This document shows, one piece after another, positions 1 to 64,000 of a stretch of 64,000 nucleotides of DNA; the first letter of the stretch is position 1, and every line of letters begins with the position of its first letter. The stretch covers positions 119,386 through 183,385 of the forward strand of contig VMGC01000005.1 in NCBI GenBank assembly GCA_007376385.1, read 5' to 3'. The position numbers and the translations under genes were made by a program. Source of the stretch: Parcubacteria group bacterium Gr01-1014_8 (lineage in GTDB: Bacteria > Patescibacteriota > Minisyncoccia > Phycocordibacterales > UBA2100). The notes beneath the pieces were generated by a model. It did not search any database. It was not told where the DNA came from and saw nothing but the letters and a program-made list of their open reading frames with translations.

Positions 1-292
1 TTGCTCCGGCGACGAAAAAACGACTGGCTTTGGATTCGTCGGTCCGCGCACGCGTGCAGCCCTCATGCAATTTGCAAAGGATAACGTGTACGTTCAGCCA
101 GAGCCGATAATTGTGACTGTGCCCCTGGACGGGCAGGCCGGCAGCTCTTCAACGTCTACAGCGTCGACTACACCACCAGGTTCTTCCGGCTCACCGACTT
201 CCATGACGCCAGAAAAAGCTGCTCAAATAGATCTCTTGCAAGCACAGATACATGAGTTGCAACATCGAATTGCCGAACTAATGGATACGTGA
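1..292 (+). CDS. 3' end of a gene that starts upstream of the window; the fragment carries a peptidoglycan-binding-like motif (GFGFVGPRTRAALMQFAKDNV) and a Ser/Thr/Pro-rich tail
   Basis: The reading frame is open from position 2 with no upstream stop. The motif resembles PG_binding_1 (G-FGP-T--A---FQ). Confidence 0.35.
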   Translation, partial: CSGDEKTTGFGFVGPRTRAALMQFAKDNVYVQPEPIIVTVPLDGQAGSSSTSTASTTPPGSSGSPTSMTPEKAAQIDLLQAQIHELQHRIAELMDT

Positions 293-510
293 GCACAAGA
301 ACCTGATATCGACCGGATATGGTGCCGTAGACCCCCGAACTCGCGCGGCGATAGCGGCTGTGTGCAGCTTTTGAATAGAATGTTAGTCAGCAGAATTGCC
401 GAAGCTGTAGATACGTGAGCTAATATTTTGGGGTCAGTTTTCCACTGGCACATTGCCGGACGGCCTGCTATTCTGCAGCCAATGACTCACCCCGGAACGG
501 CCGTCATGAT

Positions 511-3036
511 GTGTATATGAAAAAACACATCCGACCGAGCGGCGTGCGACAACCGAGTGGCGAACGAGGACGTGGTGAGGACAGCAGTCCGAATCCAGGA
601 AGTGCTGAGGCCAGCAGAGCGAACGTGGTCTGGATGGAGGAGGTCGGGATGAACGATGTCGCGAGCGTGGGGGGAAAGAACGCCTCGCTGGGCGAGCTTC
701 TCGGTTCTGTCGGAAAAAAAGGAGTTCGAGTGCCGAGCGGTTTCATCGTCACTGCAGCAGCGTACGAGTACATATTGAAGAAAAATAATCTGAATGCATT
801 TATTAAAGAGACTCTTAGTGGCATCCAGGTCCGCAACATCAAGGAACTTGCACGCCGCGCAAAGAAGATACGCGACAAGATAATCGCCTCAAAACTCCCG
901 CCAGACCTGGCGGGAGAAATCGTTAAAGGGTATCGGGAGATGGAAAGGCAATACGGTAAAAATGTGGATGTTGCGGTCCGCTCCAGCGCGACTGCAGAAG
1001 ACTTGCCGGATGCGAGTTTTGCAGGGCAACAGGAGACATACCTCGGCATCCGCGGAGAAGCAGCAGTCCTGAAAGCGGTGATGTGGACCATAGCGTCGCT
1101 CTTCAACGATAGAGCAATCGTATATCGCGCCGAAAAAGGATATTCCCATACACACATCGCACTTTCCGTCGGTGTTCAGAAAATGGTGCGGGCAGGGGAG
1201 GGCTCATCGGGCGTCATGTTTACGCTCGACACCGAATCCGGATTCAAAGATGTGGTGCTGATCACCGCCTCGCTGGGGCTAGGCGAGCTTATCGTCCAAG
1301 GCCGCGTTTCTCCCGATGAGTACATCGTATTCAAGCCGACGCTCGGCAAGTTTCCGAAACCAATCATCTCAAAGGCAATGGGCCAGAAGGAAGGCAAGAT
1401 GGTGTACTCCAAGCAAAACGAATCAGTGGATATTTCGCGCGTAAAAGAAATTAAGACAAGTGAAAAAGAACGAAGCACGTTCTGTCTCTCGGACAAAGAT
1501 ATTCTTACGCTCGCAAAATGGGCGACGATGATAGAGGACCACTATACGAGGCGCCGCGGTTCATGGTCGCCGATGGACATCGAGTGGGCGAAAGATGGCG
1601 ACGGGAAACTGTATATCTTGCAGGCGCGGCCGGAGACCGTGCAAGTGAAGCGTGACGTCACGGTCTTTCGAGAATATTTGCTTCGCGGCAAACCGCGCAA
1701 ACTTCTTGCGAAGGGTATATCAGTGGGGCACAGCATCGTCTCTGGACGTGCACGCGTTATCCATCACCCCAAGGAAGCAGAACAATTCAAGAAAGGCGAA
1801 ATTCTCATCACGAAAATGACAGACCCTGACTGGGGCCCGATCATGAAAATGGCAACCGCCATCGTAACGGATAGTGGCGGCAGGACCTCGCACGCGGCAA
1901 TCGTCTCTCGCGAACTTGGCATTCCGGCCATCGTCGGCGCTCATGACGCGACAAAAAAGATAAGGACGGGAGACATCATCACCATAGATGTCGCAGGCTC
2001 GGAAGGCAGGATTTATCCGGGCAAGGTCTCCTTCACGATGACCGAACAGAACATCAAGGCGCTCCCGAAAACAAAAACGAAGCTCATGCTGAACCTCGCG
2101 TCGCCCGACATGGCATTCGGCTATTCGCACTTGCCGGTGCAGGGCGTGGGCCTCGCGCGCGAAGAATTCATCATCGCGTCCTACATCGGCATCCATCCAT
2201 CGGCGGTTCTCAATTTCAAAACGTTGCCCCCGGACATAAAGAAAAAAGTCGCGAACCGTACGCGCGGTTGGAGCGACCCGAGACAATTCTACATAGACAA
2301 GCTTGCCTTCGGTATCGCCAAGATCGCGGCCGCATTCTATCCGAAGCAGGTCATCGTCCGTTTTTCTGATTTCAAGTCGAACGAGTATGCAGGCCTCATA
2401 GGCGGTGACTTGTACGAGCCTAAAGAAGAAAACCCGATGATAGGGTGGCGTGGTGCGTCCCGCTACTACGCGCCGGCATTCCGCAAAGCGTTCGAGCTGG
2501 AAATAAAGGCGTTCTTGAAAGTGCGCAACGATATGGGGCTTAAGAACGTGATACCCATGGTGCCGTTCTGCCGCACTATTGAAGAGGCGAAAAAGGTTCT
2601 TGCGTTGATGGCGGAGGACGGACTTGTCCCGCGCTCGCTCGCGAAGAAGAAGAGCGAAGGAGTCGAAACCATCATGATGTGCGAGATACCGTCAAACGTC
2701 GTCCTTGCTGATGAATTTCTCAACTACTTCGACGGTTTTTCCATCGGCTCGAACGACTTAACCCAGCTTGCGCTCGGACTCGACAGAGATTCTGGCACTA
2801 TCGCCAAGGTGGGCAACGAGAACGACCCGGCTATCCGAAAACTCATCAGTGGCGCAATAGATGCCTGCAAGAGGCGAAAGAAATATTCAGGCATCTGCGG
2901 CCAGGGTCCGTCGGATCTTCCTGATTTTGGCGACTTTCTGGTGCGGAAGGGAATTGGGAGCATGTCGCTGAACCCCGACACGGTCGTCAAAACGCTGGTG
3001 CGGATCGCGAAGCTGGAGAAAAAGTTGAAGTTCTAA
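511..3036 (+). CDS. ppsA: phosphoenolpyruvate synthase (pyruvate, water dikinase)
   Basis: 841-aa ORF. The N-terminus GMNDVASVGGKNASLGE matches the PpsA ATP-grasp start. A PEP-utilising His domain (GGRTSHAAIVSRELGIPA) and a C-terminal PEP-binding TIM barrel are present. The true start may be an internal Met near 634-649. Confidence 0.9.
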   Translation: MYMKKHIRPSGVRQPSGERGRGEDSSPNPGSAEASRANVVWMEEVGMNDVASVGGKNASLGELLGSVGKKGVRVPSGFIVTAAAYEYILKKNNLNAFIKETLSGIQVRNIKELARRAKKIRDKIIASKLPPDLAGEIVKGYREMERQYGKNVDVAVRSSATAEDLPDASFAGQQETYLGIRGEAAVLKAVMWTIASLFNDRAIVYRAEKGYSHTHIALSVGVQKMVRAGEGSSGVMFTLDTESGFKDVVLITASLGLGELIVQGRVSPDEYIVFKPTLGKFPKPIISKAMGQKEGKMVYSKQNESVDISRVKEIKTSEKERSTFCLSDKDILTLAKWATMIEDHYTRRRGSWSPMDIEWAKDGDGKLYILQARPETVQVKRDVTVFREYLLRGKPRKLLAKGISVGHSIVSGRARVIHHPKEAEQFKKGEILITKMTDPDWGPIMKMATAIVTDSGGRTSHAAIVSRELGIPAIVGAHDATKKIRTGDIITIDVAGSEGRIYPGKVSFTMTEQNIKALPKTKTKLMLNLASPDMAFGYSHLPVQGVGLAREEFIIASYIGIHPSAVLNFKTLPPDIKKKVANRTRGWSDPRQFYIDKLAFGIAKIAAAFYPKQVIVRFSDFKSNEYAGLIGGDLYEPKEENPMIGWRGASRYYAPAFRKAFELEIKAFLKVRNDMGLKNVIPMVPFCRTIEEAKKVLALMAEDGLVPRSLAKKKSEGVETIMMCEIPSNVVLADEFLNYFDGFSIGSNDLTQLALGLDRDSGTIAKVGNENDPAIRKLISGAIDACKRRKKYSGICGQGPSDLPDFGDFLVRKGIGSMSLNPDTVVKTLVRIAKLEKKLKF

Positions 3037-3066
3037 TCAAGAGTCTCTGCATAGAGCTCAAATCCA

Positions 3067-3106
3067 AAATACCATAATGGTGCCGGTCGGCACCATTATG
3101 GTATTT
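3067..3106. repeat. palindromic hairpin repeat copy 1 (AAATACCATAATGGTGCCGGTCGGCACCATTATGGTATTT), followed by a T-rich run; probable bidirectional terminator between convergent genes
   Basis: Perfect 18-bp inverted repeat around the CCGGTCGG core. It belongs to a 5-copy family in this window. Confidence 0.6.
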
Positions 3107-3127
3107 CGTTTTTCATGGTGAGAAGCG

Positions 3128-3658
3128 TCAACCTGCGCTCTCTCGCTCGATAACGTCCTGTATCTCGCGAATATCTTTTACGTTCTCCATCCATCTGAGT
3201 TCTCTGTCTGTTTTCGAAATACCGAGGTGATGGTGCAAGGCATCATGCATACGCAATATTTTCGTTATTTCTGCTTCCGCACGCACGTCTATTTCGAAAT
3301 CCATCTGTTGGCGTAGGTCCGCAATTTTGCTCTGTCTGTTCTGGCTGATGAGGACGACGATGGCGAGACCGATTGCTTCAAGCGAGACTACCATCGTAAG
3401 GAGCCCGAATGGGAACGGGTCAAATATAGGGAGTCCTAGCCATCCCAGATTCCACTCTATCCAGCCGATGAAGAACCCCGCATGCCAGATCAGGAACCAG
3501 ACAGTGCCGAACTGTACGGTCATGAAATCGGCGACTTTATCGGTCCAGTGCCGCTCAAACTTGAGCTGGGACTTGAACATTTCAGCCTTATGCTTCGCCT
3601 TCTTTTTGTGCTCCTCTTTTACTTCAAGGGTATGTTTTATTGGCTCCATCTCCGGCAT
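3128..3658 (-). CDS. DUF1003 family membrane protein
   Basis: The motif LLTMVVSLEAIGLAIVVLISQNRQ is typical of DUF1003 and there are two TM segments. The ORF extends to 3685; an internal Met is the preferred start. Confidence 0.55.
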   Translation of the reverse strand: MPEMEPIKHTLEVKEEHKKKAKHKAEMFKSQLKFERHWTDKVADFMTVQFGTVWFLIWHAGFFIGWIEWNLGWLGLPIFDPFPFGLLTMVVSLEAIGLAIVVLISQNRQSKIADLRQQMDFEIDVRAEAEITKILRMHDALHHHLGISKTDRELRWMENVKDIREIQDVIERESAG

Positions 3659-3729
3659 CCTACCCCCGGCTCGACTTCTCCTCAACTGGCGTCTCGCGTT
3701 GGGCTCTCAAGCATGCCGATTGCGGAGGC

Positions 3730-3817
3730 CTTTATTGGCGAGCGTTGCGAGCGAAGCGAAAATGTATTCATTTTCATTTTCGAGCCGAGGAGCCAACATA
3801 GGGTCGAATACCCCGCG
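3730..3817 (-). repeat. element of about 88 nt, copy 1 (inverted relative to copies 2 and 3); a structured intergenic repeat
   Basis: Reverse complement of CCGCGGGGTATTCGACCCTATGTTGGYTCCTCGGCTCGRAAATG-hairpin-CATTTYRCTCGCAACGCTCGCCAATAAA. Copies 2 and 3 are at 38341 and 62216. The internal hairpin differs in sequence between copies but stays paired. Confidence 0.55.
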
Positions 3818-3830
3818 GTATGAATACCCT

Positions 3831-4196
3831 TTATTTTAAGAGCCTGTCGATAGCATCAATGATGCCTTGTGCTGATTCATCTGATTTCACTACGTAGCCG
3901 CGGATACCGAGCGCCATTCCTTCCGCGATGTTATCCATTGAAGACACGTTGGAGGTAATGAGTACAGGCGTTTTACCCTCGCCGTATTTTTTGTTCAGTT
4001 CCTTCAGGAATTGGAGGCCGTCCATTCCAGGCATCTTGATATCAAGAAGGATGCCGTCGGGCTGTGATTCGCTCATTTTTTGCAGCCCCTCGCTTCCGTC
4101 ACTCGCACATACCACTTCGTACTCTGCGCTGTCCAGCTCTCCTTTCATGAGACTCTTGAAAGTCTCGTCATCATCGATAATAAGTATTTTCTTCAT
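3831..4196 (-). CDS. single-domain response regulator (CheY-like receiver)
   Basis: An IIDDDE acidic pocket, the phospho-acceptor Asp context LLDIKMPGMDG, and a length of 121 aa. Confidence 0.85.
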   Translation of the reverse strand: MKKILIIDDDETFKSLMKGELDSAEYEVVCASDGSEGLQKMSESQPDGILLDIKMPGMDGLQFLKELNKKYGEGKTPVLITSNVSSMDNIAEGMALGIRGYVVKSDESAQGIIDAIDRLLK

Positions 4197-4416
4197 GGAC
4201 TAGTTGTTTCTTTTTGCGCCACCGGGAGGGTGAAATAAAATGTACTTCCGACCCCAACTTTGGTCACAACGCCGGTAATACCTCCGTGCCCCTATTATAC
4301 CCTTGGCGATGGCGAGCCCAAGGCCTGATCCTCGCATTCTCGGGATTGCCTTGTTATCGAAAACCAAAACGCCCAGCGATAGCGCGGGGCGTTCTCCACT
4401 CCTTTGTTAGAAGAAG

Positions 4417-5751
4417 TTACGGTTGGACGAATGACTGGGTCGAACTCGTTGCCGTGTTGTTCGCTGCGTCCGTCGTCTCTATAGCGTAGTAGTACGTTGT
4501 ACTTGCCGTAAGCCCAGAGAGTCCGAGCAGGTGGTTTGTTACGAGCGTGCTATTAAACGCGTTCAAGGTCGGACTCGCCAGCGTGACAGGCGTTGTTGTG
4601 CCGTACCATACTTTACTCGAGGCGTTTTCGTTCGTCGCCCATATCACGTTTGCTGCCGTTGCAGAGGTAGACGATGCGTTTAGACCCGAGATAATTGGTG
4701 CGGTTGTGTCAGGCGTTCCTGTCGTGAACGTCGAATCTCCCGAAGTTGCACTGTTGCCCGCAGCATCTTTCGAGATAACGCGGAAGTGGTACAGCGTTCC
4801 GTTGGTGAGACCCGTAATCGCGACGCTGTGACTTGTCACAAGCGTTGCATTAAGCGTTGTCGTTGCCCCGTAGGAAGTTGTTGTTCCGTATTCGACTTGG
4901 GATGTTGCGCCTTCGTTGGTGTTCCACTGGATCGTTGCTCCTGCAGTTGTGATGCTTGTCGCAGCAATGTTGCTGAACGTCGGAGCAGTTGTGTCGGTTG
5001 GTGTCCCGCCCCCTGCACATACGCCGACAGAGTCGCCGTGAGCGAGGTGGGCTCCGAGAGCCGGAATTGCGATGACGAGTGTTTGCGGAGACGCACCGGC
5101 TGGCTTGTGGCACAGAGTCACAAATCCTTGTCCCGGCGTCGTCGAGCTGATCTCAAGTCCAAGTCTCTTGATGATGCCGAACGGAAGTTCTCGGCCGATG
5201 AAGAGCGAAAGGATTTTAGCCTGCGTCTTTGGGCCAAAGATACCGATGGAATCAATGCCGTGCTTTTTCTGGAACAGGCGCAGCGCTGCTTCGGTTCTCG
5301 GGCCAAAGAATCCAGTTATGAATTCCGGCGAGAAGAGCGAAGGATCCTGTGCAAGAAGTTCCTGCAAGTCGCGCACGTCATCGCCTGACATGCCGCGTGA
5401 GAGCGAGCGAAGGAATTTCAGGTCCTTTCTCACATCCTTTATATCGGATTTTGTTTCTTTTATCTCGACTTTGAGCGCTGCTCGCGCTGCGTCGTTCGAA
5501 TCGTCGTTGCTCAAGGCCTTCTTGTCCGCCTTCAGCTTTGCGAGCTCTTCTTGCAGAATCTTAATCTGCTGCATGAGCGCATCGGTGGTTGTGCCAAGTG
5601 CTCCGAAGTTGAACACCCACGACTTGTTGCCGTTGTTACTCTTTCCCGACTTTCCATGTTCGCCGTCATTATCGTTGTCTGCATATGCGAGCGGTGCCAT
5701 AGCGAGGCCCATGAACATTGCAGAGATTATTCCTACTCGTAATAGATACAT
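4417..5751 (-). CDS. secreted protein with a signal peptide, a coiled-coil, a peptidoglycan-binding domain and two fibronectin type III-like domains
   Basis: Signal peptide MYLLRVGIISAMFMGLAMAPLAYA. A PG_binding_1-like segment (DVRDLQELLAQD...FGPRTEAALRLFQKKHGI). Two Thr-rich Fn3-like repeats (TAPTFSNIAATSITTAGATIQW...YHFRV). The ORF track extends the start to 5865. Confidence 0.6.
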   Translation of the reverse strand: MYLLRVGIISAMFMGLAMAPLAYADNDNDGEHGKSGKSNNGNKSWVFNFGALGTTTDALMQQIKILQEELAKLKADKKALSNDDSNDAARAALKVEIKETKSDIKDVRKDLKFLRSLSRGMSGDDVRDLQELLAQDPSLFSPEFITGFFGPRTEAALRLFQKKHGIDSIGIFGPKTQAKILSLFIGRELPFGIIKRLGLEISSTTPGQGFVTLCHKPAGASPQTLVIAIPALGAHLAHGDSVGVCAGGGTPTDTTAPTFSNIAATSITTAGATIQWNTNEGATSQVEYGTTTSYGATTTLNATLVTSHSVAITGLTNGTLYHFRVISKDAAGNSATSGDSTFTTGTPDTTAPIISGLNASSTSATAANVIWATNENASSKVWYGTTTPVTLASPTLNAFNSTLVTNHLLGLSGLTASTTYYYAIETTDAANNTATSSTQSFVQP

Positions 5752-6048
5752 ATTTGCTATTGCTTTATTACTAAGTTTATAAGCCGCACGAATGTGGATT
5801 ATACACCCGTACTTGTAGGTAGGACGGTGGGGGAGTGCGCTTCTTGCGGTTGCCCAGATTAGCACACGTTTACAGCGTACTTGTCAATTTTCGGCAGTCC
5901 CAACCAATCATCAAGCACTGACGATAGTCTTGAATCCACCGTACGCCATCTTTTTCGTTCTTCCCGGCCAGCAAATAGGGCAGGGACCGCTTCCGCGAAA
6001 CTTGTGACCGCGGTTGCAAGTTCTCCATGGAGATTTCTTTTTCATTGT

Positions 6049-6315
6049 TCAATCTTCGTTGTCGTGAATGTTATCGATTGGGACCCACCATTTTGTTGGC
6101 ACCCCGTTAACAGCAATCATAACCTCTCCTTCAGGCTGACCCTGAAAGTTTTCTCTGACGCGTGTTAATTTATATTCTCCATGAGGACCGGGTTCCTTTA
6201 CTCCCGTCCAATCAACACTTACACGAAGTCCTATTTTGCCGCGAAGTTTTGGGTACTTCCAAAGCAGTCTCGCGTCGTTTTCTTCTTGAGGTGGAGTAAT
6301 ATTTTCCGGACTCAT
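6049..6315 (-). CDS. hypothetical protein
   Basis: 88-aa ORF overlapping the upstream membrane-protein gene by 4 nt (operon-like). No motif recognised. Confidence 0.35.
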   Translation of the reverse strand: MSPENITPPQEENDARLLWKYPKLRGKIGLRVSVDWTGVKEPGPHGEYKLTRVRENFQGQPEGEVMIAVNGVPTKWWVPIDNIHDNED

Positions 6316-6737
6316 ACCACTGGAATTGCAGGTTGTGTATTACGCATGCGCAATTTTCCGCCGAGCCACACGAGAGGGAATGCAGTGACCGCAAGCAGGG
6401 TGGGGTACCAATGTTGAGAGAGATTCCATCCTGCAACCACGCCGGCTATCCCGCCGATGACTCCCAAAACCGCGAGAATTTTTACATGTCGCATTTGTTC
6501 GTCCGGTGCGAGCATAGCGGTCACATATCCGCCTACGATTGCGTACAGACTGCGGTACAGAAAGGCCACAACGAGCATCCATGTGACAAATAATCCTTGG
6601 TCAGACACGGGAGGGAAAATGCCCACTTGTTCGAGCACCCAATCAGTGCCCATTGATAAAACAACAACGGTGATAAGACCTGCAAGAACTGCACCAATGC
6701 TTTTAAGGATTGTCATGCGGTAATTATTTACCCTCAA
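6312..6737 (-). CDS. hypothetical integral membrane protein
   Basis: 141 aa with about 4 hydrophobic helices. 4-nt overlap with the downstream gene. Confidence 0.45.
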   Translation of the reverse strand: MRVNNYRMTILKSIGAVLAGLITVVVLSMGTDWVLEQVGIFPPVSDQGLFVTWMLVVAFLYRSLYAIVGGYVTAMLAPDEQMRHVKILAVLGVIGGIAGVVAGWNLSQHWYPTLLAVTAFPLVWLGGKLRMRNTQPAIPVV

Positions 6738-6838
6738 ATGCTTTCTGCAAAGTCGCGATGTACGATGAATGAGATGGCCTCGCTGACTTTTGTGAGGGCA
6801 CGGGGGAGATCATATCAAATCGAGGCTGGATTGAGTGT

Positions 6839-7411
6839 CTACTGCACAAGACAGTATGAGGGGTAGTATCCGCACATGAAGCCCCGAAGTTGTATCCTGT
6901 TGGCTTCTGTCTGCCTTTCGGTAAATTCATTGAACTGTCGCCACGCCTCTTGTTCGTCGATACTTCCGCTACGCAGTCTTCTTTCAATAGCGCCAAGCCC
7001 TTCAGCGATGAGGAGACCGGGATATGAGCGAGTCCCGTTTGCTTCGTATGCGCGTAATGCCATGCCGTATTCACGGGAGAACCGGGTAAGATTTTCCACC
7101 AACTTTCCTAACGCTGGCTGTCCCGTTTTGTTATACACGGCGGAGTCGTAATTCATGCGCGCGATTTGCATACGCTCTTGGGCGTCATCGACTGCTTCAT
7201 CGAACGGTCCGAACGGAGGATCTCCCGGGCGCCATCTCGGTACAGGCCGCAATTCGGCAGGAAGTTCATCAGGATTTTCCTGTGCGAATGCCGGTCCGAA
7301 CATCATCACTCCGGCCGCTACTCCTGCCGCTTCTCCTGTCATTCGCAGAAAGTCTCTTCTGCTTGGAAGATTATTTGGAAGCGGTAGTTTTTCCTTGCCG
7401 TCCATTGTCAC
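6839..7411 (-). CDS. Tat-signal secreted hypothetical protein
   Basis: The N-terminal twin-arginine motif SRRDFLRM is followed by a hydrophobic h-region and AFA. Confidence 0.5.
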   Translation of the reverse strand: MTMDGKEKLPLPNNLPSRRDFLRMTGEAAGVAAGVMMFGPAFAQENPDELPAELRPVPRWRPGDPPFGPFDEAVDDAQERMQIARMNYDSAVYNKTGQPALGKLVENLTRFSREYGMALRAYEANGTRSYPGLLIAEGLGAIERRLRSGSIDEQEAWRQFNEFTERQTEANRIQLRGFMCGYYPSYCLVQ

Positions 7412-7482
7412 ACGTTAACTATACTCTCCTCGACAACCTTTCAAAATGGCGGGGATGCCACCGTCCTGCGAAAAACCGTGTT

Positions 7483-7884
7483 TTACATTTCTTTTGGCTG
7501 TATCACGCCAACACGGTTGCCTTCGGTGTCGAGAATGCTCACGTAGAGTCCAATGCCCGGAATGTCGTCGGGAACGCCGGGCTTTTGTCCGCCCAAGACC
7601 GTGCCTCCCGCGTCGGCCACTTTCTTCATCGCCTCTCGAATATCTTTGACCGCTATGACGACATTCGGGTATTGGTCGGATTTTGTTCTCTTAAATATTC
7701 CGCCGTTTATTCTGCCTGGCTTTGTCGGCATTCTGTCTTTATCCATTTCCGTTGTGTGAATGACAGTATAATTTGCCATTTCCGGTCCGAGGTGCTGTGC
7801 GTGCCAGCCGAACGCCTTTCCATAAAAATCTGCGGCGCGCTTCTGGTCGTCCGCAGGCATCTCAAAGTGAACTACAGGGTCCAT
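7483..7884 (-). CDS. VOC (glyoxalase/bleomycin-resistance) family protein
   Basis: 133 aa. HFEMPADD...FYGKAFGW is the typical VOC N-terminus, and GGTVL...PGIG...DTEGNRVGV is the typical C-terminal strand pattern. Confidence 0.7.
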   Translation of the reverse strand: MDPVVHFEMPADDQKRAADFYGKAFGWHAQHLGPEMANYTVIHTTEMDKDRMPTKPGRINGGIFKRTKSDQYPNVVIAVKDIREAMKKVADAGGTVLGGQKPGVPDDIPGIGLYVSILDTEGNRVGVIQPKEM

Positions 7885-8057
7885 AGTGTGTGCTCATTAT
7901 GATGATAATTATTAGGAACCCAGTATAGCAAAATCACCTTTTCAGAAGACTTGAAACAAATTGCCTGTCCGCAGCGTACTAGGGGCAATGCGGGGTAGGT
8001 TTATCCGTGCATTAAGCGCTGTAAGACGCCAGCAATCGTTTGCGTCTGTATACACAT

Positions 8058-8789
8058 ATGAATCAGATCTTATTTGGGGTTATTGCATTATTTATGTTCA
8101 CAATTACCGGTATAGGTATTGCGGAAGTAAAGACGCAAATGTTTACCAACGCAAACGGCGAGACTAACTCGGAGGTCATCTCTGACGACTCAGGGGCTGC
8201 GCGCGTCACATCTCAATCGCAAGTTTCAGCAGCGGCCGCTGCCTCTCCTAAGAATAGCGGCGGGGTTTCGGCGAGTGTAGGCGTAAACGCGAAGGCCGCC
8301 ACCACTGTTCCGGAAGTTTTGGCGGCGGTTGCCCGCGAGGTTGAGGGCGCACTATTTAGCGGCTGGAGCGATGACGGTGAGGACGAAAATGAGCACGAAT
8401 ATGGGGACGACGATGAGGACGATGAGGATAATCGCTCGTCGAATCGCACGTCTCAAACGAACACGGCTCCCGCGCCAACGCCAGCTCCTGCTCCAGCACC
8501 GACAGCATCATCGAACACAAGTACAAACACAAGCACTTCCGTGAGCACCGTTGCGACATTTACAATGTCCGATGTTGCAGCGCACAATTCATCAGCAAGT
8601 TGCTATTCGGCAATTGGCGGGTCAGTCTACGATCTCTCCTCGTTCGTGACAAAACATCCGGGCGGACAGGCGGCGATAAAATCCCTGTGCGGGGTAGACG
8701 GAACTGCGGCATATAACGGCCAGCATGGCGGGCAAGGCACTCCCGCATCGGTACTCGCACAATACAAAATCGGCGTCGTTGCCAACTAG
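8058..8789 (+). CDS. membrane-anchored protein with a C-terminal cytochrome b5-like heme-binding domain
   Basis: An N-terminal TM segment, an acidic/Pro-Ala-Thr-rich low-complexity linker (EDENEHEYGDDDEDDEDN, APAPTPAPAPAP), and a C-terminal FTMSDVAAHNS...YDLSSFVTKHPGG motif (HPGG heme-binding signature). Confidence 0.6.
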   Translation: MNQILFGVIALFMFTITGIGIAEVKTQMFTNANGETNSEVISDDSGAARVTSQSQVSAAAAASPKNSGGVSASVGVNAKAATTVPEVLAAVAREVEGALFSGWSDDGEDENEHEYGDDDEDDEDNRSSNRTSQTNTAPAPTPAPAPAPTASSNTSTNTSTSVSTVATFTMSDVAAHNSSASCYSAIGGSVYDLSSFVTKHPGGQAAIKSLCGVDGTAAYNGQHGGQGTPASVLAQYKIGVVAN

Positions 8790-8795
8790 ACGCAT

Positions 8796-9206
8796 ATGTT
8801 AGTGCTTCACATCCTTTCATTTGGGTTTGTTCTCGGTATAACCGCGATAGCCGATAAAGATGCGTTTCTGTGGCTCCGCGGAAAAAAGAGGGTGCTTGAG
8901 CGAAAAACGCTGCGGAACTACCATCTGATGATCTGGCTCGGTCTTATCTCGCTGACAATATCTGGATTCTATCTCTTCTATCCGATGCGGTTATTCTTGC
9001 TCTCGAATCTTCTCTTCGACGTGAAGTTGTTATTCGTCGCAATACTATTCGCGAACGCGATTCTCATCGGGCGTCTCATGAACCTTGCGCTTACGAGACC
9101 TTTTGCCGCCTTGACGCGAAACGAGAAACTCTCGCTCGTATTGAGCGGTGCAATTTCCGCATTCAGCTGGTTCTGCGCCTCAGCGATTGCTCTTTGGATT
9201 TTTTAG
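8796..9206 (+). CDS. hypothetical membrane protein
   Basis: 136 aa with four hydrophobic segments. Confidence 0.4.
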   Translation: MLVLHILSFGFVLGITAIADKDAFLWLRGKKRVLERKTLRNYHLMIWLGLISLTISGFYLFYPMRLFLLSNLLFDVKLLFVAILFANAILIGRLMNLALTRPFAALTRNEKLSLVLSGAISAFSWFCASAIALWIF

Positions 9207-11072
9207 AGATTCTGTTGTTAGGCCGAAGCCGCGCGGGAAAAGAGGCCGCGCACTAGCACTCGAATCTGTCCAGTCGAATGGAAGTTGCTTGATTGAGCGC
9301 GGCCAGTACATGGGAAGTTTTCCGCCAAAAGGGACGTTGCCGAAGAGCGCGTCAGCGACACCTTCTCCTTCGCTGCCGGGAAGCCATGAAGCAACGAGAG
9401 CGTCCCAGTTGGAAATATCGTCGGTGATGATGAGCGGTCGCCCGGAGATAAGTATAACTATAAGATGCCGCGTCGAAGCGCGGAGCCGTTTGATTGCGGC
9501 CATGTCATCCGCACTCAGCGTCGGATTCGCCGCATCTCCCCATCCTTCAGCATATGGCTTTTCGCCGACGATCGCGATGCCGATGTCCGCGATATCTTTT
9601 TCAGCAAATGTGCCGTCTTTGTCATATTGCACGATCGCGTCTGGACCAGTTGCCTGGCGGATGCCGGCAAGGATCGATGTCGCGCCGGGAAGCCAATTGC
9701 CGTCAACGCCTTGCCATTCCACGGTCCACGCACCTGATTGCATACCGATATTGTCCGCTGCGCTGCCCGCAATGCGTATCTTTTTTGAATGTATGGAAAG
9801 AGGGAGGATACTATCGTCATTTTTTAGAAGAACGAGAGATTTCCCAACGGCTTCGCGCGCGAGCGCTCGATGCAGCTCCGAGCCGATGACAGAAAGGTCC
9901 ACAGCAGCATCATCTGCATCAAAGAGCCCGAGAGCAAATTTCGCTCGGAGGATCCGTCTCGCCGCATCATCGATGCGACTCTCGGAGATTGCGCCTCGCC
10001 CTACTGCTTTTTTAACGTCGGAAATGAATTGCACATAGTCATAGGGGAGCATCACCATATCAACACCGGCGTTGATGGCAGTAACGGTCGAATCATACGT
10101 ACCAGGAGCTATCTCATATATCCCGTACCAATCGGAAACGACGAACCCATTGAAATGAAGTTCATTTTTCAAGACGTCGGTCAGTAAGTAGCGGCTTGCC
10201 GACACTTTCGTATCGCCCCATGCATTGAGGCCCGTCATGATGCTGAGCGCATTTGCTTCGATTGCGCGCTGGAATGGAGGAAGATATGCGTCTCTCAGCG
10301 TTTTTTCGTCAGGCGGAGTGATTCCTTGATCGATAAAAAAATCTTTGTTGCTGGAAGTCTGCCATGCCATGCTCCCCGCGCCGATATAATGTTTCGCAGC
10401 TGCCGCAACCGCAGGCGTAAATTCTTGAAGACCGCGGATATACGCGGCGCCAAGCTCTCCAGCAAGTTCTGGGTCATCTGAAAAGGCTTCGTAGATGCGA
10501 CCCCATCGTATATCTGTTGGCAGATCAAGAGAAGGTGAGAAATTCCACTGTGCGCCTGTTGCAAGCGATTCTTCCGCAGTTGCGCGCGCTATATGTTCAA
10601 CAAGTTCAGGATCTCGCGTTGCGCCGAGTCCCAGTGCGTGCGGAAAAATAGTTGCGTCCGGTACGTTTCCGTTTCCGTGGTTTGCATCGACTCCGTAGAG
10701 AATCGGAATGCCGATGCGTGACGAGCGGGATGCGTTCGTGAATTGTCCTATCATCGCGCGCCAGCCTTCGGGGGTATTGTTCTCCGGCTTGCCGCCAGCG
10801 CCGCTGAGAATCGCACCGAGGCCGTATGTTGCAACGTCATCAAGTTCGTGCACGCTGTTTTTTTCGACGAGCGCCATCTGACCTATTTTCTCTTCGAGCG
10901 TCATATGAACGAGCAGGTCGTTGACGCGCGCATCGATGGGGAGCGTTTCATCCCCATATATCGCACCATTCAGTGAGGGTGGCATGTTCCGCGGCGATGC
11001 CACCAATACGAGGGCGACGATGCCTGCGGCAATGAAGAGTAGATGTATTACATGAGAAGGAGAAATCTGCAT
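9180..11072 (-). CDS. glycoside hydrolase family 3 (beta-glucosidase / beta-hexosaminidase-like), signal-anchored
   Basis: 630 aa. GH3 N-terminal domain motifs GQMALVE, IPILYGVDANHG and the FVVSDWYG nucleophile context, plus a C-terminal GH3 domain. The N-terminal hydrophobic segment acts as a signal anchor. Confidence 0.85.
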   Translation of the reverse strand: MQISPSHVIHLLFIAAGIVALVLVASPRNMPPSLNGAIYGDETLPIDARVNDLLVHMTLEEKIGQMALVEKNSVHELDDVATYGLGAILSGAGGKPENNTPEGWRAMIGQFTNASRSSRIGIPILYGVDANHGNGNVPDATIFPHALGLGATRDPELVEHIARATAEESLATGAQWNFSPSLDLPTDIRWGRIYEAFSDDPELAGELGAAYIRGLQEFTPAVAAAAKHYIGAGSMAWQTSSNKDFFIDQGITPPDEKTLRDAYLPPFQRAIEANALSIMTGLNAWGDTKVSASRYLLTDVLKNELHFNGFVVSDWYGIYEIAPGTYDSTVTAINAGVDMVMLPYDYVQFISDVKKAVGRGAISESRIDDAARRILRAKFALGLFDADDAAVDLSVIGSELHRALAREAVGKSLVLLKNDDSILPLSIHSKKIRIAGSAADNIGMQSGAWTVEWQGVDGNWLPGATSILAGIRQATGPDAIVQYDKDGTFAEKDIADIGIAIVGEKPYAEGWGDAANPTLSADDMAAIKRLRASTRHLIVILISGRPLIITDDISNWDALVASWLPGSEGEGVADALFGNVPFGGKLPMYWPRSIKQLPFDWTDSSASARPLFPRGFGLTTESLKNPKSNR

Positions 11073-11141
11073 TGCGTAAGTATACCGTTTCCAGAAACAG
11101 CTGCTCAGAATACAGAGTGGTCGCGCTATTCTTCTTGAATT

Positions 11142-11864
11142 CTATATTCCTGCGACTCCGAACAATTTTCCTATCCCGAATGTTACGGCCATCGCAAGCG
11201 CGCCGCCGAGGACGACTCGCATTGTGGCTTGCGTCTTGTTTGCCTCGCCTGCATACGCGCTCAACGTTCCCGTTATAGCGAGCGCGAAAACGACAGAAAT
11301 AAACGTCACGGGTATGCGCATGGATGGTGTGGGAAGAGTAATGGCAAGCATCGGAATAACAGCACCCGCAAAGAATGATGCAGCGGATGCATATGCCGCA
11401 TGCCACGGATTCGTGAGTGCATTAGGGTCAATGTGAAGCTCTGCGTCCAGGTGAGCGGCAAATGCGTCGCGCGCGGTCAATTCATTCGCAACAGTGCGCG
11501 CGGTGTCGCGAGAGAGTCCCTTTGCCTCGTACAGCGTTACGAGTTCTTCTAATTCGTGTTCGGGTTCTTCTTCAAGTTCACGTTTCTCTTTTCCGATGAG
11601 AGCTCGTTCAGTATCGCGTTGGGCGCTGACCGATACATATTCTCCGACTGCCATGGAGAGCGCTCCGGAAAGAACGCCGGCGATACCGGCGGTAAGAATA
11701 AAACTTGCGGAATCTGTCGCTCCCGCAACGCCGACGACAAGTGCGGCAACGGATACGATGCCGTCGTTAGCTCCAAGAACGGAAGCCCGCAGCCAATTCA
11801 ACATGGAGCCCGACCCGCCTGAATGCGGTTCTCTGTGTACTGCTGCGCTCGGAAGCGCGTTCAT
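11142..11864 (-). CDS. VIT1/CCC1 family iron/manganese transporter
   Basis: LRASVLGANDGIVSVAALVVGVAGA and a C-terminal repeat of the same TM pattern are typical of the VIT family. The ORF extends to 11915. Confidence 0.8.
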   Translation of the reverse strand: MNALPSAAVHREPHSGGSGSMLNWLRASVLGANDGIVSVAALVVGVAGATDSASFILTAGIAGVLSGALSMAVGEYVSVSAQRDTERALIGKEKRELEEEPEHELEELVTLYEAKGLSRDTARTVANELTARDAFAAHLDAELHIDPNALTNPWHAAYASAASFFAGAVIPMLAITLPTPSMRIPVTFISVVFALAITGTLSAYAGEANKTQATMRVVLGGALAMAVTFGIGKLFGVAGI

Positions 11865-11986
11865 GTGCGGAGTATACCAAACGGTCCTCATGTTCCGGAT
11901 TGAAACAAACCGCATTTGTGCTGTGTAGTACGGGAAGGAGCAGGAGGACGCTCATGTTCCGAATTAAAAAGTTAGAAGAATATAGT

Positions 11987-12397
11987 ATGACAAAATTGCA
12001 GAAAGTAACCTCGATACCCTTGCTTGCGGCGTTGCTGTTCGCAGGAGGCGGAATTGCAGGATATGCGGGAATGGCCGCAGCGCAGGGGGCCGACACGGGC
12101 TCTGACGTAGAGCAGAGCGAATCTGCGGGGAGCTTCGACCGCACGAAGGGCGGGCATGTCGGCAAGAACGGTTCGAAAGAAGAACTGCTTACCGGCGAGA
12201 CGGCAGCGAAAGTAACTGCAGCCGCAGAGGCAGCTGTTCCTGGCGCTACTATCGACCGCGTCGAGACCGACGCCGAAGGCGCGGCCTACGAAGCACACAT
12301 CACGAAAGCGGACGGCTCGCACGCTACGGTGAAGTTTGATACCGACTTCAACGTGACAATGACCGAAGATGGTCCACGCGGCCGCATGGGTCGCTAA
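11987..12397 (+). CDS. secreted PepSY-like domain protein
   Basis: A signal peptide followed by an ...AKVTAAAEAAVPGATIDRVETDAEGAAYEAHITKADGSHATVKFD... pattern resembling PepSY. A stem-loop lies downstream. Confidence 0.45.
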   Translation: MTKLQKVTSIPLLAALLFAGGGIAGYAGMAAAQGADTGSDVEQSESAGSFDRTKGGHVGKNGSKEELLTGETAAKVTAAAEAAVPGATIDRVETDAEGAAYEAHITKADGSHATVKFDTDFNVTMTEDGPRGRMGR

Positions 12398-12465
12398 GTC
12401 TTTCCGCTCGCGCACGCAAGCCCGCATAAAGCGGGCTTGCGTCGTGAAAGAAAAATACGAAAACT

Positions 12466-13032
12466 GTGTACTATATGCATGTGGAGCAGACTGAATCAGA
12501 TGAAGAGATCGCATGTCGCGTGCAGGGCGGCGACATTGACGCTTTCGGAATACTGGTTGATAGGTACGAGCAGAAACTTGCTCGCTACGGACGCCGATTC
12601 GTTGCCCGCGACGAAGATATTCAGGACATTGTTCAAGACGTATTCGTCAGTGCATACCAGAATATCCAAGGTTTTGACGCGACGCTTCGTTTTAGCCCGT
12701 GGATATATCGCATCGCGCATAATGCATGTGTCAACGCTCTTCGAAAGAGCGGACGAACTGCTTTTAGTTACGATTTTGATGCACTTGTGTCTCACCATGT
12801 ATATGAGGACCCTGCAGAAAGCGAGCGTGATGTAAAAGACATGCGCCTGTTACTAGACAGGGGGCTCGACAAGATGCAGGCAAAATACCGCGAAATCCTC
12901 ATTCTCCATTACTATGAGGACATGCAATACAGGGATATTGCCGACATCCTTCAAATTCCTATCGGCACGGTGAGCATACGAATGAAGCGGGCAAAGGAAG
13001 CGCTTCGCGAGAACATCAAAAACGAACTATGA
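12466..13032 (+). CDS. ECF (sigma-70 family group 4) RNA polymerase sigma factor
   Basis: Region 2 (VQDVFVSAYQNI...FSPWIYRIAHNACVNALRK) and region 4 (YREILILHYYEDMQYRDIADILQIPIGTVSIRMKRA). Confidence 0.85.
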   Translation: MYYMHVEQTESDEEIACRVQGGDIDAFGILVDRYEQKLARYGRRFVARDEDIQDIVQDVFVSAYQNIQGFDATLRFSPWIYRIAHNACVNALRKSGRTAFSYDFDALVSHHVYEDPAESERDVKDMRLLLDRGLDKMQAKYREILILHYYEDMQYRDIADILQIPIGTVSIRMKRAKEALRENIKNEL

Positions 13033-13772
13033 ATAATTTAAGGGACAAATTGCTTGGGGATATCCGCTCGGGAAAAGTGGCAATGACGCCGCGCGCCTAT
13101 TTTGTTGCAAAGATAGTGGCGCTTCTTGCTGTGTCGCTCGGCATCGTGTTCGTAACGATATTCATATTCAACTTCATATTCTTCAGCTTGCGTATCAATG
13201 GACACGAAACGCTGCTCGGCTTCGGACCTCGCGGCATGCAAGCATTCGTGTATTTCTTTCCATGGTATCTCTTGGTTCTGGATGTCGCACTTGTCGGGCT
13301 CCTCCAGTGGCTGCTTAGAAACTTCCGGCTTGGGTATCAGATACCGGTTCTCTATCTAGTCGCGGGTCTCCTCCTCGGGGCATTTGCCTTTGGTTTTGCC
13401 TTGGACCGCGGCACTCCTTTGAACGATGTTTTGCATGAGGGAAGGGAACATCTGCCCCGGCCGATTGGCGGGTTTTACGAAGGAGCCCAAAGATCGCCGA
13501 CTGCGGGAAGCGGCATGTGTCATTGCGTTATCCTTGCGATTGATGGCAGCACGCTCACTGTTCGGGACACACGGGACTCCGGAGGGGAAGGGGGGGATGT
13601 TTCTACATTGCGTATCACGCTCCCGCCAAATGACCGTCACGCAACGACGAGCGGTCTGAAGGTTGGAGACGTCATATTCATCGCCGGCGATGAGAGCGAG
13701 GGCGTGATTGAAGCCTTCGGGATCCGCAGGGAAGATGATTCGCATTCTTTTTTCAAGCCTGCGCGGCAGTAA
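13029..13772 (+). CDS. membrane protein, candidate anti-sigma factor (co-transcribed with the ECF sigma factor)
   Basis: 4-nt overlap with the sigma factor gene. Multiple TM segments. The anti-sigma role is inferred from context only. Confidence 0.4.
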   Translation: MNNLRDKLLGDIRSGKVAMTPRAYFVAKIVALLAVSLGIVFVTIFIFNFIFFSLRINGHETLLGFGPRGMQAFVYFFPWYLLVLDVALVGLLQWLLRNFRLGYQIPVLYLVAGLLLGAFAFGFALDRGTPLNDVLHEGREHLPRPIGGFYEGAQRSPTAGSGMCHCVILAIDGSTLTVRDTRDSGGEGGDVSTLRITLPPNDRHATTSGLKVGDVIFIAGDESEGVIEAFGIRREDDSHSFFKPARQ

Positions 13773-13850
13773 CAGACGTGCTCTATATTGTCTTGAAGCG
13801 ATGTCCAGCATAGCTTGTCGAAAAAACACAAACGGGTATAGTAGCGAGAT

Positions 13851-14132
13851 ATGAAAATCAAAAGAATCACGCCTAAGTCGCTCGCAAAAATGTCAGGGCT
13901 TCTGTACGCCATATTTGGTTTTATTGCAGGATTGTTTTTTCTCGCCGCGTCGCTTATTGCCGGTGTGCAGTCGCAAACAGCTGGTGTCGGTGCAATTATG
14001 TTTGGCATCGGTGCGCCGATACTTTTGCCGCTTTTTTATGGCGCCATGGGCGTCGTGTTCGGTGCTGTTACGGCCTGGCTATATAATTTTGTTGCAAAAC
14101 GAGTAGGGGGAATTGAGTTCGAGACGGAATAG
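13851..14132 (+). CDS. small membrane protein
   Basis: 93 aa with two Gly-rich TM helices. Confidence 0.4.
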   Translation: MKIKRITPKSLAKMSGLLYAIFGFIAGLFFLAASLIAGVQSQTAGVGAIMFGIGAPILLPLFYGAMGVVFGAVTAWLYNFVAKRVGGIEFETE

Positions 14133-14133
14133 T

Positions 14134-14144
14134 GGGGGGGGGGG
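14134..14144. repeat. homopolymeric G11 tract, 2 nt after a stop codon
   Basis: Counted directly in the sequence (agt GGGGGGGGGGG acaatg). Confidence 0.85.
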
Positions 14145-14356
14145 ACAATGCTGGCTATTTGTCTTTCTTTTCTGTCCCATGTTTTCCGTCAGTGCAATTG
14201 CATTCGGTGAGAGGATGCTTGTGTTTTGGACAGCCTTCCGCTTGGCATACACCCGGTCTATCCGACACGCCCTTGCATCCTCCTGTACAAATATAGTGTG
14301 TCATATCGTTTGATAGTAGCACTCGAGAACGGTGTTAACGAGCGAATGTCGATTGC

Positions 14357-14998
14357 CTATGAAGAGAAGTGGGGAAGTATCTCCCGCACATTCGTAAGTA
14401 TCGTATCCGCCGCTGAAAAATCATTTGTGTGGGAGAATTCTGTGGGGCATGCAAAGCAGGTGAGGCCAGCCGCTTTTGCCGCAGTGAGTCCATGCTCAGT
14501 ATCTTCAATAGCAAGACAGTCCTCTTTTTCAAACCCGCTTTGCTCCCATGCTCGTAGATACGCTTCAGGGTTTGGCTTGATGTTCGTTACGTCGTCGGCG
14601 CAAATTGAGAAATCAAAATATTTTCCTAGTCCGGTGGTTTTCATTATCTGCTCAAAATGCATACGTAAGGCGGCTGTCACGATTCCCATAGGTACTTTTT
14701 TATGCAACCTGTCGAGAGTTTGAATGACGCCATCATTAACAGGTACGTATTTTTTCAGCAGCTCTAAATAGTCGCCATTACGAATAGTCCGCAAGCGTTG
14801 AACTTCTGCTTCTGGAATACCCTGTGATAGTGCGTATGCCATCGAACTTGCGCCTTTTTTGAGCATTTCGTTCACATACCACTCCCTGGTGATGTGTACT
14901 CCCGCAGACGCAAGAACCGACTTCGTGCTCTCGAAGTATAGATATTCGGTATTAACGAGCGTCCCGTCGCAGTCCCAAAATATGGTCTTAAACTGCAT
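14357..14998 (-). CDS. HAD family hydrolase (beta-phosphoglucomutase/phosphatase-like)
   Basis: The DxD motif FWDCDGTLVNTE at the N-terminus, with later motifs (GIVTAALRMH, AIEDTEHG). Confidence 0.8.
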   Translation of the reverse strand: MQFKTIFWDCDGTLVNTEYLYFESTKSVLASAGVHITREWYVNEMLKKGASSMAYALSQGIPEAEVQRLRTIRNGDYLELLKKYVPVNDGVIQTLDRLHKKVPMGIVTAALRMHFEQIMKTTGLGKYFDFSICADDVTNIKPNPEAYLRAWEQSGFEKEDCLAIEDTEHGLTAAKAAGLTCFACPTEFSHTNDFSAADTILTNVREILPHFSS

Positions 14999-15825
14999 TA
15001 TTGTTGCGGGTACCAATTTGCGAGGATGACTTCAATGCTTGGGTCGCCAGCATTCACCAGTTCCTTAAAACGGCCTACGTCGCTTAAGCCTCCCTGGCCT
15101 CGGTAGTGGTACGGGTACACTTGTTTTGGTTTGAACTCGAGCACAGCATTAGCCGCCTCGTCCACATCCATCGTGTAGGGAAGATTCATCGGTACGAGAG
15201 CAATATCAATGTCAGTGAGCGCACGCATTTCTGGAATGCCCGCGGTGTCACCTGCAATGTAAACGCGGAACCCATCTATTTCAATTAAATAGCCATTGCC
15301 TCGGCCTTTCGTATGATATTTCTCGTTTGATGAACCGGGAAGGTTGTACATTGGTATCGCAGTGATGGAGAGGCCGGGAGAGTCCAATGATTCTCCGTTC
15401 TTGAGTACTGTTGCATGTGCTGCAAGCTTCGGAGGAAGTTGATCTTTGACCGCTTGAGGAACGATAAGCCCGGTAACAGGCATTACGACCACTGATTCGA
15501 GTGTCGAGGGACTGAAATGGTCGTCGTGGATGTCGGTTACCAAAACTTCATCGGCTGCGGGCAAACCCGCAAACGCCGACGGATCACCGACAGGGTCAAG
15601 GTAAAAGGTCGTATTGTGTGTTTGTGCCTGCCAATGTATGACAGCTGTCGCATGCTCGATCGGAAATATTTCAACGGGTGAGTCTGATGAATTTTGCATA
15701 GGTGTATTTTGAGCTTCTCCTCCTGACCGGACAGGTTGCTTCTCATTATATATGTAGCTATTAAGGGCATAAAACCCACCCGCCAAGATGATGACGATTC
15801 CGACAAGCCAGTGGAGTGTTTTCAT
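14998..15825 (-). CDS. MBL-fold metallo-hydrolase with an N-terminal membrane anchor
   Basis: HDDHF and DVDEA motifs with MBL-fold topology. A signal-anchor sequence (MKTLHWLVGIVIILAGG). The ORF extends to 16080. Confidence 0.65.
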   Translation of the reverse strand: MKTLHWLVGIVIILAGGFYALNSYIYNEKQPVRSGGEAQNTPMQNSSDSPVEIFPIEHATAVIHWQAQTHNTTFYLDPVGDPSAFAGLPAADEVLVTDIHDDHFSPSTLESVVVMPVTGLIVPQAVKDQLPPKLAAHATVLKNGESLDSPGLSITAIPMYNLPGSSNEKYHTKGRGNGYLIEIDGFRVYIAGDTAGIPEMRALTDIDIALVPMNLPYTMDVDEAANAVLEFKPKQVYPYHYRGQGGLSDVGRFKELVNAGDPSIEVILANWYPQQ

Positions 15826-15866
15826 ATGTCTGTATTTTACCGCATGTTTTGTTATACACTTAGACA

Positions 15867-17888
15867 ATGGATCATTCTGCCCACCACGGACACTATCAAC
15901 ACGAAGACAAGGCACATGTTTCAGGCGGCGTTGCAGCGGACAGGCATGAAGGTCATCACGCTGAAGATTTTCTAAAGAAATTCTGGGTAACACTTGCCCT
16001 AACAATACCCATCGTTCTTTATTCCGATCTGCCGGACACGTTCTTTTCCTTGACAGCGCCGGTATTCCCCGGCTCGGCATATCTTCCGCTTTTCTTAGGT
16101 TCGATTATTTTTTTTTACGGCGGATGGGTTTTCATCAAGGGTGCACTGCGCGAACTTCAGGCTCGACTGCCTGGCATGATGACGCTCATCGCGCTTGCTA
16201 TCACCGCTGCGTATCTTTACAGCGCAGGAGCAGTTCTCTTTGGGAACGGCATGACCTTGTTTTGGGAACTCTCAACGCTTATCGCTGTCATGCTCATTGG
16301 GCACTGGATAGAAATGAAGGCTGTGCAAAGTGCAAAGGGAGCCTTGCGCGAATTGGCAAAACTTCTGCCAGATACGGCAGAGGTCATGCGGGATGGCAAA
16401 CTGGCGACTGTTGCTCTCTCTGAATTGCGTGAAGGTGATAACGTACTCGTCCGCCCCGGCGGCAAAGTGCCTGCAGACGGAATTGTCATTGAAGGGGAGT
16501 CCGAAGTGGATGAGTCACTCATAACCGGCGAATCAAGACCTGTTCTCAAAAAAAAGGGTGCAGAAGTCATCGCGGGAGCAACAAACGGAGATGGAAGTTT
16601 GCAGATACGTCTTCTGAAGCTCGGTGAACACACATTCTTGGCGGGTGTTATGCGGCTTGTTGCTGAAGCCGAACGCTCGAAATCCCGTCTTCAGTTGCTC
16701 TCTGACAAAGCTGCCTTTTATCTTACTGTTCTCGCGGTGGTTGCTGGCGCCATCACGTTCGTCGCATGGCTTGCAGTCGGGGAAAGCTTCGGATTTTCCG
16801 TTGAGCGGCTTGTCGCAGTGCTTGTTATCGCATGTCCGCATGCGCTTGGGCTTGCGATCCCGCTTGTCGCATCCATTTCGACGACGATGGCGTCAAAAAA
16901 TGGTTTTTTTGTAAAACGGCGTCTCGCGCTTGAGGCAGCTCGGAACATTACAACCGTATTGTTCGACAAGACAGGGACACTCACCAAAGGTTCTTTCGGA
17001 GTAGTGTCTGTTGTTGGTGCGGAAGAGACTCTCCAACTTGCCGCAGCAGCTGATCTAAAGTCGGAGCATCCGCTCGCGCGGGCAATTGTAGCGCATGCAC
17101 AGGAACACAACATCAAAATTCCGGCAGTTTCTTCGTTCAAGAATACACGTGGAATGGGTGTTGCCGTTGAAGTGAACGGGAGGCGAGTTTTTGTCGGGTC
17201 TTCACGATTGTTGGAGGAGCAAGGGGCAACAATATCTGCTGAGATCGAAAAACTCATTCGCGCGCACGAACGTGATGGGAAGACGGTCATTCATGTTGTG
17301 CGCGAAAAAGAGTGGGTCGGTGCGGTGGCTCTTGCGGATGTTATCCGTGAAGAATCGCGTGAAGCTGTTCGCGCGCTCCGCGCTATGGGTATCAAGGTGG
17401 CGATGATAACAGGGGACGCTGAAGATGTTGCTGCGTGGGTTTCGAAAGAACTATCAATAGACGAGTATTTTGCGCACGTCCTGCCGGGGCAAAAAGCTGA
17501 CGCTGTTAAAGATCTTCAAGCACGTGGCGAACGAGTCGCGATGGTGGGCGACGGCGTAAATGATGCCCCGGCGCTTACGCAGGCGGACCTTGGTATCGCG
17601 ATCGGGGCGGGTACAAATGTCGCGATAGAATCTGCGGGTATCATCCTCGTAAAAAATGACCCCGGCGACATTCCTAAAATAATCAAACTCTCTCGGCTCA
17701 CGTACTCGAAAATGATCCAAAATCTTTTCTGGGCGAGCGGGTACAACATCATCGCGCTCCCGATCGCAGCAGGAGCTCTTGCGGTCTACGGCATTATGCT
17801 TCAGCCCGCAGTTGCCGCCGTATTTATGTCGCTCTCTACGGTTATCGTAGCGGTGAATGCGTCGCTTCTTCGAAGCACGAACATATAG
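15867..17888 (+). CDS. copB: heavy-metal (copper) translocating P1B-type ATPase, CopB-like
   Basis: A His-rich N-terminus (HHGHYQHEDKAH...HEGHHAED), the CPH motif in TM6 (IACPHALGLAIP), DKTGTLT, GDGVNDAPAL and TGES. Confidence 0.9.
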   Translation: MDHSAHHGHYQHEDKAHVSGGVAADRHEGHHAEDFLKKFWVTLALTIPIVLYSDLPDTFFSLTAPVFPGSAYLPLFLGSIIFFYGGWVFIKGALRELQARLPGMMTLIALAITAAYLYSAGAVLFGNGMTLFWELSTLIAVMLIGHWIEMKAVQSAKGALRELAKLLPDTAEVMRDGKLATVALSELREGDNVLVRPGGKVPADGIVIEGESEVDESLITGESRPVLKKKGAEVIAGATNGDGSLQIRLLKLGEHTFLAGVMRLVAEAERSKSRLQLLSDKAAFYLTVLAVVAGAITFVAWLAVGESFGFSVERLVAVLVIACPHALGLAIPLVASISTTMASKNGFFVKRRLALEAARNITTVLFDKTGTLTKGSFGVVSVVGAEETLQLAAAADLKSEHPLARAIVAHAQEHNIKIPAVSSFKNTRGMGVAVEVNGRRVFVGSSRLLEEQGATISAEIEKLIRAHERDGKTVIHVVREKEWVGAVALADVIREESREAVRALRAMGIKVAMITGDAEDVAAWVSKELSIDEYFAHVLPGQKADAVKDLQARGERVAMVGDGVNDAPALTQADLGIAIGAGTNVAIESAGIILVKNDPGDIPKIIKLSRLTYSKMIQNLFWASGYNIIALPIAAGALAVYGIMLQPAVAAVFMSLSTVIVAVNASLLRSTNI

Positions 17889-17927
17889 AACCAGCTCTCA
17901 ACCTGGTTGGGCATCGCCGGTACGATC

Positions 17928-18230
17928 TTATGCGTAGAGAAAATGCCAGACAAAAAACGCAAAGATAACGATGCCTGCCGCAATCGCACTCAGCGAGAGA
18001 AGTATCGCGCTCGAGAGCACGGACGTTGATTTTCCTATGCGACTGAACAGCGTATAGAAGATAACAAATGCGGCAAAAGAAAGAATGCTTTTTGCTGTCC
18101 AGTGCTGGCCTGCGAGCGACGTGAGGAACGATTTGAGAGGGGCGGAAAGTTCCGTGCCGATGGCGAGTGCTGCGATGAGCCAGATCGTCAGCGCTCCTGC
18201 TCTTAACGTTGCAACGGTGTTGAGGTTCAT
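17928..18230 (-). CDS. hypothetical membrane protein
   Basis: 100 aa, hydrophobic, with a 4-nt overlap with the upstream gene. Confidence 0.35.
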   Translation of the reverse strand: MNLNTVATLRAGALTIWLIAALAIGTELSAPLKSFLTSLAGQHWTAKSILSFAAFVIFYTLFSRIGKSTSVLSSAILLSLSAIAAGIVIFAFFVWHFLYA

Positions 18231-18697
18231 AGTGCTTTCGACTCAAGTGCGCTTCTGAATCCGCTGGAGATCATGAATCCCATACCCGCTATGGAGAACG
18301 CCATAAGGACGATGAGGGCCGATACGATGATAGCGGCAGCCGCAGTCCTGCGATTTTGCATCATTTCGCTGCCGTGCCGTTTGAGGATGCTCCATGCTCC
18401 GAGGGCGAGAAATGGCAGGAAAAGGAATACATGCTCCTTTGTTTCAGTGATGACCGAATGTGTCCAAGGAAGCGGTCCTGCTTTTATCACCGGCTTTACG
18501 ATGCTTTGGTATTCTGTGAGGTAATAATACCCCCCGACGATCCAAGCGAGAAAAAGAAAAAGGACGCCGATGCCAGCGATGCGAGTCGCCCGACGCACGC
18601 GCGATTCTGATGGAGACAAAAGTTCAACGAGCACCCACAAAAAAGCGAGTGCGCCGGCTTCTCCGAGAAAGGCGTGAATGCCGATAAGGGCGTGCAT
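18227..18697 (-). CDS. hypothetical membrane protein
   Basis: 156 aa with 4 TM segments. Confidence 0.4.
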   Translation of the reverse strand: MHALIGIHAFLGEAGALAFLWVLVELLSPSESRVRRATRIAGIGVLFLFLAWIVGGYYYLTEYQSIVKPVIKAGPLPWTHSVITETKEHVFLFLPFLALGAWSILKRHGSEMMQNRRTAAAAIIVSALIVLMAFSIAGMGFMISSGFRSALESKAL

Positions 18698-18882
18698 ACC
18701 TGGTTAACTTTACCACAAATTTTCTCACGCAATCAAATATCCGCGCGTACATATGAGCGGCCAAAAACATGCATACACGTACACCTTACGCACCGATCAA
18801 CGTTGCGAACGACAAACCGGTGCTACGATTAACGTGATTGAAGCACGGTACCATTAAAGCGAGTCGAATCGAAGTTAACATT

Positions 18883-19032
18883 ATGAATACCAAACTGAAG
18901 CACTATGAAAAGACGGCTCTCATTCCTGCATCCGCTGAGGAGTTCTTCGCGTATGTAGACGATCACACGCGTTTTTCTTCTCATATGAGCAGTTCATGGA
19001 TGATAGGAGGTGCTCAGAATCAATCCAAATAA
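18883..19032 (+). pseudogene. possible N-terminal fragment of an SRPBCC-like protein (truncated)
   Basis: MNTKLKHYEKTALIPASAEEFFAYVDDHTRFSSHM resembles the first beta-alpha of SRPBCC proteins, but the ORF stops after about 50 aa. Confidence 0.2.
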
Positions 19033-19034
19033 CC

Positions 19035-19664
19035 ATGTGTTTTTCCGCTGCAGCAAGTTTTGTCGCGGGAGGAGCCTTGAGTGCAGTCGGAGTCATTACC
19101 GTTTCGCAAGCAAAGACAAAGAGGGAATTGCCGTTCGCAATGGTGCCGATTCTGTTCGGCGTTCAGCAACTGACAGAGGGATTTGTATGGTTTTCGCTCA
19201 GCTCCCACGCGGCGACCCTCAATCTGGTCGCAACATATATCTTTTCATTGTTTGCCTTTGTGGTGTGGCCGATCTATGTGCCATTCGTTGTAGGATTGTT
19301 GGAGACAGTGCAGTGGCGGAAGAAAGCACTCTATATTTTTCAGGCTGCGGGTCTCGCTGTTGGAGTGTACCTGCTCTACTCGCATACGCTAAGTTATGTC
19401 ACTTCGGAAATTGTAACTAGGCATGTTGTCTACAATAATTCGCATTTTTACGGGCTTACGGTAATGCTGCTGTATTTTGGAGCGACGATCGTTAGCTGCC
19501 TTTTTTCAAGCAAGAGAGTGATCAATACGTTCGGGATCCTGACTTTTCTGTTCGCGATGATCGCATATTTGTTTTACACAAATGCCTTTGTGTCGGTCTG
19601 GTGCTTCTTCGCGGCGATATTAAGTGTGCTTGTATACGTGCATTTCGCGCACCGGGCGGCATAG
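19035..19664 (+). CDS. hypothetical polytopic membrane protein
   Basis: About 210 aa with 6 hydrophobic helices. Confidence 0.45.
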   Translation: MCFSAAASFVAGGALSAVGVITVSQAKTKRELPFAMVPILFGVQQLTEGFVWFSLSSHAATLNLVATYIFSLFAFVVWPIYVPFVVGLLETVQWRKKALYIFQAAGLAVGVYLLYSHTLSYVTSEIVTRHVVYNNSHFYGLTVMLLYFGATIVSCLFSSKRVINTFGILTFLFAMIAYLFYTNAFVSVWCFFAAILSVLVYVHFAHRAA

Positions 19665-19738
19665 GGTGTCGGAATGGAGTGCTACGATTGAGGAGGTCGA
19701 TGCATATTAACAGCCTCATTCATGGCAAAACTAAAACT

Positions 19739-19939
19739 ATGACTCAAAATCTCGGACGTCTTGATAGGATACTGCGTTTCGCGCTCGCATTCTGGTGGCT
19801 TGGTCCATGGGCGCCATCGTACGGCATCCCCTTCGTTGACTGGGCAATTTTCCTTGTGGCGTGGATAGCGCTTATCGAGAGTTTCTCGGCGTGGTGTCTG
19901 TTGCATACGTGGTTTGGCATTGATAACAAGGATCAGTGA
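19739..19939 (+). CDS. DUF2892 (YgaP-like) small inner-membrane protein
   Basis: LGRLDRILRFALAF...GIPFVDWAIFLVAWIALIESFSAWC is typical of DUF2892. Confidence 0.6.
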   Translation: MTQNLGRLDRILRFALAFWWLGPWAPSYGIPFVDWAIFLVAWIALIESFSAWCLLHTWFGIDNKDQ

Positions 19940-19966
19940 GTTTTAACAGGTTAGAAAAAAGTTCCT

Positions 19967-20233
19967 GTGGAAAACACATCTCGTATTTCGGGAGTTGCTG
20001 CCGGGGCAGGGGTTGCAGCGGCACTTGTTGTTGCTTTCGTACTGTGTGCGATAGTGCAGGCCGTTGCACCGAGTATTCAGGCAACACATATGTGGGTAAG
20101 CCTTTTCACTTCGTCGCCGATCGGGTCCGCAGGTGCGTGGATAAGCGGTATCGCGAGCAGCGCTGTCGCGGGGTTTGTTTCTGGATGGATATTTGCGAGG
20201 GTTTATAATCTCATATCTTCACGCAAGGCGTGA
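19967..20233 (+). CDS. small Gly/Ala-rich membrane protein
   Basis: 88 aa with two TM segments. Confidence 0.35.
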   Translation: MENTSRISGVAAGAGVAAALVVAFVLCAIVQAVAPSIQATHMWVSLFTSSPIGSAGAWISGIASSAVAGFVSGWIFARVYNLISSRKA

Positions 20234-20772
20234 ACGGGGCAATGCGGGCGAATACACAGTGGTACGTTGTCACCGGAGGTCCCAGCTCCGGCAAAACGAC
20301 GACGGTAAATATATTGAAAGAGCGCGGATACAAGACGACCATTGAGCACGCGCGCCATTACATAGACACGAAGCGCGTCACAGGGAAGACCACGGATGAG
20401 ATACGCGCGAATCAGGTAGCATTTCAACAAGGCGTTCTCGATATGCAAATACGAGAGGAGAAGGCCCTCTCAAGGGACGAGGTAGTTTTTCTTGACCGGG
20501 CAGTTCCCGATGCGCTCGCATATTACCGTTTTCAATCTCTGCCAGAAGATGAGAAGCTGCAAAACGCTCTCCGGAGTGCGTCGTATAAAAAGGTATTCAT
20601 TCTGGATCCACTCCCGCTTGCTCCTGATTATGCCCGCACTGAAGATGAGACAGCGCAGAAACGATTACACGAGTTGCTCACCGAAGTATATGAGTCTCTC
20701 GGTTTTCCGGTTGTTCATGTTTCTGTTCTTCCACCGAAAGAGCGTGTGGATTTTATTTTGAAGAATCTATAG
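20230..20772 (+). CDS. P-loop NTPase (AAA_28-like small ATPase)
   Basis: Walker A motif VVTGGPSSGKTT and a Walker B-like motif VVFLDR. Confidence 0.6.
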   Translation: MNGAMRANTQWYVVTGGPSSGKTTTVNILKERGYKTTIEHARHYIDTKRVTGKTTDEIRANQVAFQQGVLDMQIREEKALSRDEVVFLDRAVPDALAYYRFQSLPEDEKLQNALRSASYKKVFILDPLPLAPDYARTEDETAQKRLHELLTEVYESLGFPVVHVSVLPPKERVDFILKNL

Positions 20773-20826
20773 CAAAAGTCCGTCCGCCAAATTGGCGAGC
20801 GGGCTTTGCAGTGAAGAGCTAAAATT

Positions 20827-20949
20827 CTATTTTTTCGATATCTGTTGCCACAACCAGATGCCAACGAGAACCAGGTCCACAAGCACTATGATCACAAAGA
20901 GAGAGCCAAAAATGCCTGCTCCGCCCATCATTCCGTATCCACCCATCAT
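20827..20949 (-). CDS. unannotated mini-protein (about 40 aa): MMGGYGMMGGAGIFGSLFVIIVLVDLVLVGIWLWQQISKK
   Basis: Hand translation of the minus strand. It is not in the ORF track because it is under 60 aa. A Met/Gly-rich N-terminus followed by a single TM segment. Confidence 0.3.
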   Translation of the reverse strand: MMGGYGMMGGAGIFGSLFVIIVLVDLVLVGIWLWQQISKK

Positions 20950-21142
20950 ATGAGAAATAGTTTTACTGCTAGTAAGGCGACCTCCGGCTAGTATACCCCA
21001 TGAGATGAATCATTCATCGTAAATTGGAGACATAATTTTAGGGTAAAAAGTCCCATTTGATGTCTGAAACTGTACGTTTTTCTATCTCACGGGGTATACC
21101 CTGGTATCTTGCGTTCATTTTGTCTAGGTATAGAGTGGGGAT

Positions 21143-21520
21143 GTGGACATGCGAGCATATACACCTTTGTTTCTCGCTATCGTCGTTATGGCGGCGGTTT
21201 TCGGGATGCCATTATTGCTCTCCGGCCCGATGCACCATGAAATGGGCTGTCCGTTTGATCAAGGAGAGGCAGCAATGTGCGCGATGAGCGTACTTGAACA
21301 CATGAAGTATTGGCAGCTCGCGTTTGCAAGCATCGTTCTTGAATTGCTTGCAGTTGCTGCGCTGACGTTTATTGCATATGGAAAGTGGAAAGGCATTGCA
21401 CCTCGAACGCCGGGCTTCGGGAGAATACTCGCACACAGTCATGTACCAGCGAGACCGACCTTGTTCCAGGAACTTTTTTCGCGAGGAATACTTAATCGTA
21501 AAGAATCCTACATTTTCTAG
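21143..21520 (+). CDS. membrane protein with a His/Met/Cys-rich loop (possible metal-binding)
   Basis: GPMHHEMGCPFDQGEAAMCAMSVLEHMKYW sits between two TM segments. Confidence 0.4.
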   Translation: MDMRAYTPLFLAIVVMAAVFGMPLLLSGPMHHEMGCPFDQGEAAMCAMSVLEHMKYWQLAFASIVLELLAVAALTFIAYGKWKGIAPRTPGFGRILAHSHVPARPTLFQELFSRGILNRKESYIF

Positions 21521-21550
21521 TTTTTGCTTTAGCAGTTAACTAGAAAATGT

Positions 21551-21724
21551 ATGGAACATACAAGCGCAATTTTTGTAACAGTACTTACGATCGGTCTCTT
21601 TGGGCTTATCATAGGTTTAGCTTCTGGCTACAACTTGGGTCTGCACAGGCTTGGCGCGCCGTCTATCGGCAACCACATCATGTCTAATGGTTACATCATG
21701 AAAGATGGTTCTATGGGCATGTAA
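21551..21724 (+). CDS. small hydrophobic ORF (57 aa)
   Basis: Hand-translated MEHTSAIFVTVLTIGLFGLIIGLASGYNLGLHRLGAPSIGNHIMSNGYIMKDGSMGM. Confidence 0.2.
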   Translation: MEHTSAIFVTVLTIGLFGLIIGLASGYNLGLHRLGAPSIGNHIMSNGYIMKDGSMGM

Positions 21725-21807
21725 AAGTGCGAGCCGCTTGCTTGGCATCCGCCAAGCAAGCGGCCTCCCGCACCTCTCAAACAATTAAACGGATAAATAG
21801 TACACTC

Positions 21808-22221
21808 ATGAAAACAATACTTATCGGCGGCATCGTCATATTGCTTCTCATCGGCGGGGCATGGTGGACGAAGAGCCTTCAAAAGAGCGATCCGGATGTC
21901 GTATCAAGAAACGGCCTACACTGGCATCCGACGCTTGCCATATATGTGAAGGGTGAAAAACAGGACATACCGAAGGGTATAGGACTTGGGGCAACGCATC
22001 TTCCGATGCACACGCACGATGACCTTCCTATTATTCACCTCGAATTCGGCAGCGTTGTCAGAAAGGAAGACTTGATGCTCGGACAATTCTTCAAGAATTG
22101 GGGAAAAGACATGCACTCGTTCGGAACAAATGTACACATGACGGTCAACGGGGAAACGAATACTGAGTTCGAGAACTACAGCATGCACGATAAAGACGTA
22201 ATAGAATTGCACTATGACTAA
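21808..22221 (+). CDS. signal-anchored His-rich protein co-transcribed with the multicopper oxidase (possible copper-handling accessory)
   Basis: His clusters (HWHP, HLPMHTHDD, HLEF, HMTV, HDKD). 8-nt overlap with the multicopper oxidase start. Confidence 0.45.
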   Translation: MKTILIGGIVILLLIGGAWWTKSLQKSDPDVVSRNGLHWHPTLAIYVKGEKQDIPKGIGLGATHLPMHTHDDLPIIHLEFGSVVRKEDLMLGQFFKNWGKDMHSFGTNVHMTVNGETNTEFENYSMHDKDVIELHYD

Positions 22222-23755
22222 GGCACAACTATTCAGTATTTTTCTCGCCATAGCGGTTCTAGGGATCGCTATGTATACGACTCAAGGGTATCTCTGGCCC
22301 GCGTCTCCTGTTGTGGCGAGTCAGGTGGTAGAGCTTGCGGACGGCGCCACATACGAGCTCACTGCGAGCGCAGTTGAAAAGGAAATAGGCGGTAGGACGT
22401 ATCGCATGCTCGCGTACAACGGTTCCATACCCGGTCCGCTCATTAAAGTTGCACAAGGTTCAGAAGTGACCATTAACTTTACGAACGATACCGGCATGAA
22501 GACGCTGCTCCATTCGCACGGAGTCCGCATGGACAACGCGTTCGACGGCTCGCAGACATCGCAAAAAGAAATGGAGCCTGGCGAGACATTCTCGTATACG
22601 CTTACGTTTCCCGATGCGGGCATGTACTGGTACCACCCGCATGTACGGGAGGATTATCAGCAGGAGCTTGGGCTCTATGGTAACTTCCTTGTCGTTTCAG
22701 TAGACGCGAACTATTGGTCGCCGGTAAACCGCGAAATACCGCTCTTCCTCGATGACCTTCTCATCGAAGGCGGGAATATCGAGTTAAGCACGCGCGGCGC
22801 AGATAGAACGCTCATGGGCCGATTCGGCAACGTCATGTTGATAAACGGCGACGACAATTACACGCTTTTAGCTAAGAAAGGGGAAGTCATCCGATTCTAC
22901 GTAACGAATTCAGCCAATGTACGACCGTTCAACTTTGCGATCGACGGCGCGCGGCTCAAGCTGGTTGGCGCGGACAACGGCGCGTACGAACACGATGCGT
23001 GGAAGGATTCGGTTCTTATCGGACCGTCGGAACGAGCGATAGTAGAAGTCTTGTTCGACAAAAGCGGTTCTTTCTCCCCGCAGAACCGAACGCCTAATAG
23101 AACGTACACATTGGGGCGCATAGATGTGTCAGCCGAAACCATTGGGGTCTCGTACGCTAATGAATTTGCAGAGTTGCGGACACACGAGGCGACGGTGCGA
23201 AGCATTGATGCGCTCCGTCCGTTATTCGCAAAGGTCCCGGACAAGCGCATTTCGCTTTCTATCGACATGATGGGGGGAATGATGGGTGGAGGCGGTCAGC
23301 ACAGGATGTCGGACGGCTCGATGATGGACAACGGCATGACGATGGGAATTCCTGAAGGTGGCATAGAGTGGGAGGACGATATGCAGATGATGAATGCGAT
23401 GTCGGATGCAGATTCAGCAAAATGGAAAATAGTCGACGAGGATACTCGAAAAGAGAATATGGATATTGATTGGTCGTTCAAGCACGGCGAGCCTGTGAAG
23501 ATCCGCATATTCAACGACCCGAGATCCATGCATCCCATGCAGCATCCGATACACTTTCACGGTCAGCGATTTCTCGTCGTGGCGCGTGACGGCGTCCCAC
23601 AGACAAATCTCGTATGGAAAGATACGGTACTCGTAAAAGCCGGTGAGACGGTTGATATTGTGCTCGACACATCAAATCCAGGGAAATGGATGGCCCACTG
23701 CCATATCGCGGAACACCTTGAAGCGGGGATGATGTTCACCTTCAAGGTCGAATAG
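22214..23755 (+). CDS. multicopper oxidase (CueO/laccase-like) with a Met-rich insert
   Basis: Cu-ligand motifs HSHG, WYHPH, HPIHFHG and HCHIAEHLEAGMM. The Met-rich segment MMGGMMGGGGQHRMSDGSMMDNGMTMG...MQMMNAM. Confidence 0.9.
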   Translation: MTKAQLFSIFLAIAVLGIAMYTTQGYLWPASPVVASQVVELADGATYELTASAVEKEIGGRTYRMLAYNGSIPGPLIKVAQGSEVTINFTNDTGMKTLLHSHGVRMDNAFDGSQTSQKEMEPGETFSYTLTFPDAGMYWYHPHVREDYQQELGLYGNFLVVSVDANYWSPVNREIPLFLDDLLIEGGNIELSTRGADRTLMGRFGNVMLINGDDNYTLLAKKGEVIRFYVTNSANVRPFNFAIDGARLKLVGADNGAYEHDAWKDSVLIGPSERAIVEVLFDKSGSFSPQNRTPNRTYTLGRIDVSAETIGVSYANEFAELRTHEATVRSIDALRPLFAKVPDKRISLSIDMMGGMMGGGGQHRMSDGSMMDNGMTMGIPEGGIEWEDDMQMMNAMSDADSAKWKIVDEDTRKENMDIDWSFKHGEPVKIRIFNDPRSMHPMQHPIHFHGQRFLVVARDGVPQTNLVWKDTVLVKAGETVDIVLDTSNPGKWMAHCHIAEHLEAGMMFTFKVE

Positions 23756-23805
23756 CCGGAGTGATGGTGTACTATTCAGAGACTAGCAGTAATGTATCAA
23801 GACAT

Positions 23806-23979
23806 ATGTCATGTAAAACATGCGGCGGCGCAACAGAAGGTTATAAGTGCGATGTCTGTGGCACCGAGGCGAAAGAGCACGATGACAAGCATTCGTGCGG
23901 AGGGCAGCACTGCATGCAGAAGTGCGCGATGTGCAATGAGGCGGAAACGAAATGCAGCTGCAGTTCAGTCGAGAGGTAA
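23806..23979 (+). CDS. small Cys-rich protein (12 Cys in 57 aa), putative metal-binding
   Basis: MSCKTCGGATEGYKCDVCGTEAKEHDDKHSCGGQHCMQKCAMCNEAETKCSCSS, immediately downstream of the multicopper oxidase. Confidence 0.45.
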   Translation: MSCKTCGGATEGYKCDVCGTEAKEHDDKHSCGGQHCMQKCAMCNEAETKCSCSSVER

Positions 23980-24033
23980 CATGCTGCCTAGGCGCGAGAC
24001 TGGCGCGGACAATGGGCGGGAGGGCAGATAGAG

Positions 24034-24062
24034 AAAAAAGGACGGCTCTGCCGTCCTTTTCT
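24034..24062. terminator. rho-independent terminator (bidirectional)
   Basis: AAAAAGGACGGCTCTGCCGTCCTTTTCTT sits between convergent genes. Confidence 0.65.
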
Positions 24063-24086
24063 TGCGGCTTTCGAGCTGCTCAAAGC

Positions 24087-24326
24087 TCAAATTTTAATGA
24101 GACTCAATTTCTTTTTTCGGGACCATTGTTTTATCTCAAACTCGCGCTTAAGTGCTGAACTTCTATTCCTCTTTTTTTCCGAATACAATACTCTTACAAC
24201 GCCTCTGCTTCGTGTGTAATTACCACCGAGTCCTTTCTGGTGTTCCTTGAAACGACGTCGTATATCCATCGTGATGCCCGTATATATAGAGCTATCTTTG
24301 CACTCTATGATGTATACCCAGTACAT
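24087..24326 (-). CDS. GIY-YIG nuclease family protein
   Basis: MYWVYIIECKDSSIYTGITMDIRRRFKEHQKG is the GIY-YIG signature. Confidence 0.75.
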   Translation of the reverse strand: MYWVYIIECKDSSIYTGITMDIRRRFKEHQKGLGGNYTRSRGVVRVLYSEKKRNRSSALKREFEIKQWSRKKKLSLIKI

Positions 24327-24569
24327 TATGTCCGTCGCTTCTTGCGTGTCTCAATTTTACTTTCTATAAGTTTCGTCCAACCTAAGATCTCTATCGCGCT
24401 TAATACAGCCTCCTTTTCTTCTTCATTCAAGATATTTTTGTGCAGCAACACAGTCAAAATATCTATTGCTTTCTTGTCTTCCATAGGTTTCTTCATAGTA
24501 TCGCATTACAGCGTGGAAGATCTGTCTCTCTGCCGGGCAGATCCAGAGCGATCGATGAGAGGAAAATCG

Positions 24570-24947
24570 CTAAAGAGCTGGAGGCGGCAAAGTCTGTTTT
24601 CGCAGTTTCCACCACCCGACGACAATCGGGAGGAAAAACGTGAGGGCGTAGTATAAATACACATCTAATTTGTAGTAGCCGTCCGCCGGTTGGAAGGCTT
24701 TGTACAGGAAGAAGTAATCGCAGACGATGGCGATCAGCACCCAGGCAGCGCCGACGAGTGCGTAGTATTGCACCGTACTCCCGTTAATTTTCTTCAAGAG
24801 CACCCACGTCGTGATGACAATCCCGATTGGTGTGATGATCCATCCAATTGCCGCAGAGGACACAAGCGTAAACAGGATGATGCCAAGCGCATACCCGATA
24901 AGCCAGAGCAGGAGTCCCCACCCGATTGTGTCTTTCAGAAGCTGCAT
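24570..24947 (-). CDS. hypothetical 4-TM membrane protein, paralog A (of 31679..32059)
   Basis: Shares GY-LGI-LF, IGWI-TPIG, YYAL, AW-LIAIV-DY-FL and FKPADGYYKLDVYLYYALT with the second copy. Confidence 0.5.
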   Translation of the reverse strand: MQLLKDTIGWGLLLWLIGYALGIILFTLVSSAAIGWIITPIGIVITTWVLLKKINGSTVQYYALVGAAWVLIAIVCDYFFLYKAFQPADGYYKLDVYLYYALTFFLPIVVGWWKLRKQTLPPPAL

Positions 24948-24973
24948 GTTCACGCGTTGATTATATCTCATTT

Positions 24974-25519
24974 TTAAAACAGCCTTATTTTCGCGTACGA
25001 AGATCCGTCTCCTATTCGTCCCTTGCCAATGTTTGTAAGACGTACCTGGCCTTGCGGATTAAATGCGCAAAATGTTGTCTTTCTCCCTTCCGGTCCGACA
25101 AGCATCCGGACGCGGCGTTCGTACAGCGGCAGCTTGTGAAGTTCCGCACGAAGGATGTCCATAGTATTCGTATCTCGTACTATCCATCCTACGTGCCAAG
25201 TATCGATATCGGGCTCCACTTCGAGTACCACATAATTTCTCCATCCGCCAATAAGCGGAATATGAAATAGGGGACCTGCACCGCTCTTTATTGATGATGC
25301 ATCATCACCCTCGATCACCACGCATTTTTTTAAGTCTATAGATGCTATTTCATCGTCATTGAATTTCTGAGCGTGCCATGCATGCGACTCTTGCGGCCGC
25401 TCGAATAGAGCCATCGACATAAGCCGCATGAATGGAGACATCGCGTAATCAATCAACTGCCACGACATGTGCAGGGACCTCGGCTTCATGGTTCTAGTGT
25501 AGCAAGTACCCAACTTCAA
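24974..25519 (-). CDS. hypothetical protein
   Basis: 181-aa ORF. No motif recognised. Confidence 0.4.
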   Translation of the reverse strand: MKLGTCYTRTMKPRSLHMSWQLIDYAMSPFMRLMSMALFERPQESHAWHAQKFNDDEIASIDLKKCVVIEGDDASSIKSGAGPLFHIPLIGGWRNYVVLEVEPDIDTWHVGWIVRDTNTMDILRAELHKLPLYERRVRMLVGPEGRKTTFCAFNPQGQVRLTNIGKGRIGDGSSYAKIRLF

Positions 25520-25532
25520 ATCATTCCCCCTG

Positions 25533-26231
25533 CTATGAAATCGCTGGTGGTGGCCACGTATGCGAGATCATCACAAGCGCCACATAAAACGTTAGGTGGA
25601 TCATGTAGTTGTATACGAAACCGCTCGGAACACGCAGGATCAAGTAGGGAAATATGAATGCGGAAGCAACGGCGCCGAGTGTCATGACCATCGTATATGG
25701 CGTGGGCGCGCCGCCGATTGCAAAGAGCAGAATGTGCACGCCGCCGAAACATACTGCGTATACAATGGATGTTTTTTTAACCGAACGAAATGTTGTAGCG
25801 AGTGCCAAGATGAGTGCAGCTATCAATACTTGCTGGATCAAAATATCAAGCGCTTTCGGGAGAAAGTACCACGGTGTTGCGAATATAATATCGGTATATT
25901 GCGCGATGCGAGGTACCTGCGGAATCGGAAGCTGTGAAAGGACGAAGAGCATAAAGAAAATGAATGCGCCATACGCTCCACAGAGTAGTCCATATACCCA
26001 GACACGATTTTCGGTCGGGAGCCATTTGGAGAAAATATCCCAAAAAACATACACGCTGATCAAAAGCCACACCACATAGTAGAGCGTGATCGCAACCGGG
26101 GTATTGTTGTAACTGAGATCAACTCCGAGAATGGGGAGGAACGTGTAGAAGCCGATGTTTACGGCGGCCCATAACGCCGCTATCTTACCAAGCGTTTTGT
26201 AGAGGGGGACGCGTAAATGTTCGATGGCCAT
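25533..26231 (-). CDS. hypothetical polytopic membrane protein
   Basis: 232 aa with about 7 TM segments. Confidence 0.5.
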   Translation of the reverse strand: MAIEHLRVPLYKTLGKIAALWAAVNIGFYTFLPILGVDLSYNNTPVAITLYYVVWLLISVYVFWDIFSKWLPTENRVWVYGLLCGAYGAFIFFMLFVLSQLPIPQVPRIAQYTDIIFATPWYFLPKALDILIQQVLIAALILALATTFRSVKKTSIVYAVCFGGVHILLFAIGGAPTPYTMVMTLGAVASAFIFPYLILRVPSGFVYNYMIHLTFYVALVMISHTWPPPAIS

Positions 26232-26388
26232 GATTGTGCGAGTGCGCGTAATTGTACACGAATATGGCTACGAAGGTCGTAGCCACGCTGAATTGTATGT
26301 CGTTATTTTTTGATGAGCCCTAAGCACATCACCGAATATATGCGGTCGGATTTTCAAATGACCAGTTTCCTCCCTGGCATATGCCATC

Positions 26389-26619
26389 TTGGTGCTCTAC
26401 CTTGAGTTCGGTGCCGCACATGTGCTTTTACTGCTGGCGGTGTCTCCGACTCAATATGCCGCAATCATGACAATCGGCGCGCTGGTCTCAACACTCATAT
26501 TTCCGTACTTGATGTTGCGTATACGCGGAGGTTTTGTTATTTCGTATACCATCCATCTTGTCTTTTACATCATTTTGGCGACACTGTTGCACACGTGGCC
26601 GCCGGATCACACGGGATAA
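26389..26619 (+). pseudogene. inverted C-terminal fragment homologous to 25533..26231 (gene remnant; TTG start in the ORF track)
   Basis: Hand-aligned: HVLLLLAVSPTQYAAIMTIGALVSTLIFPYLMLRIRGGFVISYTIHLVFYIILATLLHTWPP against VHILLFAIGGAPTPYTMVMTLGAVASAFIFPYLILRVPSGFVYNYMIHLTFYVALVMISHTWPP. Confidence 0.4.
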
Positions 26620-26673
26620 AAACTTTCAGACGAACAGTCCCGAAATCTGCGCAGGACGTGGTGATGACCCCGC

Positions 26674-27090
26674 TTACTTTGTCTCTAGTCGGATGCTTGT
26701 TCCTGCTTTATTGGTGCGGTAAATATATGTTTCTCCTTTCGCGAGCATTTCGACGGTAAATCCTGGTACTAATGCCTGAAGGCAGCTCTCCGCTGGTCCA
26801 CCAAGTCCGAGACAGCCGTCGGTCCACGTGGTCTCCGTTATCTGCATAATTACTATGCTTTTCTCCTCAACAGAAAGCTTTGAGGCAAGGTCTTTGCGAG
26901 CTACGGCTGCCGCGGGCTCTACGGGGAGGTCGTGAACTATGCTGCCTTGTTGAGGATTCTCGCCAGAGGTAACAGTCATCTGGTTCGTGACAGATGATTC
27001 TGTCGTTGGTTGATCCGCAAAAATCAAATACGCACCTGCTCCAAGAATTAGGACGCCAATAATTGCGAACAATGTTGTGTTGGTGTTCAT
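26674..27090 (-). CDS. signal-anchored hypothetical protein
   Basis: 138 aa with an N-terminal TM segment. Confidence 0.4.
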   Translation of the reverse strand: MNTNTTLFAIIGVLILGAGAYLIFADQPTTESSVTNQMTVTSGENPQQGSIVHDLPVEPAAAVARKDLASKLSVEEKSIVIMQITETTWTDGCLGLGGPAESCLQALVPGFTVEMLAKGETYIYRTNKAGTSIRLETK

Positions 27091-27223
27091 ATGAATAGTA
27101 TAGACGATGATTCCAAAATAATCTTACGCACTAGCGTGATGCGATAATCGTACTCCGAACATCACAAAAAGACTGACTGTGTGGGTTGGCGTTGTCGCGC
27201 TCATACTGCTGGATCGTCACTTT

Positions 27224-27309
27224 ATCTTGCGAGGATAGCGAGAGAAATGCGAGTGCTTGCACTCGCATTTCCGAGCGACGCAGCAAGCAAAGGTTTGAAA
27301 CCTTTCATA
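27224..27309. repeat. structured repeat element of about 80 nt, copy 1
   Basis: TCTTGCGAGGATAGCGAG-hairpin-TTCCGAGCGACGCAGCAAGCAAAGGTTTGAAACCTTTCATA. The second copy is at 27856. Confidence 0.55.
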
Positions 27310-27841
27310 GTTCCACCAAAACGCTCGTTTTTATGCTGCCGTCTTTTGAAGACTCGTCATAGCGCTCGATGCGGAATCCACCTTTCTGGATAAATGCGGC
27401 GAATCTGGTTCCAGTGAGTGCATCGTTGCAGTCCACTTTGCCGAGCATTATCTTGTGATCCTCGATCTCATTCATTTCTTTGCCGGTGCAGCCCATCGCG
27501 GTACCAAGATCGTAGCGCTTCGTTGTGCCGTCCAAAGTGGACACGTCGGCCGCAATCGTCTGTTCGTTGATGCGGTAATCGTCCTCACTCTTGATCTGGG
27601 GATTCGCCTTCTCGATGCTCCAGGTTACTTTCATGACTGTCGTTGCGTCAAGATTCCACAGTGGGAGGAGTGAACCGCCGGTGAGGAAGAAGCCGAGGTC
27701 TCCGACTATGCGGATTGGAGGCGGTGCATCCTCCGCCGGTTGGACAGCGTTGTAATGGATGACCGAGCCAATGTAGCGGACGCCAAGAAAGAGCCCGACG
27801 ATAATAATAACGATTGAAAACATTGTTAGATATCGATTCAT
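27305..27841 (-). CDS. signal-anchored hypothetical protein
   Basis: About 178 aa from MNRYLTMFSIVIIIVGLFL. Flanked by the two 80-nt repeat copies. Confidence 0.45.
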   Translation of the reverse strand: MNRYLTMFSIVIIIVGLFLGVRYIGSVIHYNAVQPAEDAPPPIRIVGDLGFFLTGGSLLPLWNLDATTVMKVTWSIEKANPQIKSEDDYRINEQTIAADVSTLDGTTKRYDLGTAMGCTGKEMNEIEDHKIMLGKVDCNDALTGTRFAAFIQKGGFRIERYDESSKDGSIKTSVLVEL

Positions 27842-27855
27842 ATACTTATTTTTTG

Positions 27856-27932
27856 TCTTGCGAGGATAGCGAGTGAAGCGAAAGCACGCTTTCGCTTTCG
27901 AGCGTCGCAGCAAGTAAAGGTTTACCTTTCAT
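27856..27932. repeat. structured repeat element of about 80 nt, copy 2
   Basis: TCTTGCGAGGATAGCGAG-hairpin-TTTCGAGCGTCGCAGCAAGTAAAGGTTTACCTTTCATA. The internal hairpin has a different sequence from copy 1 but is still self-complementary. Confidence 0.55.
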
Positions 27933-28122
27933 ATTCTAATAATTCTCCCGGCTGACAATCCAGCGCTTTGCAGATCGCCTCGAGGGTTGAAAACCGGATT
28001 GCCCGTGCTTTTCCGTTTTTTAATATAGAAATATTGGCCATCGTGATGCCTACCTTTTCCGTAAGCTCGGTAACGCTCATCTTCCGCTTGGCGAGCATGA
28101 CATCTAAATTGACGATTATCAT
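27922..28122 (-). CDS. XRE-family helix-turn-helix transcriptional regulator
   Basis: LAKRKMSVTELTEKVGITMANISILKNGK is a classic Cro/C1-type HTH. Confidence 0.85.
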   Translation of the reverse strand: MIIVNLDVMLAKRKMSVTELTEKVGITMANISILKNGKARAIRFSTLEAICKALDCQPGELLEYER

Positions 28123-28580
28123 ACCGTTAGGTCGTTCTCTGATTTAATGTCGATAGCATTCTGCAGGAGCTTCTCCAGGACCGCCGCAAAAACGCCGGTG
28201 ATGAGCGGAGCCATGATAAAGACGAGTCCGATGGGTACGGCACCCGGCGCGTCGTCTTTGTCTGCGATATAGATGATGACTGGCATGCCGGCTGCATACA
28301 ATGTGCTGATAGCAAACGCACAATATTTAATAGTCTTGATGGCCTTCACTGATTCCTCCGAGAAAGCGGTGTTCTTGTCTATGTAGCGAAGCAAGAGCAA
28401 GCCCTGATAGAGCGCATAGAAGAAGGGAATAGCCGCTGCACCCATAATGAGCAACAGGGGGAGATACATTCCCGCATTTCCCGAGAGACTCACCCCGGCG
28501 ATGATGATGCATAGTCCGAGCACCGCGAGTCCTAGACAGTAGATAACTACTTTCAGAAATAGAGTCGAGCCCTTTTTCAT
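28119..28580 (-). CDS. DUF2975-like membrane protein (partner of the XRE regulator)
   Basis: 4 TM segments. The gene pair with the downstream small XRE HTH and the 4-nt overlap fit the usual DUF2975-XRE arrangement. Confidence 0.65.
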   Translation of the reverse strand: MKKGSTLFLKVVIYCLGLAVLGLCIIIAGVSLSGNAGMYLPLLLIMGAAAIPFFYALYQGLLLLRYIDKNTAFSEESVKAIKTIKYCAFAISTLYAAGMPVIIYIADKDDAPGAVPIGLVFIMAPLITGVFAAVLEKLLQNAIDIKSENDLTV

Positions 28581-28707
28581 ACAATCAAGTCTATCCTGTC
28601 ATTTATCGTTTGTCAATATATTGTTATCGTTTATATGCTGTTGCCAGGATCTTTAGCAGACGTATAGTTTCGAAGGTGGAAGTAGTCTTGTTTTTGAAAA
28701 AGTCGAA

Positions 28708-29319
28708 TTGGTAGCTCTGTTGCCCATAATTGACGCTCTTAAGTTAAATTTGATGCTTGAATTTCTTAGTAATTACTCCGGCGCTCTAACTGGAGTCGCT
28801 GCGCTGATAGGTGCCTGCGTTGCTATCTACGGTATCAGTGAGTGGAAGCGCCAATTTAAATGGCGGATTGAATATGAAACCGCTCGGCGATATATCAGGG
28901 CTCTTTATGACGTGCGTGAAGCGATAAATCGGGACGTCAGAAACCCAACTATTTCTCATGCAGAAATGAAAGCTGCCGAGGAGGCAGCACAGTTTAAAGG
29001 CCTAGATGTTACTAGAGCAGATACACAATGGATTATTTACAATCGCCGATGGGAAAAAGTCTCAGTTGCAAGAACGAATTTGAGGGAAGCGCTGCTCGAA
29101 ACGGAGGTACTCTGGGGAAACGAAATAAAAAATGCGCAATCTGCTTTAGACGCACTGATTGGGATTTTATATGGAAAAATATGGGCAATTTTTCACAATG
29201 TTCCGACGCCGGATGCTGACATATATTTGTATCATACGGACGGCAAAGATAGTTTTACTGCAGAAATAGACAATGTTATTGAGGGCGTCGCAAAACCACT
29301 CCGCTCCCACTTACGCTAG
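28708..29319 (+). CDS. hypothetical protein with an N-terminal TM segment
   Basis: 203-aa ORF. No motif recognised. Confidence 0.4.
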   Translation: MVALLPIIDALKLNLMLEFLSNYSGALTGVAALIGACVAIYGISEWKRQFKWRIEYETARRYIRALYDVREAINRDVRNPTISHAEMKAAEEAAQFKGLDVTRADTQWIIYNRRWEKVSVARTNLREALLETEVLWGNEIKNAQSALDALIGILYGKIWAIFHNVPTPDADIYLYHTDGKDSFTAEIDNVIEGVAKPLRSHLR

Positions 29320-29350
29320 CTTCACGATTGTTTAAGACTTTTGAAAATGC

Positions 29351-29420
29351 TAGGTTCTTGCGGTGATGTTGACCATCCATTCGATACCAAATTTTTCGGT
29401 GAGCATGCCGAACGTGTCAC
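29351..29420 (-). pseudogene. 3'-terminal remnant of a PhnB-like VOC gene (…GDTFGMLTEKFGIEWMVNITART*)
   Basis: Hand translation of the minus strand. Matches the C-terminus of the intact gene at 32210..32638 (…FGMFRDKYGIEWMVEF…). Confidence 0.45.
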
Positions 29421-29548
29421 CCCGCGGTAGTTGAGGATGGGAGCCTGACTTCACCAATCCCGTCACCGACGCACAATCGGCTCAAGCGCTAAAAGTACCT
29501 TTTCAAAAAGGCAAATCGGTATCCAAAATATAGATTTGTAATTTAGAC

Positions 29549-30334
29549 TTATTTTCGAGTCGCATACAGAACCGCTACTGTACCGAATACTAAAAATGGC
29601 CATAACAGCCACGTTGCAAGAGGAATCCCAAGAAAAAGCGAATCTAAGATTGTGCTAGTCTGCCATGTATAGGCCCACTGCTTTGCCGCGATGTTTGGAA
29701 GTTCTTGGATAAGCATGAAAACGTATGTCGCAGAGAGCGCCGCCACAAGTGTCGCGCGCCAATTCTGTAAAAAGTCTCGGACAAACGAACTGTGGGAACG
29801 TCGTTCTGAGATGATAGAAAGCATTGCGCAGACAACAAGCAGAAACGAATATGAACCGAGCACAATAGAAAATCTTGAATGAAGGTTAGCAAAGAAATAC
29901 AGCGTAAGAATTGTTGAGGCGATGCAAATGACTTTTGCGATGCGTACAGGATTTTGGCGCACTTCGGTCGCAGGAGTTTCCTTTGCGCCGAAAACTTTTC
30001 TCCCATACAAATATGACAGCACTATTATGAATCCGCCTGCAGGGTATGCCCATGCAAACAAAAGAATATATTCAACAAGCGAATCGTAATTATAGTGCCA
30101 TGCGTGCGCGAGACGCAGACCACTAAATTCAACCGCGAGCCCGCCCATAAGAAATACAACGTACAGAAGAATAATTTTCCCACGCGAGCGCAATTCTGCG
30201 GAGATCGTTGGAATGAGTAAAAGGAGAAGCCCCAACAGAAGAAATTCAAAGAAATGATTGTAATGAAAGGAATACGCAAGGCTGAGAGAGAGGAGTGTAA
30301 TGAACCCCCCTGCCGCGACAAGAACCTTGGTCAT
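29549..30334 (-). CDS. hypothetical polytopic membrane protein
   Basis: About 260 aa from MTKVLVAAGGF with about 8 TM segments. The ORF track extends to 30493 through the gene-remnant repeat. Confidence 0.45.
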   Translation of the reverse strand: MTKVLVAAGGFITLLSLSLAYSFHYNHFFEFLLLGLLLLLIPTISAELRSRGKIILLYVVFLMGGLAVEFSGLRLAHAWHYNYDSLVEYILLFAWAYPAGGFIIVLSYLYGRKVFGAKETPATEVRQNPVRIAKVICIASTILTLYFFANLHSRFSIVLGSYSFLLVVCAMLSIISERRSHSSFVRDFLQNWRATLVAALSATYVFMLIQELPNIAAKQWAYTWQTSTILDSLFLGIPLATWLLWPFLVFGTVAVLYATRK

Positions 30335-30404
30335 GAAGAAAAGTATATCACCCCTACCGCCACACGAACGGCTGGCGTTTTCCTGCGCGACGAGCTCTAA
30401 ATTA

Positions 30405-30470
30405 CGACTTTTTTGCGGTGATGTTGACCATCCGTTTCGTTCCGAATTTGTCGGTGAGCATGCCGAACGT
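30405..30470 (-). pseudogene. second 3'-terminal remnant of a PhnB-like VOC gene (…GDTFGMLTDKFGTKRMVNITAKKS*)
   Basis: About 85 percent nucleotide identity to the 29351 copy over about 70 bp. Confidence 0.45.
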
Positions 30471-30547
30471 GTCACCCGCCGCGACTTATCCAAAGGGACG
30501 ACAGGTGCGATGCCTGACGAGAGCTTGTGCTATAGTGTGGCCATCAT

Positions 30548-30763
30548 ATGTTGACAACGATATACAAGAAAGTTCGCTCCGGGTACGTTGCATGGGTTGA
30601 GGAAATCCCGGGTGTTAATACACAGGGGGCCACTAAAGCGGAGGCCAAGGCTAATCTTGCAGATGCGCTACGGGAGTTTGTGGCCGCTCGCCGAATGCTC
30701 ACGAAGCGGGAATCTGCTCGTGGCGAGTCGCTTGTGCGCGAAAGCATCCCTGCCTTCCGCTAA
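30548..30763 (+). CDS. hicB: HicB-family antitoxin
   Basis: YVAWVEEIPGVNTQGATKAEAKANLADALREF is the typical HicB/UPF0150 fold sequence. Confidence 0.75.
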   Translation: MLTTIYKKVRSGYVAWVEEIPGVNTQGATKAEAKANLADALREFVAARRMLTKRESARGESLVRESIPAFR

Positions 30764-30957
30764 TGAAGCGAACAGAACTTGAACGGTATTTGCGTGCGCA
30801 TTCGTGTTACCTGCTCCGAGAGGGCAGCAAACATTCGGTATTTCACAATACGAAGAATGGCTAGACCTCAACAGTTCCAAGGCATACTGAAATCTTTCCA
30901 ACACTTGCGCGGAAAATCTGCAACGACCTTGGAATTCCACCCATCAGGAAGAAATAG
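30763..30957 (+). pseudogene. hicA: HicA-family toxin gene inactivated by an in-frame TAG at codon 34
   Basis: MKRTELERYLRAHSCYLLREGSKHSVFHNTKNG-TAG-TSTVPRHTEIFPTLARKICNDLGIPP. The start overlaps the hicB stop (TAATG). Confidence 0.6.
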
Positions 30958-30970
30958 AAAAGTGTTCTTT

Positions 30971-31216
30971 TTACCGATGAATACAGCCGGCCCAGCAGCA
31001 GGGGCGGCGCATGCCGCTTTTCATCTTTGAAAGCGCCTTCTCGATACGGATATTTCTCGTTTCCGCTTTCTTACCGGAGATTACCCAGCAAATCCATTCA
31101 TTGCGCGCGAGCGGCGTAATATCCTCCCACAATGCCCGTACCTTAGGCGTCTGGCTTATGGCATTTCGTAAATCCTCAGGTAGTTTATGTACCGTACCGT
31201 TGGCGAGCTTGGTCAT
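30971..31216 (-). CDS. YdeI/OmpD-associated family protein
   Basis: KLPEDLRNAISQTPKVRALWEDITPLARNEWICWVISGKKAETRNIRIEKALSKM matches the family pattern. Confidence 0.6.
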   Translation of the reverse strand: MTKLANGTVHKLPEDLRNAISQTPKVRALWEDITPLARNEWICWVISGKKAETRNIRIEKALSKMKSGMRRPCCWAGCIHR

Positions 31217-31261
31217 GGGATCATTCTATCAAATCTCTTACGCTGGGCTCGCAAAGTATAG

Positions 31262-31591
31262 TTATCTTTTGTCGTGCATGGTCACGGCTCTTGGCAAATG
31301 TGGTTTTATTTTTTCGTATTCTCTGTGGCGAGAAATAAGGTCGAAGAACGATTTGCCTGCGTTAGCCAAAATTACGTCATTGTTATAGGGCAACCCGGAG
31401 CCCGACAATTGATGCGTAATTCTTCCCCATACGCCCTGTACCCAGAGTTTTATTTCTTCGGGATTATTGAAATGCTTGACCGCGAGATTGCTATTCTCAA
31501 TGTAATACTTATCGATCCAGTCTATCACGACACTCTCGATCACGTCTCGTGTCGTTGCGTTGAGCTGACGAAATCCTTTGTCTTCTTTCAT
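31262..31591 (-). CDS. hypothetical protein
   Basis: 109-aa ORF. Confidence 0.4.
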   Translation of the reverse strand: MKEDKGFRQLNATTRDVIESVVIDWIDKYYIENSNLAVKHFNNPEEIKLWVQGVWGRITHQLSGSGLPYNNDVILANAGKSFFDLISRHREYEKIKPHLPRAVTMHDKR

Positions 31592-31678
31592 ATAGAAATA
31601 GGAAAAAGGCGAGGAAAAAGAAAAAGATGTCCGACACTTTTTTCTCTTTTTCCAACGACCGCATTCATAGTGTTTTAT

Positions 31679-32059
31679 TTATGTGCCCGAATCGATCATA
31701 TTTTGAGTTCTGTTCTTATACCAACCGACTGCGAGGGGGAGAATGAGCGTCAAAGCGTAGTAGAGATATACATCTAACTTGTAGTATCCATCTGCCGGCT
31801 TGAATATCATCACGAGAAATATGTAGTCGAGAACTATCGCAATAAGTGTCCATGCGACCGCGAGGAGAGCATAGTGTTCAAATGATGCGCTTATTTTCTT
31901 GAACAGCACCCAAAGCGTGATCAGTACACCGATCGGCGTAAGGATCCACCCGATCATGGAGGGCGATACTACAAAGAAGAGTACGATGCCAAGCACATAG
32001 CCGATGAACCAAAGCGCAAAACCCCACAAAATCGCATTTTTGTAGAACGCCTTATTCAC
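31679..32059 (-). CDS. hypothetical 4-TM membrane protein, paralog B (of 24570..24947)
   Basis: See paralog A. Confidence 0.5.
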   Translation of the reverse strand: MNKAFYKNAILWGFALWFIGYVLGIVLFFVVSPSMIGWILTPIGVLITLWVLFKKISASFEHYALLAVAWTLIAIVLDYIFLVMIFKPADGYYKLDVYLYYALTLILPLAVGWYKNRTQNMIDSGT

Positions 32060-32209
32060 GCTCTGATTGTATCAGAAGTTCGAACGTCAACTGCCATCCA
32101 AAAAAGAATGGTTTTGTTAAGAGACAAAATCACGTGCTCCTCTGTGTCTCCAATCTTCGAACCTTCTTTACTGCCAATAGAGTGTTTGTACCTCTATAAG
32201 CCTATTAAG

Positions 32210-32638
32210 TTATTTAGCGGCTGGAAACTCAACCATCCACTCGATACCATATTTGTCTCGAAACATGCCGAAATAGGAACCCCAAGGGCTATTAGCCATA
32301 GGCATCTCTACAGTGCCACCTGCCGAAAGCCCGTTGAATATTAGTTCTGCTTCTTCCTTACTCTCTGTACTGACCAAAATTTTACTTCGATTTTCGTTTT
32401 CATTCACTTTACCCATAAACGCAGGTACGTCATTGGCCATCAACACGTTACTTTTACCGATGGGTAAAGTGATGAGCATAATTTTCTCTGCCTCGGTGTC
32501 TGACACTGGAAATTCTGGACTCGCTAGATCTTTGAAACGAGTAATCTTTGTAAAATCACCCCCAAATATTGATTTATAAAATGTAAACGCTTCTTCAGCA
32601 TTGCCGTTGAAGTTAATCCAAGGATTTATCGTTGTCAC
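32210..32638 (-). CDS. VOC family protein, PhnB-like
   Basis: 142 aa. Carries FYKSIFGG, …VLMANDV… and the C-terminal …DKYGIEWMVEF. Confidence 0.7.
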   Translation of the reverse strand: MTTINPWINFNGNAEEAFTFYKSIFGGDFTKITRFKDLASPEFPVSDTEAEKIMLITLPIGKSNVLMANDVPAFMGKVNENENRSKILVSTESKEEAELIFNGLSAGGTVEMPMANSPWGSYFGMFRDKYGIEWMVEFPAAK

Positions 32639-32672
32639 ATGATGAGTATATCAGAAGGGTCGAACTAATTTG

Positions 32673-32744
32673 CTCCCCGGGTAGGACTCGAACCTACAAC
32701 CAACTCCTTAACAGGGAGCTGCGCTACCATTGCGCTACCGGGGA
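32673..32744 (-). tRNA. tRNA-Asn (anticodon GTT)
   Basis: Hand-folded cloverleaf: acceptor TCCCCGG/CCGGGGA, D-stem GCGC, anticodon loop CTGTTAA, T-loop TTCGAGT. Confidence 0.85.
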
Positions 32745-32806
32745 ATGTCCGGCCCAGTATAGACGAATGTGTTAGAATTTCCAGCATAGTCAGTAACCGC
32801 ATTTTT

Positions 32807-33133
32807 ATGATTGGAAAAGGCAGCGGATTTGGGATGAGGAATATACGACCACAATCGCAGGTTGAACGCGAACCGAGAGCATTGGTGGCCGATGAGTTAA
32901 CGGCAGAGGGCGGCCTCTATCATACGAACGGTAAGATAAAGGAACTAGTTAATCGATGGGTAGAGATGCGGGATATGCGAGGTCAAGGAGCGGAACATGA
33001 AGACTCAAAGCAACGTGATCTTGTTTTCGCACAGATCAGTCAAGAGCTGGACGGCTTGTCCGCCAAGACTTCAATCTTTCGGCTGTTGAAGTTGTCGATA
33101 AGTCGAGAAGAATTGAACAAAGTACAGATATAA
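32807..33133 (+). CDS. hypothetical protein
   Basis: 108-aa ORF followed by a terminator hairpin. Confidence 0.35.
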   Translation: MIGKGSGFGMRNIRPQSQVEREPRALVADELTAEGGLYHTNGKIKELVNRWVEMRDMRGQGAEHEDSKQRDLVFAQISQELDGLSAKTSIFRLLKLSISREELNKVQI

Positions 33134-33138
33134 CACAA

Positions 33139-33165
33139 AACCACCTCGCGAGAGGTGGTTTTGAT
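33139..33165. terminator. rho-independent terminator
   Basis: AAAACCACCTCGCGAGAGGTGGTTTTGATT. Confidence 0.6.
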
Positions 33166-33439
33166 TCAGTCTGCAGCGTTAGGCAAGAATTCCGATGGGG
33201 AAATGGGCGCCGGCCATCACGAGAATCGTGATGAAGCTCCAGAGCGACACTTTTTTCTTGCCGGTACTCCGGCTTAGAAAAATGGAAGTACTCTTGTGGT
33301 GCTTCGACATCATAAATGTTTTTGTTTGCGATCGTTAAATTAAGGTAGCAGACCAAGGTCTAACTTTCACAGAGGGTGAAAAACTCCTGGAGTACAGCCC
33401 TAACGCAGGCATGGTACCACATAAGCAGTAACTAGTCAA

Positions 33440-33466
33440 GGTACCAAAAAGCCGCCTTCAAGGCGG
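33440..33466. terminator. bidirectional rho-independent terminator
   Basis: AAAAAGCCGCCTTCAAGGCGGCTTTTT, downstream of the minus-strand giant gene. Confidence 0.65.
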
Positions 33467-33490
33467 CTTTTTGACCCGTACGAAGGCGAA

Positions 33491-35593
33491 TTAAGGAAGC
33501 TCTGGCATCGGGATTTCTGTTCCCGGACACATAAGCATATTTATCATACGCTGTGTTGTCTTATAGACGTAGCCGGTCGGCATGTTTTGCTTGAGGCCGA
33601 ACGGTATCCATGGAGCAAGAATTTCATCCGCATACTTTAATTGGAATGCTTTGACAGCACCCCTGGTAGCCGCGTCAAATTCTCCGTTCACTTCAAGAGC
33701 AAGCCCCATTTCCTTGTTTAGGAATTCCTGAAGAATCTTAACGTCATCAGCTGTTTCTTTTCCTTTACCAATGTAAGACGTGAGGAGAATGGCCGAGCAC
33801 GATGCGCTCGCGACTTCGCCTGCCACCTCTTCAACAACCGCTTCGCCGATGTCAGACGTAGCAGGTTCTGCCGGCGTTTCAGGTGCGGACGGAGGACACG
33901 GAACGCCCCAGCAGAATATGACCCCCTCATAAGGAGACGGATCTGTCGTGCCACCGTTGTCCGGTGTAGAAGTGCCCTGCGGCGTTTCTACAGTTTCTGC
34001 GCACGGAAGTTCCGTCTGTATTCCGTCTTCTGGGCAGAGATCGGTCTCTTCTTCCGATACTTCACTGCAATCCTCTTCGCTCAACTGAATGCCATCAGTA
34101 TCAGGGCAGACATCATCGCTTGAGCAGGGACCGATCAACTGGAAGTCAGGATCTTCAGGGCATGCATCCGGAAGGGGAATTTCTATGCACACCGGAGGAA
34201 TGCCGATATATCCGGGCGGGCACGACTCGGGAGTTACTTCGTCGCAATCGTTGGTTTCAGAATTGTATACCTGACCTTCCGAGCATGTCGGAATTTCCTC
34301 GCAGGTGCTTCCGTTCCAGGATCCGGCGGGATCGAGTGCGAGGCACTCTTCTTCTGTATCAACAGGGTTTGGCGGGAACGGAGTGTCATCACATACATCA
34401 CCAATACCGTCGCCATCGCTGTCGAGTTGGTCTGCATTTGCGTCAACAGGACAATTGTCTTCCTCGTTTACGACTTCGTCGCCGTCTACATCATCGTCGC
34501 AGACATCTCCTATGCCGTCGCCGTCGCTATCAGCCTGATCGGCGTTCGCGGTAACAGGACAGTTATCCTCTTCATCAGTAATGCCGTCGCCATCCGCGTC
34601 AGTATCCGGTGCGGGAATTTCCACTTCAAATGAGAATACTGCGTCGCCGGACGATTCAGCGCCCGGAGGATTCTGGTGGTACAGCTTCACCGTCACCGTG
34701 TATGTGTCCGGTGTCGAGTAGGCGTGAGAGTTGGTCCAAGGGCCGGAGAATGTTTTGTTGCCGCTCGTCGAACCGTCCGGATCGACAAAATTGAGCGTCG
34801 AGAAATCGTCAACATTTCCGTCGCCCCAATTTACCTGCACATCGTGCTGGCTGAACTGGCCTACGTAGGGGTCGGCCGAACCGGTACCCGTAAGAGTCAA
34901 CATGAGGAGCTCAATGTCTACAGGCTGGTCGACGGTGACTTGGTAGCCTCCTGTGTCCCCGACAACGTCACCCGTTATGGCAACGCCGTCGATGCGGAAA
35001 TTCTCTGCGCTATGGTTTGCACTGTTTCGGAAGCGGATAAGGAAATCGCTATCAGATGATGCGGGCACAGCGACACTTTGCTGTGAGCTCCAGCTCGCAG
35101 AGTTTGCGTCCGTATCATCGAGCTCGTGGGTCGCGAGCGTGTTCCAATCGGTGTCGCCGTCGCCACACTCATTTTCGTTGCCACTTTCGCTGTATTCTAC
35201 AACGCCTTTTTCGCCGTCTTCGGCATCGATATCGCCTCTCCAGTAATAGTTGATGTTGAAGTTTGTGAAGCCGTTAACTCCAGCGTCGCCATCTATTTCG
35301 CGGCAAATCCACTCGCCGTTTGCTATCTTTGCAAAACGTGCGCCGTTTGGGCTCGCCACGTCTTCACCTGAAACCTGCGCGGCGCGTGCGAGCGTTGTGG
35401 AATCGTTATCGTTTCCTTCCTCATCCCAGTTGGAAATGTTGCTAGAATCTGTCACCCCAGTACCGAATGACTCCACGGAAAGAACCGTAGCGGCCATGAC
35501 GCCCGTGGGGTAGAAGACCCCTGTGGTGACGAGAATAGTAATAAAGCTCAATACCTTGACCGAAATTGACCCTCTGATGTCGTGCTTAAACAT
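33491..35593 (-). CDS. large secreted protein with thrombospondin type 3 (Ca-binding) repeats and a C-terminal peptidoglycan-binding domain
   Basis: A signal peptide. TSP3 repeats (DTDADGDGITDEEDNCPVTANADQADSDGDGIGDVCDD repeated twice). A Cys-rich acidic region. A C-terminal PG_binding_1-like segment (DVKILQEFLNKEMGL...ATRGAVKAFQ). Confidence 0.75.
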   Translation of the reverse strand: MFKHDIRGSISVKVLSFITILVTTGVFYPTGVMAATVLSVESFGTGVTDSSNISNWDEEGNDNDSTTLARAAQVSGEDVASPNGARFAKIANGEWICREIDGDAGVNGFTNFNINYYWRGDIDAEDGEKGVVEYSESGNENECGDGDTDWNTLATHELDDTDANSASWSSQQSVAVPASSDSDFLIRFRNSANHSAENFRIDGVAITGDVVGDTGGYQVTVDQPVDIELLMLTLTGTGSADPYVGQFSQHDVQVNWGDGNVDDFSTLNFVDPDGSTSGNKTFSGPWTNSHAYSTPDTYTVTVKLYHQNPPGAESSGDAVFSFEVEIPAPDTDADGDGITDEEDNCPVTANADQADSDGDGIGDVCDDDVDGDEVVNEEDNCPVDANADQLDSDGDGIGDVCDDTPFPPNPVDTEEECLALDPAGSWNGSTCEEIPTCSEGQVYNSETNDCDEVTPESCPPGYIGIPPVCIEIPLPDACPEDPDFQLIGPCSSDDVCPDTDGIQLSEEDCSEVSEEETDLCPEDGIQTELPCAETVETPQGTSTPDNGGTTDPSPYEGVIFCWGVPCPPSAPETPAEPATSDIGEAVVEEVAGEVASASCSAILLTSYIGKGKETADDVKILQEFLNKEMGLALEVNGEFDAATRGAVKAFQLKYADEILAPWIPFGLKQNMPTGYVYKTTQRMINMLMCPGTEIPMPELP

Positions 35594-35775
35594 ATAAAGG
35601 TGGCTAATTACTTGATTAATTTAGGTCTTCAAATCAAAAACGCTTCTTGCTATGGAGCAAGAAACGCTTAACCTAGCGAACTTCGGACGGCGCATCTGTA
35701 CCACAGGGACAAGGACTGCGCAAGGGTCGGCCGTTTTTCCGCACATGTGGGGCAATTGGCGGTTATACTGGTCGT

Positions 35776-36006
35776 ATGCGCGTAAAAGTGCGTGTTACCG
35801 CAAAAGCACGAAGAGAACTCTTCGAGCAGACCGGCGAATTCGCTTTTTCAGTGTCAGTGAAGGAACCGCGAGAGAGAAATGAAGCAAACACGCGAGTACA
35901 ACAGCTAATTGCAGAACATTTCAATCTTCCAGTGACGTCCATTCGATTTATCACCGGCATGCGTTCTAAAAATAAGGTTTTTGAGGTGGTCCGCCCCGTG
36001 AGATAG
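35776..36006 (+). CDS. DUF167 (YggU-like) protein
   Basis: MRVKVRVTAKARRE...VSVKEPRERNEANTRVQQLIAEHFNLPVTSIRFITGMRSKNKV. Confidence 0.55.
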   Translation: MRVKVRVTAKARRELFEQTGEFAFSVSVKEPRERNEANTRVQQLIAEHFNLPVTSIRFITGMRSKNKVFEVVRPVR

Positions 36007-36101
36007 CACGACGGCACTTCCTGCAAAAATAGGATAGTGTTTGAAGTCTGAATTTCGCAATTATTTCGAATGCATTATCTCATGGGGTACAATAGCTCCA
36101 T

Positions 36102-36467
36102 ATGGATACACGAATAAAGTCGGACTTTACGATGACGAGTGAGATAGCGAACTATCTCGACAGCAGGCTTAGTTCGCTGGAGAAGCAGATGGGCTCAGAT
36201 ACGAGTGGCGCGCGGTGTGAAGTAGAAATATCTCGCGCTGCAGGGAAGAAGCACAGCAGCGATTATATGTGGACTGCCGAAGTGAGAATAATCATTCTTG
36301 GTAAAAAAGCAGCGTACGCGAAGAATTCCGCAGCAAGCGTGAATGCGGCCATCGATGATGTTAAGGAAGAGATAGAGCGGCAGCTGCGAAAAAGCAAAGG
36401 AAAGAGCACGAAAGAGTCGAGGCGAAAAGGAAAAAGATTCAAGGACGCAATTCGGGGTGGCAAATAA
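36102..36467 (+). CDS. hpf: ribosome hibernation-promoting factor (RaiA/HPF family)
   Basis: IKSDFTMTSEIANYLDSRLSSLEK...EVRIIILGKKAAYAKNSAASVNAAIDDVKEEIERQLRKSK. Confidence 0.7.
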   Translation: MDTRIKSDFTMTSEIANYLDSRLSSLEKQMGSDTSGARCEVEISRAAGKKHSSDYMWTAEVRIIILGKKAAYAKNSAASVNAAIDDVKEEIERQLRKSKGKSTKESRRKGKRFKDAIRGGK

Positions 36468-36480
36468 TCCGTATACCGTA

Positions 36481-36514
36481 TACCTTAATGGTGCCGGTCG
36501 GCACCCTTAAGGTA
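36481..36514. repeat. palindromic hairpin repeat copy 2 (TACCTTAATGGTGCCGGTCGGCACCCTTAAGGTA)
   Basis: Same core as copy 1, with one stem mismatch. Confidence 0.6.
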
Positions 36515-36652
36515 CGCGCGTTCCATTGATGCTTTGATGCTATCGATAGGGAAAGAGTTTCTCATTTTAATTGGCAGCAATGCCTGAGAAGCTCCCCTTA
36601 CCGGAAATCGGCTCCGGTATGCGATTGACTATACATCCGTGTTAGAAAAGAA

Positions 36653-37555
36653 TTAGGCAGGTGTGTTGATATCAGGCCCTGAAGGAGCGATGATTGATGT
36701 ACCTGGCACAGCAAAATCGGCATATTTCATCTCCCTTTTGCCCTCGGGTTTAACCGTATCAATGACGATCTTCTTGTTTTCCATATGTGCATCCAATATT
36801 TTTACGCGCATCTTTTCCCCGTCCTTTTCAAAAAAAGTATACGTACCAGGCCAGCCGTCAAAGGCGCGGATTTTTAGCAGATTCGTATAGGGGTCGCCAT
36901 TCACGAGGTCAAGTAAGCCGTCTTCTTTTTTGAACAGCGTTGAAATCGTTGCAACGTCGTGGTTCTGCTCGTGAGATTCAACATCTCCGGAAACCCAGTG
37001 AGGCAGGATTTCGGCAAGTAATTTCCCGCCCTGATGAGAGAGAAGGGCGTCAAGGTCGCGCCCGCGCGACGGCCAATCGGGAATAGAAACGGGCCGGCTC
37101 GCGATGATGGGCCCATGGTCCATCTTAGAATCGACACGCATGATAGAGACGCCAGTTTTCTTTTCGTCGGTCAATATCGCGGAGCGTATCGGCGATGGGC
37201 CGCGAAGGCGCGGTAGCAGCGAGGGGTGCATGTTGATGACACCGCGCGCCGGTATGTCGAGCAGCGCTTTGGGAAGGAATTTTCCGTAGTCGACTACGAC
37301 GTATACATCTGCTTTTGTCTTCGCTAGTTCATAAAAAAAATCTTGGTCTAATTTCTCTGGCTGTACTGTTTTGATCCCGTGCGCAACAGCCCAAACTTTT
37401 GCCGGCGGGGGAGTCATAGTTCGACCCCGACCTGCAGGCCTATCAGGCACTGTTACCAAAAGGGATGGCATGAGGAGTGCTTTCTCGAGTTCTTCAAGCG
37501 CGCCCACTGCAATTTCGCCGGTTCCGAAGAAAACATACGGAATCATAGGCATCAT
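36653..37555 (-). CDS. fmt: methionyl-tRNA formyltransferase
   Basis: N-terminus MIPYVFFGTGEIAVGALEEL, the formyltransferase core (HPSLLPRLRGPSPI), and a C-terminal domain. Confidence 0.9.
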   Translation of the reverse strand: MMPMIPYVFFGTGEIAVGALEELEKALLMPSLLVTVPDRPAGRGRTMTPPPAKVWAVAHGIKTVQPEKLDQDFFYELAKTKADVYVVVDYGKFLPKALLDIPARGVINMHPSLLPRLRGPSPIRSAILTDEKKTGVSIMRVDSKMDHGPIIASRPVSIPDWPSRGRDLDALLSHQGGKLLAEILPHWVSGDVESHEQNHDVATISTLFKKEDGLLDLVNGDPYTNLLKIRAFDGWPGTYTFFEKDGEKMRVKILDAHMENKKIVIDTVKPEGKREMKYADFAVPGTSIIAPSGPDINTPA

Positions 37556-38127
37556 GCAGGCGCTCCGTTCACGTCTTTTTCCTCATCGTAGAGCTCTGTC
37601 GCCTTATCTATATAGAGGACGCCTTCTAGATGGTCGAGTTCATGCTGAAAGATGTGTGCTAGAAATCCGGATGCACCTCGTGTGAACCTTTCTCCCTTCT
37701 CGTTGTATGCGCGTACGCTTGCCTTTTCCGCGCGCGGCACGATGCCCCATTTCCCGCGTACGGAGAGACAGCCTTCGTGCTTGCCGGTCTTTCCGCGCGA
37801 CATCTTAACGAGTTCCGGGTTTATGTAGACAGCATCCTCAGGGGACAATCCGGAGAAGTCAGTATCGTCGGGCTCGCCTTCAGGTTTGTGAGCCTTTCGC
37901 TTTTTTTCAATAAGCGCTTTGCCGGCGACGACAAACAGACGAAGTGATTCGCCGACCTGCGGCGCTGCTATGGCGACTCCGTATTCTTCTTTAGAAAGGA
38001 GTGCTTTCATGTCAGCGATGAGAGATTGGATTTTTGTGCTTCGTATCTCATCAATAGGAATTATCTGCGCAGTCTCGCGCAGGATGGGGTCTCCTTTTTG
38101 CACAATAGTTCGCATCGTAGCCATCAT
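37552..38127 (-). CDS. def: peptide deformylase
   Basis: The motifs GVAIAAPQVG, EGCLSV and HELDHLEG. 4-nt overlap with fmt. Confidence 0.9.
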   Translation of the reverse strand: MMATMRTIVQKGDPILRETAQIIPIDEIRSTKIQSLIADMKALLSKEEYGVAIAAPQVGESLRLFVVAGKALIEKKRKAHKPEGEPDDTDFSGLSPEDAVYINPELVKMSRGKTGKHEGCLSVRGKWGIVPRAEKASVRAYNEKGERFTRGASGFLAHIFQHELDHLEGVLYIDKATELYDEEKDVNGAPA

Positions 38128-38340
38128 ACCGTGAGGCTATATTTATTCGAAGGCCGGTCTGGAGCGCGCGAAGCAATGCTGTGCGCTTGCACTCCGACCG
38201 GCCTTGCGCTCGCAAACACCCTCCCAGGGTTTGCGCGCGATCCACTATGAGAAAGTATATAGCCAATAAAGGGTATACATACCGGCGGGGCAAACCCCGC
38301 CATGAGGAACGCGCTTCGCGCATCCTCCCTAGCCGGCAAG

Positions 38341-38428
38341 CCGCGGGGTATTCGACCCTATGTTGGTTCCTCGGCTCGGAAATGAACATGAGTACACGTT
38401 CATTTCACTCGCAACGCTCGCCAATAAA
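38341..38428 (+). repeat. element of about 88 nt, copy 2
   Basis: CCGCGGGGTATTCGACCCTATGTTGGTTCCTCGGCTCGGAAATGAACATGAGTACACGTTCATTTCACTCGCAACGCTCGCCAATAAA. Confidence 0.55.
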
Positions 38429-38592
38429 CAGAGAACCATCGCAGAGCAGCAAGCGATGGTCCTCCCAGAGTCGCCCGTGGGGGCGCCACTGATCCGCTTG
38501 TCCCGGCGCGGGGGGCCGGGTGCGGAGTTCAATGTTCAAGACAGCCGGCATTCTACAATACATATGATTTTTGCGCACGTTATACTGCGGGT

Positions 38593-38868
38593 ATGAAGCA
38601 CATTGGGGCACATTTAAAGACGCGCAAGCATATTCTTCGCGAGACGGAGCGGGGGGAATTGATGAAATTCTTTTGCGAGCGCCTGAATTCGACGCGCCGG
38701 TTTGACGGTCTGCCTCGTATAACGATGGCCCGCATGGGGAAAATACTTGAAGGCATTCCGACAAAGGACCTCTATTATCTAAAGCGGGTTTGTAATGATG
38801 CTGGCAATTTCTCCAAAAAATTCTGGTGGGAGGTAAATCCAAAAAAGCATCCTGACGCTAAGATCTGA
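38593..38868 (+). CDS. hypothetical protein
   Basis: 91-aa ORF. Confidence 0.35.
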   Translation: MKHIGAHLKTRKHILRETERGELMKFFCERLNSTRRFDGLPRITMARMGKILEGIPTKDLYYLKRVCNDAGNFSKKFWWEVNPKKHPDAKI

Positions 38869-38879
38869 CCTCGATGCCT

Positions 38880-38919
38880 AAATACCTTAGTAGTGCCGGT
38901 CGGCACTACTAAGGTATTT
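38880..38919. repeat. palindromic hairpin repeat copy 3 (AAATACCTTAGTAGTGCCGGTCGGCACTACTAAGGTATTT)
   Basis: Perfect 18-bp stem with the same CCGGTCGG core. Confidence 0.6.
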
Positions 38920-39152
38920 AGTGATGCGGGGAGGGGGATGCACGAAAGTAGCCGGGAGCAAAGAGCAGGGAGGAAAAGCGCTCTTCACGTCACCGGCTAC
39001 CAGCCTGCGCAGCCTTCTTAGGGCGCGCAGTAACGTTGCTCGAACCTGGAGCTCAAGCAACGCGTTATCCATAGGCACAATACGTTTGTGTCCAAAGCGA
39101 GTCAACCATTTGCGGGAATGCCTTTCAAAGATACAATGCCACTCCAACCTCT

Positions 39153-40169
39153 ATGGCCTTTTCTTTCAGTCCAAAGCTCGGCATTGACCTCGGCACGACG
39201 ACCGTTCTCGTCTTTGTGCCGGGTAAGGGCATCGTATTGAACGAGCCGTCGGTCGTGGCTGTCTCCCAAGAAGAAAACCGCATTCTCGCGGTAGGAAACG
39301 ACGCGAAGGAAATGATAGGCCGAACCCCCGAATCTATCGTCGCGTATCGTCCTATGAAGGACGGCGTGATCGCCAACTACCGCGTAACCGAAGCAATGCT
39401 TCGCTATTTCATACGGAAGGCCCTCGGACGGTGGAATTTGTTCCGTCCCGAAGTAATGGTCAGCGTGCCAGCCGGGGTTTCTTCAACAGAGAGGCGCGCC
39501 GTCGTCGAGGCGGCGACAAAGGCGGGAGCGCGCCACGCATATGTGGTCAAAGAACCTATTCTTGCCGCGATAGGCGCTGGTATTCCTATCCACGAAGCGC
39601 GCGGACACATGATAGTGGACATCGGCGGAGGCACGACCGACGTTGCGGTTATCTCGCTCGGCGGTATCGTTGCGTCCACATCGGTAAAATGTGCGGGCAA
39701 TCGTATTGACCATGCGATAGCGGACTACGTGAAAAAAACATTCAATCTTTCAATTGGCGACAAAATGGCGGAGGAAATAAAAATTCACATCGGCTCTGCC
39801 GTTCCCGTTGATGAGGAATTGACGATGACGGTTAAAGGGCGGGACCATCTTACGGGACTTCCGCGTTCGATAGAACTCGGAACGAACGAAGTCGTACGTG
39901 CGGTGAGCCGTGAGCTTCGCATGATGGTTGGAGCAATTCGCGATGTGTTGCAGGAGACACCGCCAGAGCTCGCATCTGACATCATAGATAACGGCATTAC
40001 GATGACGGGAGGCTCTTCACAGCTTCGTAATCTGACGGAACTTGTATTTCGGCGCACAGGAGTGAAAGCGCGCGTAGCAAAAGATGCCCCATACTGCGTT
40101 GCAAAAGGCACTGGCGAAGCACTCAAACACTTGGACGTCTACAAAAAAGCGATTATCAGTAAACGATAA
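39153..40169 (+). CDS. mreB: rod shape-determining protein MreB (paralog 1, solitary)
   Basis: GIDLGTTTVLVFV, MIVDIGGGTTDVAVISLGG and the actin-fold phosphate loops. 338 aa. Confidence 0.9.
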   Translation: MAFSFSPKLGIDLGTTTVLVFVPGKGIVLNEPSVVAVSQEENRILAVGNDAKEMIGRTPESIVAYRPMKDGVIANYRVTEAMLRYFIRKALGRWNLFRPEVMVSVPAGVSSTERRAVVEAATKAGARHAYVVKEPILAAIGAGIPIHEARGHMIVDIGGGTTDVAVISLGGIVASTSVKCAGNRIDHAIADYVKKTFNLSIGDKMAEEIKIHIGSAVPVDEELTMTVKGRDHLTGLPRSIELGTNEVVRAVSRELRMMVGAIRDVLQETPPELASDIIDNGITMTGGSSQLRNLTELVFRRTGVKARVAKDAPYCVAKGTGEALKHLDVYKKAIISKR

Positions 40170-40300
40170 CGTTGTTGGAGTTTGATGTGGCTCGCCCAGT
40201 TAGAGGCGAAGCTCTCTGATGGGGACAAGAAAGCCATCATTAGCAAACGATAGGGTATCCTACAGGTAGCATCGTGCCCTTTTAGCGAGGGCTATTTGCG

Positions 40301-41686
40301 GTGTTGCCGATGGTCATAGATACAAAACCTTTGGAGGGAAGCCAGGAAGCGCAACTTCAGGCCGCGAAGGCCGTCTTCGACGTACTCGTCGCCAAATTCG
40401 AGCAGCCCGATCCGGAGGATCCGAATGCGGATCATTCGTTGCGCGACTTAGCCGTGCTGAATCCTTCCGACGAGAAGGAAAAATCTCCCGTCGAGAAGCG
40501 CCTATCGACAGAGTATGGTTACATGCCAGCAGAGATACAGTATGTCATTCGTAAGTTGTCCGAGATACGTGCGTTCGTCGATAATAATAAGAACTTCAGA
40601 ACAAAACAAAATCCTAATCCGGATGAGCGTGCGAAATTCTTGAAGGAATCTCTCTTTTTTACTGCGCACGCGGGATATTTGGATTCCGTCATCGCGCGGA
40701 AAAAGTATATTGATTTTCATGCCGAGCTAAGCAAGGACGTTAAGCTGCCGACAACGGAAGCTGAACGATTGCGGAAGGAGATATTCGAACATCTCGACAT
40801 GCTGAAGAGCGACCCGAAATTTCCGGAGGTGAGAATAATAGGTATCCGCGACAATGTAGAAGGTTATATGAAGTCGCTTGAGACGAAGGTGCTGGCTCCG
40901 GGTGTCAAAGACACGCATTCGTATCTTCGCGCGATACTGGGAATTACGACGCAGGCAGTGAATAGCCAGTTCAGCGTCGTAACCACGCCAGAACACGACA
41001 TCGCGACGAGAGCAGATGAAATAAAACATGAGGCTGCGCGTGGTCTTCTGGGAAGAGATACGAAAACAATACAGGCCGATATGGATGCGCAGATGGCAAA
41101 AGATGCCGTCATCGAAAAACTTCCGCTCGGCGTTCGAGTAGAAGGCGTCATGCCCGCAGACCCTGACATATCGTTCGTCATGGTACCTTCGCCATCGAGA
41201 CCAGCTGACTATGCGGTGTCATTTCCGGCAATCCCTCGCATTCGCGTGGCGAATGAACATCGATTGGCCAAGACGCCAGAAGGGCCGATAGAATTTCACA
41301 CGCACGTCACCAAACAAAATACTGTTGAAGAGATACGCGATGCTGCGTACGCGATCATGGAAAAAGAAGTCGGGCTCGTGAAGTTGTCCGCACAACCCGA
41401 GAAAATCGACCAAGGTGGCGATGATGCTTTTGCACGATTAGAGCAGCAGCTTGCGAATGCCTCGATGGTGCAAGTTCCGGACGTAGTGGGGGGAGAAACG
41501 TCTAGTGCCGCGCGTGCGGATGAGAATGCTCTCGATATTGATGAGCTGGAAACAAGATTGGCAAAGCAACTCGAGGAAGCAGTCGGCACATCAGCACCCA
41601 TTGATCGCGGTGACGGAGCCTTGCGGGTAGAAGATGTGGATACTGAAGAACTTATTCGGCGTTTGGACGCTATTATGCAACCATGA
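40301..41686 (+). CDS. hypothetical protein (gene A of the uncharacterised 10-gene block)
   Basis: 461 aa. No motif recognised. 4-nt overlap with the next gene. Confidence 0.45.
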   Translation: MLPMVIDTKPLEGSQEAQLQAAKAVFDVLVAKFEQPDPEDPNADHSLRDLAVLNPSDEKEKSPVEKRLSTEYGYMPAEIQYVIRKLSEIRAFVDNNKNFRTKQNPNPDERAKFLKESLFFTAHAGYLDSVIARKKYIDFHAELSKDVKLPTTEAERLRKEIFEHLDMLKSDPKFPEVRIIGIRDNVEGYMKSLETKVLAPGVKDTHSYLRAILGITTQAVNSQFSVVTTPEHDIATRADEIKHEAARGLLGRDTKTIQADMDAQMAKDAVIEKLPLGVRVEGVMPADPDISFVMVPSPSRPADYAVSFPAIPRIRVANEHRLAKTPEGPIEFHTHVTKQNTVEEIRDAAYAIMEKEVGLVKLSAQPEKIDQGGDDAFARLEQQLANASMVQVPDVVGGETSSAARADENALDIDELETRLAKQLEEAVGTSAPIDRGDGALRVEDVDTEELIRRLDAIMQP

Positions 41687-43785
41687 CCGACATTGGGGGT
41701 ATCAAGCCACCTTTGAAAGAACCAGAAACGCTCGATGATGTGATAGAGCTTGGTAAACCTCTGCGGACTGCGCTTACAGAGATTCTTCGGCGTGAACATG
41801 AGAATCGTTCGCTACCGGATGACGTAAAACGAAAAGCGGAAATAACCGAGGAAATTCGCAAATTAGCCGCGCATAAGGCACGGATCGTTTCCGCGATACC
41901 CACGGAAGAGCCCGCAGACGCAGAAACGGTCGAAACTGATCCACGGCCAGCTGAATCTGCCGGAGCAGCATTTGACCAACAAAAATTTAGAGATGCGGGA
42001 GAAGCATTCAAGCTCGTCGCCAGCGGACTGCATTTTTTTGTTGAACGAAATCTTGGGATGCCGGGTGTGCCCGTTGATGAGTCTCTCGCATCTGCGCTCG
42101 CAAATCCCAGAGGTGAGATTCTTGCAAAAATGAATGCTTTGGGATTGGGCAAGTCTGAGAGTAAACAAGATATGGACACAGTGGGGTTTGCTGCGGTCGC
42201 ATTTGGGCAAGCCCTCGCTATTTTTGGCGGGGACGATGCGCACATATCTGCGGAGCAAATGAAAAGTTTGGAATTAATGAAATTGCCGGAGCGGCTGCAA
42301 CGGCTTGCGAGCGCAATGGGAGTGATTCTCAATAAATATCCGCCTGTTGAGACCCCTGCACCCCAGCGTCCGGAAGCTGTGCCTCCTGTGGCGGCTCCTA
42401 ATATTCAGGATACAGCCGCTGCAGAAGCGTTGGAAGCTCTGAAAGCAGGTCTCGGACCCGCCGCGTCCGCCGCGGATACCCCGTCAAAGAATGGAGATGC
42501 AGCCGGGGGAGGCAGGGGAAGAAGAAAACGTCGAGGAAAAGGCGGAAACGCTCCGCCTGTTGGACCAGAAGCTCGTCCTCCAACAGATGCTCCAGAAAGA
42601 ATCGTTGAACCCGCGCCTGCGGCGAAGCCCAGGAAAGCGGAGCGAAAAGATGGGATAGTTGATGTCGGTCTGAAAAGAGCGGGAGCAGCAATTGCCGGTG
42701 GCTATAGAGGTGTTCAATCATGGCGCGAAACACGGCGGCAAGAAAATGAAGACAAATTATTGCAATCAGACGTTGACGCCAACACCCGTGCCAAATTCAA
42801 TGAACTCCAGAATCTTACAGATAAACACGGTAAGCTCACGTGGTCCGAGGCGGAAATGCGTAATCTGATGCTTGCTGTCGCGAAGATGGGTGAGTTGAAG
42901 CCAGAGGATTGGTGGAAATATCGGCCGTCGCTCTCGGGAGACGAAGCGCGCGCCTTACGCAGAGCACAACTACACTTCAGGAGAATCGACGTGAAGGCAG
43001 CTCGAAAGTTACGAAGTGAAGCTGATACGAAACGGAGAGCAGCAGAAGCTGCAGAATCGAAACGGCTGGAAGATATCGCGGCTCAAAAAAGAAACGTCGA
43101 CCGAATGAACCGGCGGGCTGAGAAAGGGAAGGGAAAATTGTCCCCCGAGGAGGTCGTAGCACTTGGGCAGGCGTGGAAAAGTAGAAAGAAACTTGCCGAT
43201 GGAAGCACATTCACTGAAACAGATGCGCTGAAGTATATGGCCTTGTTCGGAGGTCTATTGGGAAAAGCGGCCGACACGATCATACTCACGGCTGAGAAAC
43301 AAAAAATAATTGACCGTGCTGCTGAAGTGCTATTTCCATTGTGGGAAAAGGAGCGGATTGAAAGACGAGATAAAAGACGCGCTGCGGTCGCCGACGTCGC
43401 TCGCCGAAGCATGGCAGCAACCCGCAGTGGTTTAAGAGGTGCGGTGACCGGAGCGAATACACGGGTTCGAGAACGATGGACCAAGCGACAGGAACGTCAA
43501 CGCGCGGAAGCCGCTAAAAAAACGGCACCGGCTGTAGAAACACCGCTCGCAGTATCTCCTGAAACGGGCAAAGCAGATCTGACGCCTGTCGAGCGCAATG
43601 TTCTTGAAGGGCTGGTCATCGGTGGCAATGTTAAAAGGGCTGACGCGGACGTATTTCTCGCAGTATGGGGTCGCCCCGGCAATAAGGGTGCACCGCAAAG
43701 TGATGTCGAGCGTGCAGCTTTTGATACGGTCAATAAAGCACTTGAGCCTCATCGCAGATACGTGCAGTCGACTCTTACGGCCTAG
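41683..43785 (+). CDS. hypothetical protein, highly charged with a disordered Gly/Arg/Lys/Pro-rich region (gene B)
   Basis: 700 aa. The low-complexity segment GGGRGRRKRRGKGGNAPPVGPEARPP and Lys/Arg/Glu-rich helical stretches. Confidence 0.45.
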   Translation: MTDIGGIKPPLKEPETLDDVIELGKPLRTALTEILRREHENRSLPDDVKRKAEITEEIRKLAAHKARIVSAIPTEEPADAETVETDPRPAESAGAAFDQQKFRDAGEAFKLVASGLHFFVERNLGMPGVPVDESLASALANPRGEILAKMNALGLGKSESKQDMDTVGFAAVAFGQALAIFGGDDAHISAEQMKSLELMKLPERLQRLASAMGVILNKYPPVETPAPQRPEAVPPVAAPNIQDTAAAEALEALKAGLGPAASAADTPSKNGDAAGGGRGRRKRRGKGGNAPPVGPEARPPTDAPERIVEPAPAAKPRKAERKDGIVDVGLKRAGAAIAGGYRGVQSWRETRRQENEDKLLQSDVDANTRAKFNELQNLTDKHGKLTWSEAEMRNLMLAVAKMGELKPEDWWKYRPSLSGDEARALRRAQLHFRRIDVKAARKLRSEADTKRRAAEAAESKRLEDIAAQKRNVDRMNRRAEKGKGKLSPEEVVALGQAWKSRKKLADGSTFTETDALKYMALFGGLLGKAADTIILTAEKQKIIDRAAEVLFPLWEKERIERRDKRRAAVADVARRSMAATRSGLRGAVTGANTRVRERWTKRQERQRAEAAKKTAPAVETPLAVSPETGKADLTPVERNVLEGLVIGGNVKRADADVFLAVWGRPGNKGAPQSDVERAAFDTVNKALEPHRRYVQSTLTA

Positions 43786-43849
43786 ACATATCCACTGCCA
43801 CCTCGACCTCTGCCACCTGAGGTTTGTTTAGTTGTTATTATGAGAGTTC

Positions 43850-45091
43850 ATGACGGACCTGTCCGATGCGCAACGACGGAATGAGCCTATCGTGGAGCTG
43901 GCAAATGCTCCGACCAAAGACATCCGTAATGAAGCGATTTTGATGGCAGTCCAGCGGTCAGGGCATCCACCGGCGAGTTTCGTTGAGATACGCGGCCATA
44001 TTACAAATGCGGCCGAAATGAAGCGTGTGGAACAAACCACTCGCCTTACATCAGGAACAAGTATTCGGCTTGGCGCTATCGTAAACGACGCTACGACTAT
44101 CATTAAGAATGCCCAAAATACGGTGAGAGGAAGACTGCTTCGTGCGTGGGCAAGAGAGATTGCAGAGAGAGCGGGGCCCATCGTAATGTCAAATCGGTTG
44201 AACGATGACATCACAAATGAAGTGTACGCGGCGCTTACAAGCGCTAATCCGCTGCAGACATTGCAAGCTTTTCGCACCAACCCGAATAGCAATGGACTGC
44301 GAAGAGTGTTGGACCCTCGTTGGCAAGCAATAGTAAAGGGCGTCCAACAGTATGAGCCGCGGACCGCGAAAAATTCTATAACGGATAACGGCGAAATTCT
44401 GCAGATCATCCAAAGTTGGCGCACGGCCGGCATACCGATCGGCGGGGTTCACGCGGACCCGTTGCTCGCAACCCTTCCCCGTGATGAGGATAGAGTGCGC
44501 GCAAAAGCGCTGATAAAAGGGAATCAATATCTTGCCAATCTGAAGCCAGAGGATCTCGGCAAGTTATCCGACTCACAGAGGAGTCTTTTGGCTGAATACA
44601 AAGGCTCTTCGACAAGGCGAAAGGGGCAGCTTCGCGGACAATTTGCCGGAATTGCCGCCATCGAAGCAACGGCTGAAGGACGACCTTACGGAAGAGCGGA
44701 AAAAGCACGGGCGAGAGGGGCGGAAGCAGAAAGTGCTGAATTCCTTGCATTGCTTCACTCTGGATATTCCGATGCATCTCCGCCGATACCTGGACTAACG
44801 CAGCCCGAATATGATTGGTATTTGCAGAACAGAGGTGCGCGCGTTCGTGGTCTCTCTGCACGCGCTCCAGCCGGTACGACTGGTCGTTCTATAATGGCGA
44901 AAGTTCAGGCGATCCGTACCGAGCAGGTCAGACGGTCAACACCCCACGCATCGCCTGAATCACCAGCGCGCAGAACAGCTCCCGTAGAGCAACGGGTACC
45001 TGAAGCATCTGCTGCCGGTGCGGACAACTTAAGTAAGCAGGTTGATGCTGAGATCGCAGAGATGCTTAGAAAGTATGGTGGCGCGCAGTAA
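43850..45091 (+). CDS. hypothetical protein (gene C)
   Basis: 413-aa ORF. Confidence 0.45.
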   Translation: MTDLSDAQRRNEPIVELANAPTKDIRNEAILMAVQRSGHPPASFVEIRGHITNAAEMKRVEQTTRLTSGTSIRLGAIVNDATTIIKNAQNTVRGRLLRAWAREIAERAGPIVMSNRLNDDITNEVYAALTSANPLQTLQAFRTNPNSNGLRRVLDPRWQAIVKGVQQYEPRTAKNSITDNGEILQIIQSWRTAGIPIGGVHADPLLATLPRDEDRVRAKALIKGNQYLANLKPEDLGKLSDSQRSLLAEYKGSSTRRKGQLRGQFAGIAAIEATAEGRPYGRAEKARARGAEAESAEFLALLHSGYSDASPPIPGLTQPEYDWYLQNRGARVRGLSARAPAGTTGRSIMAKVQAIRTEQVRRSTPHASPESPARRTAPVEQRVPEASAAGADNLSKQVDAEIAEMLRKYGGAQ

Positions 45092-45111
45092 CCCAGTAGA
45101 AAATATTTGAT

Positions 45112-45912
45112 ATGATTGACCGTAATGCTTTACCAAATGGGATACGAAAACTTGCTATGAGCCTGGATAGACTAGGACCAGCCGGAGGTACACCAGAAGG
45201 GCCGGAGCGAGCGAATCATGAGCTCGAGAAATTCATGCAGCATCTGGCGCTGAAAGAGGGCATCAACGTCAATGACATGCGGCATTACCGCAATAAAGGT
45301 ATGCGGCGCGGCTTTGCCCACGTTCGCGAGACAGGATGGGATGTGGCAAAGTATTTTGTCGGCGGTATAGCGGCTCAACTTATACATAAGCTCGCTGGTA
45401 ATGTAATTGGGGGAATGAACAGTGCCGGTGCAAAAATACCAAAGTTCGTACAAACCGCTTCATTTTTTATACCAGCAATTGCGCTAAGGCGTTACTCCGG
45501 TTTGGTCAATGAGAATCGAGCTGTGCTCGATGCGGCACGAGTGGTGGATAGGGTATGGAAGGACCCAGTTGCCCGTCAGCAGCTCATTGATGCCGTGAGA
45601 GATAATAATACGGGAGAGTTAGATCGTCTCCAAAAAGATAAGGACCACGGTCCAGTGTTTAAAACGATCCGAAAATGGTTGCCACGAACTCTTGCTGGGC
45701 TCTCGGGTATCGGAGTAGCAGCTTCAGGTTATGAAGGACTTGCTTCATTTATCACTACGCTTTACTTGCGACCAGATCTGATGCCTGCCGCGCTCGCCAA
45801 TCTTCCCGTGAAGGGTGTTTCAGAGGTTGGGAAAATGGGTGTGGAGATAGGCGGTCATTTGAAAGATGGAGCCATGGGAATCTGGGGATTCATTTCAAAA
45901 TTTATTAGATAA
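45112..45912 (+). CDS. hypothetical protein with hydrophobic segments (gene D)
   Basis: 266 aa. Two hydrophobic stretches (FFIPAIALRRY…, LAGLSGIGVAASGYEGLASFITTLYL). Confidence 0.45.
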   Translation: MIDRNALPNGIRKLAMSLDRLGPAGGTPEGPERANHELEKFMQHLALKEGINVNDMRHYRNKGMRRGFAHVRETGWDVAKYFVGGIAAQLIHKLAGNVIGGMNSAGAKIPKFVQTASFFIPAIALRRYSGLVNENRAVLDAARVVDRVWKDPVARQQLIDAVRDNNTGELDRLQKDKDHGPVFKTIRKWLPRTLAGLSGIGVAASGYEGLASFITTLYLRPDLMPAALANLPVKGVSEVGKMGVEIGGHLKDGAMGIWGFISKFIR

Positions 45913-45993
45913 CATCTGACTATTATTCAAGAGTGCAATAAAATCGGTGCTATGATGAGGGGCAATGCATCGCACGCGGTGTTTTCATAAAAA

Positions 45994-46377
45994 GTGCATA
46001 TGACAAACAATAAACAGACTTGGGATGAATTTCGGACGATGATTGCGACTGAACTTGGTATTCAGAGCCTTCCGGCGGAAAAACAGGTAGAAATCATTGA
46101 AGAAATTGGTGAGGCTCTGATGGACAGAGTAATTCTTGCCGTGTGGAAAAAAGTCCCGCCGCAAGAACTAGCAAAGATGGCAGAAAAAGCCAAGCGTGAG
46201 GATGATGAAACTGGTTCCGACCCGCGTCGCGCGCTGGAATTCTTACAGCAATATGAACAGTACATTCCAAATTTTGCACAGTTTCTGGATAGCGAAATAC
46301 GCGCAGGGCTTCAAGCGTATCGAGCATTCATGCTCGGTGCGGGCGCCACTCAAACTTCTTCGAAAAAAGCGGCCTAA
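45994..46377 (+). CDS. small helical protein, paralog E1 (divergent member of the E family)
   Basis: 127 aa. Shares the pattern (LG/IGE-L--RV-L-----P-E......Y-P......EIRAG) with E2 and E3. Confidence 0.45.
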   Translation: MHMTNNKQTWDEFRTMIATELGIQSLPAEKQVEIIEEIGEALMDRVILAVWKKVPPQELAKMAEKAKREDDETGSDPRRALEFLQQYEQYIPNFAQFLDSEIRAGLQAYRAFMLGAGATQTSSKKAA

Positions 46378-46392
46378 TGTGGGTCACGTCGT

Positions 46393-48081
46393 ATGATTCG
46401 ACTGTGGCCTCGAGGTGCAGAAAGTGCGACGGCAGCTCCGGAGATGAGTGCGCCTCTTCGCGAACTGAGTAATGTTCTGCAGAGGGGTCGCGGCGGGTCG
46501 CTCGCTGATGCGGCAAGAAATATTGAGAACCGAGCGAGGAATATTTCCAACGTGCAAGGCCCCGAAGCGGAGCAGCTATTGCGAGATAATAATTTGCTTC
46601 GATTGAGAGCTCTTCAGCAAGAGAATCGACTCAATCCGGGGCGTGCGGCGCACATTCAACAGGAAATAAGAGAGATAAATCAAGAAATGGCTGGGTTGAC
46701 GGGAATCGCAGCGACGCCCGCGGGCTCACCCGCGATTGATAATGTCGCCGCAGGACATTCAGACCCGACCGTGCAAGCGCTTGGCGCTCAAATGTCTCGT
46801 ATCGAAGCGATGCTTCGCGGAATGCCGGGCGGCGCAGTCGGAGGAACCGGGATGCACCCCATGTGGATGGCGCATCCGATGTGGTCTGTAGGGGGATACG
46901 GTGGCGCTCCTGGCGGCGGGAGGCCGTATCAACTAGGCGATATCGGGCCTGATGGCACGCCTATTGTTGCGGCTGGAAATGCGCTAAACGAGCAAAGAAT
47001 TCGAGAGATATTTGCAGAAGAGCTGGCGAAACATAAGGCTGCGACCGATGCGCAATTGCAGGCGCAGAATGGAGATCCGAATATCAAACACATCAGTGAA
47101 GGGCTTCAGAAGATCGGAAAGGGTCGATGGTTCCGCGCTGCGTTAGTTGCGGCGGGCATAGCGGGAACAACCGCGATACTTACCGGTTCAGGCGGTTTTG
47201 CAGCACCTGTTGTGCCGTATCTCATGAACGCGTTGCTTGCGTGGGGTGCCTCCAGTACCGTTGCCACTGTAGGAACAGGCGCTGCGGTGGGCGCAGGTGT
47301 GTTCACGCCGCTTTGGGCAATGCGCGGAGTTGGACGCACGATCAAGGCTGATCGAGCTCTGCGAAGAGAATATGGTAACAACATATATGTCTCGGGGAAA
47401 CTGCGTCAGATGTTATTTAAGGAACCGTTTAAGGGCGCACTTCTTGGCGGAGTCATTGGTGCGTTGCTTGGGTATCCGTATCCCGGGGGCAAGACGGGCG
47501 CGGAGTACGTTAAGGGGGGCGCACTAAACGTATGGAAAGATCCTTGGACCCTCTGGACTACGCCAAAGGGCTGGCTCTCGTGGTTATGGTCAAACATTCC
47601 GTGGCCAACCTCTTCTCCCGACTGTCTGCGCTGTTCACCTGGGATACACTTTTCAGCTCTTACTGAGCAACTTAATTTTATTTCTCCCGCCGTCGCTGCA
47701 GAAGCCGCGACAGCAGCCGCGCCAGCTTCTTCATGGCCGGTTTCTCTTGGTTCAGTCGGATTGGGAGCTGCAGGAGGCATGGCTCTCAATAGATTAACTA
47801 CGCCGAAAGCTGCCGCGCTCGATGCCGGAGCAGAAGCAGTGAAATTTACGCCAGAGGCTGTCTGGAAAGATGCGAAGCTAACGCCTGCACAAAAAAATAC
47901 GTTGACAGGATTCGCGAATACGATCATGCCCGGCGAAACGGACATGCGAAAGATAGTAGAAAAAGTCAGCAATCGCGACTTGGGTTCGGATCTGCTGCTC
48001 GCTATCTCAAGGTCCGGATGGTCTCCGCCCGAAATGGAACAAGCGATGATACCCCTGAGGAAACTGCGCAATCCACTTTGA
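46393..48081 (+). CDS. hypothetical membrane-associated protein F1 (coiled-coil N-terminus, Met/Trp-rich segment, Gly-rich hydrophobic helices)
   Basis: 562 aa. GMHPMWMAHPMWSVGGYGG. TM-like RAALVAAGIAGTTAILTGSGGFAAPVVPYLMNALLAWGASSTVATVGTGAAVGAGVF. Confidence 0.45.
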   Translation: MIRLWPRGAESATAAPEMSAPLRELSNVLQRGRGGSLADAARNIENRARNISNVQGPEAEQLLRDNNLLRLRALQQENRLNPGRAAHIQQEIREINQEMAGLTGIAATPAGSPAIDNVAAGHSDPTVQALGAQMSRIEAMLRGMPGGAVGGTGMHPMWMAHPMWSVGGYGGAPGGGRPYQLGDIGPDGTPIVAAGNALNEQRIREIFAEELAKHKAATDAQLQAQNGDPNIKHISEGLQKIGKGRWFRAALVAAGIAGTTAILTGSGGFAAPVVPYLMNALLAWGASSTVATVGTGAAVGAGVFTPLWAMRGVGRTIKADRALRREYGNNIYVSGKLRQMLFKEPFKGALLGGVIGALLGYPYPGGKTGAEYVKGGALNVWKDPWTLWTTPKGWLSWLWSNIPWPTSSPDCLRCSPGIHFSALTEQLNFISPAVAAEAATAAAPASSWPVSLGSVGLGAAGGMALNRLTTPKAAALDAGAEAVKFTPEAVWKDAKLTPAQKNTLTGFANTIMPGETDMRKIVEKVSNRDLGSDLLLAISRSGWSPPEMEQAMIPLRKLRNPL

Positions 48082-48121
48082 TATGCAGGGAAATCAATAT
48101 TAACAGTTATACTTAACACAT

Positions 48122-48469
48122 ATGGACCCACAGCAATTAATGGCACAGGGGAGAGAGATGCTCGTGAAGGAGCTGAACCTTGCGCATTTGACGGAAGAGG
48201 AACAGGACCAGATACTCGACGGGCTCGGGGAGGTGTTGCTCCGCCGCGTACTTTTGAAGATGTTGGAACTAATGCCAGAGAGCGAGCGGGAGAATTTTGG
48301 TAAATTATTTGCCGCGCAAGACGCTGAAGGTATGCAAGCGGTCGTCGTAAAGTACATTCCGAACGCGAACGACGTCATCAAGGCAGAACTTCGCGCGGGA
48401 ATCGACGAACATAAGCGATTGGTTGGAGAAGCCGTCGCGAGAGATGCAGCAAGCGCACCGACTCCATAA
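48122..48469 (+). CDS. small helical protein, paralog E2
   Basis: 115 aa. About 65 percent identity by eye to E3 (PQQLM-QGR-ML--ELNL-HL…ILD-LGEVLL-RVLLK…NFGKLFA-QDA-GMQAVV-KY-P…AELRAGIDEHKRLV). Confidence 0.5.
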   Translation: MDPQQLMAQGREMLVKELNLAHLTEEEQDQILDGLGEVLLRRVLLKMLELMPESERENFGKLFAAQDAEGMQAVVVKYIPNANDVIKAELRAGIDEHKRLVGEAVARDAASAPTP

Positions 48470-48474
48470 GAAAC

Positions 48475-49317
48475 ATGAACGGGCTTGATTCGCCCACAGG
48501 CGATAGGAACTCACACCCCGATCCCGTGATTAGACAACTGATTGAGCAGGCAAATAGGATTGAGGCGCTGGTGCAAGAGCGGATGTCGGGAATGGGGGGC
48601 ATGAGTGCGATGTGGCAGTCTCCCGTAGCATTCCAGAGGGTTAATCAATTCGCGCCAGCAAGTGCGGCTTCACTGCGTGGACAATTGAATACACCGACGA
48701 GGCCGGAAAGCGCCCTCGCAGACATAGCGACCCTGAAACGCGTCGTTGGCGAACAACAGGCGTGGATAGATGCACAGCCGGTGAGAAAACACATTAAAGA
48801 AGGTTTAGAATTGTTGAAGAAAGAGCCAACCACGTGGGGGCGCATCTTGCAAAATACGCTTCTCGTCGCGAGCGGCATCACGTATACGGCGCTCGCTTCC
48901 AAACATCTAACGTCAGGGTTTTCGTTGGCGATGCTTACCGGCCTCGGCATCCCCGCGGCGATTGCGGCCTCTGCTATCGTTGCAGTACTTCCTGCACTTG
49001 CCATCACCGGTCTGAGGGCCAGACGAGCAATACGCGAGGCATCCGACCTTTTGAAACAAAAATATGGACAAGGAGGTAAAGACGTTATCGTCGAAGGAAA
49101 AGGCTGGCGGTTCCTTCGAATGACCGGACGTTCCGCCACAATAGATGTCGTCGTCGCGGCGCTCCTCGTTGGAGGTTTAATGGAAATGAAAATGCCATGG
49201 CTAGGGCCAGATACATCTCCGGCAGATGTGGTGAGGCAAACCGCAGAAACGGTTTGGAAAGGCGCAGGCAATGCAATAAGTACCTTGTGGGGGCTCATCA
49301 TGCGCCGAACGCCATAG
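48475..49317 (+). CDS. hypothetical membrane protein F2
   Basis: 280 aa. A GMGGMSAMWQSP motif resembling F1. 3-4 TM helices. Confidence 0.45.
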   Translation: MNGLDSPTGDRNSHPDPVIRQLIEQANRIEALVQERMSGMGGMSAMWQSPVAFQRVNQFAPASAASLRGQLNTPTRPESALADIATLKRVVGEQQAWIDAQPVRKHIKEGLELLKKEPTTWGRILQNTLLVASGITYTALASKHLTSGFSLAMLTGLGIPAAIAASAIVAVLPALAITGLRARRAIREASDLLKQKYGQGGKDVIVEGKGWRFLRMTGRSATIDVVVAALLVGGLMEMKMPWLGPDTSPADVVRQTAETVWKGAGNAISTLWGLIMRRTP

Positions 49318-49332
49318 AACGGTCATACGTTA

Positions 49333-49692
49333 ATGTATACTCTTTCTATGAACCCTCAACAGTTAATGACACAAGGGCGAGCGATGCTCATTGAAGAGTT
49401 GAACCTGATGCATCTGCCGGAACTTGAGCAAAATGAGATACTCGACCAGCTTGGGGAAGTATTGCTTCAAAGAGTGCTTCTCAAGTTGCTAGACATGCTG
49501 CCGGAGAATGAGCGAGACAATTTTGGAAAACTTTTCGCTTCGCAGGATGCGCAGGGTATGCAGGCGGTTGTCTCAAAATACGTGCCACATGTAGACGAAG
49601 TGATTAGAGCAGAACTTCGCGCAGGAATCGACGAACACAAACGGCTCGTCAATGAAGCCGCAGCAAAGGAAGAAACTGCGCAGGCCGCATAA
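49333..49692 (+). CDS. small helical protein, paralog E3
   Basis: 119 aa. See E2. Confidence 0.5.
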   Translation: MYTLSMNPQQLMTQGRAMLIEELNLMHLPELEQNEILDQLGEVLLQRVLLKLLDMLPENERDNFGKLFASQDAQGMQAVVSKYVPHVDEVIRAELRAGIDEHKRLVNEAAAKEETAQAA

Positions 49693-49698
49693 CGCAGC

Positions 49699-50325
49699 AT
49701 GGACACGCTGCGCGCATCGGGAGCCGAGAAACAAAAAGCCATGGAAGTTGCCGCGCGAGCGGCGTTCGGAGAGCTCGAAGAAAAATTGGCGCAGCTCGGG
49801 AAAGTTTCCGAGGAGGATTTGTGGTCTTACGGTGTCCCCACTGGAGACAGTCGTGATGCGATTCGCAGGCTAGTTGCGATACGAGAAGTTGTTGCGAGAC
49901 ACAAACCGTTAGCCGAGAAACCAGAGCTTTTAGGCAGTGAAGCTGAAAAGTTTGTTCAGTGGTCTTCTACTTTTTCAAACGCTGTCAGTTATCTCAACTA
50001 TTTGCTCGGGAAGCGAGACGATACTGATACATTTCAAGAAAAGCGTAAGGAAGAAAGCGCCAAGTGGACATCGGTAGTGGCAGCGCATCGAGATATCACA
50101 ACTCTATTGAACTCTCTCGCGGAGCAGAAGCTGCAGAAATATTCGGCGGAGACGATACTGGGCCTTTCTCGCAATGCGGAGACGCTTGTCGAAGAAGCGA
50201 GAAACTCCAGCGAACAAAGGGACGGTGCTCTTAAGTCTTTGCAGGATATGTTGGGTGGACTTCGAAAAGACGCGCTTACCGCGCAATACGAACGGGAGCA
50301 CGCAGACGATTTCCCACACATGTAA
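49699..50325 (+). CDS. hypothetical helical protein (gene G, last of the block)
   Basis: 208-aa ORF. Confidence 0.45.
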   Translation: MDTLRASGAEKQKAMEVAARAAFGELEEKLAQLGKVSEEDLWSYGVPTGDSRDAIRRLVAIREVVARHKPLAEKPELLGSEAEKFVQWSSTFSNAVSYLNYLLGKRDDTDTFQEKRKEESAKWTSVVAAHRDITTLLNSLAEQKLQKYSAETILGLSRNAETLVEEARNSSEQRDGALKSLQDMLGGLRKDALTAQYEREHADDFPHM

Positions 50326-50332
50326 GAAATCG

Positions 50333-50881
50333 TTAGAACATCGGCTTTACGTCCTTCGGTTTTTCAGTTCTTTTGAGCTGCTCGACTTCCTCAATTAGTT
50401 TTTGAAGTGTTGATTCGATGCTCACAAGCGTTTCTTTCTGCTGTTCTTTGCGCCTCTCTTCTTCCGCGGCTTCTGCATTTTCTTCTTCGGTCATCTCCTC
50501 GACATCTTCTCCTATTCCCTCAACGTCTTCGCCTATCTCTTCGATGTCTTCCTGCAATTCATCAACGTCTTCCGAGATCTCCTCAACGTCCTCTTGAATT
50601 TCGCCCACGTCTTCCTGGATTTCTTCCACATCCTCCCGCACTTCCGCGATGCTTGCCGCTTGATAGTTAATCGTCATTTGGATGAAAATCGCGAGATAAA
50701 TGGCTTCCAGCGAAACTATTGTCGTAAGCACAAGTAGCATGCGGTCGAGGTTGAGGATGTCGAACCATACCGCGAGGAAGCTTCCCGCAAACAGGATCGT
50801 ATGGATGATGATGGAGGCGGGGGAGCCCACAAAGCGCGTAACGGTCAATGCCGTTTTTTGAATGTCTTTAAATTCGGACAT
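50333..50881 (-). CDS. DUF1003 family membrane protein with a C-terminal acidic tandem repeat
   Basis: LTTIVSLEAIYLAIFIQMTINYQA is the DUF1003 motif. The repeat is (EDVEEIQ/EDVGEIQ/EDVEEIS…) over 7 units, encoded by 24-bp tandem DNA repeats at about 50470-50650. Confidence 0.6.
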   Translation of the reverse strand: MSEFKDIQKTALTVTRFVGSPASIIIHTILFAGSFLAVWFDILNLDRMLLVLTTIVSLEAIYLAIFIQMTINYQAASIAEVREDVEEIQEDVGEIQEDVEEISEDVDELQEDIEEIGEDVEGIGEDVEEMTEEENAEAAEEERRKEQQKETLVSIESTLQKLIEEVEQLKRTEKPKDVKPMF

Positions 50882-50962
50882 CGCGCCGAGTATACCTTAA
50901 GAGAAATTAACTGTCCTGTCGGTTACGCACAGTTTTTCGTCTCAATTGTTTAGTTCATTGTA

Positions 50963-50998
50963 ATACCTTAGTGGTGCCGGTCGGCACCACTAAGGTAT
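50963..50998. repeat. palindromic hairpin repeat copy 4 (ATACCTTAGTGGTGCCGGTCGGCACCACTAAGGTAT)
   Basis: Perfect 16-bp stem with the same core. Confidence 0.6.
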
Positions 50999-51128
50999 AT
51001 CGAAAGAATCTTCGCGCCTTGTCTGTCGAGACTATATAAAAAATGCTTTTGGCTCGCAGCGGGTACACAGAGAACATTGTTTGTTGTATCACGGGGTATG
51101 CAGCATAAATTGATATACTAAAGGGGTC

Positions 51129-51794
51129 ATGGAAAAAAAAAGTGCAGAACTAGTCTCCGCATATTTAGTAGCCGGCGGAGCCGAGAAAATAACTGCGATA
51201 GAAGAATTTCTTCTCAATGCCGGTTTCGACACGAAGGGAAGTCCTGACGTGTACATCCGAGAGTATCTCAATTTTGGGATTGACGACGCGCGCGCTCTTC
51301 GCGACAGGGCGAACATGCGGGCCGTGCAGAGCTCGAGACGAGTATTTATCCTCATCGCGCCGAGTATGACCCACGATGCTCAAAATGCTCTCCTGAAAAC
51401 GCTGGAGGAACCGCCCGCGGACTGTGTTTTCTTTTTTGTGGTTGCGGCGCCTGCGGCGTTATTGTCAACGCTGCGCTCGCGTGGAGAGATGCTTGTATTG
51501 GAAGGAAGTGCCGATGAACGGCTCATTGAGCCGGGAGCATTTCTCATTGCAACACCAGAGAGCAGGCTGGAAATGCTAAAACCGCTCTATGCGAAAACAG
51601 ACGATGATGAACGCGATGTGCGTAAAGCCGTCCGATTTCTTCAAGACCTGGAATATGCTCTTGCCAATGAAAAAAGAGGGGAGGTTAAAGAGGGGCTCCA
51701 CGCCGTCTATCGCGCCCGGAAGTATCTTATGGATAAAGGCGCTCTATTGAAGCCTCTTCTTGAACAAGTAGCTCTTCTTACACCGCAGGTATAG
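51129..51794 (+). CDS. holB: DNA polymerase III delta-prime subunit-like (short HolB)
   Basis: The motifs KTLEEPP and TLRSRG (SRC-like). The P-loop is degenerate. 221 aa. Confidence 0.5.
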   Translation: MEKKSAELVSAYLVAGGAEKITAIEEFLLNAGFDTKGSPDVYIREYLNFGIDDARALRDRANMRAVQSSRRVFILIAPSMTHDAQNALLKTLEEPPADCVFFFVVAAPAALLSTLRSRGEMLVLEGSADERLIEPGAFLIATPESRLEMLKPLYAKTDDDERDVRKAVRFLQDLEYALANEKRGEVKEGLHAVYRARKYLMDKGALLKPLLEQVALLTPQV

Positions 51795-51887
51795 TCCACC
51801 CCGTGAGATAAGGTTTTAATTAGCCTTTAGCTCGGGACTTCTTCAGTAGCGGCATGTCCATCGCAATTATATTACGCAAATTATCTC

Positions 51888-52460
51888 ATGGGGTATAATG
51901 GTTCGACAATGGCATACGATTTTAAGGTGTTAGAGGGAAAACTAGCAAAGGCGAAGGAATGGCTTGGGAGCGAATTTCGCACTCTGCGCACAGGCAGGGC
52001 CACGCCGGCAATTCTGGACGGTGTCTCCATATCTGCGTACGGCTCCATGATGCAATTGAAGCAACTCGCGACCATATCAATAGAAGACGCTCGCTCCCTT
52101 CGCGTGCAGGCGTTCGACCCTTCGACTATCAAGGATATCGAGCGGGGTATTACGAATGCGAATCTGGGGTTAGGCATCAGCTCTGACAATACCGGCGTGC
52201 GCGCCACGTTTCCCGAACTTACCGGCGAGCGCCGGGAGCAGTTGATTAAATTAGCGAAAGCGAAATTGGAGGATGCGCGTCAGACTGTTCGTATTGCGCG
52301 CGACGAGACGTGGAAGGACATTCAAGAACAGGAGAAAGCGGGCGGCATCAGCGAGGATGATAAATTTCGCCTCAAAGACGAGATGCAAAAGAAAGTCGAC
52401 GCGATGAACGAAGAATTGGAAAAGGCGTTCGAACATAAGGAGAAGGAGATGAATAGCTAA
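51888..52460 (+). CDS. frr: ribosome recycling factor
   Basis: RTGRATPAILDGV, the central RRF fold, and a C-terminal KDEMQKKVDAMNEELE. The start is possibly at 51909. Confidence 0.9.
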   Translation: MGYNGSTMAYDFKVLEGKLAKAKEWLGSEFRTLRTGRATPAILDGVSISAYGSMMQLKQLATISIEDARSLRVQAFDPSTIKDIERGITNANLGLGISSDNTGVRATFPELTGERREQLIKLAKAKLEDARQTVRIARDETWKDIQEQEKAGGISEDDKFRLKDEMQKKVDAMNEELEKAFEHKEKEMNS

Positions 52461-52465
52461 GACAT

Positions 52466-53200
52466 ATGGCCACTCCAGAGGGAGAACAAAAGAATCCGCC
52501 GGTCCCTAAAGGGGACGAATACTGGAAGAACTATTCCGAGCTTGCGAAAAGAAAACGAGTGATGCCGCGGCTCGATGGAAGACTGGCGTATGATGTCATA
52601 AAGACCGTGCGCGAGATCGAATCTCGGTTGCTGATGTTCCCTGGTTTCGTCGGGATCGGTCCCAGGGGTTCTAGGTGGGATGGATATGCGCTGCCGACTT
52701 CCGACTACGATATCGTGGTTCTCATCGATTCGTCGGCGCCTAATTACAATCCGGCCGTTATGAAAGCGGCCGCATACGATATCCGTGATTCGTGGGCTCC
52801 TGAACAGGGGATACGCATACATTTCGATTTTGAGGACATGGCACGCATCGTTCACGACGATGATCTTACGCGCGTTGGCGTGGGACATTTGCAGACGCTG
52901 GCGGCTCTTGGTGGCGATGTCATCGGACCGAAATTGAAGGAGTATCGGAAAATAGCGCACGACAAATTAGAGAACCTGCCCACAGAGAGACGTGAGAAAT
53001 TGCTCTCCAATGTCGCTGCCTTGCGTCTTGATCAGGAAGATACGCGTTCTACGAGGATCCATGAGCGCATCAATGGCCACGCGTTACAGACATATTCACC
53101 GGCACGAGCCCGAGCAGCCCGCACTCGGCTTTGGGAAAGGAAGATCTTCAAGACCTTTGGCATTCGCGATACATCTTTGCCCGAGAAACCGAAATCATGA
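52466..53200 (+). CDS. minimal nucleotidyltransferase (Pol-beta superfamily) domain protein
   Basis: GSRWDGYALPTSDYDIVVLID matches the hG[GS]x(9-13)DhDhhh motif. It sits between frr and rseP, with a 4-nt overlap with rseP. Confidence 0.55.
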   Translation: MATPEGEQKNPPVPKGDEYWKNYSELAKRKRVMPRLDGRLAYDVIKTVREIESRLLMFPGFVGIGPRGSRWDGYALPTSDYDIVVLIDSSAPNYNPAVMKAAAYDIRDSWAPEQGIRIHFDFEDMARIVHDDDLTRVGVGHLQTLAALGGDVIGPKLKEYRKIAHDKLENLPTERREKLLSNVAALRLDQEDTRSTRIHERINGHALQTYSPARARAARTRLWERKIFKTFGIRDTSLPEKPKS

Positions 53201-54285
53201 CAACAGCGCTTCTTGTCATCGGGATACTCGTGTTTCTTATCGTCGTCCATGAATTTGGGCACTTTGCGGCCGCAAAGATATTCAGAGTACGTGTTGAGGA
53301 ATTCGGCGTCGGGTACCCGCCGCGTGCGTTTCTCATCGTAAAATTTGGGGATACTGAATATACGTTGAACTGGATTCCTTTTGGAGGATTCGTGCGGCTG
53401 TATGGCGAGAGCGAAGCGGCCCCGAAAGTTCGGGGGAGTTTTATCGGCTCTCCTCGGTATGTGCAAGCCCTCATTCTTGTTGCGGGAGTCCTGATGAACG
53501 CCGTCGCAGCATGGGTGCTTTTCGCAGGGGCGCTCTACGTCGGCATCCCGCACGCGGTTCCAAGCGATGCTAAGGCAGAGAATGTTCGACTCCTCGTGAG
53601 TACCGTCGTAGACGGTTCTCCTGCTGCTGCATCGGAAATTCGGCAAGGAGACGAAATAATGTCTATCACTGATGAAAAAGGGAAATCACCGGCATTAAAT
53701 CCGGAAGCGGTAGTGGAATTTGTCGGAGGGCGCGGTGGCGAGGCGCTTGAAATAACGTATCTTCGCGGACTGGAAAAGAAGACTGTCATCGTACATCCGG
53801 CGCACGCAGTTCTTTCAAAGGAAGCGAATAGACCAGCTCTCGGGGTAGGGCTCGTCATGGTAACCAGCGATCCGGTTCCTGCATGGGAAGCGCTTAAACA
53901 ATCGTTGCCGATAACAGCAGATAAATTGTGGTCGGTATTCCAAGGTCTTGGCGGGATGATCACGAATGCGTTCAGAGGGGCCTCTGTGTTGGAGGGGGTT
54001 GTTGGGCCTGTCGGGCTCGTTGGCGTGGTTGGGAACGCAGCGCAACATGGCTTCGGGAGCGTGCTTATTCTCGCCGGATTCATTTCGTTGAATCTAGCGG
54101 TCGTGAATTTGTTGCCGGTTCCGGCATTGGATGGAGGAAGGCTCGTGCTCCTAGGAGTTGAGGCTCTCATGCAGCGAAATGCCCCGAAGCTTGCAGTGCA
54201 TTTGCTGAACACGCTTGGCGTCGGGCTCATCATCGTCTTGATGGTTGCGGTAACGTACAACGATATTGTGCGTCTGGTTGGGTAG
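53197..54285 (+). CDS. rseP: RIP metalloprotease RseP (site-2 protease)
   Basis: HEFGHFAAAK (the HExxH in TM1), a PDZ domain, and a C-terminal LDGG motif. The ORF track start at 53131 is disfavoured. Confidence 0.85.
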   Translation: MTTALLVIGILVFLIVVHEFGHFAAAKIFRVRVEEFGVGYPPRAFLIVKFGDTEYTLNWIPFGGFVRLYGESEAAPKVRGSFIGSPRYVQALILVAGVLMNAVAAWVLFAGALYVGIPHAVPSDAKAENVRLLVSTVVDGSPAAASEIRQGDEIMSITDEKGKSPALNPEAVVEFVGGRGGEALEITYLRGLEKKTVIVHPAHAVLSKEANRPALGVGLVMVTSDPVPAWEALKQSLPITADKLWSVFQGLGGMITNAFRGASVLEGVVGPVGLVGVVGNAAQHGFGSVLILAGFISLNLAVVNLLPVPALDGGRLVLLGVEALMQRNAPKLAVHLLNTLGVGLIIVLMVAVTYNDIVRLVG

Positions 54286-54301
54286 GCTCTAACTTTTCGA
54301 C

Positions 54302-54339
54302 CATACCTTACTTGTGCCGGTCGGCACACCTAAGGTATG
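54302..54339. repeat. palindromic hairpin repeat copy 5 (CATACCTTACTTGTGCCGGTCGGCACACCTAAGGTATG)
   Basis: Same core, with one stem mismatch. Confidence 0.6.
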
Positions 54340-54410
54340 CTCATGTTGAGGGGTGAGGTGTTGAAGGGCTCGAATTGCTCTATTGTGTGGATAGCGATAG
54401 TATGCACGGG

Positions 54411-55667
54411 ATGCGCCAATCTGAACTTTTCACAAAGACAAGAAAACAAGCACCGAAAGACGAGGTATCGAAGAACGCGCAGCTCCTTATTCGTGCCGGA
54501 TTCATCCATAAAGAAATGGCGGGGGCATACTCGCTTCTTCCTCTGGGACTTCGCGTTTTCAATAACATCGTGGGGGTCATCCGCGAAGAGATAAACGCCA
54601 TCGGCGGGCAGGAGATAGTGCTTACGGCTCTTCAAAATCCTGCACATTGGAAAAAGAGCGGGCGATGGAGCGATGATGCCATCGATGTCTGGTTCAAAAC
54701 AGCGTTAAAAGGCGGCGGAGAACTTGGACTCGCAACGACGCATGAAGAGCCCCTCACCGCGCTTATGAGCGAATATGTTTCTTCATACAAAGACCTGCCG
54801 AAATATGTGTATCAATTCCAGACAAAATTCCGCAACGAGCTCCGTGCAAAGAGCGGCATCATGCGCGTTCGCGAATTTGTGATGAAAGATTTGTATTCGT
54901 TCAGCAGGAACGAGAAAGAATTCCGCACATTCTATGAACAGTGCGCAAAAGCATATGAGAAGATTTTCCGGCGAGTAGGGATAGGAGATATAACGTATCG
55001 CACATTCGCCTCGGGCGGCTCATTCTCGAAATTTAGCGACGAGTATCAAATGCTCTGCGACGCAGGCGAGGATGTCATATACGTCAATAAAGCGAGGAAA
55101 TTAGCCGTAAATAAGGAAGTGTACACGGACGATGTTCTTGCCGAACTCGGCATTGCAAAGGCGGACCTGACGGAAGAAAAGGCAATCGAGGTCGGGAATA
55201 TTTTTCCGCTCGGGACTCGTTTTTCGGATGAACTTGGATTGAAATATAAAGATGAAGGAGGCAAAGCAATATCTGTTGTTATGGGCTCTTACGGCATTGG
55301 TCCGGGACGTTTGATGGGAGCAGTTGCGGAAGCGCTTTCTGACGAAAAAGGATTAGTGTGGCCAAAAGAGATAGCGCCGTTCAAGATACACTTGCTTTCG
55401 ATCATCGGAAGCGATGAAACCATACGAGGCGAAGCGGACAAGCTCTACGAGCTGCTCAAGGAAAATGATATTGACGTGTTATACGACGACCGCGACGTCA
55501 GGGCCGGAGAGAAATTTGCAGACGCAGACCTTATCGGAATTCCGACACGATTGGTAATATCAGAAAAAACAGTATCAGCTGGCGGCGCCGAAATGAGCGG
55601 TCGAAAGAATGGCCCCGCGTCTCTTGTCTCTGATAGCGCAGTTATACAAAAAATCAAAGGAGAATAG
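54411..55667 (+). CDS. proS: proline--tRNA ligase (short form without an editing domain)
   Basis: Class II aaRS motifs (FRNELRAKSGIMRVREFVMKDLYSF). An anticodon-binding domain. A C-terminal zinc-binding-like segment absent. The ORF opens at 54375. Confidence 0.9.
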   Translation: MRQSELFTKTRKQAPKDEVSKNAQLLIRAGFIHKEMAGAYSLLPLGLRVFNNIVGVIREEINAIGGQEIVLTALQNPAHWKKSGRWSDDAIDVWFKTALKGGGELGLATTHEEPLTALMSEYVSSYKDLPKYVYQFQTKFRNELRAKSGIMRVREFVMKDLYSFSRNEKEFRTFYEQCAKAYEKIFRRVGIGDITYRTFASGGSFSKFSDEYQMLCDAGEDVIYVNKARKLAVNKEVYTDDVLAELGIAKADLTEEKAIEVGNIFPLGTRFSDELGLKYKDEGGKAISVVMGSYGIGPGRLMGAVAEALSDEKGLVWPKEIAPFKIHLLSIIGSDETIRGEADKLYELLKENDIDVLYDDRDVRAGEKFADADLIGIPTRLVISEKTVSAGGAEMSGRKNGPASLVSDSAVIQKIKGE

Positions 55668-55671
55668 GTGT

Positions 55672-56757
55672 ATGGAACAAGGATTAAGGGCACGGCTGAG
55701 AGCCTGGCGAGAACGCGTCCTCGGACTTTTTTCCAACGATATAGGCATTGACCTCGGCACAGCAAATACGCTTGTGTACGTGAAAGGGCGCGGCATTGTT
55801 ATCAACGAGCCTTCAATAGTTGCAGTCAATCAAAAGACCGGGCAGGTCGTCGCTGTAGGTCAGCAGGCAAAAGACATGCTGGGCCGTACGCCGGCGCATA
55901 TCGCGGCAGTCCAGCCTGTTATAGACGGTGTCATCTCCGATTTTGAAATAACGTCAGAGATGCTTTCATATCTCATCAATAAAGCACAGGAAGGGCACAC
56001 GAAACTGCTCGGTCCCCGCGTGGTGGTAGGTGTTCCATCTGGAATTACATCGGTGGAAGTGCGGGCTGTGCGGGACGCGGCGAAGGCAGCCGGCGCGCGC
56101 GAAGTGCACGTTGTTGAGGAACCGCTTGCGGCGGCAATCGGCATCGAGCTTCCCATTCACGCCGCACGGGGGAGCATGATAGTGGACATTGGCGGGGGTA
56201 CAACTGATATTGGGGTCATTTCACTAGGAGGTCTCGTCACGGCTCGAAATGTGCGCATTGCAGGCGACAAATTCAATTCCGATATTACGACGCACGTTCG
56301 TAATGAATCAAAGATACTTATCGGAGCGAAGACCGCTGAAGAAGTGAAGATAGCCGTTGCGTCTGTGAATAGAAGCGGAACCGCGCTCGAGATCGTTGCT
56401 CGCGGGCGCGATCTCGCGACAGGGCTTCCTCGGGAGATAATCATCACGGACGAAGATATACGGAACGCGATCGGGCATTCTATTGACGAACTGGTCGAGG
56501 CGATAAAAGAGGTTCTTGAATTGACTCCGCCAGAATTGATAGCGGATGTTATGCAAAAGGGCATCTATCTTGCTGGCGGCGGCGCACTCATCCGCGGACT
56601 TCCTGAATTCCTGTCTGCTGCGCTCGGCGTTCCGGTCATTGTCGCCCCTGATCCTCTGACGGCTGTCGTGCGGGGAACAGGCATCGTACTCGATGACATT
56701 GATGCGTATAGGGAAGCGCTCCTCAAAACTGATGATGAACTTGTACCAACGGAATAA
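55672..56757 (+). CDS. mreB: rod shape-determining protein MreB (paralog 2, in the mreBCD-mrdA operon)
   Basis: GIDLGTANTLVYV and MIVDIGGGTTDIGVISLGG. The ORF track start at 55609 is rejected. Confidence 0.9.
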   Translation: MEQGLRARLRAWRERVLGLFSNDIGIDLGTANTLVYVKGRGIVINEPSIVAVNQKTGQVVAVGQQAKDMLGRTPAHIAAVQPVIDGVISDFEITSEMLSYLINKAQEGHTKLLGPRVVVGVPSGITSVEVRAVRDAAKAAGAREVHVVEEPLAAAIGIELPIHAARGSMIVDIGGGTTDIGVISLGGLVTARNVRIAGDKFNSDITTHVRNESKILIGAKTAEEVKIAVASVNRSGTALEIVARGRDLATGLPREIIITDEDIRNAIGHSIDELVEAIKEVLELTPPELIADVMQKGIYLAGGGALIRGLPEFLSAALGVPVIVAPDPLTAVVRGTGIVLDDIDAYREALLKTDDELVPTE

Positions 56758-57544
56758 GTTTAAGATCCGCGCGACGACCAGTAATCCCCGGCAAGGCCTT
56801 CTTGTTGCAACATTCCTTATTCTTGTTGTTATCGGTGCCGATGTATTTATGGATGGAGCGATCCGCTCCCGTATTCGCCCGATGCTCGTGCCAGTTGCAA
56901 GTTTTGGAAGAAGCGCTGTTGCAGCCGTAGCTGGGCAGGATTTCTGGTCGTCCAGGCAGGCGCTTCTTAATGAGAATGAGAGTCTGCGCGAGCGCATCGA
57001 GAAAATGGAGGCGCAGAATGCGGGTTTTGAGGCGCTCCGCGATGACTACGAGGCGCTGCAAAAAATGATGGCGGTCACCGATGAGGAGGGAGAAAAAGGG
57101 CTCATCGCACCTATCGCTTCATCGTTTCGCGCATCACCCTACGGGACATTCATAATCGGTGCGGGTTTTACAAAAGGTGTGCGTGAGGGCGATATTGTTC
57201 TATCCGAAGGCGGGTTTGTTCTGGGCGCCGTGAGTGAAGTGAACGCAAAGAGTTCGCTGGTGCGCATGGTATTTGCTCCAGGACAAAAAACTGAAGTCGT
57301 TTCCGGTTCTACTGGTTTTACCATTTCCGGTCGCGGAGGCGGGAACGCAAGCGCGGAAGTTCCTCGTGAAGCCGCGCTTGCAGAGGGTGCGCCAGTACGT
57401 GCATCGATATATGAGGGCCGGCCCATCGGAATAATCGGGAACATAGAATCTGCGTCGTCGAGCGCATACGCGGAAATTCATGTTGTTTTTCCAATAAATT
57501 TAAATACCGTGCGATACGTATATATCGTGCCTGGAAATGAGTAA
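56732..57544 (+). CDS. mreC: rod shape-determining protein MreC
   Basis: An N-terminal TM segment, a coiled-coil (LLNENESLRERIEKMEAQNAGFEALRDDYEALQ) and a beta-rich C-terminal domain. The start is uncertain, between 56693 and 56735. Confidence 0.75.
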   Translation: MMNLYQRNKFKIRATTSNPRQGLLVATFLILVVIGADVFMDGAIRSRIRPMLVPVASFGRSAVAAVAGQDFWSSRQALLNENESLRERIEKMEAQNAGFEALRDDYEALQKMMAVTDEEGEKGLIAPIASSFRASPYGTFIIGAGFTKGVREGDIVLSEGGFVLGAVSEVNAKSSLVRMVFAPGQKTEVVSGSTGFTISGRGGGNASAEVPREAALAEGAPVRASIYEGRPIGIIGNIESASSSAYAEIHVVFPINLNTVRYVYIVPGNE

Positions 57545-57803
57545 TATGCGGCTTCTGTTAGCTATCCTCGGCATCGTCTTCGTTTTTATCGCGCCGCCGT
57601 GGCTTACGGCGATGTGCATCCTAGCCCTTTCACTGCGTTGGCGAGCGTGGGAAGTTCTGCTTATTGGCGCATGTGCAGACATCCTGTGGTTCCCGGGCAC
57701 TTTTTCGTATGGAATCCCGGTTGTTACGCTTTTTTCTCTCGTTGTGTTGATAATTCTTGAGCCACTGCGAAATGAACTGCTTGTCGACAGGAGGATGATT
57801 TAG
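57537..57803 (+). CDS. mreD: small membrane protein at the mreD position (MreD-like)
   Basis: 88 aa with 3 TM segments. The identity is inferred from the position between mreC and mrdA. Confidence 0.4.
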   Translation: MSNMRLLLAILGIVFVFIAPPWLTAMCILALSLRWRAWEVLLIGACADILWFPGTFSYGIPVVTLFSLVVLIILEPLRNELLVDRRMI

Positions 57804-59597
57804 TTGTATCGAATTCTGCTCACTCGACGTGATCCCGGTAGTGCGTATTATTTGTGCATGTGGCCGCTTCAGAGGCGAATACAAGTGCAGGAGATAGACC
57901 CTGACGAGATATTTCTCGATTCTTCGAACCTTCCGCGTTTAGACGAAGCGCAATTCGAAGGTCGCGTCGAGTTTCCAGTGACGCACATGGCGCTCATGGG
58001 CGTCGGGCTCGTATTCGGCCTGGGGGCGATTGTATTTCTTGGCCGAGCGTTCGATCTACAGATCCTGAATGGTTCTGAGTATGCAGACATATCACGTGAT
58101 AACCGCCTTGAGCGTTCCATAATCTTCGCAGAGCGCGGCATTATGCATGATAGGAGAGGGGTACCCGTAGCCTGGAACGAAGCGCCAGTGGACGATTCGC
58201 ACATCACTGTTGCAACGACGTCTGCGTACGTCGCCACGACAACTCCGTTCGCGTTCCGCACATATATTGCTTCCCCCGGATTTTCGCACCTTGTCGGCTT
58301 TGTTCGATATCCGAAGCAGGACACGTCCGGAGCGTGGTGGCGCGAAGATCATGTCGGGGTCTCTGGCCTCGAGCTTCTCCTCGATGGCGAGTTGCACGGG
58401 CAAAACGGCAGCCAGATGATAGAAACTGATGCGCGTGGCAATCTTCAGCGGGAACATATTGTCATTCCAGCGAGGAAAGGGCAGGACGTCACTATTTCAA
58501 TAGATGCCGATGTGCAGGCAAAATTGTACGAACTGCTTTCAGCGCACGCTGCAAACAATAATTTTCAAGGAGGAGCATCTGTCATCATGGACGTGAAGAC
58601 CGGCGAACTTCTAGCGCTCACTAGTTTTCCAGAATATGACCACGCGGCATTTTCCGCGGGAGATACAGACGCGATACGACGCGCGAATCTCGACAAACGC
58701 GTTCCGCTTTTGAATCGCGCGGTCGCAGGATTGTATACGCCGGGCTCGATAGTGAAGCCCATCCTTGCAGCGGGGGCGCTTCAAGAAAAGCTTATTGACC
58801 CGGAAAAGGAGATACTTTCGACGGGTCAGCTCGTTGTGCCGAATCCCTATGATGCGTCGGATCCGACTATTTATCGAGACTGGAAAGCTCACGGATACGT
58901 AGACATGCGCCGCGCCATTGCAGTCTCGTCCGACGTGTACTTCTACACCATTGGCGGCGGTTTTGGAGATCAGAAGGGGCTCGGCATCGCCCTCATTGAT
59001 ACATATGCGCGTGCGTTCGGCCTTGGCGCCGCAACCGGCATTCCGCTCATCGGCGAAGCGGCGGGTGTTATCCCGACACCCGAATGGAAAAAAGAGATAT
59101 TTGGTGAGCATGATCCGTGGCGACTTGGCGATACGTATATAACCGCGATCGGTCAATTCGGATTTCAAATCACACCTATTCAAGCGGTTCGATACACGGC
59201 TGCTATCGCGAACGGCGGCAATCTCGTAACGCCTAAAGTAGTGATGGGGGGAAAGGTGGAGTCATCGTCCGTCGGTATTTCAGATGACAAGTTGGGAATT
59301 ATTCGTGAAGGCATGAGAGCCGCTGTCTCATCCGATGCAGAAAGTCGGACCGCACGCGCGCTTGATATGCCGGGTTTTGCCATCTCGGGCAAGACGGGCA
59401 CAGCAGAAGTCGGCGAGCGAAATCAGTTCATGAACTCGTGGTCGATAGGGTATTGGCCGTCGGACAATCCGCGATTTGCATTTGCCACTGTTCTCGAGCG
59501 TGCCCCAGCGGGAACGCTTTCCGGCGCGGCTCCCGGTATGCGGCCTTTTTTTGAATGGCTCGCGGCGAATAAACCGGAATACGTGAGCGCCAATTGA
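57804..59597 (+). CDS. mrdA: penicillin-binding protein 2 (peptidoglycan D,D-transpeptidase)
   Basis: Active-site motifs GSIVKP (SxxK), SSD (SxD/N) and KTGTA. TTG start in the ORF track; an internal ATG is possible. Confidence 0.85.
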   Translation: MYRILLTRRDPGSAYYLCMWPLQRRIQVQEIDPDEIFLDSSNLPRLDEAQFEGRVEFPVTHMALMGVGLVFGLGAIVFLGRAFDLQILNGSEYADISRDNRLERSIIFAERGIMHDRRGVPVAWNEAPVDDSHITVATTSAYVATTTPFAFRTYIASPGFSHLVGFVRYPKQDTSGAWWREDHVGVSGLELLLDGELHGQNGSQMIETDARGNLQREHIVIPARKGQDVTISIDADVQAKLYELLSAHAANNNFQGGASVIMDVKTGELLALTSFPEYDHAAFSAGDTDAIRRANLDKRVPLLNRAVAGLYTPGSIVKPILAAGALQEKLIDPEKEILSTGQLVVPNPYDASDPTIYRDWKAHGYVDMRRAIAVSSDVYFYTIGGGFGDQKGLGIALIDTYARAFGLGAATGIPLIGEAAGVIPTPEWKKEIFGEHDPWRLGDTYITAIGQFGFQITPIQAVRYTAAIANGGNLVTPKVVMGGKVESSSVGISDDKLGIIREGMRAAVSSDAESRTARALDMPGFAISGKTGTAEVGERNQFMNSWSIGYWPSDNPRFAFATVLERAPAGTLSGAAPGMRPFFEWLAANKPEYVSAN

Positions 59598-59664
59598 ACT
59601 CTCTTTGTTAGGCAAGAGCATGTGATACTGCCTTTTCCCCACTCCGCACCTCTACCCTTGGCAA

Positions 59665-60177
59665 ATGTCATATGCCCTGTACAATACGCAGGCTATGAAT
59701 CCGAGAGAGGACGAAAACACATACTTGTCGCAAGAAAAGTTTGACGAATTGACGGAAGAATTGGAGCACCTGAAAACGGTGCGCCGACGCGAGATAGCCG
59801 AACAGCTTGAATACGCACGCTCGCTTGGCGACCTATCCGAGAACGCAGAATATGAGGAAGCCCGGAATTTACAGGCTGCGACAGAAGACCGCATCCGGGT
59901 CATTGAAGAGCAGCTCTCCCATGCGCGCATCATCGAGCACGCAAAAGGGAAGGGGAACACCGTCAGCCTCGGGACCACCGTCAGCATTCAAAAACAGGGC
60001 GATAAAGACGACCATATCTATGAGATAGTCGGTTCCGCTGAAGCAAACATGCAGGAGCGAAAAATATCGCACCTGTCGCCGCTCGGCTCTGCACTCATGG
60101 GCAAAAAGAAAGGTGATGTGTTCACGTTCGAAACCCCCAAAGGAGCTCAAAAGTACAAGATAGTCAGCATTAAATAG
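59665..60177 (+). CDS. greA: transcription elongation factor GreA
   Basis: An N-terminal coiled-coil (EEARNLQAATEDRIRVIEEQL) and a C-terminal FKBP-like domain. The alternative start at 59695 gives 160 aa. Confidence 0.85.
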   Translation: MSYALYNTQAMNPREDENTYLSQEKFDELTEELEHLKTVRRREIAEQLEYARSLGDLSENAEYEEARNLQAATEDRIRVIEEQLSHARIIEHAKGKGNTVSLGTTVSIQKQGDKDDHIYEIVGSAEANMQERKISHLSPLGSALMGKKKGDVFTFETPKGAQKYKIVSIK

Positions 60178-60251
60178 GAGCAAGAAGGGTTATCCACTGG
60201 GCGCGCTCAGGAGAGCGCGTTACGATGAAATGACTTAGTCTTAATCAATTC

Positions 60252-60713
60252 GTGCGTATGACATGGAAATATGGCAGTGCAGGTTCGTACTTTCCCGTAG
60301 TTGGGCGGGTTTTTATCGGGTTTCTCTTTTTGGCAGGTGCGTTTAAGTTTATGGATATGGCGGGAATCGCCGTGTACATCGGTTCGGTCGGGCTTCCGAT
60401 GCCGACGTTACTCGCGTGGGTCTCGACAGTGGCGGAAGTTGGAGGTGCGCTTATGCTTATCACTGGCTTTCACGCGAGAACAGCAGCGCTGGGGCTTGTG
60501 GTGTATACAGCACTTGCGACCGTCTTCTTTCACAATAATCTTGCCGACCAAATGCAATTCACGATGGCGCTCAAAAATATCGCCATTATTGGAGGACTTC
60601 TCTACATCGCAAAATTCGGTTCGGGAATGATGTCGGTGAAGGTCAACAAGGATTGCGGATGTTGTGATGACGGAAGTTGCGTGTGCGGCGCAGATCAAAA
60701 GAAAGCAATATAG
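60252..60713 (+). CDS. DoxX family membrane protein with a C-terminal Cys-rich tail
   Basis: DoxX-type 4-TM topology, with the tail DCGCCDDGSCVCGADQ. Confidence 0.7.
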   Translation: MRMTWKYGSAGSYFPVVGRVFIGFLFLAGAFKFMDMAGIAVYIGSVGLPMPTLLAWVSTVAEVGGALMLITGFHARTAALGLVVYTALATVFFHNNLADQMQFTMALKNIAIIGGLLYIAKFGSGMMSVKVNKDCGCCDDGSCVCGADQKKAI

Positions 60714-60723
60714 GCGGATGCAG

Positions 60724-60757
60724 TGGTCCTCCCGGCAGGAATCGAACCTGCATTAGT
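60724..60757 (-). other. orphan tRNA 3'-end fragment (variable loop, T-arm, 3' acceptor strand and encoded CCA) resembling the 3' half of the adjacent tRNA-Arg
   Basis: Minus strand: CTAATGCAGGTTCGATTCCTGCCGGGAGGACCA against tRNA-Arg GTAATGTAGGTTCGATTCCTACTGGGAGCA. No matching 5' acceptor strand was found within 170 nt. Confidence 0.5.
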
Positions 60758-60897
60758 CATGCATTATCTTCCGCTGAAGATATGCGCGACCCCGCCTCGT
60801 CCGCCCAAGGCGGACTCCGGCCTTGCGAAGCTGCGCACGCTCGCTTCTCACCCCTCGGAATGGACAATCCTACCTGCCCGTTCGCTGCTTATATCTG

Positions 60898-60969
60898 TGC
60901 TCCCAGTAGGAATCGAACCTACATTACAAGCTTCGGAAGCTTGCGTTCTATCCGTTGAACTATGGGAGC
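60898..60969 (-). tRNA. tRNA-Arg (anticodon CCG)
   Basis: Hand-folded: acceptor GCTCCCA/TGGGAGC, D-arm GTTC-AACGGATA-GAAC, anticodon stem CAAGC/GCTTG, loop TTCCGAA, T-loop TTCGATT. Confidence 0.85.
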
Positions 60970-61004
60970 AGCGACTTCGGGTCCATTGAACGACGGGAGG
61001 TATG

Positions 61005-61075
61005 TGGACCTACGGGGAGTCGGACCCCGACCTCGTCCATGCCATGGACGCGTTCTACCGCTGAACTATAGGCCC
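61005..61075 (-). tRNA. tRNA-Ala (anticodon GGC)
   Basis: Hand-folded: acceptor GGGCCTA with a G3:U70 wobble (the Ala identity element), anticodon loop ATGGCAT, T-stem CGGGG/CCCCG. Confidence 0.8.
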
Positions 61076-61124
61076 CATGTGAAGGACGTGAGAAAGAATA
61101 TACTACTGGCGCGAGAGCGTCCAA

Positions 61125-61358
61125 CTAATCTTCGAGCGGGCACGTGTTTCTGACTATCGCCAAAAAAATGAGTGTACTTACGACAAAAAAAGGAGCGAAA
61201 CTAAGCAATGTGTCACTCGCTGAATGTGATGCGAGATCAAGGCGTCGAAAATAAATGACATTGCCGAGCACCCAAACGATAGTGATGAGCCATGCCTGCC
61301 ACGTAATCGGTTTCCAGCACCATCCGTTGAAGGTCTTTCTAAACCAGTGTTGGTTCAT
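61125..61358 (-). CDS. small 2-TM ORF embedded in the tRNA array (questionable)
   Basis: 77-aa ORF ending 6 nt from the tRNA-Pro 3' end. It is hydrophobic but has no support beyond the ORF. Confidence 0.2.
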   Translation of the reverse strand: MNQHWFRKTFNGWCWKPITWQAWLITIVWVLGNVIYFRRLDLASHSASDTLLSFAPFFVVSTLIFLAIVRNTCPLED

Positions 61359-61363
61359 ATTTT

Positions 61364-61434
61364 TCGGGCTGTCGAGAATCGAACTCGAGCCACATGACCC
61401 CCAGCCATGCGTACTGCCACTATACTACAGCCCG
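61364..61434 (-). tRNA. tRNA-Pro (anticodon GGG)
   Basis: Hand-folded: C1:G72 acceptor CGGGCTG/CAGCCCG, anticodon loop CTGGGGG, T-loop TTCGATT. Confidence 0.8.
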
Positions 61435-61512
61435 GCAAAAAGGCAGGCCTCCAGTCCATCGTCGGGCCGTCTGGTGAGGATGTGGCGACGCACATTCGGA
61501 GAAATTCTTTTG

Positions 61513-61583
61513 TCGGGCCGCCGGGAATCGAACCCGGTCTTTACGAACCCGAATCGTACGTACTACCGGTATACTACGGCCCG
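61513..61583 (-). tRNA. tRNA-Pro (anticodon CGG)
   Basis: Hand-folded: acceptor CGGGCCG/CGGCCCG, anticodon loop TTCGGGT, T-loop TTCGATT. Confidence 0.8.
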
Positions 61584-61744
61584 GTAAAAGAATTTCTCAC
61601 CAACTCGTTCATGCTACCTTATTTACGGCCCGACGATGGACTTGAATGCTGGCCTACAACATACCGTGATTCGTACGGTCTGTTGTTGGAGAATCGTAAC
61701 AGAATCTGTGAATATCTGCACTTCAGAAAGTGCGTGTGGTCACG

Positions 61745-61942
61745 GATAATTTCTTGCTAGAAATTTCCGCGACCCCGGCTTGGCCCGTCGGCCTCCGCCT
61801 TGCACATGCTGCGCTTCGCTCGCTACAGTGGTCAGGAATATTTTCCTTGTCGACACAAGGAAAATTTCACGACCCTGGCTCGCGGTTTCGTTTGCTAACG
61901 AAACATCGCTCCGCCTTGCACAAGCTACGCTTCGCTCGCTTG
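61745..61942. repeat. two imperfect tandem units of about 100 bp (GAAATTTCCGCGACCCCGGC…CTCCGCCTTGCACANGCTNCGCTTCGCTCGCT) directly 3' of tRNA-Val; a related motif also lies 3' of tRNA-Arg (about 60790-60855)
   Basis: Hand alignment of the three copies. Each carries a different but self-complementary hairpin after the shared motif. Confidence 0.5.
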
Positions 61943-62016
61943 TGCACCCTTCAGGATTTGAACCTGAGACCTTTCGAATGTGAATCGAACGCTCTAACCA
62001 GCTGAGCTAAGGGTGC
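61943..62016 (-). tRNA. tRNA-Val (anticodon CAC)
   Basis: Hand-folded: acceptor GCACCCT/AGGGTGC, D-arm GCTC-AGCTGGTTAG-AGC, anticodon loop TTCACAT, T-loop TTCAAAT. Confidence 0.85.
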
Positions 62017-62215
62017 GTTACGGGATTATAAAGGCTAGCGAGTGGTATTGCGAGACACAGGTAAGCAGGAGTTGGTAGTCTCGTCTATTACCATACCACC
62101 ACACCAGGTTTCCTCGATCCGACTGGTGTGGTGCGACCAATTTTTTTTCCGGTATCCGGCTTAGAAAAATGGAAGTGCCCGTGTGGTAGTATGACAAAGG
62201 TTCCTCGAAGCGAGC

Positions 62216-62300
62216 TCCTAGGTATTGAACCTGTGTTTGTTCCTCGGCTCGGAAATGCAAAAGTGCTCTTTTGCATTTCACTCGCAACGCTCGCAAATAA
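62216..62300 (+). repeat. element of about 88 nt, copy 3 (5' part diverged)
   Basis: …GGTATTGAACCTGTGTTTGTTCCTCGGCTCGGAAATGCAAAAGTGCTCTTTTGCATTTCACTCGCAACGCTCGCAAATAAA. Confidence 0.5.
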
Positions 62301-62306
62301 ATCTAC

Positions 62307-62771
62307 ATGGAGACGAAATATATCTTAGTGCCATTCGCAGCTGCTTTTGGTCTTTTTATGGTGGCGTGGCTTTTTGCTTCAATGATAGGGGTACCGTCTC
62401 CGGGCCATGCGATAACAAATTTTGATGAATGTGCAGCGGCAGGGAATTCGATAATGGAATCGTATCCAAGGCAATGCTCTGCAAACGGACAAACGTTCGT
62501 CGAAGAAATTTCGTCAGGAATGCCTGTACCAGGCGCTGTGGTGTTTAACAGCTGTGCTGTTGCAGGTTGCAGCGGTCAGCTCTGCGTCTCTGCCGTCGAA
62601 GCGGAAAATATAATGACAACGTGCGAGCATCGCCCGGAATATATTTGTTATCGCGATGCATCATGTGAGCCGCAGCAAAACGGCGAGTGCGGATGGACAG
62701 AGACGTTGGAGCTGAAACAGTGCCTTACGAACCCGCCACCCGAGGAGCCTATTGATGTCGAGATGATCTAG
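62307..62771 (+). CDS. secreted Cys-rich hypothetical protein
   Basis: 154 aa with a signal peptide and 12 Cys in the mature part. Confidence 0.4.
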   Translation: METKYILVPFAAAFGLFMVAWLFASMIGVPSPGHAITNFDECAAAGNSIMESYPRQCSANGQTFVEEISSGMPVPGAVVFNSCAVAGCSGQLCVSAVEAENIMTTCEHRPEYICYRDASCEPQQNGECGWTETLELKQCLTNPPPEEPIDVEMI

Positions 62772-62946
62772 TCGCGGCATAAGAAACTTTTTGCTACCAT
62801 TGTCCCGCACGGGCCTATATACAGGAGCCATATAGACCCTTCGTTCGAAAAGAATGTAAGCGAGCTTCCGCTCTTTTCTCATTGGGGCCTATAGTAAAGT
62901 GGCATTACGCAGCATTCGCATTGCTGAGGCAGGGGTCCGATTCCCC

Positions 62947-64000
62947 TTAGGTCCACCAAAATTGATTTGCCGAAGAAGTTGCCTCGGGGCTTCGCCCCTC
63001 GGCATTGGTTTCCGCCAAGAAATTCCAGGGGGTTTTGAATTCCGCCAAAAGCATTCCCGCCGGTTCGAGCCAATGATTGCCTTTTCGTTCAAAATCACTC
63101 AATTTCTCCTCAATCGTTTTCTTTTCCGCCATTAAAATATTTTTATTTTCTTGATACTCGGCAAGCTCCAACGCCTCTGCTAAATATGCGTCTGTTAGTC
63201 GCTCCAATCGTATTTTAATGGCGGAAATATTATCGCGGAGATTTTGAGCGAAAAGGTCTGACGAGTGGCGGGATTCCGATTGCTCGCTTTCAAGGCGAGC
63301 AAGATATTTTTCCCGCCATTCGTCGGGCAAAGAAACTTTTTGACAAAGATTTTTCACTTGCTCGGTTAGCACTTCTTCCCGCAAAAAGCGATTTTCAGTA
63401 CATTCAATAGTTTTGCTCTTGTGGGTGCAACGATAGTAAATAAATTTCAAACCACTTTTCTTTATATGTCGCTCGGCGGTTATGGCGTAGCCACATACCC
63501 CACAAGTAGCAAAGCCTAAAAACTGAAAATTCTTTGGTCCTCGCTTTTTGCGGGGTTTACCATTCGCTATACGCGCCTCTTGGATTTGGTCAAAAAGTTT
63601 CTTTGAAATCATTGGCTTATGCGATCCGGCATGCACCTCGCCACGATATTGAAAATGTCCGTAGTAAAAAGGATTAGTCAAAATATGCTCAACCGAGGCA
63701 AGAGCGAGGTGCTTGCCGGTCTTGCCAACCAAGCCGACAGAAAACATTTTGCGCTGAATACCAGTGAGCGTAAATTGTCCCGTAGCAAAAGCCCCTAAAC
63801 ACTCCTTTACTTTGCCAAAAGTTTTTCTATCAGGTTCAATCGTCCGAAGTCGTGGCTCGTTGAAATATCCGAGAGGGGCTTTTGCCGAAAGTTCACCACG
63901 ACGTATTTTTTGCCGAATACCGCGCAAAATGTTTTCTCTTAAATTGTCGGTGTAATATTTTGCTTGTCCGAAAGCGACACTCAACATAAATTTTCCTTGG
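62947..64000 (-). CDS. large serine recombinase (recombinase domain plus zinc ribbon); the N-terminal catalytic domain lies beyond the window edge
   Basis: …YYTDNLRENILRGIRQKIRRGE… (resolvase/recombinase linker region). The recombinase-domain zinc ribbon CGVCGYAITAERH…YYRCTHK. A C-terminal coiled-coil. The ORF is open to the window end. Confidence 0.75.
   Translation of the reverse strand, partial: QGKFMLSVAFGQAKYYTDNLRENILRGIRQKIRRGELSAKAPLGYFNEPRLRTIEPDRKTFGKVKECLGAFATGQFTLTGIQRKMFSVGLVGKTGKHLALASVEHILTNPFYYGHFQYRGEVHAGSHKPMISKKLFDQIQEARIANGKPRKKRGPKNFQFLGFATCGVCGYAITAERHIKKSGLKFIYYRCTHKSKTIECTENRFLREEVLTEQVKNLCQKVSLPDEWREKYLARLESEQSESRHSSDLFAQNLRDNISAIKIRLERLTDAYLAEALELAEYQENKNILMAEKKTIEEKLSDFERKGNHWLEPAGMLLAEFKTPWNFLAETNAEGRSPEATSSANQFWWT

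Follow-up and report, generated by a model that had tools for sequence, protein, structure and literature searches.

The window analysed here, a 64-kb stretch of one contig from the MAG 'Parcubacteria group bacterium Gr01-1014_8', an uncultured groundwater CPR bacterium, carries several copies of a hairpin with an identical core and raises the question of whether these copies form one family and what maintains them between genes. A sequence-only reading had described five intergenic copies and had offered a REP-like or MITE-like element, a lineage-specific terminator or a processing signal as explanations. The 14-nt core GTGCCGGTCGGCAC is present exactly five times in the window, at 3080, 36491, 38893, 50974 and 54314, always on the + strand. 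This confirms the earlier count, which lies far above chance: the expectation is ~0.4 (0.42) at <=2 mismatches and the observed number was reached in 0/100 shuffles. Around each core extends a 36-nt unit with the architecture ATACC-N6-GTGCCG-GT-CGGCAC-N6'-GGTAT, and the 17-nt arm ATACCTTAGTGGTGCCG gave 10 matches in the 64 kb against 0.04 expected, all of them inside the palindromes. The covariance-model search suggested at the time, run on the window with filters off, returned precisely the same five copies, none weaker, and added no further one.

The borders of the unit are sharp, the likeness between copies ending abruptly at ATACC and GGTAT, and comparison of the 250-nt flanks revealed no larger element, no target-site duplication, no shared target motif and no similarity. 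A non-palindromic central GT is common to all copies, and one asymmetric loop is displayed throughout. As judged from sequence comparison, the sharp ends, the unrelated flanks and the same central GT demonstrate that all copies descend from one master sequence. The unit folds into a 16-bp stem closed by a 4-nt loop (GGTC apex; 16-17 bp in all), with predicted RNA folding energies of -23.6 to -33.5 kcal/mol for the five copies (z -4.3 to -8.4) and DNA folding energies of -10.2 to -17.1 kcal/mol, so that the hairpin is stable as RNA from either strand and also as DNA. It is a short imperfect palindrome with hairpin capacity, of the size (about 20-40 nt) by which REPs are recognised, and the three longest hairpin-type inverted repeats of the window are copies of this family.

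The gene calls placed all five copies between genes, as claimed. Copy 1 (3069..3104, + strand, ATACCATAATGGTGCCGGTCGGCACCATTATGGTAT) has a perfect 16-bp stem and the GGTC loop; its flanks lengthen the stem to 18 bp, an A-run stands before it and TTTCGTTTTTC after it, and it lies 32 nt past the stop codon of the PEP synthase gene (3036) and 23 nt from the stop of a convergent DUF1003 gene (3128). Copy 2 (36480..36515, + strand, ATACCTTAATGGTGCCGGTCGGCACCCTTAAGGTAC) contains one internal U·C mismatch and is located between two convergent genes, 12 nt past the stop of hpf (36467) and 137 nt away from that of fmt (36653). The ATACC…GGTAT ends, said to be common to all copies, were found in copies 1, 3, 4 and 5; in copy 2 the last base is changed from T to C, giving a GGTAC end. 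In the 5' flank of copy 2 a 7-nt sequence is duplicated in tandem (CCGTATA-CCGTATA-CC), and this duplication shares bases with the ATACC of the element. Copy 3 (38882..38917, + strand, ATACCTTAGTAGTGCCGGTCGGCACTACTAAGGTAT) has a perfect stem, lengthened to 20 bp by the flanks CTAA/TTAG, and follows the stop (38868) of a conserved 91-aa ORF by 13 nt; mreB (39153) lies 235 nt downstream of it. Copy 4 (50963..50998, + strand, ATACCTTAGTGGTGCCGGTCGGCACCACTAAGGTAT) equals the consensus and has a perfect stem; it follows no gene 3' end, being situated between the divergent starts of a DUF948/DUF1003-like gene (50881, - strand) and a holB-like gene (51129, + strand). Copy 5 (54303..54338, + strand, ATACCTTACTTGTGCCGGTCGGCACACCTAAGGTAT) lies in the spacer between rseP and proS, 17 nt past the stop of the former (54285), with the start of the latter (54411) about 72 nt further on; in its stem TTACTT faces ACCTAA, and two neighbouring mismatches, both uncompensated, open a 2x2 internal loop.

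Reading the contig for 19.4 kb beyond the window, to a total of 83.4 kb, identified one more copy, located within the first 9.5 kb, and the following 10 kb contained none; the family is thus not limited to the five copies first described. This sixth copy, c0 (8699-8734 of the adjoining segment L054), is separated from the left end of the window by 750 nt and from a stop by 149 nt; its sequence is identical, base for base, to the complementary strand of copy 4. Its inverted orientation brings the count to 5:1, and the idea of a uniform orientation was dropped. With 6 copies in 83.4 kb, or ~1 per 14 kb, the unit is the most abundant dispersed repeat of the region. Successive spacings are 3.8, 33.4, 2.4, 12.1 and 3.3 kb; all copies are singlets, with neither REPIN doublets nor clusters, and the closest pair (copies 2 and 3, 2.4 kb apart) has the same orientation. 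A CRISPR array or integron attC sites were rejected, given the irregular spacing and the position of the repeats amid housekeeping genes that are syntenic with a repeat-free relative. Coding sequence makes up 85.5% of the region, and each of the six copies falls outside it (p about 1e-5 or below; 2e-6 to 9e-6), the extragenic confinement typical of REPs.

Assemblers can create perfect palindromes, and a JGI metagenome match resembling copy 3 (L051) is such a fold-back, located inside an ORF where a contig of 66% GC ends, and was discarded. The copies described here lie in the interior of a contig of 190 kb, copy 3 recurs unchanged in an independent assembly of another sample made with a second assembler (Logan SRR8863434), and chance is excluded by the core and arm statistics; the probability that the family is accidental or an assembly artefact is therefore negligible. 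An independent k=31 assembly breaks off 30 nt (k-1) into copy 4, a position at which, from the coordinates, the repeated 36-mer would be expected to cause such a break. In practice, k=31 assemblies of this organism would break at the 36-mer, and the family might be used to mark strains; presence/absence polymorphism was not seen, the only second sample representing the identical strain.

The blocks of the unit are conserved to different extents. Changes in the alignment affected 0 of 84 core positions, 1 of 60 outer positions and 13 of 72 positions in the N6 blocks: conservation is bipartite, with a near-invariant stem base and core and a variable N6 middle. Double changes were observed in 3 of the 16 pairs (5 cells), with a covariation score that was reached in 1 of 500 shuffles and never in slid registers, and no G·U intermediates were present among the variant pairs. 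The three covarying stem positions reported from the sequence alone are therefore real, but the variable block is 6 nt long rather than 7, the first G of the core having been counted twice. The accompanying statement that the partner strand changes to match applies to copies 1, 3 and 4, whereas copies 2 and 5 have uncompensated mismatches and, we infer, are decaying. To conclude from compensatory change that selection operates was too strong: two of the six copies appear to decay without compensation, and the same pattern would arise in the absence of selection if quasi-palindromes were corrected by templating or if copies were made from variant masters.

Could the hairpins act in transcripts? 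Copy 1 alone was flagged as intrinsic-terminator-like, on the + strand, in agreement with its earlier description as a terminator-like element with a T-run between convergent genes; on the opposite strand the hairpin is followed by UUUUGGAUUUG. Copy 1 may, on this sequence pattern, have been co-opted as a terminator. A T-run is absent after copies 2, 4, 5 and c0, and copy 3 is followed by only TTT; the remark that the other copies have no clear U-tract was correct (five of six copies without a T-tract). The proposal of a lineage-specific terminator suits copy 1 only, copy 4 even lying between divergent starts; the G+C-rich hairpin with a T/U tract directly behind it, as in intrinsic terminators, was detected at copy 1 alone.

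A broader possibility is a selected RNA signal at mRNA 3' ends: a terminator that works without a U-tract, an element protecting the transcript from 3' exonucleases, or a processing site for RNase III or another protein. An RNA-binding protein would read the apex and the base, and the copies would be kept by function and not by mobility, an explanation compatible with a REP-like origin. Four of the six copies begin 12-32 nt past a stop codon belonging to a gene of the GGTC-loop strand, five of the six intergenic regions contain a gene 3' end, and the terminator pattern of copy 1, the very stable RNA stems and the covariation also agree with such a role. However, the proximity to stop codons is only a trend, not significant given the intergenic lengths (combined p = 0.20), copy 4 and the inverted c0 do not conform, and T-tracts are missing from five copies although canonical hairpin-plus-T-run terminators occur elsewhere in the genome (e.g. 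33445-33473). Furthermore, the variant pairs include no G·U intermediates, and the orthologous genes of a relative manage without the element. We consider a selected RNA signal a possible but clearly secondary explanation.

The same invariant blocks could be contacted in duplex DNA. They are symmetric and about 11 bp apart, so that each monomer of a dimeric protein (a global regulator, a nucleoid or partition protein, or a recombinase) might contact ATACC and GTGCC in successive major grooves, and copy 4 and c0 are in promoter-proximal DNA. Such a site gives no reason for the middle block to remain self-complementary, yet this block covaries. Moreover, the neighbouring genes are functionally unrelated (PEP synthase, hpf/fmt, mreB, holB, rseP/proS), no isolated half-sites or shorter versions of the unit were found in the window, and the element is missing at the same promoters in the relative. 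A duplex-DNA target is thus improbable. No link was apparent with a nearby C5-methylase/Vsr/GmrSD island, CCGG-type sites not being depleted.

CPR bacteria probably rely on taking up DNA, and uptake sequences paired behind genes are known in other bacteria. The palindromes might accordingly be inverted pairs of an uptake sequence that double as terminators, like the Neisseria DUS or Haemophilus USS pairs. A DUS/USS requires many single copies of a fixed motif in coding as well as non-coding DNA; here no unpaired 17-nt arm turned up in either part of the 64 kb, with up to 3 mismatches allowed. The arm sequence is also variable, and ~1 element per 14 kb is far sparser than known uptake sequences. 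We disfavour this candidate as very improbable.

The family appears restricted to this lineage. It was not found in 185,579 reference genomes (GTDB representatives), where the core plus ACC/GGT gave 47 matches, all single chance matches in coding regions of high-GC genomes (VPVGT-type peptides). With the loop left free, JGI metagenomes gave 3 matches, all unrelated palindromes, and the IMG/VR scan gave none. At the gathering score, Rfam returned tRNAs alone and no family match for the repeat; around copy 3, only sub-threshold generic hairpins (e.g. miRNA precursors) were obtained, with E >= 0.09. The relative referred to above (L053) has the same gene order, hpf-fmt-def-mreB...holB-frr-rseP-proS, and none of four orthologous intergenic sites carries a copy, two of these spacers being just 17 and 29 bp long. 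Likewise, no copies were present in relatives sharing a flanking 141-aa protein (79% and 60% identity). Full-text literature searches retrieved no paper that connects REP elements with genomes of Patescibacteria, none that describes dispersed palindromic repeats in CPR, and no match to the repeat sequence itself.

Combined, these results argue, with somewhat better than even probability, that the five copies and c0 constitute a lineage-specific, REP-like dispersed hairpin repeat, a reading favoured by the sharp-bordered short palindrome, its strictly extragenic position, the one asymmetric loop and its absence from the orthologous sites of the relative. Such a repeat would spread, or would have spread formerly, as a hairpin acted on in trans by an enzyme whose gene lies elsewhere in the genome; a RAYT/IS200-type HUH enzyme is the obvious candidate. 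The enzyme would read two invariant blocks, namely ATACC/GGTAT at the base of the stem and GTGCC-GGTC-GGCAC at the apex, which are spaced by one helical turn; the 6-bp middle block would need only to pair, which would explain its variation with compensation. Inserted copies would be kept where harmless, mostly just behind stop codons, and might later be co-opted in transcripts, copy 1 as a bidirectional terminator and others as 3' stem-loops.

Of the options raised initially, the REP-like one is thus favoured by the evidence, but the RAYT gene suggested with it was sought and not found in the 83 kb: no Y1/RAYT transposase domain was detected among the Pfam hits of the gene calls (83.4 kb) or in 20 selected ORFs that were scanned. 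As REPIN doublets are also lacking, membership of a REP/RAYT system is unproven. The MITE-like option found no support, since the unit is merely 36 nt long, consists of two arms and a 2-4-nt centre with no internal sequence, and is flanked by direct repeats (target-site duplications) at none of the copies. It is conceivable, although we judge it rather unlikely, that the repeat marks an undescribed hairpin-recognition system of CPR/Patescibacteria, either a first partnership of the REP-RAYT type there or a RAYT-independent protein that reads a bipartite hairpin, with conserved base and apex and a free middle, and either moves it or processes transcripts. CPR genomes are very small and gene-dense; if the REP-like interpretation is true, hairpin repeats of this type persist even in extremely reduced genomes, and it would be worthwhile to screen the complete MAG for the enzyme or RNA-binding factor by which the base and the apex are read.

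Three groups of known elements are instructive for comparison. Firstly, IS200/IS605-type ends and MITEs are likewise small non-autonomous repeats or sequence-specific hairpins of about 20-40 nt, those of IS200/IS605 type being recognised as single-stranded DNA by HUH enzymes. The present unit differs from them: it lacks an internal sequence, its ends show no left/right asymmetry, and the copies have neither a conserved target tetranucleotide beside them nor a target-site duplication. Secondly, terminator hairpins of conserved sequence are known, e.g. the TRIT motif of Mycobacterium tuberculosis and the paired DUS/USS terminators. As in these, a hairpin of shared sequence is repeated behind genes, often between convergent genes, and copy 1 has A/T tracts on both sides; unlike in these, five of six copies have no T-tract, one is in a divergent promoter region and there is no unpaired motif. 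Thirdly, the closest comparison is with the REP sequences and long palindromic REP singlets of Enterobacteria and Pseudomonas (Stern 1984; Bertels & Rainey 2011, PMC3116915, PMC3337134). By definition, REPs are short imperfect palindromes that are abundant, lie outside genes and have a palindromic core of roughly 14 nt, and long palindromic singlets are also on record (PMC3337134). In REP/REPIN-RAYT systems a single-copy RAYT (Y1 HUH transposase) gene is flanked by repeats, and REPs number tens to hundreds genome-wide; here 6 copies lie within 83.4 kb, with no RAYT gene in the 83 kb and neither REPIN doublets nor BIME-like clusters, the host is a CPR/Parcubacteria genome, and the core flanks are mutually complementary, giving a single 36-nt hairpin. 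Shared with REPs are the short, dispersed, strictly extragenic imperfect palindromes of species-specific sequence, the roughly 14-nt palindromic core (cf. GGGGGCTTGCCCCC of P. fluorescens), the A and T runs alongside some copies, usable as terminators, and the decaying singlets. The hairpin family is real and looks like one of an already familiar type, a relative of the known bacterial REPs.

A 14-nt core, GTGCCGGTCGGCAC, is present in the window as five mismatch-free matches (at 3080, 36491, 38893, 50974 and 54314), compared with 0.42 matches expected in shuffled sequence with two mismatches allowed; that the palindromes are an artefact or due to chance is an explanation to which we give almost no weight. 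Reading and alignment of the copies defined a 36-nt unit with sharp borders and the layout ATACC-N6-GTGCCG-GT-CGGCAC-N6'-GGTAT, located at 3069-3104 (copy 1), 36480-36515 (copy 2), 38882-38917 (copy 3), 50963-50998 (copy 4) and 54303-54338 (copy 5). Similarity among the copies stops at the outer ATACC/GGTAT, and their 250-nt flanks have nothing in common. All copies have the same asymmetric GT centre, end sharply and lie in unrelated flanks, which shows their common descent. Searching the window without filters, with a covariance model (R1) made from these five copies, revealed no weaker copy, and the family includes the window's three longest hairpin-type inverted repeats. The palindromes could also be pairs of uptake sequences, which is very improbable, as no lone 17-nt arm was found in the window. 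Copy 2 is preceded at 36469-36484 by a 7-nt tandem duplication, CCGTATA-CCGTATA-CC, that takes in the first five bases of the element; it may be a footprint of slippage or insertion, and the other copies have no counterpart of it.

The window is part of an ENA metagenome contig of 189,832 bp (ERZ27284378:k139_616945), and walking to the left added 19.4 kb. This segment carries a sixth copy at 8699-8734 of locus L054 (window -785 to -750), in inverted orientation, with the sequence ATACCTTAGTGGTGCCGACCGGCACCACTAAGGTAT, which matches the reverse complement of copy 4 exactly. The outer 10 kb of the segment contain no copy, giving a total of 6 in 83.4 kb and an orientation ratio of 5:1 that is not significant. 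A defence and repair island at 4985-8565 of locus L055, ~11-14.5 kb before the window begins, combines a GmrSD type IV restriction enzyme with a Vsr very-short-patch endonuclease and a C5 cytosine methyltransferase. The region shows no depletion of CCGG-type sites, and no tie between the island and the CCGG-containing apex of the palindrome could be demonstrated. In a second sample, Logan SRR8863434, an identical strain was found (0 differences over 24 kb). Its contig SRR8863434_24663, from an independent k=31 assembly, corresponds to window positions 38398-50992; it begins within copy B of a second, ~85-nt repeat family and, by its coordinates, reaches exactly 30 nt (k-1) into copy 4 before stopping, which is what a repeated 36-mer would lead to. 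Short-k assemblies of Gr01-1014_8 appear to be fragmented by both repeat families.

Every copy folds into a single hairpin of 16 pairs closed by a GGTC loop. Predicted RNA folding energies range from -23.6 to -33.5 kcal/mol (z -4.3 to -8.4), and the complementary strand folds just as well; the DNA values are -10.2 to -17.1 kcal/mol. Copies 1, 3 and 4 are perfect palindromes except for the central GT, copy 2 has a single internal mismatch and copy 5 has two adjacent ones. The sequence-only reading had described five intergenic hairpins with an invariant core, covarying stems and common outer ends. The exact cores, the intergenic positions and the covariation were borne out, but copies 2 and 5 are mismatched and the terminal bases of copy 2 are GGTAC; these two copies are evidence of decay in the family. 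In an alignment of six copies, including the inverted one, 11 of 16 pairs are invariant and in 3 of 16 both partners have changed (5 cells), with 4 unpaired cells and no G·U pair. The covariation score was reached by 1 of 500 shuffles and by no slid register. Since changes cluster in the N6 blocks (13/72 positions, compared with 0/84 in the core and 1/60 in the outer five pairs), the base and the apex of the stem are under sequence constraint and the middle block is under pairing constraint alone. Such compensation need not mean selection, as copying from variant masters or templated quasi-palindrome correction gives an equal pattern. Covariation of the middle block would serve nothing in duplex DNA, so recognition of the duplex by a dimeric protein, a reading not fully exclusive of a REP-like one (REP, repetitive extragenic palindromic sequence), is unlikely.

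By the gene calls, coding sequence makes up 85.5% of the region, and none of the six copies falls within it (p ~2e-6 to 9e-6). Copy 1 lies between the convergent PEP synthase and DUF1003 genes (stops 32 and 23 nt away), copy 2 between convergent hpf and fmt (stops 12 and 137 nt away), copy 3 13 nt 3' of a conserved 91-aa ORF, with mreB 235 nt further downstream, copy 4 between two divergently transcribed genes that start 81 and 130 nt away, and copy 5 17 nt 3' of rseP and 72 nt 5' of proS; the inverted copy is 149 nt 3' of one plus-strand gene and 64 nt 5' of the next. A selected RNA 3'-end signal, likewise compatible in part with a REP-like reading, is a possible but doubtful alternative: a same-strand stop codon lies closely upstream of 4 of the 6 copies, but this closeness is not significant once short intergenic regions are allowed for (combined p = 0.20). 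The terminator proposed earlier as one option holds for copy 1, the only copy with a hairpin followed by a T-tract in a terminator scan. Canonical terminators do occur elsewhere in the genome (e.g. 33445-33473); with one copy alone of this kind, the family as a whole is not a terminator class.

A distinct motif, TCTCATGGGGTAYAAT, has 4 matches at no more than 3 mismatches (0.54 expected), at 36078-36093, 51884-51899, 20990-21005 (minus strand) and 21085-21100. Its TATAAT overlaps the annotated ATG of frr (51888), and the hpf start, placed at 36102 by the longest ORF and at 36132 by the gene call, lies 9 or 39 nt past the motif. One possibility is that the motif acts as a promoter of extended -10 type, so that at least the frr mRNA would have no leader or a very short one.

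The second repeat family, ~85 nt long and unrelated to the palindrome, has five copies in the window: 3731-3818 (minus), upstream of the DUF1003 gene (3128-3658); 38341-38428 (plus), upstream of the 91-aa ORF at 38593; 62221-62301 (plus), upstream of a 154-aa ORF at 62307; 27221-27309 (minus), upstream of a 138-aa ORF (26674-27090); and 27852-27933 (minus), upstream of a 172-aa ORF (27305-27823). All five are sense-oriented, 6-165 nt before the start codon of a small gene of unknown function. Their consensus reads ...GCTCGGAAATG-[variable 10-12-bp hairpin]-CATTTCACTCGCAACGCTCGCCAATAAA, and RNAalifold encloses the hairpin in an outer helix; compensatory double changes occur in 9 of 20 pairs. 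Against Rfam, the copy at 38341-38428 had no match at the E-value threshold and no copy had one at the gathering score. The repeat, absent from the syntenic relative L053, is a candidate for a structured 5' leader or for a second small mobile repeat. The DUF1003 gene and the 91-aa ORF have this repeat upstream and palindrome copies 1 and 3, respectively, downstream.

Of the relatives found, L053 (Logan SRR29476933) is the closest (54% identity in a 266-aa protein that evolves fast), and it retains the order hpf-fmt-def-(91-aa ORF)-mreB...DUF948-holB-frr-rseP-proS. The palindrome is present in 0 of 4 orthologous spacers, two of which are just 17 and 29 bp long, whereas the window has 185 and 247 bp there. 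This absence makes the palindrome a lineage-specific addition rather than an old regulatory site. The 91-aa ORF (window 38593-38868), between def and mreB, has no Pfam family; it is conserved in L053 (3066-3338), though uncalled there, and probably represents a genuine small gene. Further relatives, identified via a 141-aa protein at 79% and 60% identity, did not contain the palindrome, GTDB representative genomes gave chance matches only, in high-GC coding DNA, and neither an IMG/VR scan nor Rfam returned a match. In JGI metagenomes the matches were three palindromes unrelated to the family, including one assembly fold-back. A literature search matched no palindrome sequence and found no paper tying REP elements to Patescibacteria genomes.

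The gene content, including PEP synthase, hpf, fmt, def, two mreB, mreC, PBP2, holB, frr, rseP, proS and greA, and many proteins with peptidoglycan-binding domains or without known family, fits a CPR bacterium. Small DUF5663 proteins alternate with large Pfam-less membrane or low-complexity proteins in a repeated module at 45994-50325; the genes at 48122-48469 and 49333-49692 share 72% DNA identity across 300 nt, and a third is at 45994-46377. A 79-nt 3' segment is conserved among three ORFs (29344-29422, 30399-30477 and 32204-32282; 84% and 62% identity), and because the third segment lies inside a gene whose product has glyoxalase and 3-dmu-9_3-mt domains, the three look like a local gene-family expansion. 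The stretches 60897-62958 and 62947-63987 contain a six-tRNA cluster on the minus strand, a tRNA-Ala(cgc) on the plus strand and a serine-recombinase-like ORF (Recombinase and Zn_ribbon_recom domains) that overlaps the tRNA-Ala 3' end ~2 kb from the contig end. This junction may mark the boundary of an integrated element.

Common descent, extragenic confinement, a covarying hairpin, species specificity and absence from orthologous sites make a REP-like dispersed repeat the best-supported reading of the palindrome family. Among the options of the sequence-only reading, this one gained most from the analysis and a MITE found no support. A trans-acting enzyme would read the hairpin at its base and apex, the middle block would be free to vary provided that pairing is kept, and some copies might occasionally be co-opted as a 3' stem-loop or terminator. 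The importance of the family is modest, unless a complete genome yields an unusual partner protein. REPs are short, abundant, extragenic imperfect palindromes with a ~14-nt palindromic core that usually move as inverted doublets (REPINs) via the single-copy RAYT (REP-associated tyrosine transposase) gene they flank, and long palindromic singlets are also known (PMC3337134; PMC5581495). In contrast to typical REPs, no doublet occurs here in 83.4 kb. A Y1/RAYT domain was absent from precomputed Pfam matches to the gene calls of these 83.4 kb and from Pfam scans of 20 selected ORFs, a set leaving out a few at 50-56 kb. The family is therefore not classed as a proven REP/RAYT member; it works like a REP, and represents a REP-like family in an unusual host.

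Follow-up and report, generated by a model that had tools for sequence, protein, structure and literature searches.

The repeats described here are probably a family of small (75–160 nt; usual form about 75–105 nt, long form about 156 nt), non-coding and non-autonomous mobile DNA elements of ultra-small groundwater bacteria, the Parcubacteria (Kaiserbacteria and relatives), and we place the probability of this reading at about 0.6. The family is previously undescribed, and this kind of selfish repeat is already familiar. Five copies, A to E, are present in the window, the 64-kb stretch of DNA that was analysed.

38268..38423, plus strand: copy A, long form (156 nt), 93.4 bits with the covariance model
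38268-38340, plus strand: 5' module of copy A, with extra hairpins
38341-38423, plus strand: core of copy A, the element of an earlier note on this DNA
38368..38422, plus strand: conserved core of copy A, from alignments A4, A6 and A8 and pair counts; its internal-loop strands are TCCTCGGCTCGG (before helix P2) and CACTCGCAACGCTCG (after P2)
38381-38406, plus strand: P2 hairpin of copy A, AAATGAACATG / CACGTTCATTT, loop AGTA
62196..62296, plus strand: copy B, 90.8 bits with the covariance model, 5' end approximate
3736..3832, minus strand: copy C, short form (97 nt), 88.5 bits with the covariance model
27226..27306, minus strand: copy D, second subfamily (81 nt), 82.4 bits with model R2
27857..27930, minus strand: copy E, second subfamily (74 nt), 70.8 bits with model R2

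The three copies located in the earlier note recur far beyond chance. Repeat arms at 3731-3818 and 38341-38428 (88 nt) are 90% complementary, 38354-38428 is 81% identical to 62227-62301, and a 17-mer and a 21-mer each occur three times at no more than one mismatch; the 21-mer was matched in no shuffle, and no shuffle reached the observed number of 17-mer matches at up to 3 mismatches. The count of three was too low: covariance models R1 and R2 find divergent copies D and E on the minus strand, with matches at 27220-27291 and 27852-27918 that score 51 and 36 bits under R1 and 82 and 71 bits under R2. The proposed boundaries also need shifting, the ends of the main-type copies, as placed by analogy rather than from an empty site, lying further 5' (A 38268-38423, C 3832-3736, B about 62196-62296). 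Of the sequence thought to be common to all copies, CCGCGGGGTATTCGACCCTATGTTGG is found in A and C but not in B, which has CTCCTAGGTATTGAACCTGTGTTTG, a compensated version of the small hairpin formed by CCGCGGGGTATTCGACCCTATGTTGG. Copy B has the head AAAGGTTCC and ends with CTCGCAA, followed by AT (62297-62298); its left flank is part of a 42-nt repeat with a second occurrence at 33268. Copy D, whose ends were assigned by analogy with the filled/empty comparison below, reads G-AAAGGTT-TCA-AACCTTT-G-CTTGC ... GCAAG, and together with copy E it encloses one 172-aa gene. The 5' module of copy A is shared with locus L088. Two Logan assemblies of the same organism end at copies A and C, and one stops 24 nt past the response-regulator gene at copy C.

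Related metagenomes, which the earlier note had proposed to search, yielded about 20 distinct relatives; they come from contigs of Parcubacteria/Kaiserbacteria and from one MAG with a Saccharibacteria label. Distribution is patchy across genomes: a strict pattern has two matches among about 185,000 representative genomes, and density ranges from five copies in the 64-kb window to one in an 18-kb Kaiserbacteria contig and none in 26 kb from two relatives. Copies in different lineages can be 80–90% identical over a 71-nt core (C versus L029/L030, B versus L010; alignment A4), with P2 the same or nearly so. Neighbouring genes are unrelated (response regulators, rpmB, HPF, yidC-jag, a sugar operon), and both orientations occur. 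Phage, plasmid and literature searches gave no match to the family.

Filled sites, empty sites and stop codons

The principal evidence for mobility comes from an NDP-hexose 2,3-dehydratase gene. The protein is 210–220 aa long in 116 of the 120 homologue clusters listed (76–91% identity) and 236–237 aa long only in the other four, all of which carry the 81-nt element in the ATGA stop/start junction. In alignment A10 the empty sequence, ...TTTCAT/AGGAGG..., corresponds to a filled sequence, ...TTTC(AT)GAAAGG...CGCAAG(AT)AG..., in which the 81-nt insert has AT on either side and lacks terminal inverted repeats. The comparison sets the ends of the element at 5'-GAAAGGTTACC and ...CCTCGCAAG-3'; the reverse complement of the 3' end (CTTGCGAGG) mismatches the 5' end. 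A model search of two empty loci, L142 and L143, found no element, and their junctions are clean. The filled and empty dehydratase sites therefore argue that the element is a site-specific, non-autonomous mobile element.

Two filled loci, L104 and L082, are not sisters. The gene body of L104 is 86.3% identical to that of the empty locus L142 and 79.6% identical to that of filled L082, whereas the two elements are 93.8% identical, compared with 74–81% for their flanks. Independent insertion is thus suggested by one 627-nt gene; precise loss or recombination could have produced the same pattern, and neither an excision product nor a circle junction was observed. Copy A is likewise absent from the orthologous def-side spacers of two relatives, L132 and L133.

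The insertion point is an A/T dinucleotide followed by purines (AT/ARRA, the slash marking the junction), and the same dinucleotide appears on both flanks. AT flanks both sides of copies A (38266-38267 and 38424-38425), C (3834-3833 and 3735-3734) and D (27308-27307 and 27225-27224), and of L054, L076, L082, L088, L102 and L104; (G)TA does so in one subgroup (L010, L029, L030). One side departs from a perfect AT in L095, in copy B, where it is the left, and in copy E, which has AT on the left (27932-27931) and AC on the right. The empty dehydratase site includes both AT and TA, and matching flanks could mean either that a specific target is duplicated over 2 bp or that nothing is duplicated.

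The target includes T/AA or T/AG, and insertions therefore pile up precisely on stop codons or on ATGA stop/start overlaps. When a copy lies in sense, its opening bases (GA or AA) restore an in-frame stop. The TAA of the response regulator at copy C (3833-3831) consists of the flanking T and the first two bases of the element, and the TGA of the gene upstream of copy D (27307-27305) consists of the flanking T and the element's GA. At copy E the stop codon of a 66-aa HTH gene (27924-27922) falls within the 5' hairpin, in its loop. Antisense insertion has a different outcome: about 25 codons are added to the upstream ORF (L104/L082). Regeneration of the stop codon in one orientation explains why the ORF maps show about 12 sense loci and three antisense.

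The conserved fold and what it may signify

The fold is common to all members: P0 is a small hairpin at the 5' end and P1 a closing helix, followed by an internal loop of 12–13 by 14–15 nt and by P2, a hairpin of 11–12 bp. P0 begins 1 nt inside the 5' end, and the P1/P2 hairpin closes at the 3' terminal base. The sequence of P0 is unrelated between subfamilies, with an outer helix in its place in L069; P1 is TGTTGG/CCAA or CTTGC/GCAAG and covaries between subfamilies; P0 (AAAGG/CCTTT) and P2 (GGAAATG.../...CATTTCC) are unrelated to each other. The most conserved nucleotides are those of the internal loop, where GCTCGG / C-N-CTCGC-NNNN-CTCG is invariant, and not those of the termini; this and the dissimilarity of the two hairpins weigh against the mobile reading. 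In an alignment of 16 sequences, which was fitted to the model, 12 of 19 pairs have compensatory changes on both sides (45 cells), and 90% of cells are paired, compared with at most 51% in slid controls; the outermost three P1 pairs extend into flanking DNA and match badly. The covariation score was reached by none of 500 shuffles. The internal hairpin of the earlier note does pair in every copy. It is not different in each, being a stem of 11–12 bp and a tetraloop in the same register with three compensated pairs, and the version drawn for copy C is an alternative register.

The peptides that recur across copies had been dismissed as by-products of the repeat, and a non-coding character is indeed supported: several frames are nearly stop-free on both strands, the frame is lost across indels, and no consistent reading frame was found across the copies. 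The accompanying proposal of a small RNA or riboregulator fares less well. The Rfam scan it called for matched no RNA family. Rfam 15 at the gathering threshold returned only tRNAs from the whole window. Copies A, D and E, scanned in E-value mode, gave only chance matches (E at least 0.57), and a set of 15 loci, either related or GC-rich, gave nothing but a single tRNA. Unrelated flanking genes, loci antisense within operons and orthologous spacers that lack the element speak against it as well.

The form of this proposal that best survives, unlikely as we consider it, is a cis-acting structured RNA, a 5' leader or intercistronic segment whose loop binds a protein or ligand and which tunes the stability, processing or translation of the downstream gene. 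Covarying helices around invariant unpaired nucleotides would suit such an RNA. Most copies are co-oriented with the downstream gene, among them five loci whose upstream gene is divergent (A, B, L102, L063, L059); copy B stops 10 nt short of the ATG (62307) of a gene for a 154-aa Cys-rich protein, and copy E lies about 15 nt ahead of the nearest downstream ATG. The excess of sense loci would also be expected, but stop-codon regeneration accounts for it. Within operons, three loci run antisense to the genes on both sides (L088 in yidC-jag, L104/L082 in the sugar operon, L029 in a toxin-antitoxin pair), the downstream genes have no common function, the distance to the start codon ranges from about 10 to about 250 nt, and orthologous spacers lack the element, as do nearly all of the homologous dehydratase operons. 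Nor do G-U pairs exceed A-C mismatches (14 versus 10), and folding is slightly better on the antisense strand than on the sense strand. Covarying hairpins suit a folded single-stranded substrate of mobilization no less than they suit a functional RNA.

The invariance of the GCTCGG / CTCGC / CTCG motifs, the acceptance of either orientation, and an identity of 94% where flanking genes are about 80% identical might also reflect a host function at the DNA or RNA level, with the copies serving as scattered sites to which a chromosomal protein binds (a role suggested for REP/BIME) and being maintained by selection and not by transposition. We think this improbable. A filled locus has an empty one as its nearest relative, so that recent insertion explains the higher identity of the element; moreover, five copies in 64 kb is a low density for such a site, and the patchiness among genomes does not favour it.

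Much less probable still are sibling genes for trans-acting small RNAs, each copy forming its own transcription unit. The element is multi-copy, structured and about 85 nt long, and its C-rich unpaired stretches could pair with purine-rich targets. A scan of 500 bases around copy B, however, revealed no promoter- or terminator-like site, and none turned up around copy A other than one terminator-like match, its own small 5' hairpin. Copies of the second subfamily begin 1 nt past the flanking dinucleotide, within or abutting coding sequence, which leaves no space for a promoter, and one copy forms part of an ORF. Integron attC-like sites delimiting gene cassettes can scarcely be entertained: few conserved bases, folded and covarying stems, a position directly after stop codons and the enclosure of a single gene by D and E recall attC, but neither strand has R''/R' boxes (RYYYAAC ... 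GTTRRRY), the internal loop is far bigger than the attC central spacer, and copies A, B and C lie tens of kb apart beside housekeeping genes.

A possible route of mobilization

Pfam annotations of the window and the fetched loci revealed no transposase or recombinase gene with matching ends. The sole recombinase in the window, of the large serine type, lies about 650 nt away from copy B; no PF01797-type (TnpA/RAYT, Y1 HUH) gene occurs among the annotated genes of about 70 kb, and the window contains no integron integrase (intI). Nor was an autonomous IS with the same ends found in the window or the fetched loci, where the models match only short elements. If the element is mobile, its mobilization would depend on recognition of the conserved fold rather than of end sequences. 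The 5' end would pair with CCTTT in P0, and the 3' end with CTTGC in P1; because CCTTT-G-CTTGC is a single continuous internal strand, the fold would bring both termini next to each other. To the right of the insertion point the target is rich in purines and resembles the element's 5' end, and it too could pair with this strand. An enzyme acting in trans would bind at the invariant loop nucleotides; our best guess for it is a hairpin- or single-strand-specific HUH-type recombinase of the IS200/IS605 or REP/RAYT kind, encoded elsewhere. Effects on the host, for instance through hairpins in mRNA between cistrons, would be incidental.

CCTTT-G-CTTGC has complementarity to either terminus, and its CCTTT part is also complementary to the purine-rich side of the target. 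A bolder and tentative version, with the odds clearly against it, would make this strand a guide that aligns the ends and selects AT/ARRA sites, and hence stop codons. The family would then represent a new class of guide-directed, stop-codon-homing mini-element of Patescibacteria, with the GCTCGG / CTCGC loop as putative binding site of a recombinase not previously linked to such elements.

Mobile DNA of Candidate Phyla Radiation bacteria is poorly catalogued. In genomes so small and so densely packed with genes, a repeat that persists by inserting exactly at stop codons and restoring them is informative about the survival of selfish DNA under extreme streamlining. There are practical consequences as well. 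The family disrupts assemblies (two Logan contigs terminate in the element), generates spurious ORFs and extends real proteins by about 25 residues, and its covarying helices mean that it could be mistaken for regulatory RNA in comparative screens. Should the enzyme be found, the defined ends, AT core and conserved loop would constitute a compact site-specific insertion system from a group of organisms with few genetic tools.

Relation to known repeats

The closest parallels are with IS200/IS605 PATEs and REP/REPIN elements (HUH Y1), which are likewise small, non-coding and target-specific, lack terminal inverted repeats, and have conserved hairpins with covarying stems near the ends. As in those elements, a short left-flank sequence (here AT or GTA) recurs at or after the right end, and short internal sequences are complementary to the ends and target. 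The Parcubacteria element differs in that its invariant bases lie in a large internal loop, its two hairpins are dissimilar, no tnpA or RAYT gene was found in the about 70 kb annotated, and the GTAG foot of REPs is lacking. IS608 has near-identical hairpins at its two ends, at distances from the ends that differ from those seen here.

Correia/NEMIS, RUP, ERIC and BOX are also dispersed intergenic repeats of about 100 nt that occur in either orientation, are co-transcribed with their neighbours and are able to form long hairpins; RUP and Correia (TA) share the A/T dinucleotide flanks. The earlier suggestion of a MITE holds in the sense of a small non-autonomous mobile insertion, and like classical MITEs the family has multiple subfamilies per genome. 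It departs from the classical type: the termini (GAAAGG... and ...CGCAAG) are not inverted repeats, the flanking dinucleotide, duplicated or not, is the same in most copies, P1 covaries between subfamilies rather than staying conserved, the dinucleotide is AT, as an empty site with both AT and TA shows, and no parent IS is known.

Rickettsia palindromic elements are similarly small palindromic repeats of a reduced genome that are tolerated in ORFs; here tolerance follows from several open frames, as in the dehydratase lengthened by 25 codons. They have no sequence similarity to the present family, whose hosts are Patescibacteria and whose members lie nearly always at gene ends or between genes and not internally in frame. 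With integron attC sites the element shares a location immediately behind stop codons and a structure conserved above its sequence, the single-stranded fold being probably what matters. It is set apart by the lack of an R or L box consensus, cassette arrays and an integrase, and, if our reading is correct, by the fact that the element itself moves.

Copies in the window and their fold

The element is a hairpin-forming, non-coding repeat. Inspection of the sequence confirms the three copies (A, B and C) that the earlier note had located in the window. In a repeat search of the window, 3731-3818 and 38341-38428 form 88-nt arms with 90% complementarity, and 38354-38428 is 81% identical to 62227-62301. 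A conserved 17-mer and a conserved 21-mer each occur three times in the window with at most one mismatch; the 21-mer has zero matches in any shuffle, and no shuffle attains the count of the 17-mer at up to three mismatches. The 5′ block that had been described as shared by all three copies is common to A and C but not to B, where compensatory changes preserve that small hairpin. A covariance model from six sequences reveals two further, divergent copies on the minus strand, at 27220-27291 (D) and 27852-27918 (E); a second model, from 16 sequences, finds no additional copy in the window. Contigs in two Logan assemblies of the same organism break off within or next to copies A and C, a behavior expected of repeats. 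The ends listed below were set by applying those fixed by the alignment of filled and empty sites.

Copies of the element in the window and their flanking dinucleotides
38268-38423, plus strand: copy A, main type; left flank AT, right flank AT
about 62196-62296, plus strand: copy B, main type; left flank with no intact AT, right flank AT
3832-3736, minus strand: copy C, main type; left flank AT, right flank AT
27306-27226, minus strand: copy D, second subfamily; left flank AT, right flank AT
27930-27857, minus strand: copy E, second subfamily; left flank AT, right flank AC

The fold begins with P0, a short 5′ hairpin that differs in sequence between members and whose tip may be as short as 3 nt or extended by 14 bp; the sole exception is L069, where an outer helix takes its place. 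The closing helix (P1) occurs as TGTTGG/CCAA, CTTGC/GCAAG, CTGGC/GCCAG, CCGTG/CACGG, CTCGC/GCGAG and AATCGC/GCGATT. The internal loop has invariant bases in all members, GCTCGG on its 5′ side and C-N-CTCGC-NNNN-CTCG on its 3′ side. The inner hairpin (P2) has a stem of 11-12 bp with a short loop, in a single register in every copy. In one member, L035, the loop contains an additional hairpin. In an alignment of 16 sequences, which was fitted to the model and thus favors the structure, changes on both sides are seen in 12 of 19 pairs, 90% of cells are paired versus at most 51% with slid partners, and the covariation score is attained by none of 500 shuffles; an independent ungapped alignment of six sequences agrees with this picture.

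The strand is not assignable, because neither pair counts (14 G-U pairs versus 10 A-C mismatches) nor folding energies (in 18 of 20 cases the antisense strand has the slightly better fold) show an asymmetry. A “conserved G-U” in outer P1 was dropped as a sign of RNA, since the empty site puts those pairs in flanking target DNA. In copy B the tetraloop of P2 reads TGCT (62258-62273), the reverse complement of the AGCA found in the Parcubacteria relative L010 (6928-6955), and the stems are identical; to judge from the two sequences, this would be a flipped loop, such as recombination inside a perfect hairpin produces.

The peptides that seem conserved across the copies had been regarded as a by-product of the repeat, and this view holds: several frames are nearly stop-free on both strands. 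No frame is conserved, because P2 indels shift it and the invariant bases are read in different frames by different subfamilies; micro-ORFs (MLVPRLGNE...SLATLANK; MKGFKPLLAA...) were rejected on both grounds. A protein database searched with element-encoded peptides gave only the four clusters of lengthened dehydratases, together with one weak match (E 0.74).

Filled and empty sites

The loci L104 and L082 carry the element in antisense orientation. It is located inside the final 81 nt of an NDP-hexose 2,3-dehydratase gene, which shares an ATGA overlap with the gene that follows. Among the 120 clusters of homologues listed (76-100% identity), 116 are 210-220 aa long, nearly all 211-213, and a length of 236-237 aa is confined to the four with the element. 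Alignment in the element's orientation, with ^ marking the junction, sets the empty ...TTTCAT^AGGAGG... against the filled ...TTTC[AT]GAAAGG...CCTCGCAAG[AT]AGAATT..., and thus fixes the ends of the element. AT stands on each side of the insert, the empty site has one AT, and the termini are not inverted repeats. Duplication of TA is typical of IS630-like elements; it is excluded here, since AT and TA are both present in the empty site. Terminal inverted repeats and longer target duplications (AATAAAGG, CCAATAAA) were also rejected: the shared part is only AT and the purine-rich target.

The gene body of filled L104 is 86.3% identical to that of empty L142 and 79.6% identical to that of filled L082, and the element copies of L104 and L082 are 93.8% identical versus 74-81% in their flanks. 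This pattern suggests that the element either entered the same dinucleotide twice or was precisely lost; under either reading it is younger than the divergence of the hosts, and site-specific. Copy A is absent from the orthologous spacers of two relatives (deformylase 72-80% identical), in whose 26 kb a model scan finds no copy of the element, and the spacer is too diverged in these relatives to define an exact empty site.

Right flanks are purine-rich (AAAG, AAAC, AAAA, AGAA), which points to a target of about AT^ARRA; a subgroup comprising L010, L029 and L030 has (G)TA on both sides instead of AT. The neighbors are unrelated and include response regulators, DUF1003, a Cys-rich secreted protein, rpmB, HPF, yidC-jag, toxin-antitoxin genes and a deoxysugar operon. 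From the ORF maps, about 12 loci read in the sense of the adjacent gene, and at three (L029, L088/L086, L104/L082) the element is antisense to both neighbors inside operons. The 5′ end of co-oriented copies touches or overlaps the upstream stop codon, and the next start codon is about 10 to about 250 nt away. Copies fall on stop codons because the target contains TAA or TAG; in copies C and D the upstream stop consists of the flanking T and the element's first two bases (TAA, TGA). A sense insertion thus rebuilds the stop and an antisense one lengthens the ORF, which explains the orientation bias without any RNA function. The covarying hairpin had also suggested a riboregulator; this reading is disfavored, since the antisense copies, unrelated neighbors and presence/absence pattern count against it.

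The family and neighboring features

True matches to an exact two-block pattern occur in only 2 of 185,579 representative genomes, a Parcubacteria MAG (L010) and a MAG labeled Saccharibacteria, whose two copies are on separate contigs (L029, L030). Of the 30 genome matches of the first pattern, 27 are chance occurrences in GC-rich coding DNA. The strict pattern has zero matches in JGI metagenomes and IMG/VR. The search of related metagenomes advocated in the earlier note, made with a relaxed pattern of features common to both subfamilies and then the model, did yield about a dozen more members; relaxed matches in the viral contigs of IMG/VR are GC-rich chance matches (18.6 bits). The Rfam scan proposed with it gave no family match at gathering or E-value thresholds. 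Copy A has no blastn match in phage and plasmid collections, and nothing relevant was found in the literature on CPR repeats or MITEs or on sequence strings. The window is part of a 190-kb ENA contig, and its peptide deformylase has the identical sequence in Parcubacteria group bacterium Gr01-1014_8. The host's nearest named relatives are Kaiserbacteria.

A weak member (L065, 8100-8205; 45 bits with the 16-sequence model) has a partial tandem copy (TTTTCACTCGCTTGTCTCACGATTTG) just before it. Since it lies in a 47% GC contig and adjoins a C4-dicarboxylate transporter-like gene, the family, or a look-alike, may exist outside Patescibacteria. Three GC-rich metagenome contigs (L089, 14300-14892; L106, 5940-6100; L094, 3478-3551) contain tandem repeats of GCTCGGAA...TTCGCTCGCTGCGCTCGC adjoining GTCACCCTGAGC...GAAGGGTC motifs. 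Their CTCGC-NNNN-CTCGC block resembles the element's invariant 3′ loop strand, the model scores are at most 33 bits, and the repeats have no Rfam match.

The window holds a second repeat family of long, nearly perfect palindromes, AAATACCTTAnTnGTGCCGGTCGGCACnAnTAAGGTATTT, with a conserved center and covarying stems, at 3069-3106, 36480-36517, 38882-38919, 50963-51000 and 54303-54340. The four placed against the ORF list sit at or near gene 3′ ends; one lies between convergent genes ending at 3036 and 3128, and the copy at 50963 lies between a divergent pair. Their sequence and position suggest a common module for termination in both directions. A 42-nt repeat (33268-33309 and 62155-62196, 83% identical) abuts the left end of copy B with its second copy. 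The 33-kb copy continues ...GACATCATAAATG and B continues ...GAC^AAAGG(element), so that the former is a rough paralogous empty flank for B. Between copy A and a 91-aa gene, 38440-38590 is partly conserved with the element-lacking relative L132. This stretch contains GC-rich hairpins, with GTTCAATGTTCAAGACAGCCGG after them, and may serve as a leader or small RNA of the conserved small gene beside mreB. At 60897-62016 and 62885-63987, a cluster of six minus-strand tRNA genes is followed by a plus-strand tRNA-Ala(CGC) and a large serine recombinase gene (501 aa in L001) that overlaps the 3′ end of this tRNA. The arrangement may mark where an integrated element begins or ends; about 0.9 kb past the window the contig stops.

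Proposed mobilization and relation to known repeats

In the proposed mechanism the element's 5′ end (G+AAAGG) would pair with CCTTT in P0 and its 3′ end (GCAAG) with CTTGC in P1. Both internal partners belong to a single uninterrupted strand, CCTTT-G-CTTGC, which is almost the reverse complement of the two ends when these are joined (GCAAG-AT-GAAAGG); in the (G)TA subgroup, CCGGTT-T-CTGAC stands in the same relation to GCCAG-TA-AACCGG. Such an internal strand suggests that the fold would place the two termini side by side. The right flank of the target resembles the element's 5′ end. Covarying stems, invariant unpaired bases, the lack of terminal inverted repeats and a short motif common to left flank and right end point to a hairpin- or single-strand-specific enzyme that would act in trans. 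No transposase is annotated in the window, only the large serine recombinase beside tRNA-Ala. These features are the pattern of IS200/IS605-derived elements and of REPs. The element is at most a tentative member of that group: its two hairpins differ, and an HUH gene was not seen.

Readings as tRNA-like, 6S-like, nut/boxA-like, ANTAR, CRISPR-repeat or attC sequences were dropped, their defining motifs being missing from the sequence. The element represents a new family, of a kind already known. It differs from classical MITEs in having no terminal inverted repeats, from attC in having no R boxes, and from every Rfam family; it behaves like the Correia, RUP, ERIC, REPIN and Rickettsia palindromic elements, the interspersed repeats of other bacteria.

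Follow-up and report, generated by a model that had tools for sequence, protein, structure and literature searches.

The locus described here lies within a window of 64,000 nucleotides, the whole stretch of DNA that was analysed, from Parcubacteria group bacterium Gr01-1014_8, an uncultured member of the Patescibacteria, and its genes and RNA features are compiled in Table 1. Downstream of the gene for a CopB-type ATPase, tm125, tm57, his137, the multicopper oxidase gene and cys57 form a head-to-tail series on one strand. The original prediction had listed the genes following copB as lying downstream, on the same strand and in order; the list is incomplete, as the two minus-strand membrane ORFs, the DUF6629 gene, the gene for the 88-aa membrane protein and tm57 had been left out.

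Table 1. Genes and RNA features of the locus (positions within the 64,000-nucleotide window).
Feature	Position	Strand	Basis
CopB, P1B-3-type Cu-exporting P-type ATPase	15867-17888	+	TIGR01511; Pfam; motifs
Membrane ORF	17928-18230	-	ORF
Membrane ORF	18227-18697	-	ORF
DUF6629 membrane protein	18996-19664	+	PF20334, 106 bits
DUF2892 / YgaP-like two-TM protein	19739-19939	+	PF11127, 38.7 bits vs cutoff 25.3
88-aa membrane protein	19967-20233	+	PF18926 (DUF5676) 24.8 bits, under 27.6 cutoff
AAA_28 P-loop NTPase	20230-20772	+	PF13521, 124 bits
mg40, 40 aa, single-pass membrane protein	20827-20949	-	Homologues, pN/pS
tm125, two-TM protein with Cys/His/Met loop	21143-21520	+	Homologue family
tm57, 57-aa TM protein	21551-21724	+	GenBank TSC85640.1
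RNA hairpin	21727-21773	+	-36 kcal/mol, z -7.4
his137, N-terminally anchored, 137 aa	21808-22221	+	Likely ATG start at 21808; ORF 21727-22221
Multicopper oxidase, three-domain	22214-23755	+	Cu-oxidase_3, Cu-oxidase, Cu-oxidase_2
cys57, 57 aa	23806-23979	+	dN/dS, homologue clusters
Likely intrinsic terminator	24039-24069	+	Stem-loop and U-rich tail; -18 kcal/mol, z -2.4

The proposed reading as a copper-handling block is borne out by CopB and the oxidase, which are both bona fide members of their families and make the core of the island an ordinary one. The 673-aa CopB scores 575 bits against TIGR01511 (cutoff 397), matches the Pfam domains E1-E2_ATPase and Hydrolase and carries, as read from its translation, the motifs VIACPHALG, DKTGT and GDGVNDAP together with the signatures CPH (in TM4), NX5GYNX4P and MSLST. 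Its His-rich N-terminus (MDHSAHHGHYQHEDKAH...HEGHH) and CPH motif had been described correctly, and a Pfam search found no HMA domain in the protein. All three Cu-oxidase domains are matched in the multicopper oxidase, whose translation contains all four copper motifs (LHSHG, WYHPH, HPIHFHG and HCHIAEHLEAGM), an N-terminal signal or anchor and the Met-rich insert that had been noted before (DMMGGMMGGGGQHRMSDGSMMDNGMTMG...MQMMNAMS). Scores of 138 bits on the equivalog model for CueO (cutoff 525) and of 121 bits on the model of the CopA type (cutoff 479) mean that the protein is not orthologous to a characterised cuprous oxidase; the closest of its 187 relatives all come from metagenome-assembled Patescibacteria genomes.

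In related genomes, 80 oxidase-anchored loci were analysed by iterated HMM searches and 80 cys57-anchored loci by a separate scan. In the window, the DUF2892 protein and the P-loop NTPase were both recovered as predicted. DUF6629 homologues adjoin the oxidase in L002, L003, L022 and L029 and are present in 8 of the cys57-anchored loci, which makes them recurrent island members; a DUF2892 homologue lies directly 3' of the oxidase in L006; homologues of the 88-aa membrane protein are found close to the oxidase in L017, L036, L009 and L011, and a DUF5676 gene adjoins his137 in L088. Homologues of the AAA_28 NTPase with 78-80% identity occur in the same islands (L002, L003, L081 and L082). No island association was found for the two minus-strand membrane ORFs.

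Profile searches gave no Pfam or NCBIfam match for tm125, his137, mg40 or cys57, in agreement with the earlier statement that the small Cys-, His- and Met-rich proteins have no assigned family. All four are real, conserved genes of unnamed and uncharacterised families, which in related genomes travel with CopB, oxidase, CsoR, DsbA and cupredoxin genes. The original prediction had made conserved linkage to copB and the oxidase gene its touchstone, and the small ORFs are indeed conserved in related genomes with the same two genes, for instance in L001, where the order matches that of the window (CopB end, mg40 on the minus strand, tm125, his137, oxidase, cys57); the same module is present in L081, L082 and L091-L094.

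In tm125, the loop quoted before (HHEMGCPFDQGEAAMCAMSVLEHM) is present in the translation as a Cys/His/Met loop between two helices, followed by a conserved basic C-terminal tail (F..GIL..K), and the residues C46, W57, P105, G115, L117 and K120 are invariant. The family comprises at least 223 clusters, for which all source-given names are "hypothetical", and is represented in 11 of the 80 oxidase-anchored and 13 of the 80 cys57-anchored loci, usually ahead of DsbA. The predicted overlap of the His-rich, signal-anchored his137 with the start of the oxidase gene amounts to 8 nt; the protein has six invariant His, and its structure model (pLDDT 90) consists of an N-terminal helix and a beta-grasp domain. 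It was found in 18 of the 80 oxidase-anchored loci. Of the 30 loci that hold both genes, 13 have it immediately 5' of the oxidase, and the two then always share a strand. Together with tm125, his137 also occurs in islands with CsoR and a P1B-ATPase that have no oxidase (L088, L089 and L090). Linkage and composition make a metallochaperone role plausible for these extracytoplasmic His/Met/Cys proteins. The 40-aa ORF mg40 is present exactly as it had been quoted and combines a Met/Gly head (MMGGYGMMGG), which matches the oxidase's own Met-rich insert, with one TM segment. Its nine homologues all lie within copper islands; it was detected in 7 of the 80 oxidase-anchored loci, and in L013, L020, L011, L009, L021 and L082 it is found on the same strand as the oxidase, approximately 60-520 bp downstream of it. 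For the Met-rich tail of tm57 (HIMSNGYIMKDGSMGM), the only similar sequences are Met-rich inserts of oxidases, among them that of the oxidase in this island.

The last gene of the series, cys57, encodes 10 Cys (17.5%) and 3 His in 57 aa, and not the 12 Cys that had been counted, and has no signal peptide, so that the protein should stay in the cytoplasm. Its exact sequence is absent from a collection of 15 billion proteins, in which the best match is 79% identical, so that gene callers appear to have passed it over in the source genome. A search of 1.84 billion proteins gave 94 representative clusters for the family (E < 1e-3), and almost all members are 52-80 aa long; the dN/dS of cys57 is 0.06-0.28, with synonymous sites near saturation. 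Within the family, C3, C6, C15, C40, C43, C50 and C52 are invariant and C18 and H29 are conserved in at least 90%, which gives eight family-invariant Cys (C18 at the stated level) spaced CxxC...CxxC...CxxC...CxC, with a single CxC. The gene is located directly 3' of the oxidase in L081, L082, L086, L091, L092, L094, L096, L128 and L129 and 3' of CopB in L089/L103, L107 and L082; in the cys57-anchored scan it follows the oxidase after about 45 bp in 6 loci and CopB after about 110-570 bp in 5.

Beyond cys57, a terminator-like hairpin (stem GGACGGC, loop UCU, stem GCCGUCC, then UUUUCUU) likely closes the transcription unit from tm125 to cys57. The hairpin between tm57 and his137 is very stable, has no U-tract and is unique within the window; scans for promoters and terminators stayed at chance level. 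No copper regulator of the CsoR, CopY or ArsR type, no convincing CsoR operator and no GMxCxxC (HMA/CopZ) motif in an open frame was found in the window. Among the oxidase-anchored loci, 12 contain a CsoR-family repressor, and such a repressor is the leading gene of the sister islands L088, L089 and L090; sister islands also carry DsbA-like and DsbD/Redoxin genes.

Several characterised systems share parts of this arrangement. In the CsoR-controlled copX(B)-copL operon of Staphylococcus aureus, the partner of the P1B-3 pump is a His/Met lipoprotein on the cell surface whose function was initially unknown (PMC5947656). Like copB-mco and copX(B)-copL (PMC5947656, PMC10233261), the present island joins a poly-His P1B-3 ATPase without a ferredoxin-like CxxC domain to a multicopper oxidase and/or a His/Met-rich accessory tethered at the surface; a CsoR-family repressor likewise precedes the unit in the sister Patescibacteria islands, although not in this window. 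The accessories, however, are unrelated, since CopL, a lipoprotein, carries DUF1541 domains in tandem, whereas this island has a beta-grasp His protein, a two-TM Cys/His protein, a 40-aa Met/Gly peptide and a signal-less Cys-rich protein. As with CueO and CopA of Escherichia coli, a three-domain oxidase with Met-rich insert and four copper motifs occurs alongside a Cu(I)-exporting P-type ATPase, but in contrast to CueO, from which its model score also sets it apart, the oxidase has a plain hydrophobic anchor instead of a twin-arginine signal, and the pump is of the CopB type (CPH, His-rich) and not of the CopA type (CPC motif, HMA domain). The small membrane protein mg40 is reminiscent of SHOCT-domain proteins (PF09851), which have been observed next to copper-fitness islands of archaea (PMC5498576) and one of which is silver-induced in Haloferax (PMC10694973). 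Those of islands L088 and L090 share with it the MMGGYG... start, Gly/Met-rich residues and one TM helix, but mg40 stops right past the helix, entirely without a SHOCT domain, and the likeness of the heads, a short low-complexity stretch, indicates a common layout only, from which homology is not demonstrable. Similar to MymT of Mycobacterium tuberculosis, a member of a CsoR-family (RicR) copper regulon that also includes the multicopper oxidase gene mmcO, and to SmtA of Synechococcus (PMC6337107), cys57 is small, Cys/His-rich and predicted to be cytoplasmic, yet no sequence similarity to them and no Pfam metallothionein match was found, and its Cys content is lower than theirs.

In our opinion, the following mechanism is probably part of the best explanation for this gene set, with the roles of the four small families deduced from linkage and residue composition. 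Cytoplasmic Cu(I) would be exported by CopB and captured on the outer side of the membrane by the tethered his137, tm125, mg40 and possibly tm57, by means of the six invariant His on the beta-grasp domain, the Cys/His/Met loop and the Met-rich peptides, respectively. The captured copper would be handed to the anchored oxidase, where it could both load the four copper sites after export and serve as substrate, and the oxidase would turn Cu(I) into the less toxic Cu(II). In the cytoplasm, cys57 would bind metal via its eight invariant Cys and most likely buffer Cu(I) or pass it to CopB, a His-rich pump without an HMA domain. Against this explanation speak the copper regulator and CsoR operator sought in vain in the window, the promoter and terminator scans at chance level, the orphan tm57 and the block from 17.9 to 20.8 kb, where the two minus-strand ORFs without island association lie.

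One could imagine instead that copper detoxification is not the main task of the genes and that they encode an oxidase system outside the cytoplasm which acts on something else, for example Fe(II), Mn(II), phenolics or nitrite-related chemistry, with His/Cys proteins that only assemble cofactors. The low scores of the oxidase on both cuprous oxidase models would fit this explanation, and the DsbA-like and DsbD/Redoxin genes of the sister islands suggest a maturation machinery. We nevertheless regard it as quite improbable: long Met-rich inserts, as in this oxidase, are a hallmark of cuprous oxidases (CueO), a Cu-exporting P1B ATPase adjoins the oxidase in 40 of the 80 loci, CsoR-family repressors accompany it or head related islands, and his137 and tm125 persist in islands with CsoR and ATPase but without any oxidase (L088 and L089). 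It is also unlikely that mg40, tm57 or both are non-genes, whether ORFs that arose by chance or conserved sequence of a non-coding or antisense nature. For mg40, this might be suspected from its make-up of a low-complexity and a hydrophobic stretch, from the absence of its exact sequence from the 15-billion-protein collection, according to which gene callers apparently skipped it in the source genome, and from an antisense frame that is open too in most homologues (pN/pS 0.46 and one stop for the best antisense frame). However, even with indels in the head, the ORF runs intact from its initial MMG to its final KK in all nine homologues, and it does so while its location and strand with respect to the oxidase differ from locus to locus. 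Of the six frames, that of mg40 has the lowest pN/pS (0.34), no stops and the most variation at third codon positions, and in L082 gene callers did call it as a 43-aa product. The case is different for tm57, for which no homologue was found in the 170 related loci searched: as an orphan, its status as a real gene is uncertain, and only its annotation and Met-rich tail speak for it.

A much stronger contender concerns cys57, for which the term metallothionein-like turned out to be a weak description in view of its Cys content, single CxC and ribbon-like Cys spacing. With its eight invariant Cys, including two CxxCG motifs next to KCxxC...CxC, it resembles a zinc-ribbon mini-protein and not a classical metallothionein, and the spacing fits Cu(I) clusters no better than structural Zn(Cys)4 ribbons. 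As such, cys57 could be a structural protein with one or two Zn at Cys4 sites that acts as a small regulator or adaptor, for example on CopB, the AAA_28 NTPase or gene expression, and not as a copper metallothionein or chaperone, an alternative to which we would give slightly less than even odds. Its sole profile matches are weak ones to zinc-ribbon or zinc-finger families (DZR 0.005, Zn_ribbon_LapB and HVO_2753_ZBP), and PDB sequence matches are limited to zinc fingers and to 6ydh, a DUF1610 zinc-ribbon protein (E 0.0015). The C(P)XCG mini-proteins of Haloferax volcanii, such as HVO_2753, share its size (<70 aa) and the two CxxCG motifs (PMC11241148, PMC10716476) but have no significant sequence homology to it, and archaeal mini-proteins of this kind mostly bind zinc (PMC11241148). 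Moreover, more distant relatives of cys57 reside mostly elsewhere, with 5 of 41 loci in copper islands. On the other hand, copper genes are present in 27 of the 39 closest loci, so that the subfamily nearest to the window's protein, unlike the H. volcanii proteins, is embedded in copper islands; the second conserved half (H-x3-H-x-C-x3-HC-x2-KC-x2-C-x6-CxC) has no counterpart in those proteins either, the conserved His25, His29 and His35 and the extra Cys31 and Cys36 exceed the needs of two Zn sites, and a Zn-ribbon scaffold is compatible with Cu(I) binding.

Overall, we favour the reading, with a probability of about 0.6, that the locus is a copper-detoxification island of a kind that recurs in shuffled form across the Patescibacteria (Candidate Phyla Radiation).

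The core of the copper island consists of a pump and an oxidase, both of which pass family tests, and the original prediction was right to read this stretch as a copper block with a CopB carrying a His-rich N-terminus and a CPH motif and a multicopper oxidase carrying a Met-rich insert. CopB reaches 575 bits against TIGR01511 (cutoff 397) and 567 bits against TIGR01525 (cutoff 346), both of which model copper-translocating P-type ATPases. In the Arguello classification, P1B-3 ATPases are recognized by CPH instead of CPC in TM4, NX5GYNX4P in TM5 and MSXSTX5N in TM6, and the CopB translation contains VIACPHALG, QNLFWASGYNIIALP and FMSLSTVIVAVN, together with DKTGT. Its N-terminus is rich in His (MDHSAHHGHYQHEDKAH...HEGHH), and a Pfam scan found no HMA domain in the protein. 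Judged by its translation, CopB is a P1B-3 copper ATPase in which a His-rich N-terminal extension replaces the HMA (GMxCxxC) domain.

In the oxidase, PF07732, PF00394 and PF07731 each score over cutoff, which corresponds to three cupredoxin domains, and all four copper-ligand motifs (HxH, HxH, HxxHxH and HCHxxxHxxxxM) are found in the translation as LHSHG, WYHPH, HPIHFHG and HCHIAEHLEAGM. The Met-rich insert is long. Since the protein reaches only 138 bits against the CueO equivalog model NF008205 (cutoff 525) and its N-terminus (MTKAQLFSIFLAIAVLGIAMY) lacks the twin-arginine (RR) motif of a Tat signal, we rejected it as a CueO orthologue; its design, with the Met-rich insert, is CueO-like all the same. 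The nearest relatives (60-76% identity) all stem from Patescibacteria metagenome-assembled genomes. The pairing of a P1B-3 pump and a Met-rich multicopper oxidase is well known as a design for copper detoxification, with copB-mco and copXL of S. aureus as the nearest precedents (PMC5947656) and CopA/CueO of E. coli also among them, and it is the accessory set that is uncharacterised.

The surroundings were mapped from 12.4 to 25 kb by an ORF listing and profile scans of the window. For the genes it named, the earlier gene list stood, including the DUF2892 protein, the P-loop NTPase, the quoted loop of tm125 (a small membrane protein), the His-rich protein (his137) that overlaps the start of the oxidase, and the minus-strand ORF of 40 aa (mg40); it was incomplete, as five ORFs of the interval were missing. 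In the source genome, Parcubacteria group bacterium Gr01-1014_8, his137 corresponds to G01um10148_1027 and the oxidase to TSC85642.1.

Features of the copper island and its surroundings (window positions)
Feature	Position	Strand	Remark
Sigma-70 / ECF-type sigma factor	12466-13032	+	
247-aa membrane protein	13029-13772	+	
93-aa membrane protein	13851-14132	+	
cys55, Cys-rich ORF	14155-14322	-	not part of the finding
HAD hydrolase	14357-15016	-	
MBL-fold protein	from 14998	-	
CopB	15867-17888	+	
tm100 and tm156, membrane ORFs	17928-18230, 18227-18697	-	without family
DUF6629	18996-19664	+	
DUF2892 / YgaP-like TM	19739-19939	+	
Weak DUF5676	19967-20233	+	under cutoff
AAA_28 NTPase	20230-20772	+	
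mg40	20827-20949	-	
tm125	21143-21520	+	
tm57	21551-21724	+	
his137	21808-22221	+	
Multicopper oxidase	22214-23755	+	
cys57	23806-23979	+	
GIY-YIG protein	24087-24326	-	

The DUF2892 / YgaP-like protein is a member of PF11127 (38.7 bits, Pfam gathering cutoff 25.3), while the 88-aa protein that follows it reaches 24.8 bits against DUF5676 (PF18926; gathering cutoff 27.6, E 4e-5) with the whole model aligned. The overlapping ORFs tm100 and tm156 (100 and 156 aa) between CopB and DUF6629 match no family, and homologues of these two and of tm57 were sought in all related loci and not found even at an E of 5. Just beyond the island, the window encodes a 133-aa membrane protein (24570-24971, minus strand) and, at a distance of 7 kb, its paralogue with 62% identity (31697-32071, minus strand).

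The small ORFs are conserved together with copB and the oxidase, a point on which the original prediction depended. We searched 80 loci around oxidase relatives with all proteins of the window, followed by HMM iteration. In the related locus L001, whose oxidase is 74% identical, the order is kept from the end of CopB through mg40 (minus strand), tm125, his137 and the oxidase to the Cys-rich cys57, with identities of 53-81% for the small proteins. After iteration, members were present in 18 (his137), 11 (tm125), 7-8 (mg40) and 40 (CopB) of the 80 oxidase-anchored loci. Where his137 and the oxidase occur together (30 loci), his137 lies directly 5' of the oxidase in 13, on the same strand every time, and about half of these 13 also share the 8-nt overlap. 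Look-ups anchored on his137 and tm125 lead to islands with CsoR and a P1B-ATPase even where an oxidase is missing (L088, L089, L090). Recurrent in the sister islands and absent from the window are a DsbA-like thioredoxin, a membrane protein of ~190 aa that carries the motif GCAACG, and a repressor of the CsoR family.

That the small proteins have no assigned family, as had been proposed, was borne out by profile searches against Pfam and NCBIfam. The families themselves are large, with >1000 clusters for his137 and at least 223 for tm125, none of which has a Pfam domain and for which every name given at source is "hypothetical protein". When the Pfam threshold was relaxed to an E of 10, mg40, tm57, cys55 and a 72-aa TM protein of related islands still gave nothing meaningful, no small protein matches HMA/CopZ (PF00403; ferredoxin-like fold, GMxCxxC), and a GMxCxxC motif is not present in any open frame of the window.

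AlphaFold2 models his137 (pLDDT 90) as a beta-grasp domain with a membrane-anchoring helix at residues 2-25; neither Foldseek with the model nor a sequence search returned a significant PDB match. Six His are invariant, namely HxH at 38/40, H64, HxH at 68/70 and H77. In tm125, two hydrophobic helices flank a loop with invariant Cys46 and Trp57 as well as His and Met, which reads CC...SDHMELWK in most members and CPF-x7-C...LEHMKYWQ in the window's subgroup. Conservation extends to the basic C-terminal tail (P105, G115, L117, K120), and by the positive-inside rule the loop would face outward. The mg40 ORF is intact in nine homologues, and of all six frames its own shows the lowest pN/pS (0.34), with zero stops. 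Six loci have mg40 about 60-520 bp 3' of the oxidase and in the same orientation, and its Met/Gly head resembles the oxidase's own insert (MMGGMMGGGG). SHOCT-domain proteins of Patescibacteria copper islands (L088 6291-6521; L090 13940-14176) share with mg40 an MMGGYG... head and a TM helix. Membership of mg40 in the SHOCT family (PF09851) was rejected, as there is no Pfam match at E up to 10 and the protein ends 5 residues past the TM helix; by its sequence, mg40 looks like a version of those proteins minus the SHOCT domain.

For the 57-aa protein cys57, the count of 12 Cys had to be corrected to 10, among them one CxC. Its dN/dS is 0.06-0.28, with synonymous sites close to saturation. A word-indexed search yielded 8 clusters only, whereas full HMMER, run with a profile over 1.84 billion representatives, gave 94 matches at E below 1e-3, nearly all of them standalone proteins of 52-80 aa. 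C3, C6, C15, C40, C43, C50 and C52 are invariant in the family, and C18 and H29 occur in at least 90%. In single look-ups, relatives were found directly 3' of the oxidase (L081, L082, L086), 3' of CopB (L089, and a second, uncalled copy in L082), 5' of a cupredoxin (L085) and among the HMBD-MauE, DsbA, his137-like and tm125-like genes of a metal island (L083). A metagenome scan anchored on a narrower cys57 alignment gave 210 relatives and 80 loci, which were searched with the island proteins. Copper-island genes are present in 27 of the 39 loci L091-L129 (66-81% identity to the window protein) and in 5 of the 41 loci L130-L170 (60-78%), and this more distant group showed no recurrent neighbour. 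In six loci of the scan, cys57 follows the oxidase by about 45 bp. In 11 loci (L095, L098, L099, L106, L110, L111, L116, L121, L122, L126 and L167), cys57 follows the gene of the 72-aa TM protein after 23 bp, and this spacing suggests that the two form a tight gene pair. The 72-aa protein ends in ...IATIHHMMLEKxGEI(V/I), has no Pfam assignment and does not occur in the window.

What cys57 does is the point at which the readings diverge. As it has no signal peptide, we take it to be cytoplasmic. The suggestion that it is metallothionein-like is doubtful: cys57 and 37 relatives match no metallothionein family in Pfam or NCBIfam, and its 10 Cys among 57 residues, with a single CxC, fall short of the very high Cys content and repeated CxC or CxxC clusters of bacterial metallothioneins of the SmtA or MymT type, which bind several Cu(I) or Zn ions. 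The main rival to a role in copper handling, in our view a serious contender at somewhat below even odds, is that cys57 acts as a regulator or adaptor in the form of a structural zinc-ribbon mini-protein. With CKTCGG and CDVCGT in 57 aa, cys57 fits the description of C(P)XCG zinc-finger mini-proteins, a class that rests on a shared motif instead of on homology, and profile and PDB sequence searches returned weak zinc-ribbon or zinc-finger similarities only; the linkage of its closer relatives to copper genes speaks for copper. A match to a C2H2 zinc finger (2i13, E 4e-6) was dismissed as an effect of composition and repeats, the Cys-to-His spacing being x6 and not x12. A second small Cys-rich ORF of the window, cys55 (MTHYICTGGCKGVSDRPGVCQAEGCPKHKHPLTECNC..., 6 Cys), has an uncalled, 71%-identical homologue in a Kaiserbacteria copper island (L089, 8602-8727, minus strand). 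It has no Pfam match, and we do not claim it as an HMBD domain, since its faint likeness to the motif YxCPMHP..PGxCPxCG spans 20 residues only (E 0.07-0.26).

From tm125 through tm57, his137 and the oxidase to cys57, the genes run head to tail on one strand, and directly 3' of cys57 a GC-rich hairpin is followed by UUUUCUU. The gap between tm57 and his137 holds a second hairpin (21727-21773) with a perfect 14-bp stem (GCCGCTTGCTTGGC / GCCAAGCAAGCGGC) and no U-tract; at -36 kcal/mol (z -7.4) it is the sole such structure in the window and may act in attenuation, in RNA stability or as a site of processing. A consensus promoter and terminator scan of the window gave counts no better than chance. 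Homologues of CsoR, DsbA, the CAAC-membrane protein, ArsR and cupredoxin were not found in the window, the S. aureus CsoR box pattern has no promoter-proximal match, and no CsoR-type operator or palindrome is conserved 5' of tm125 and CopB. The palindrome GGGGTATACCC (21091-21101), in the divergent intergenic region of mg40 and tm125, consists of two CsoR half-site words in reversed arrangement; as it is not conserved in L001, it was rejected as an operator.

Overall, what had been observed is confirmed with corrections and its interpretation is supported in part. From linkage and composition, we favour, at a probability of roughly 60%, a scheme of outward-facing capture and metallation with a cytoplasmic cys57, each single role being less sure. 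Exported Cu(I) would be caught by the His, Met and Cys proteins on the outer face, which would supply and metallate the oxidase, and cys57 would handle metal in the cytoplasm beside the HMA-less CopB. A more specific version, which we consider rather unlikely, would make the four undescribed families a copper relay specific to Patescibacteria: cys57 would substitute for CopZ in the cytoplasm, buffering Cu(I) or donating it to the HMA-less, His-rich CopB, his137 would act as a new kind of extracytoplasmic copper chaperone (beta-grasp, six-His site) translationally coupled to the Sec-exported oxidase that it metallates, and tm125 and mg40 would gather Cu(I) at the membrane surface.

Gene callers often overlook cys57 and mg40, apparently so in the source genome and at L082 1144-1299 and L089 3944-4099, where, as at L081 6354-6524, the cys57 homologue is uncalled or truncated in the public contig; metal-resistance inventories of such genomes are therefore incomplete. 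A multi-gene copper island is retained here despite the tiny genomes of Patescibacteria, and its accessory families are abundant in public databases yet wholly uncharacterised. The known bacterial copper chaperones form a small set (CopZ, CusF, CopC/PCuAC, CopL, Csp and MymT), to which the small proteins, if they bind copper, would add new folds and motifs. In that case they would also bear on how four coppers are loaded into an oxidase that is exported unfolded by organisms without a periplasm.
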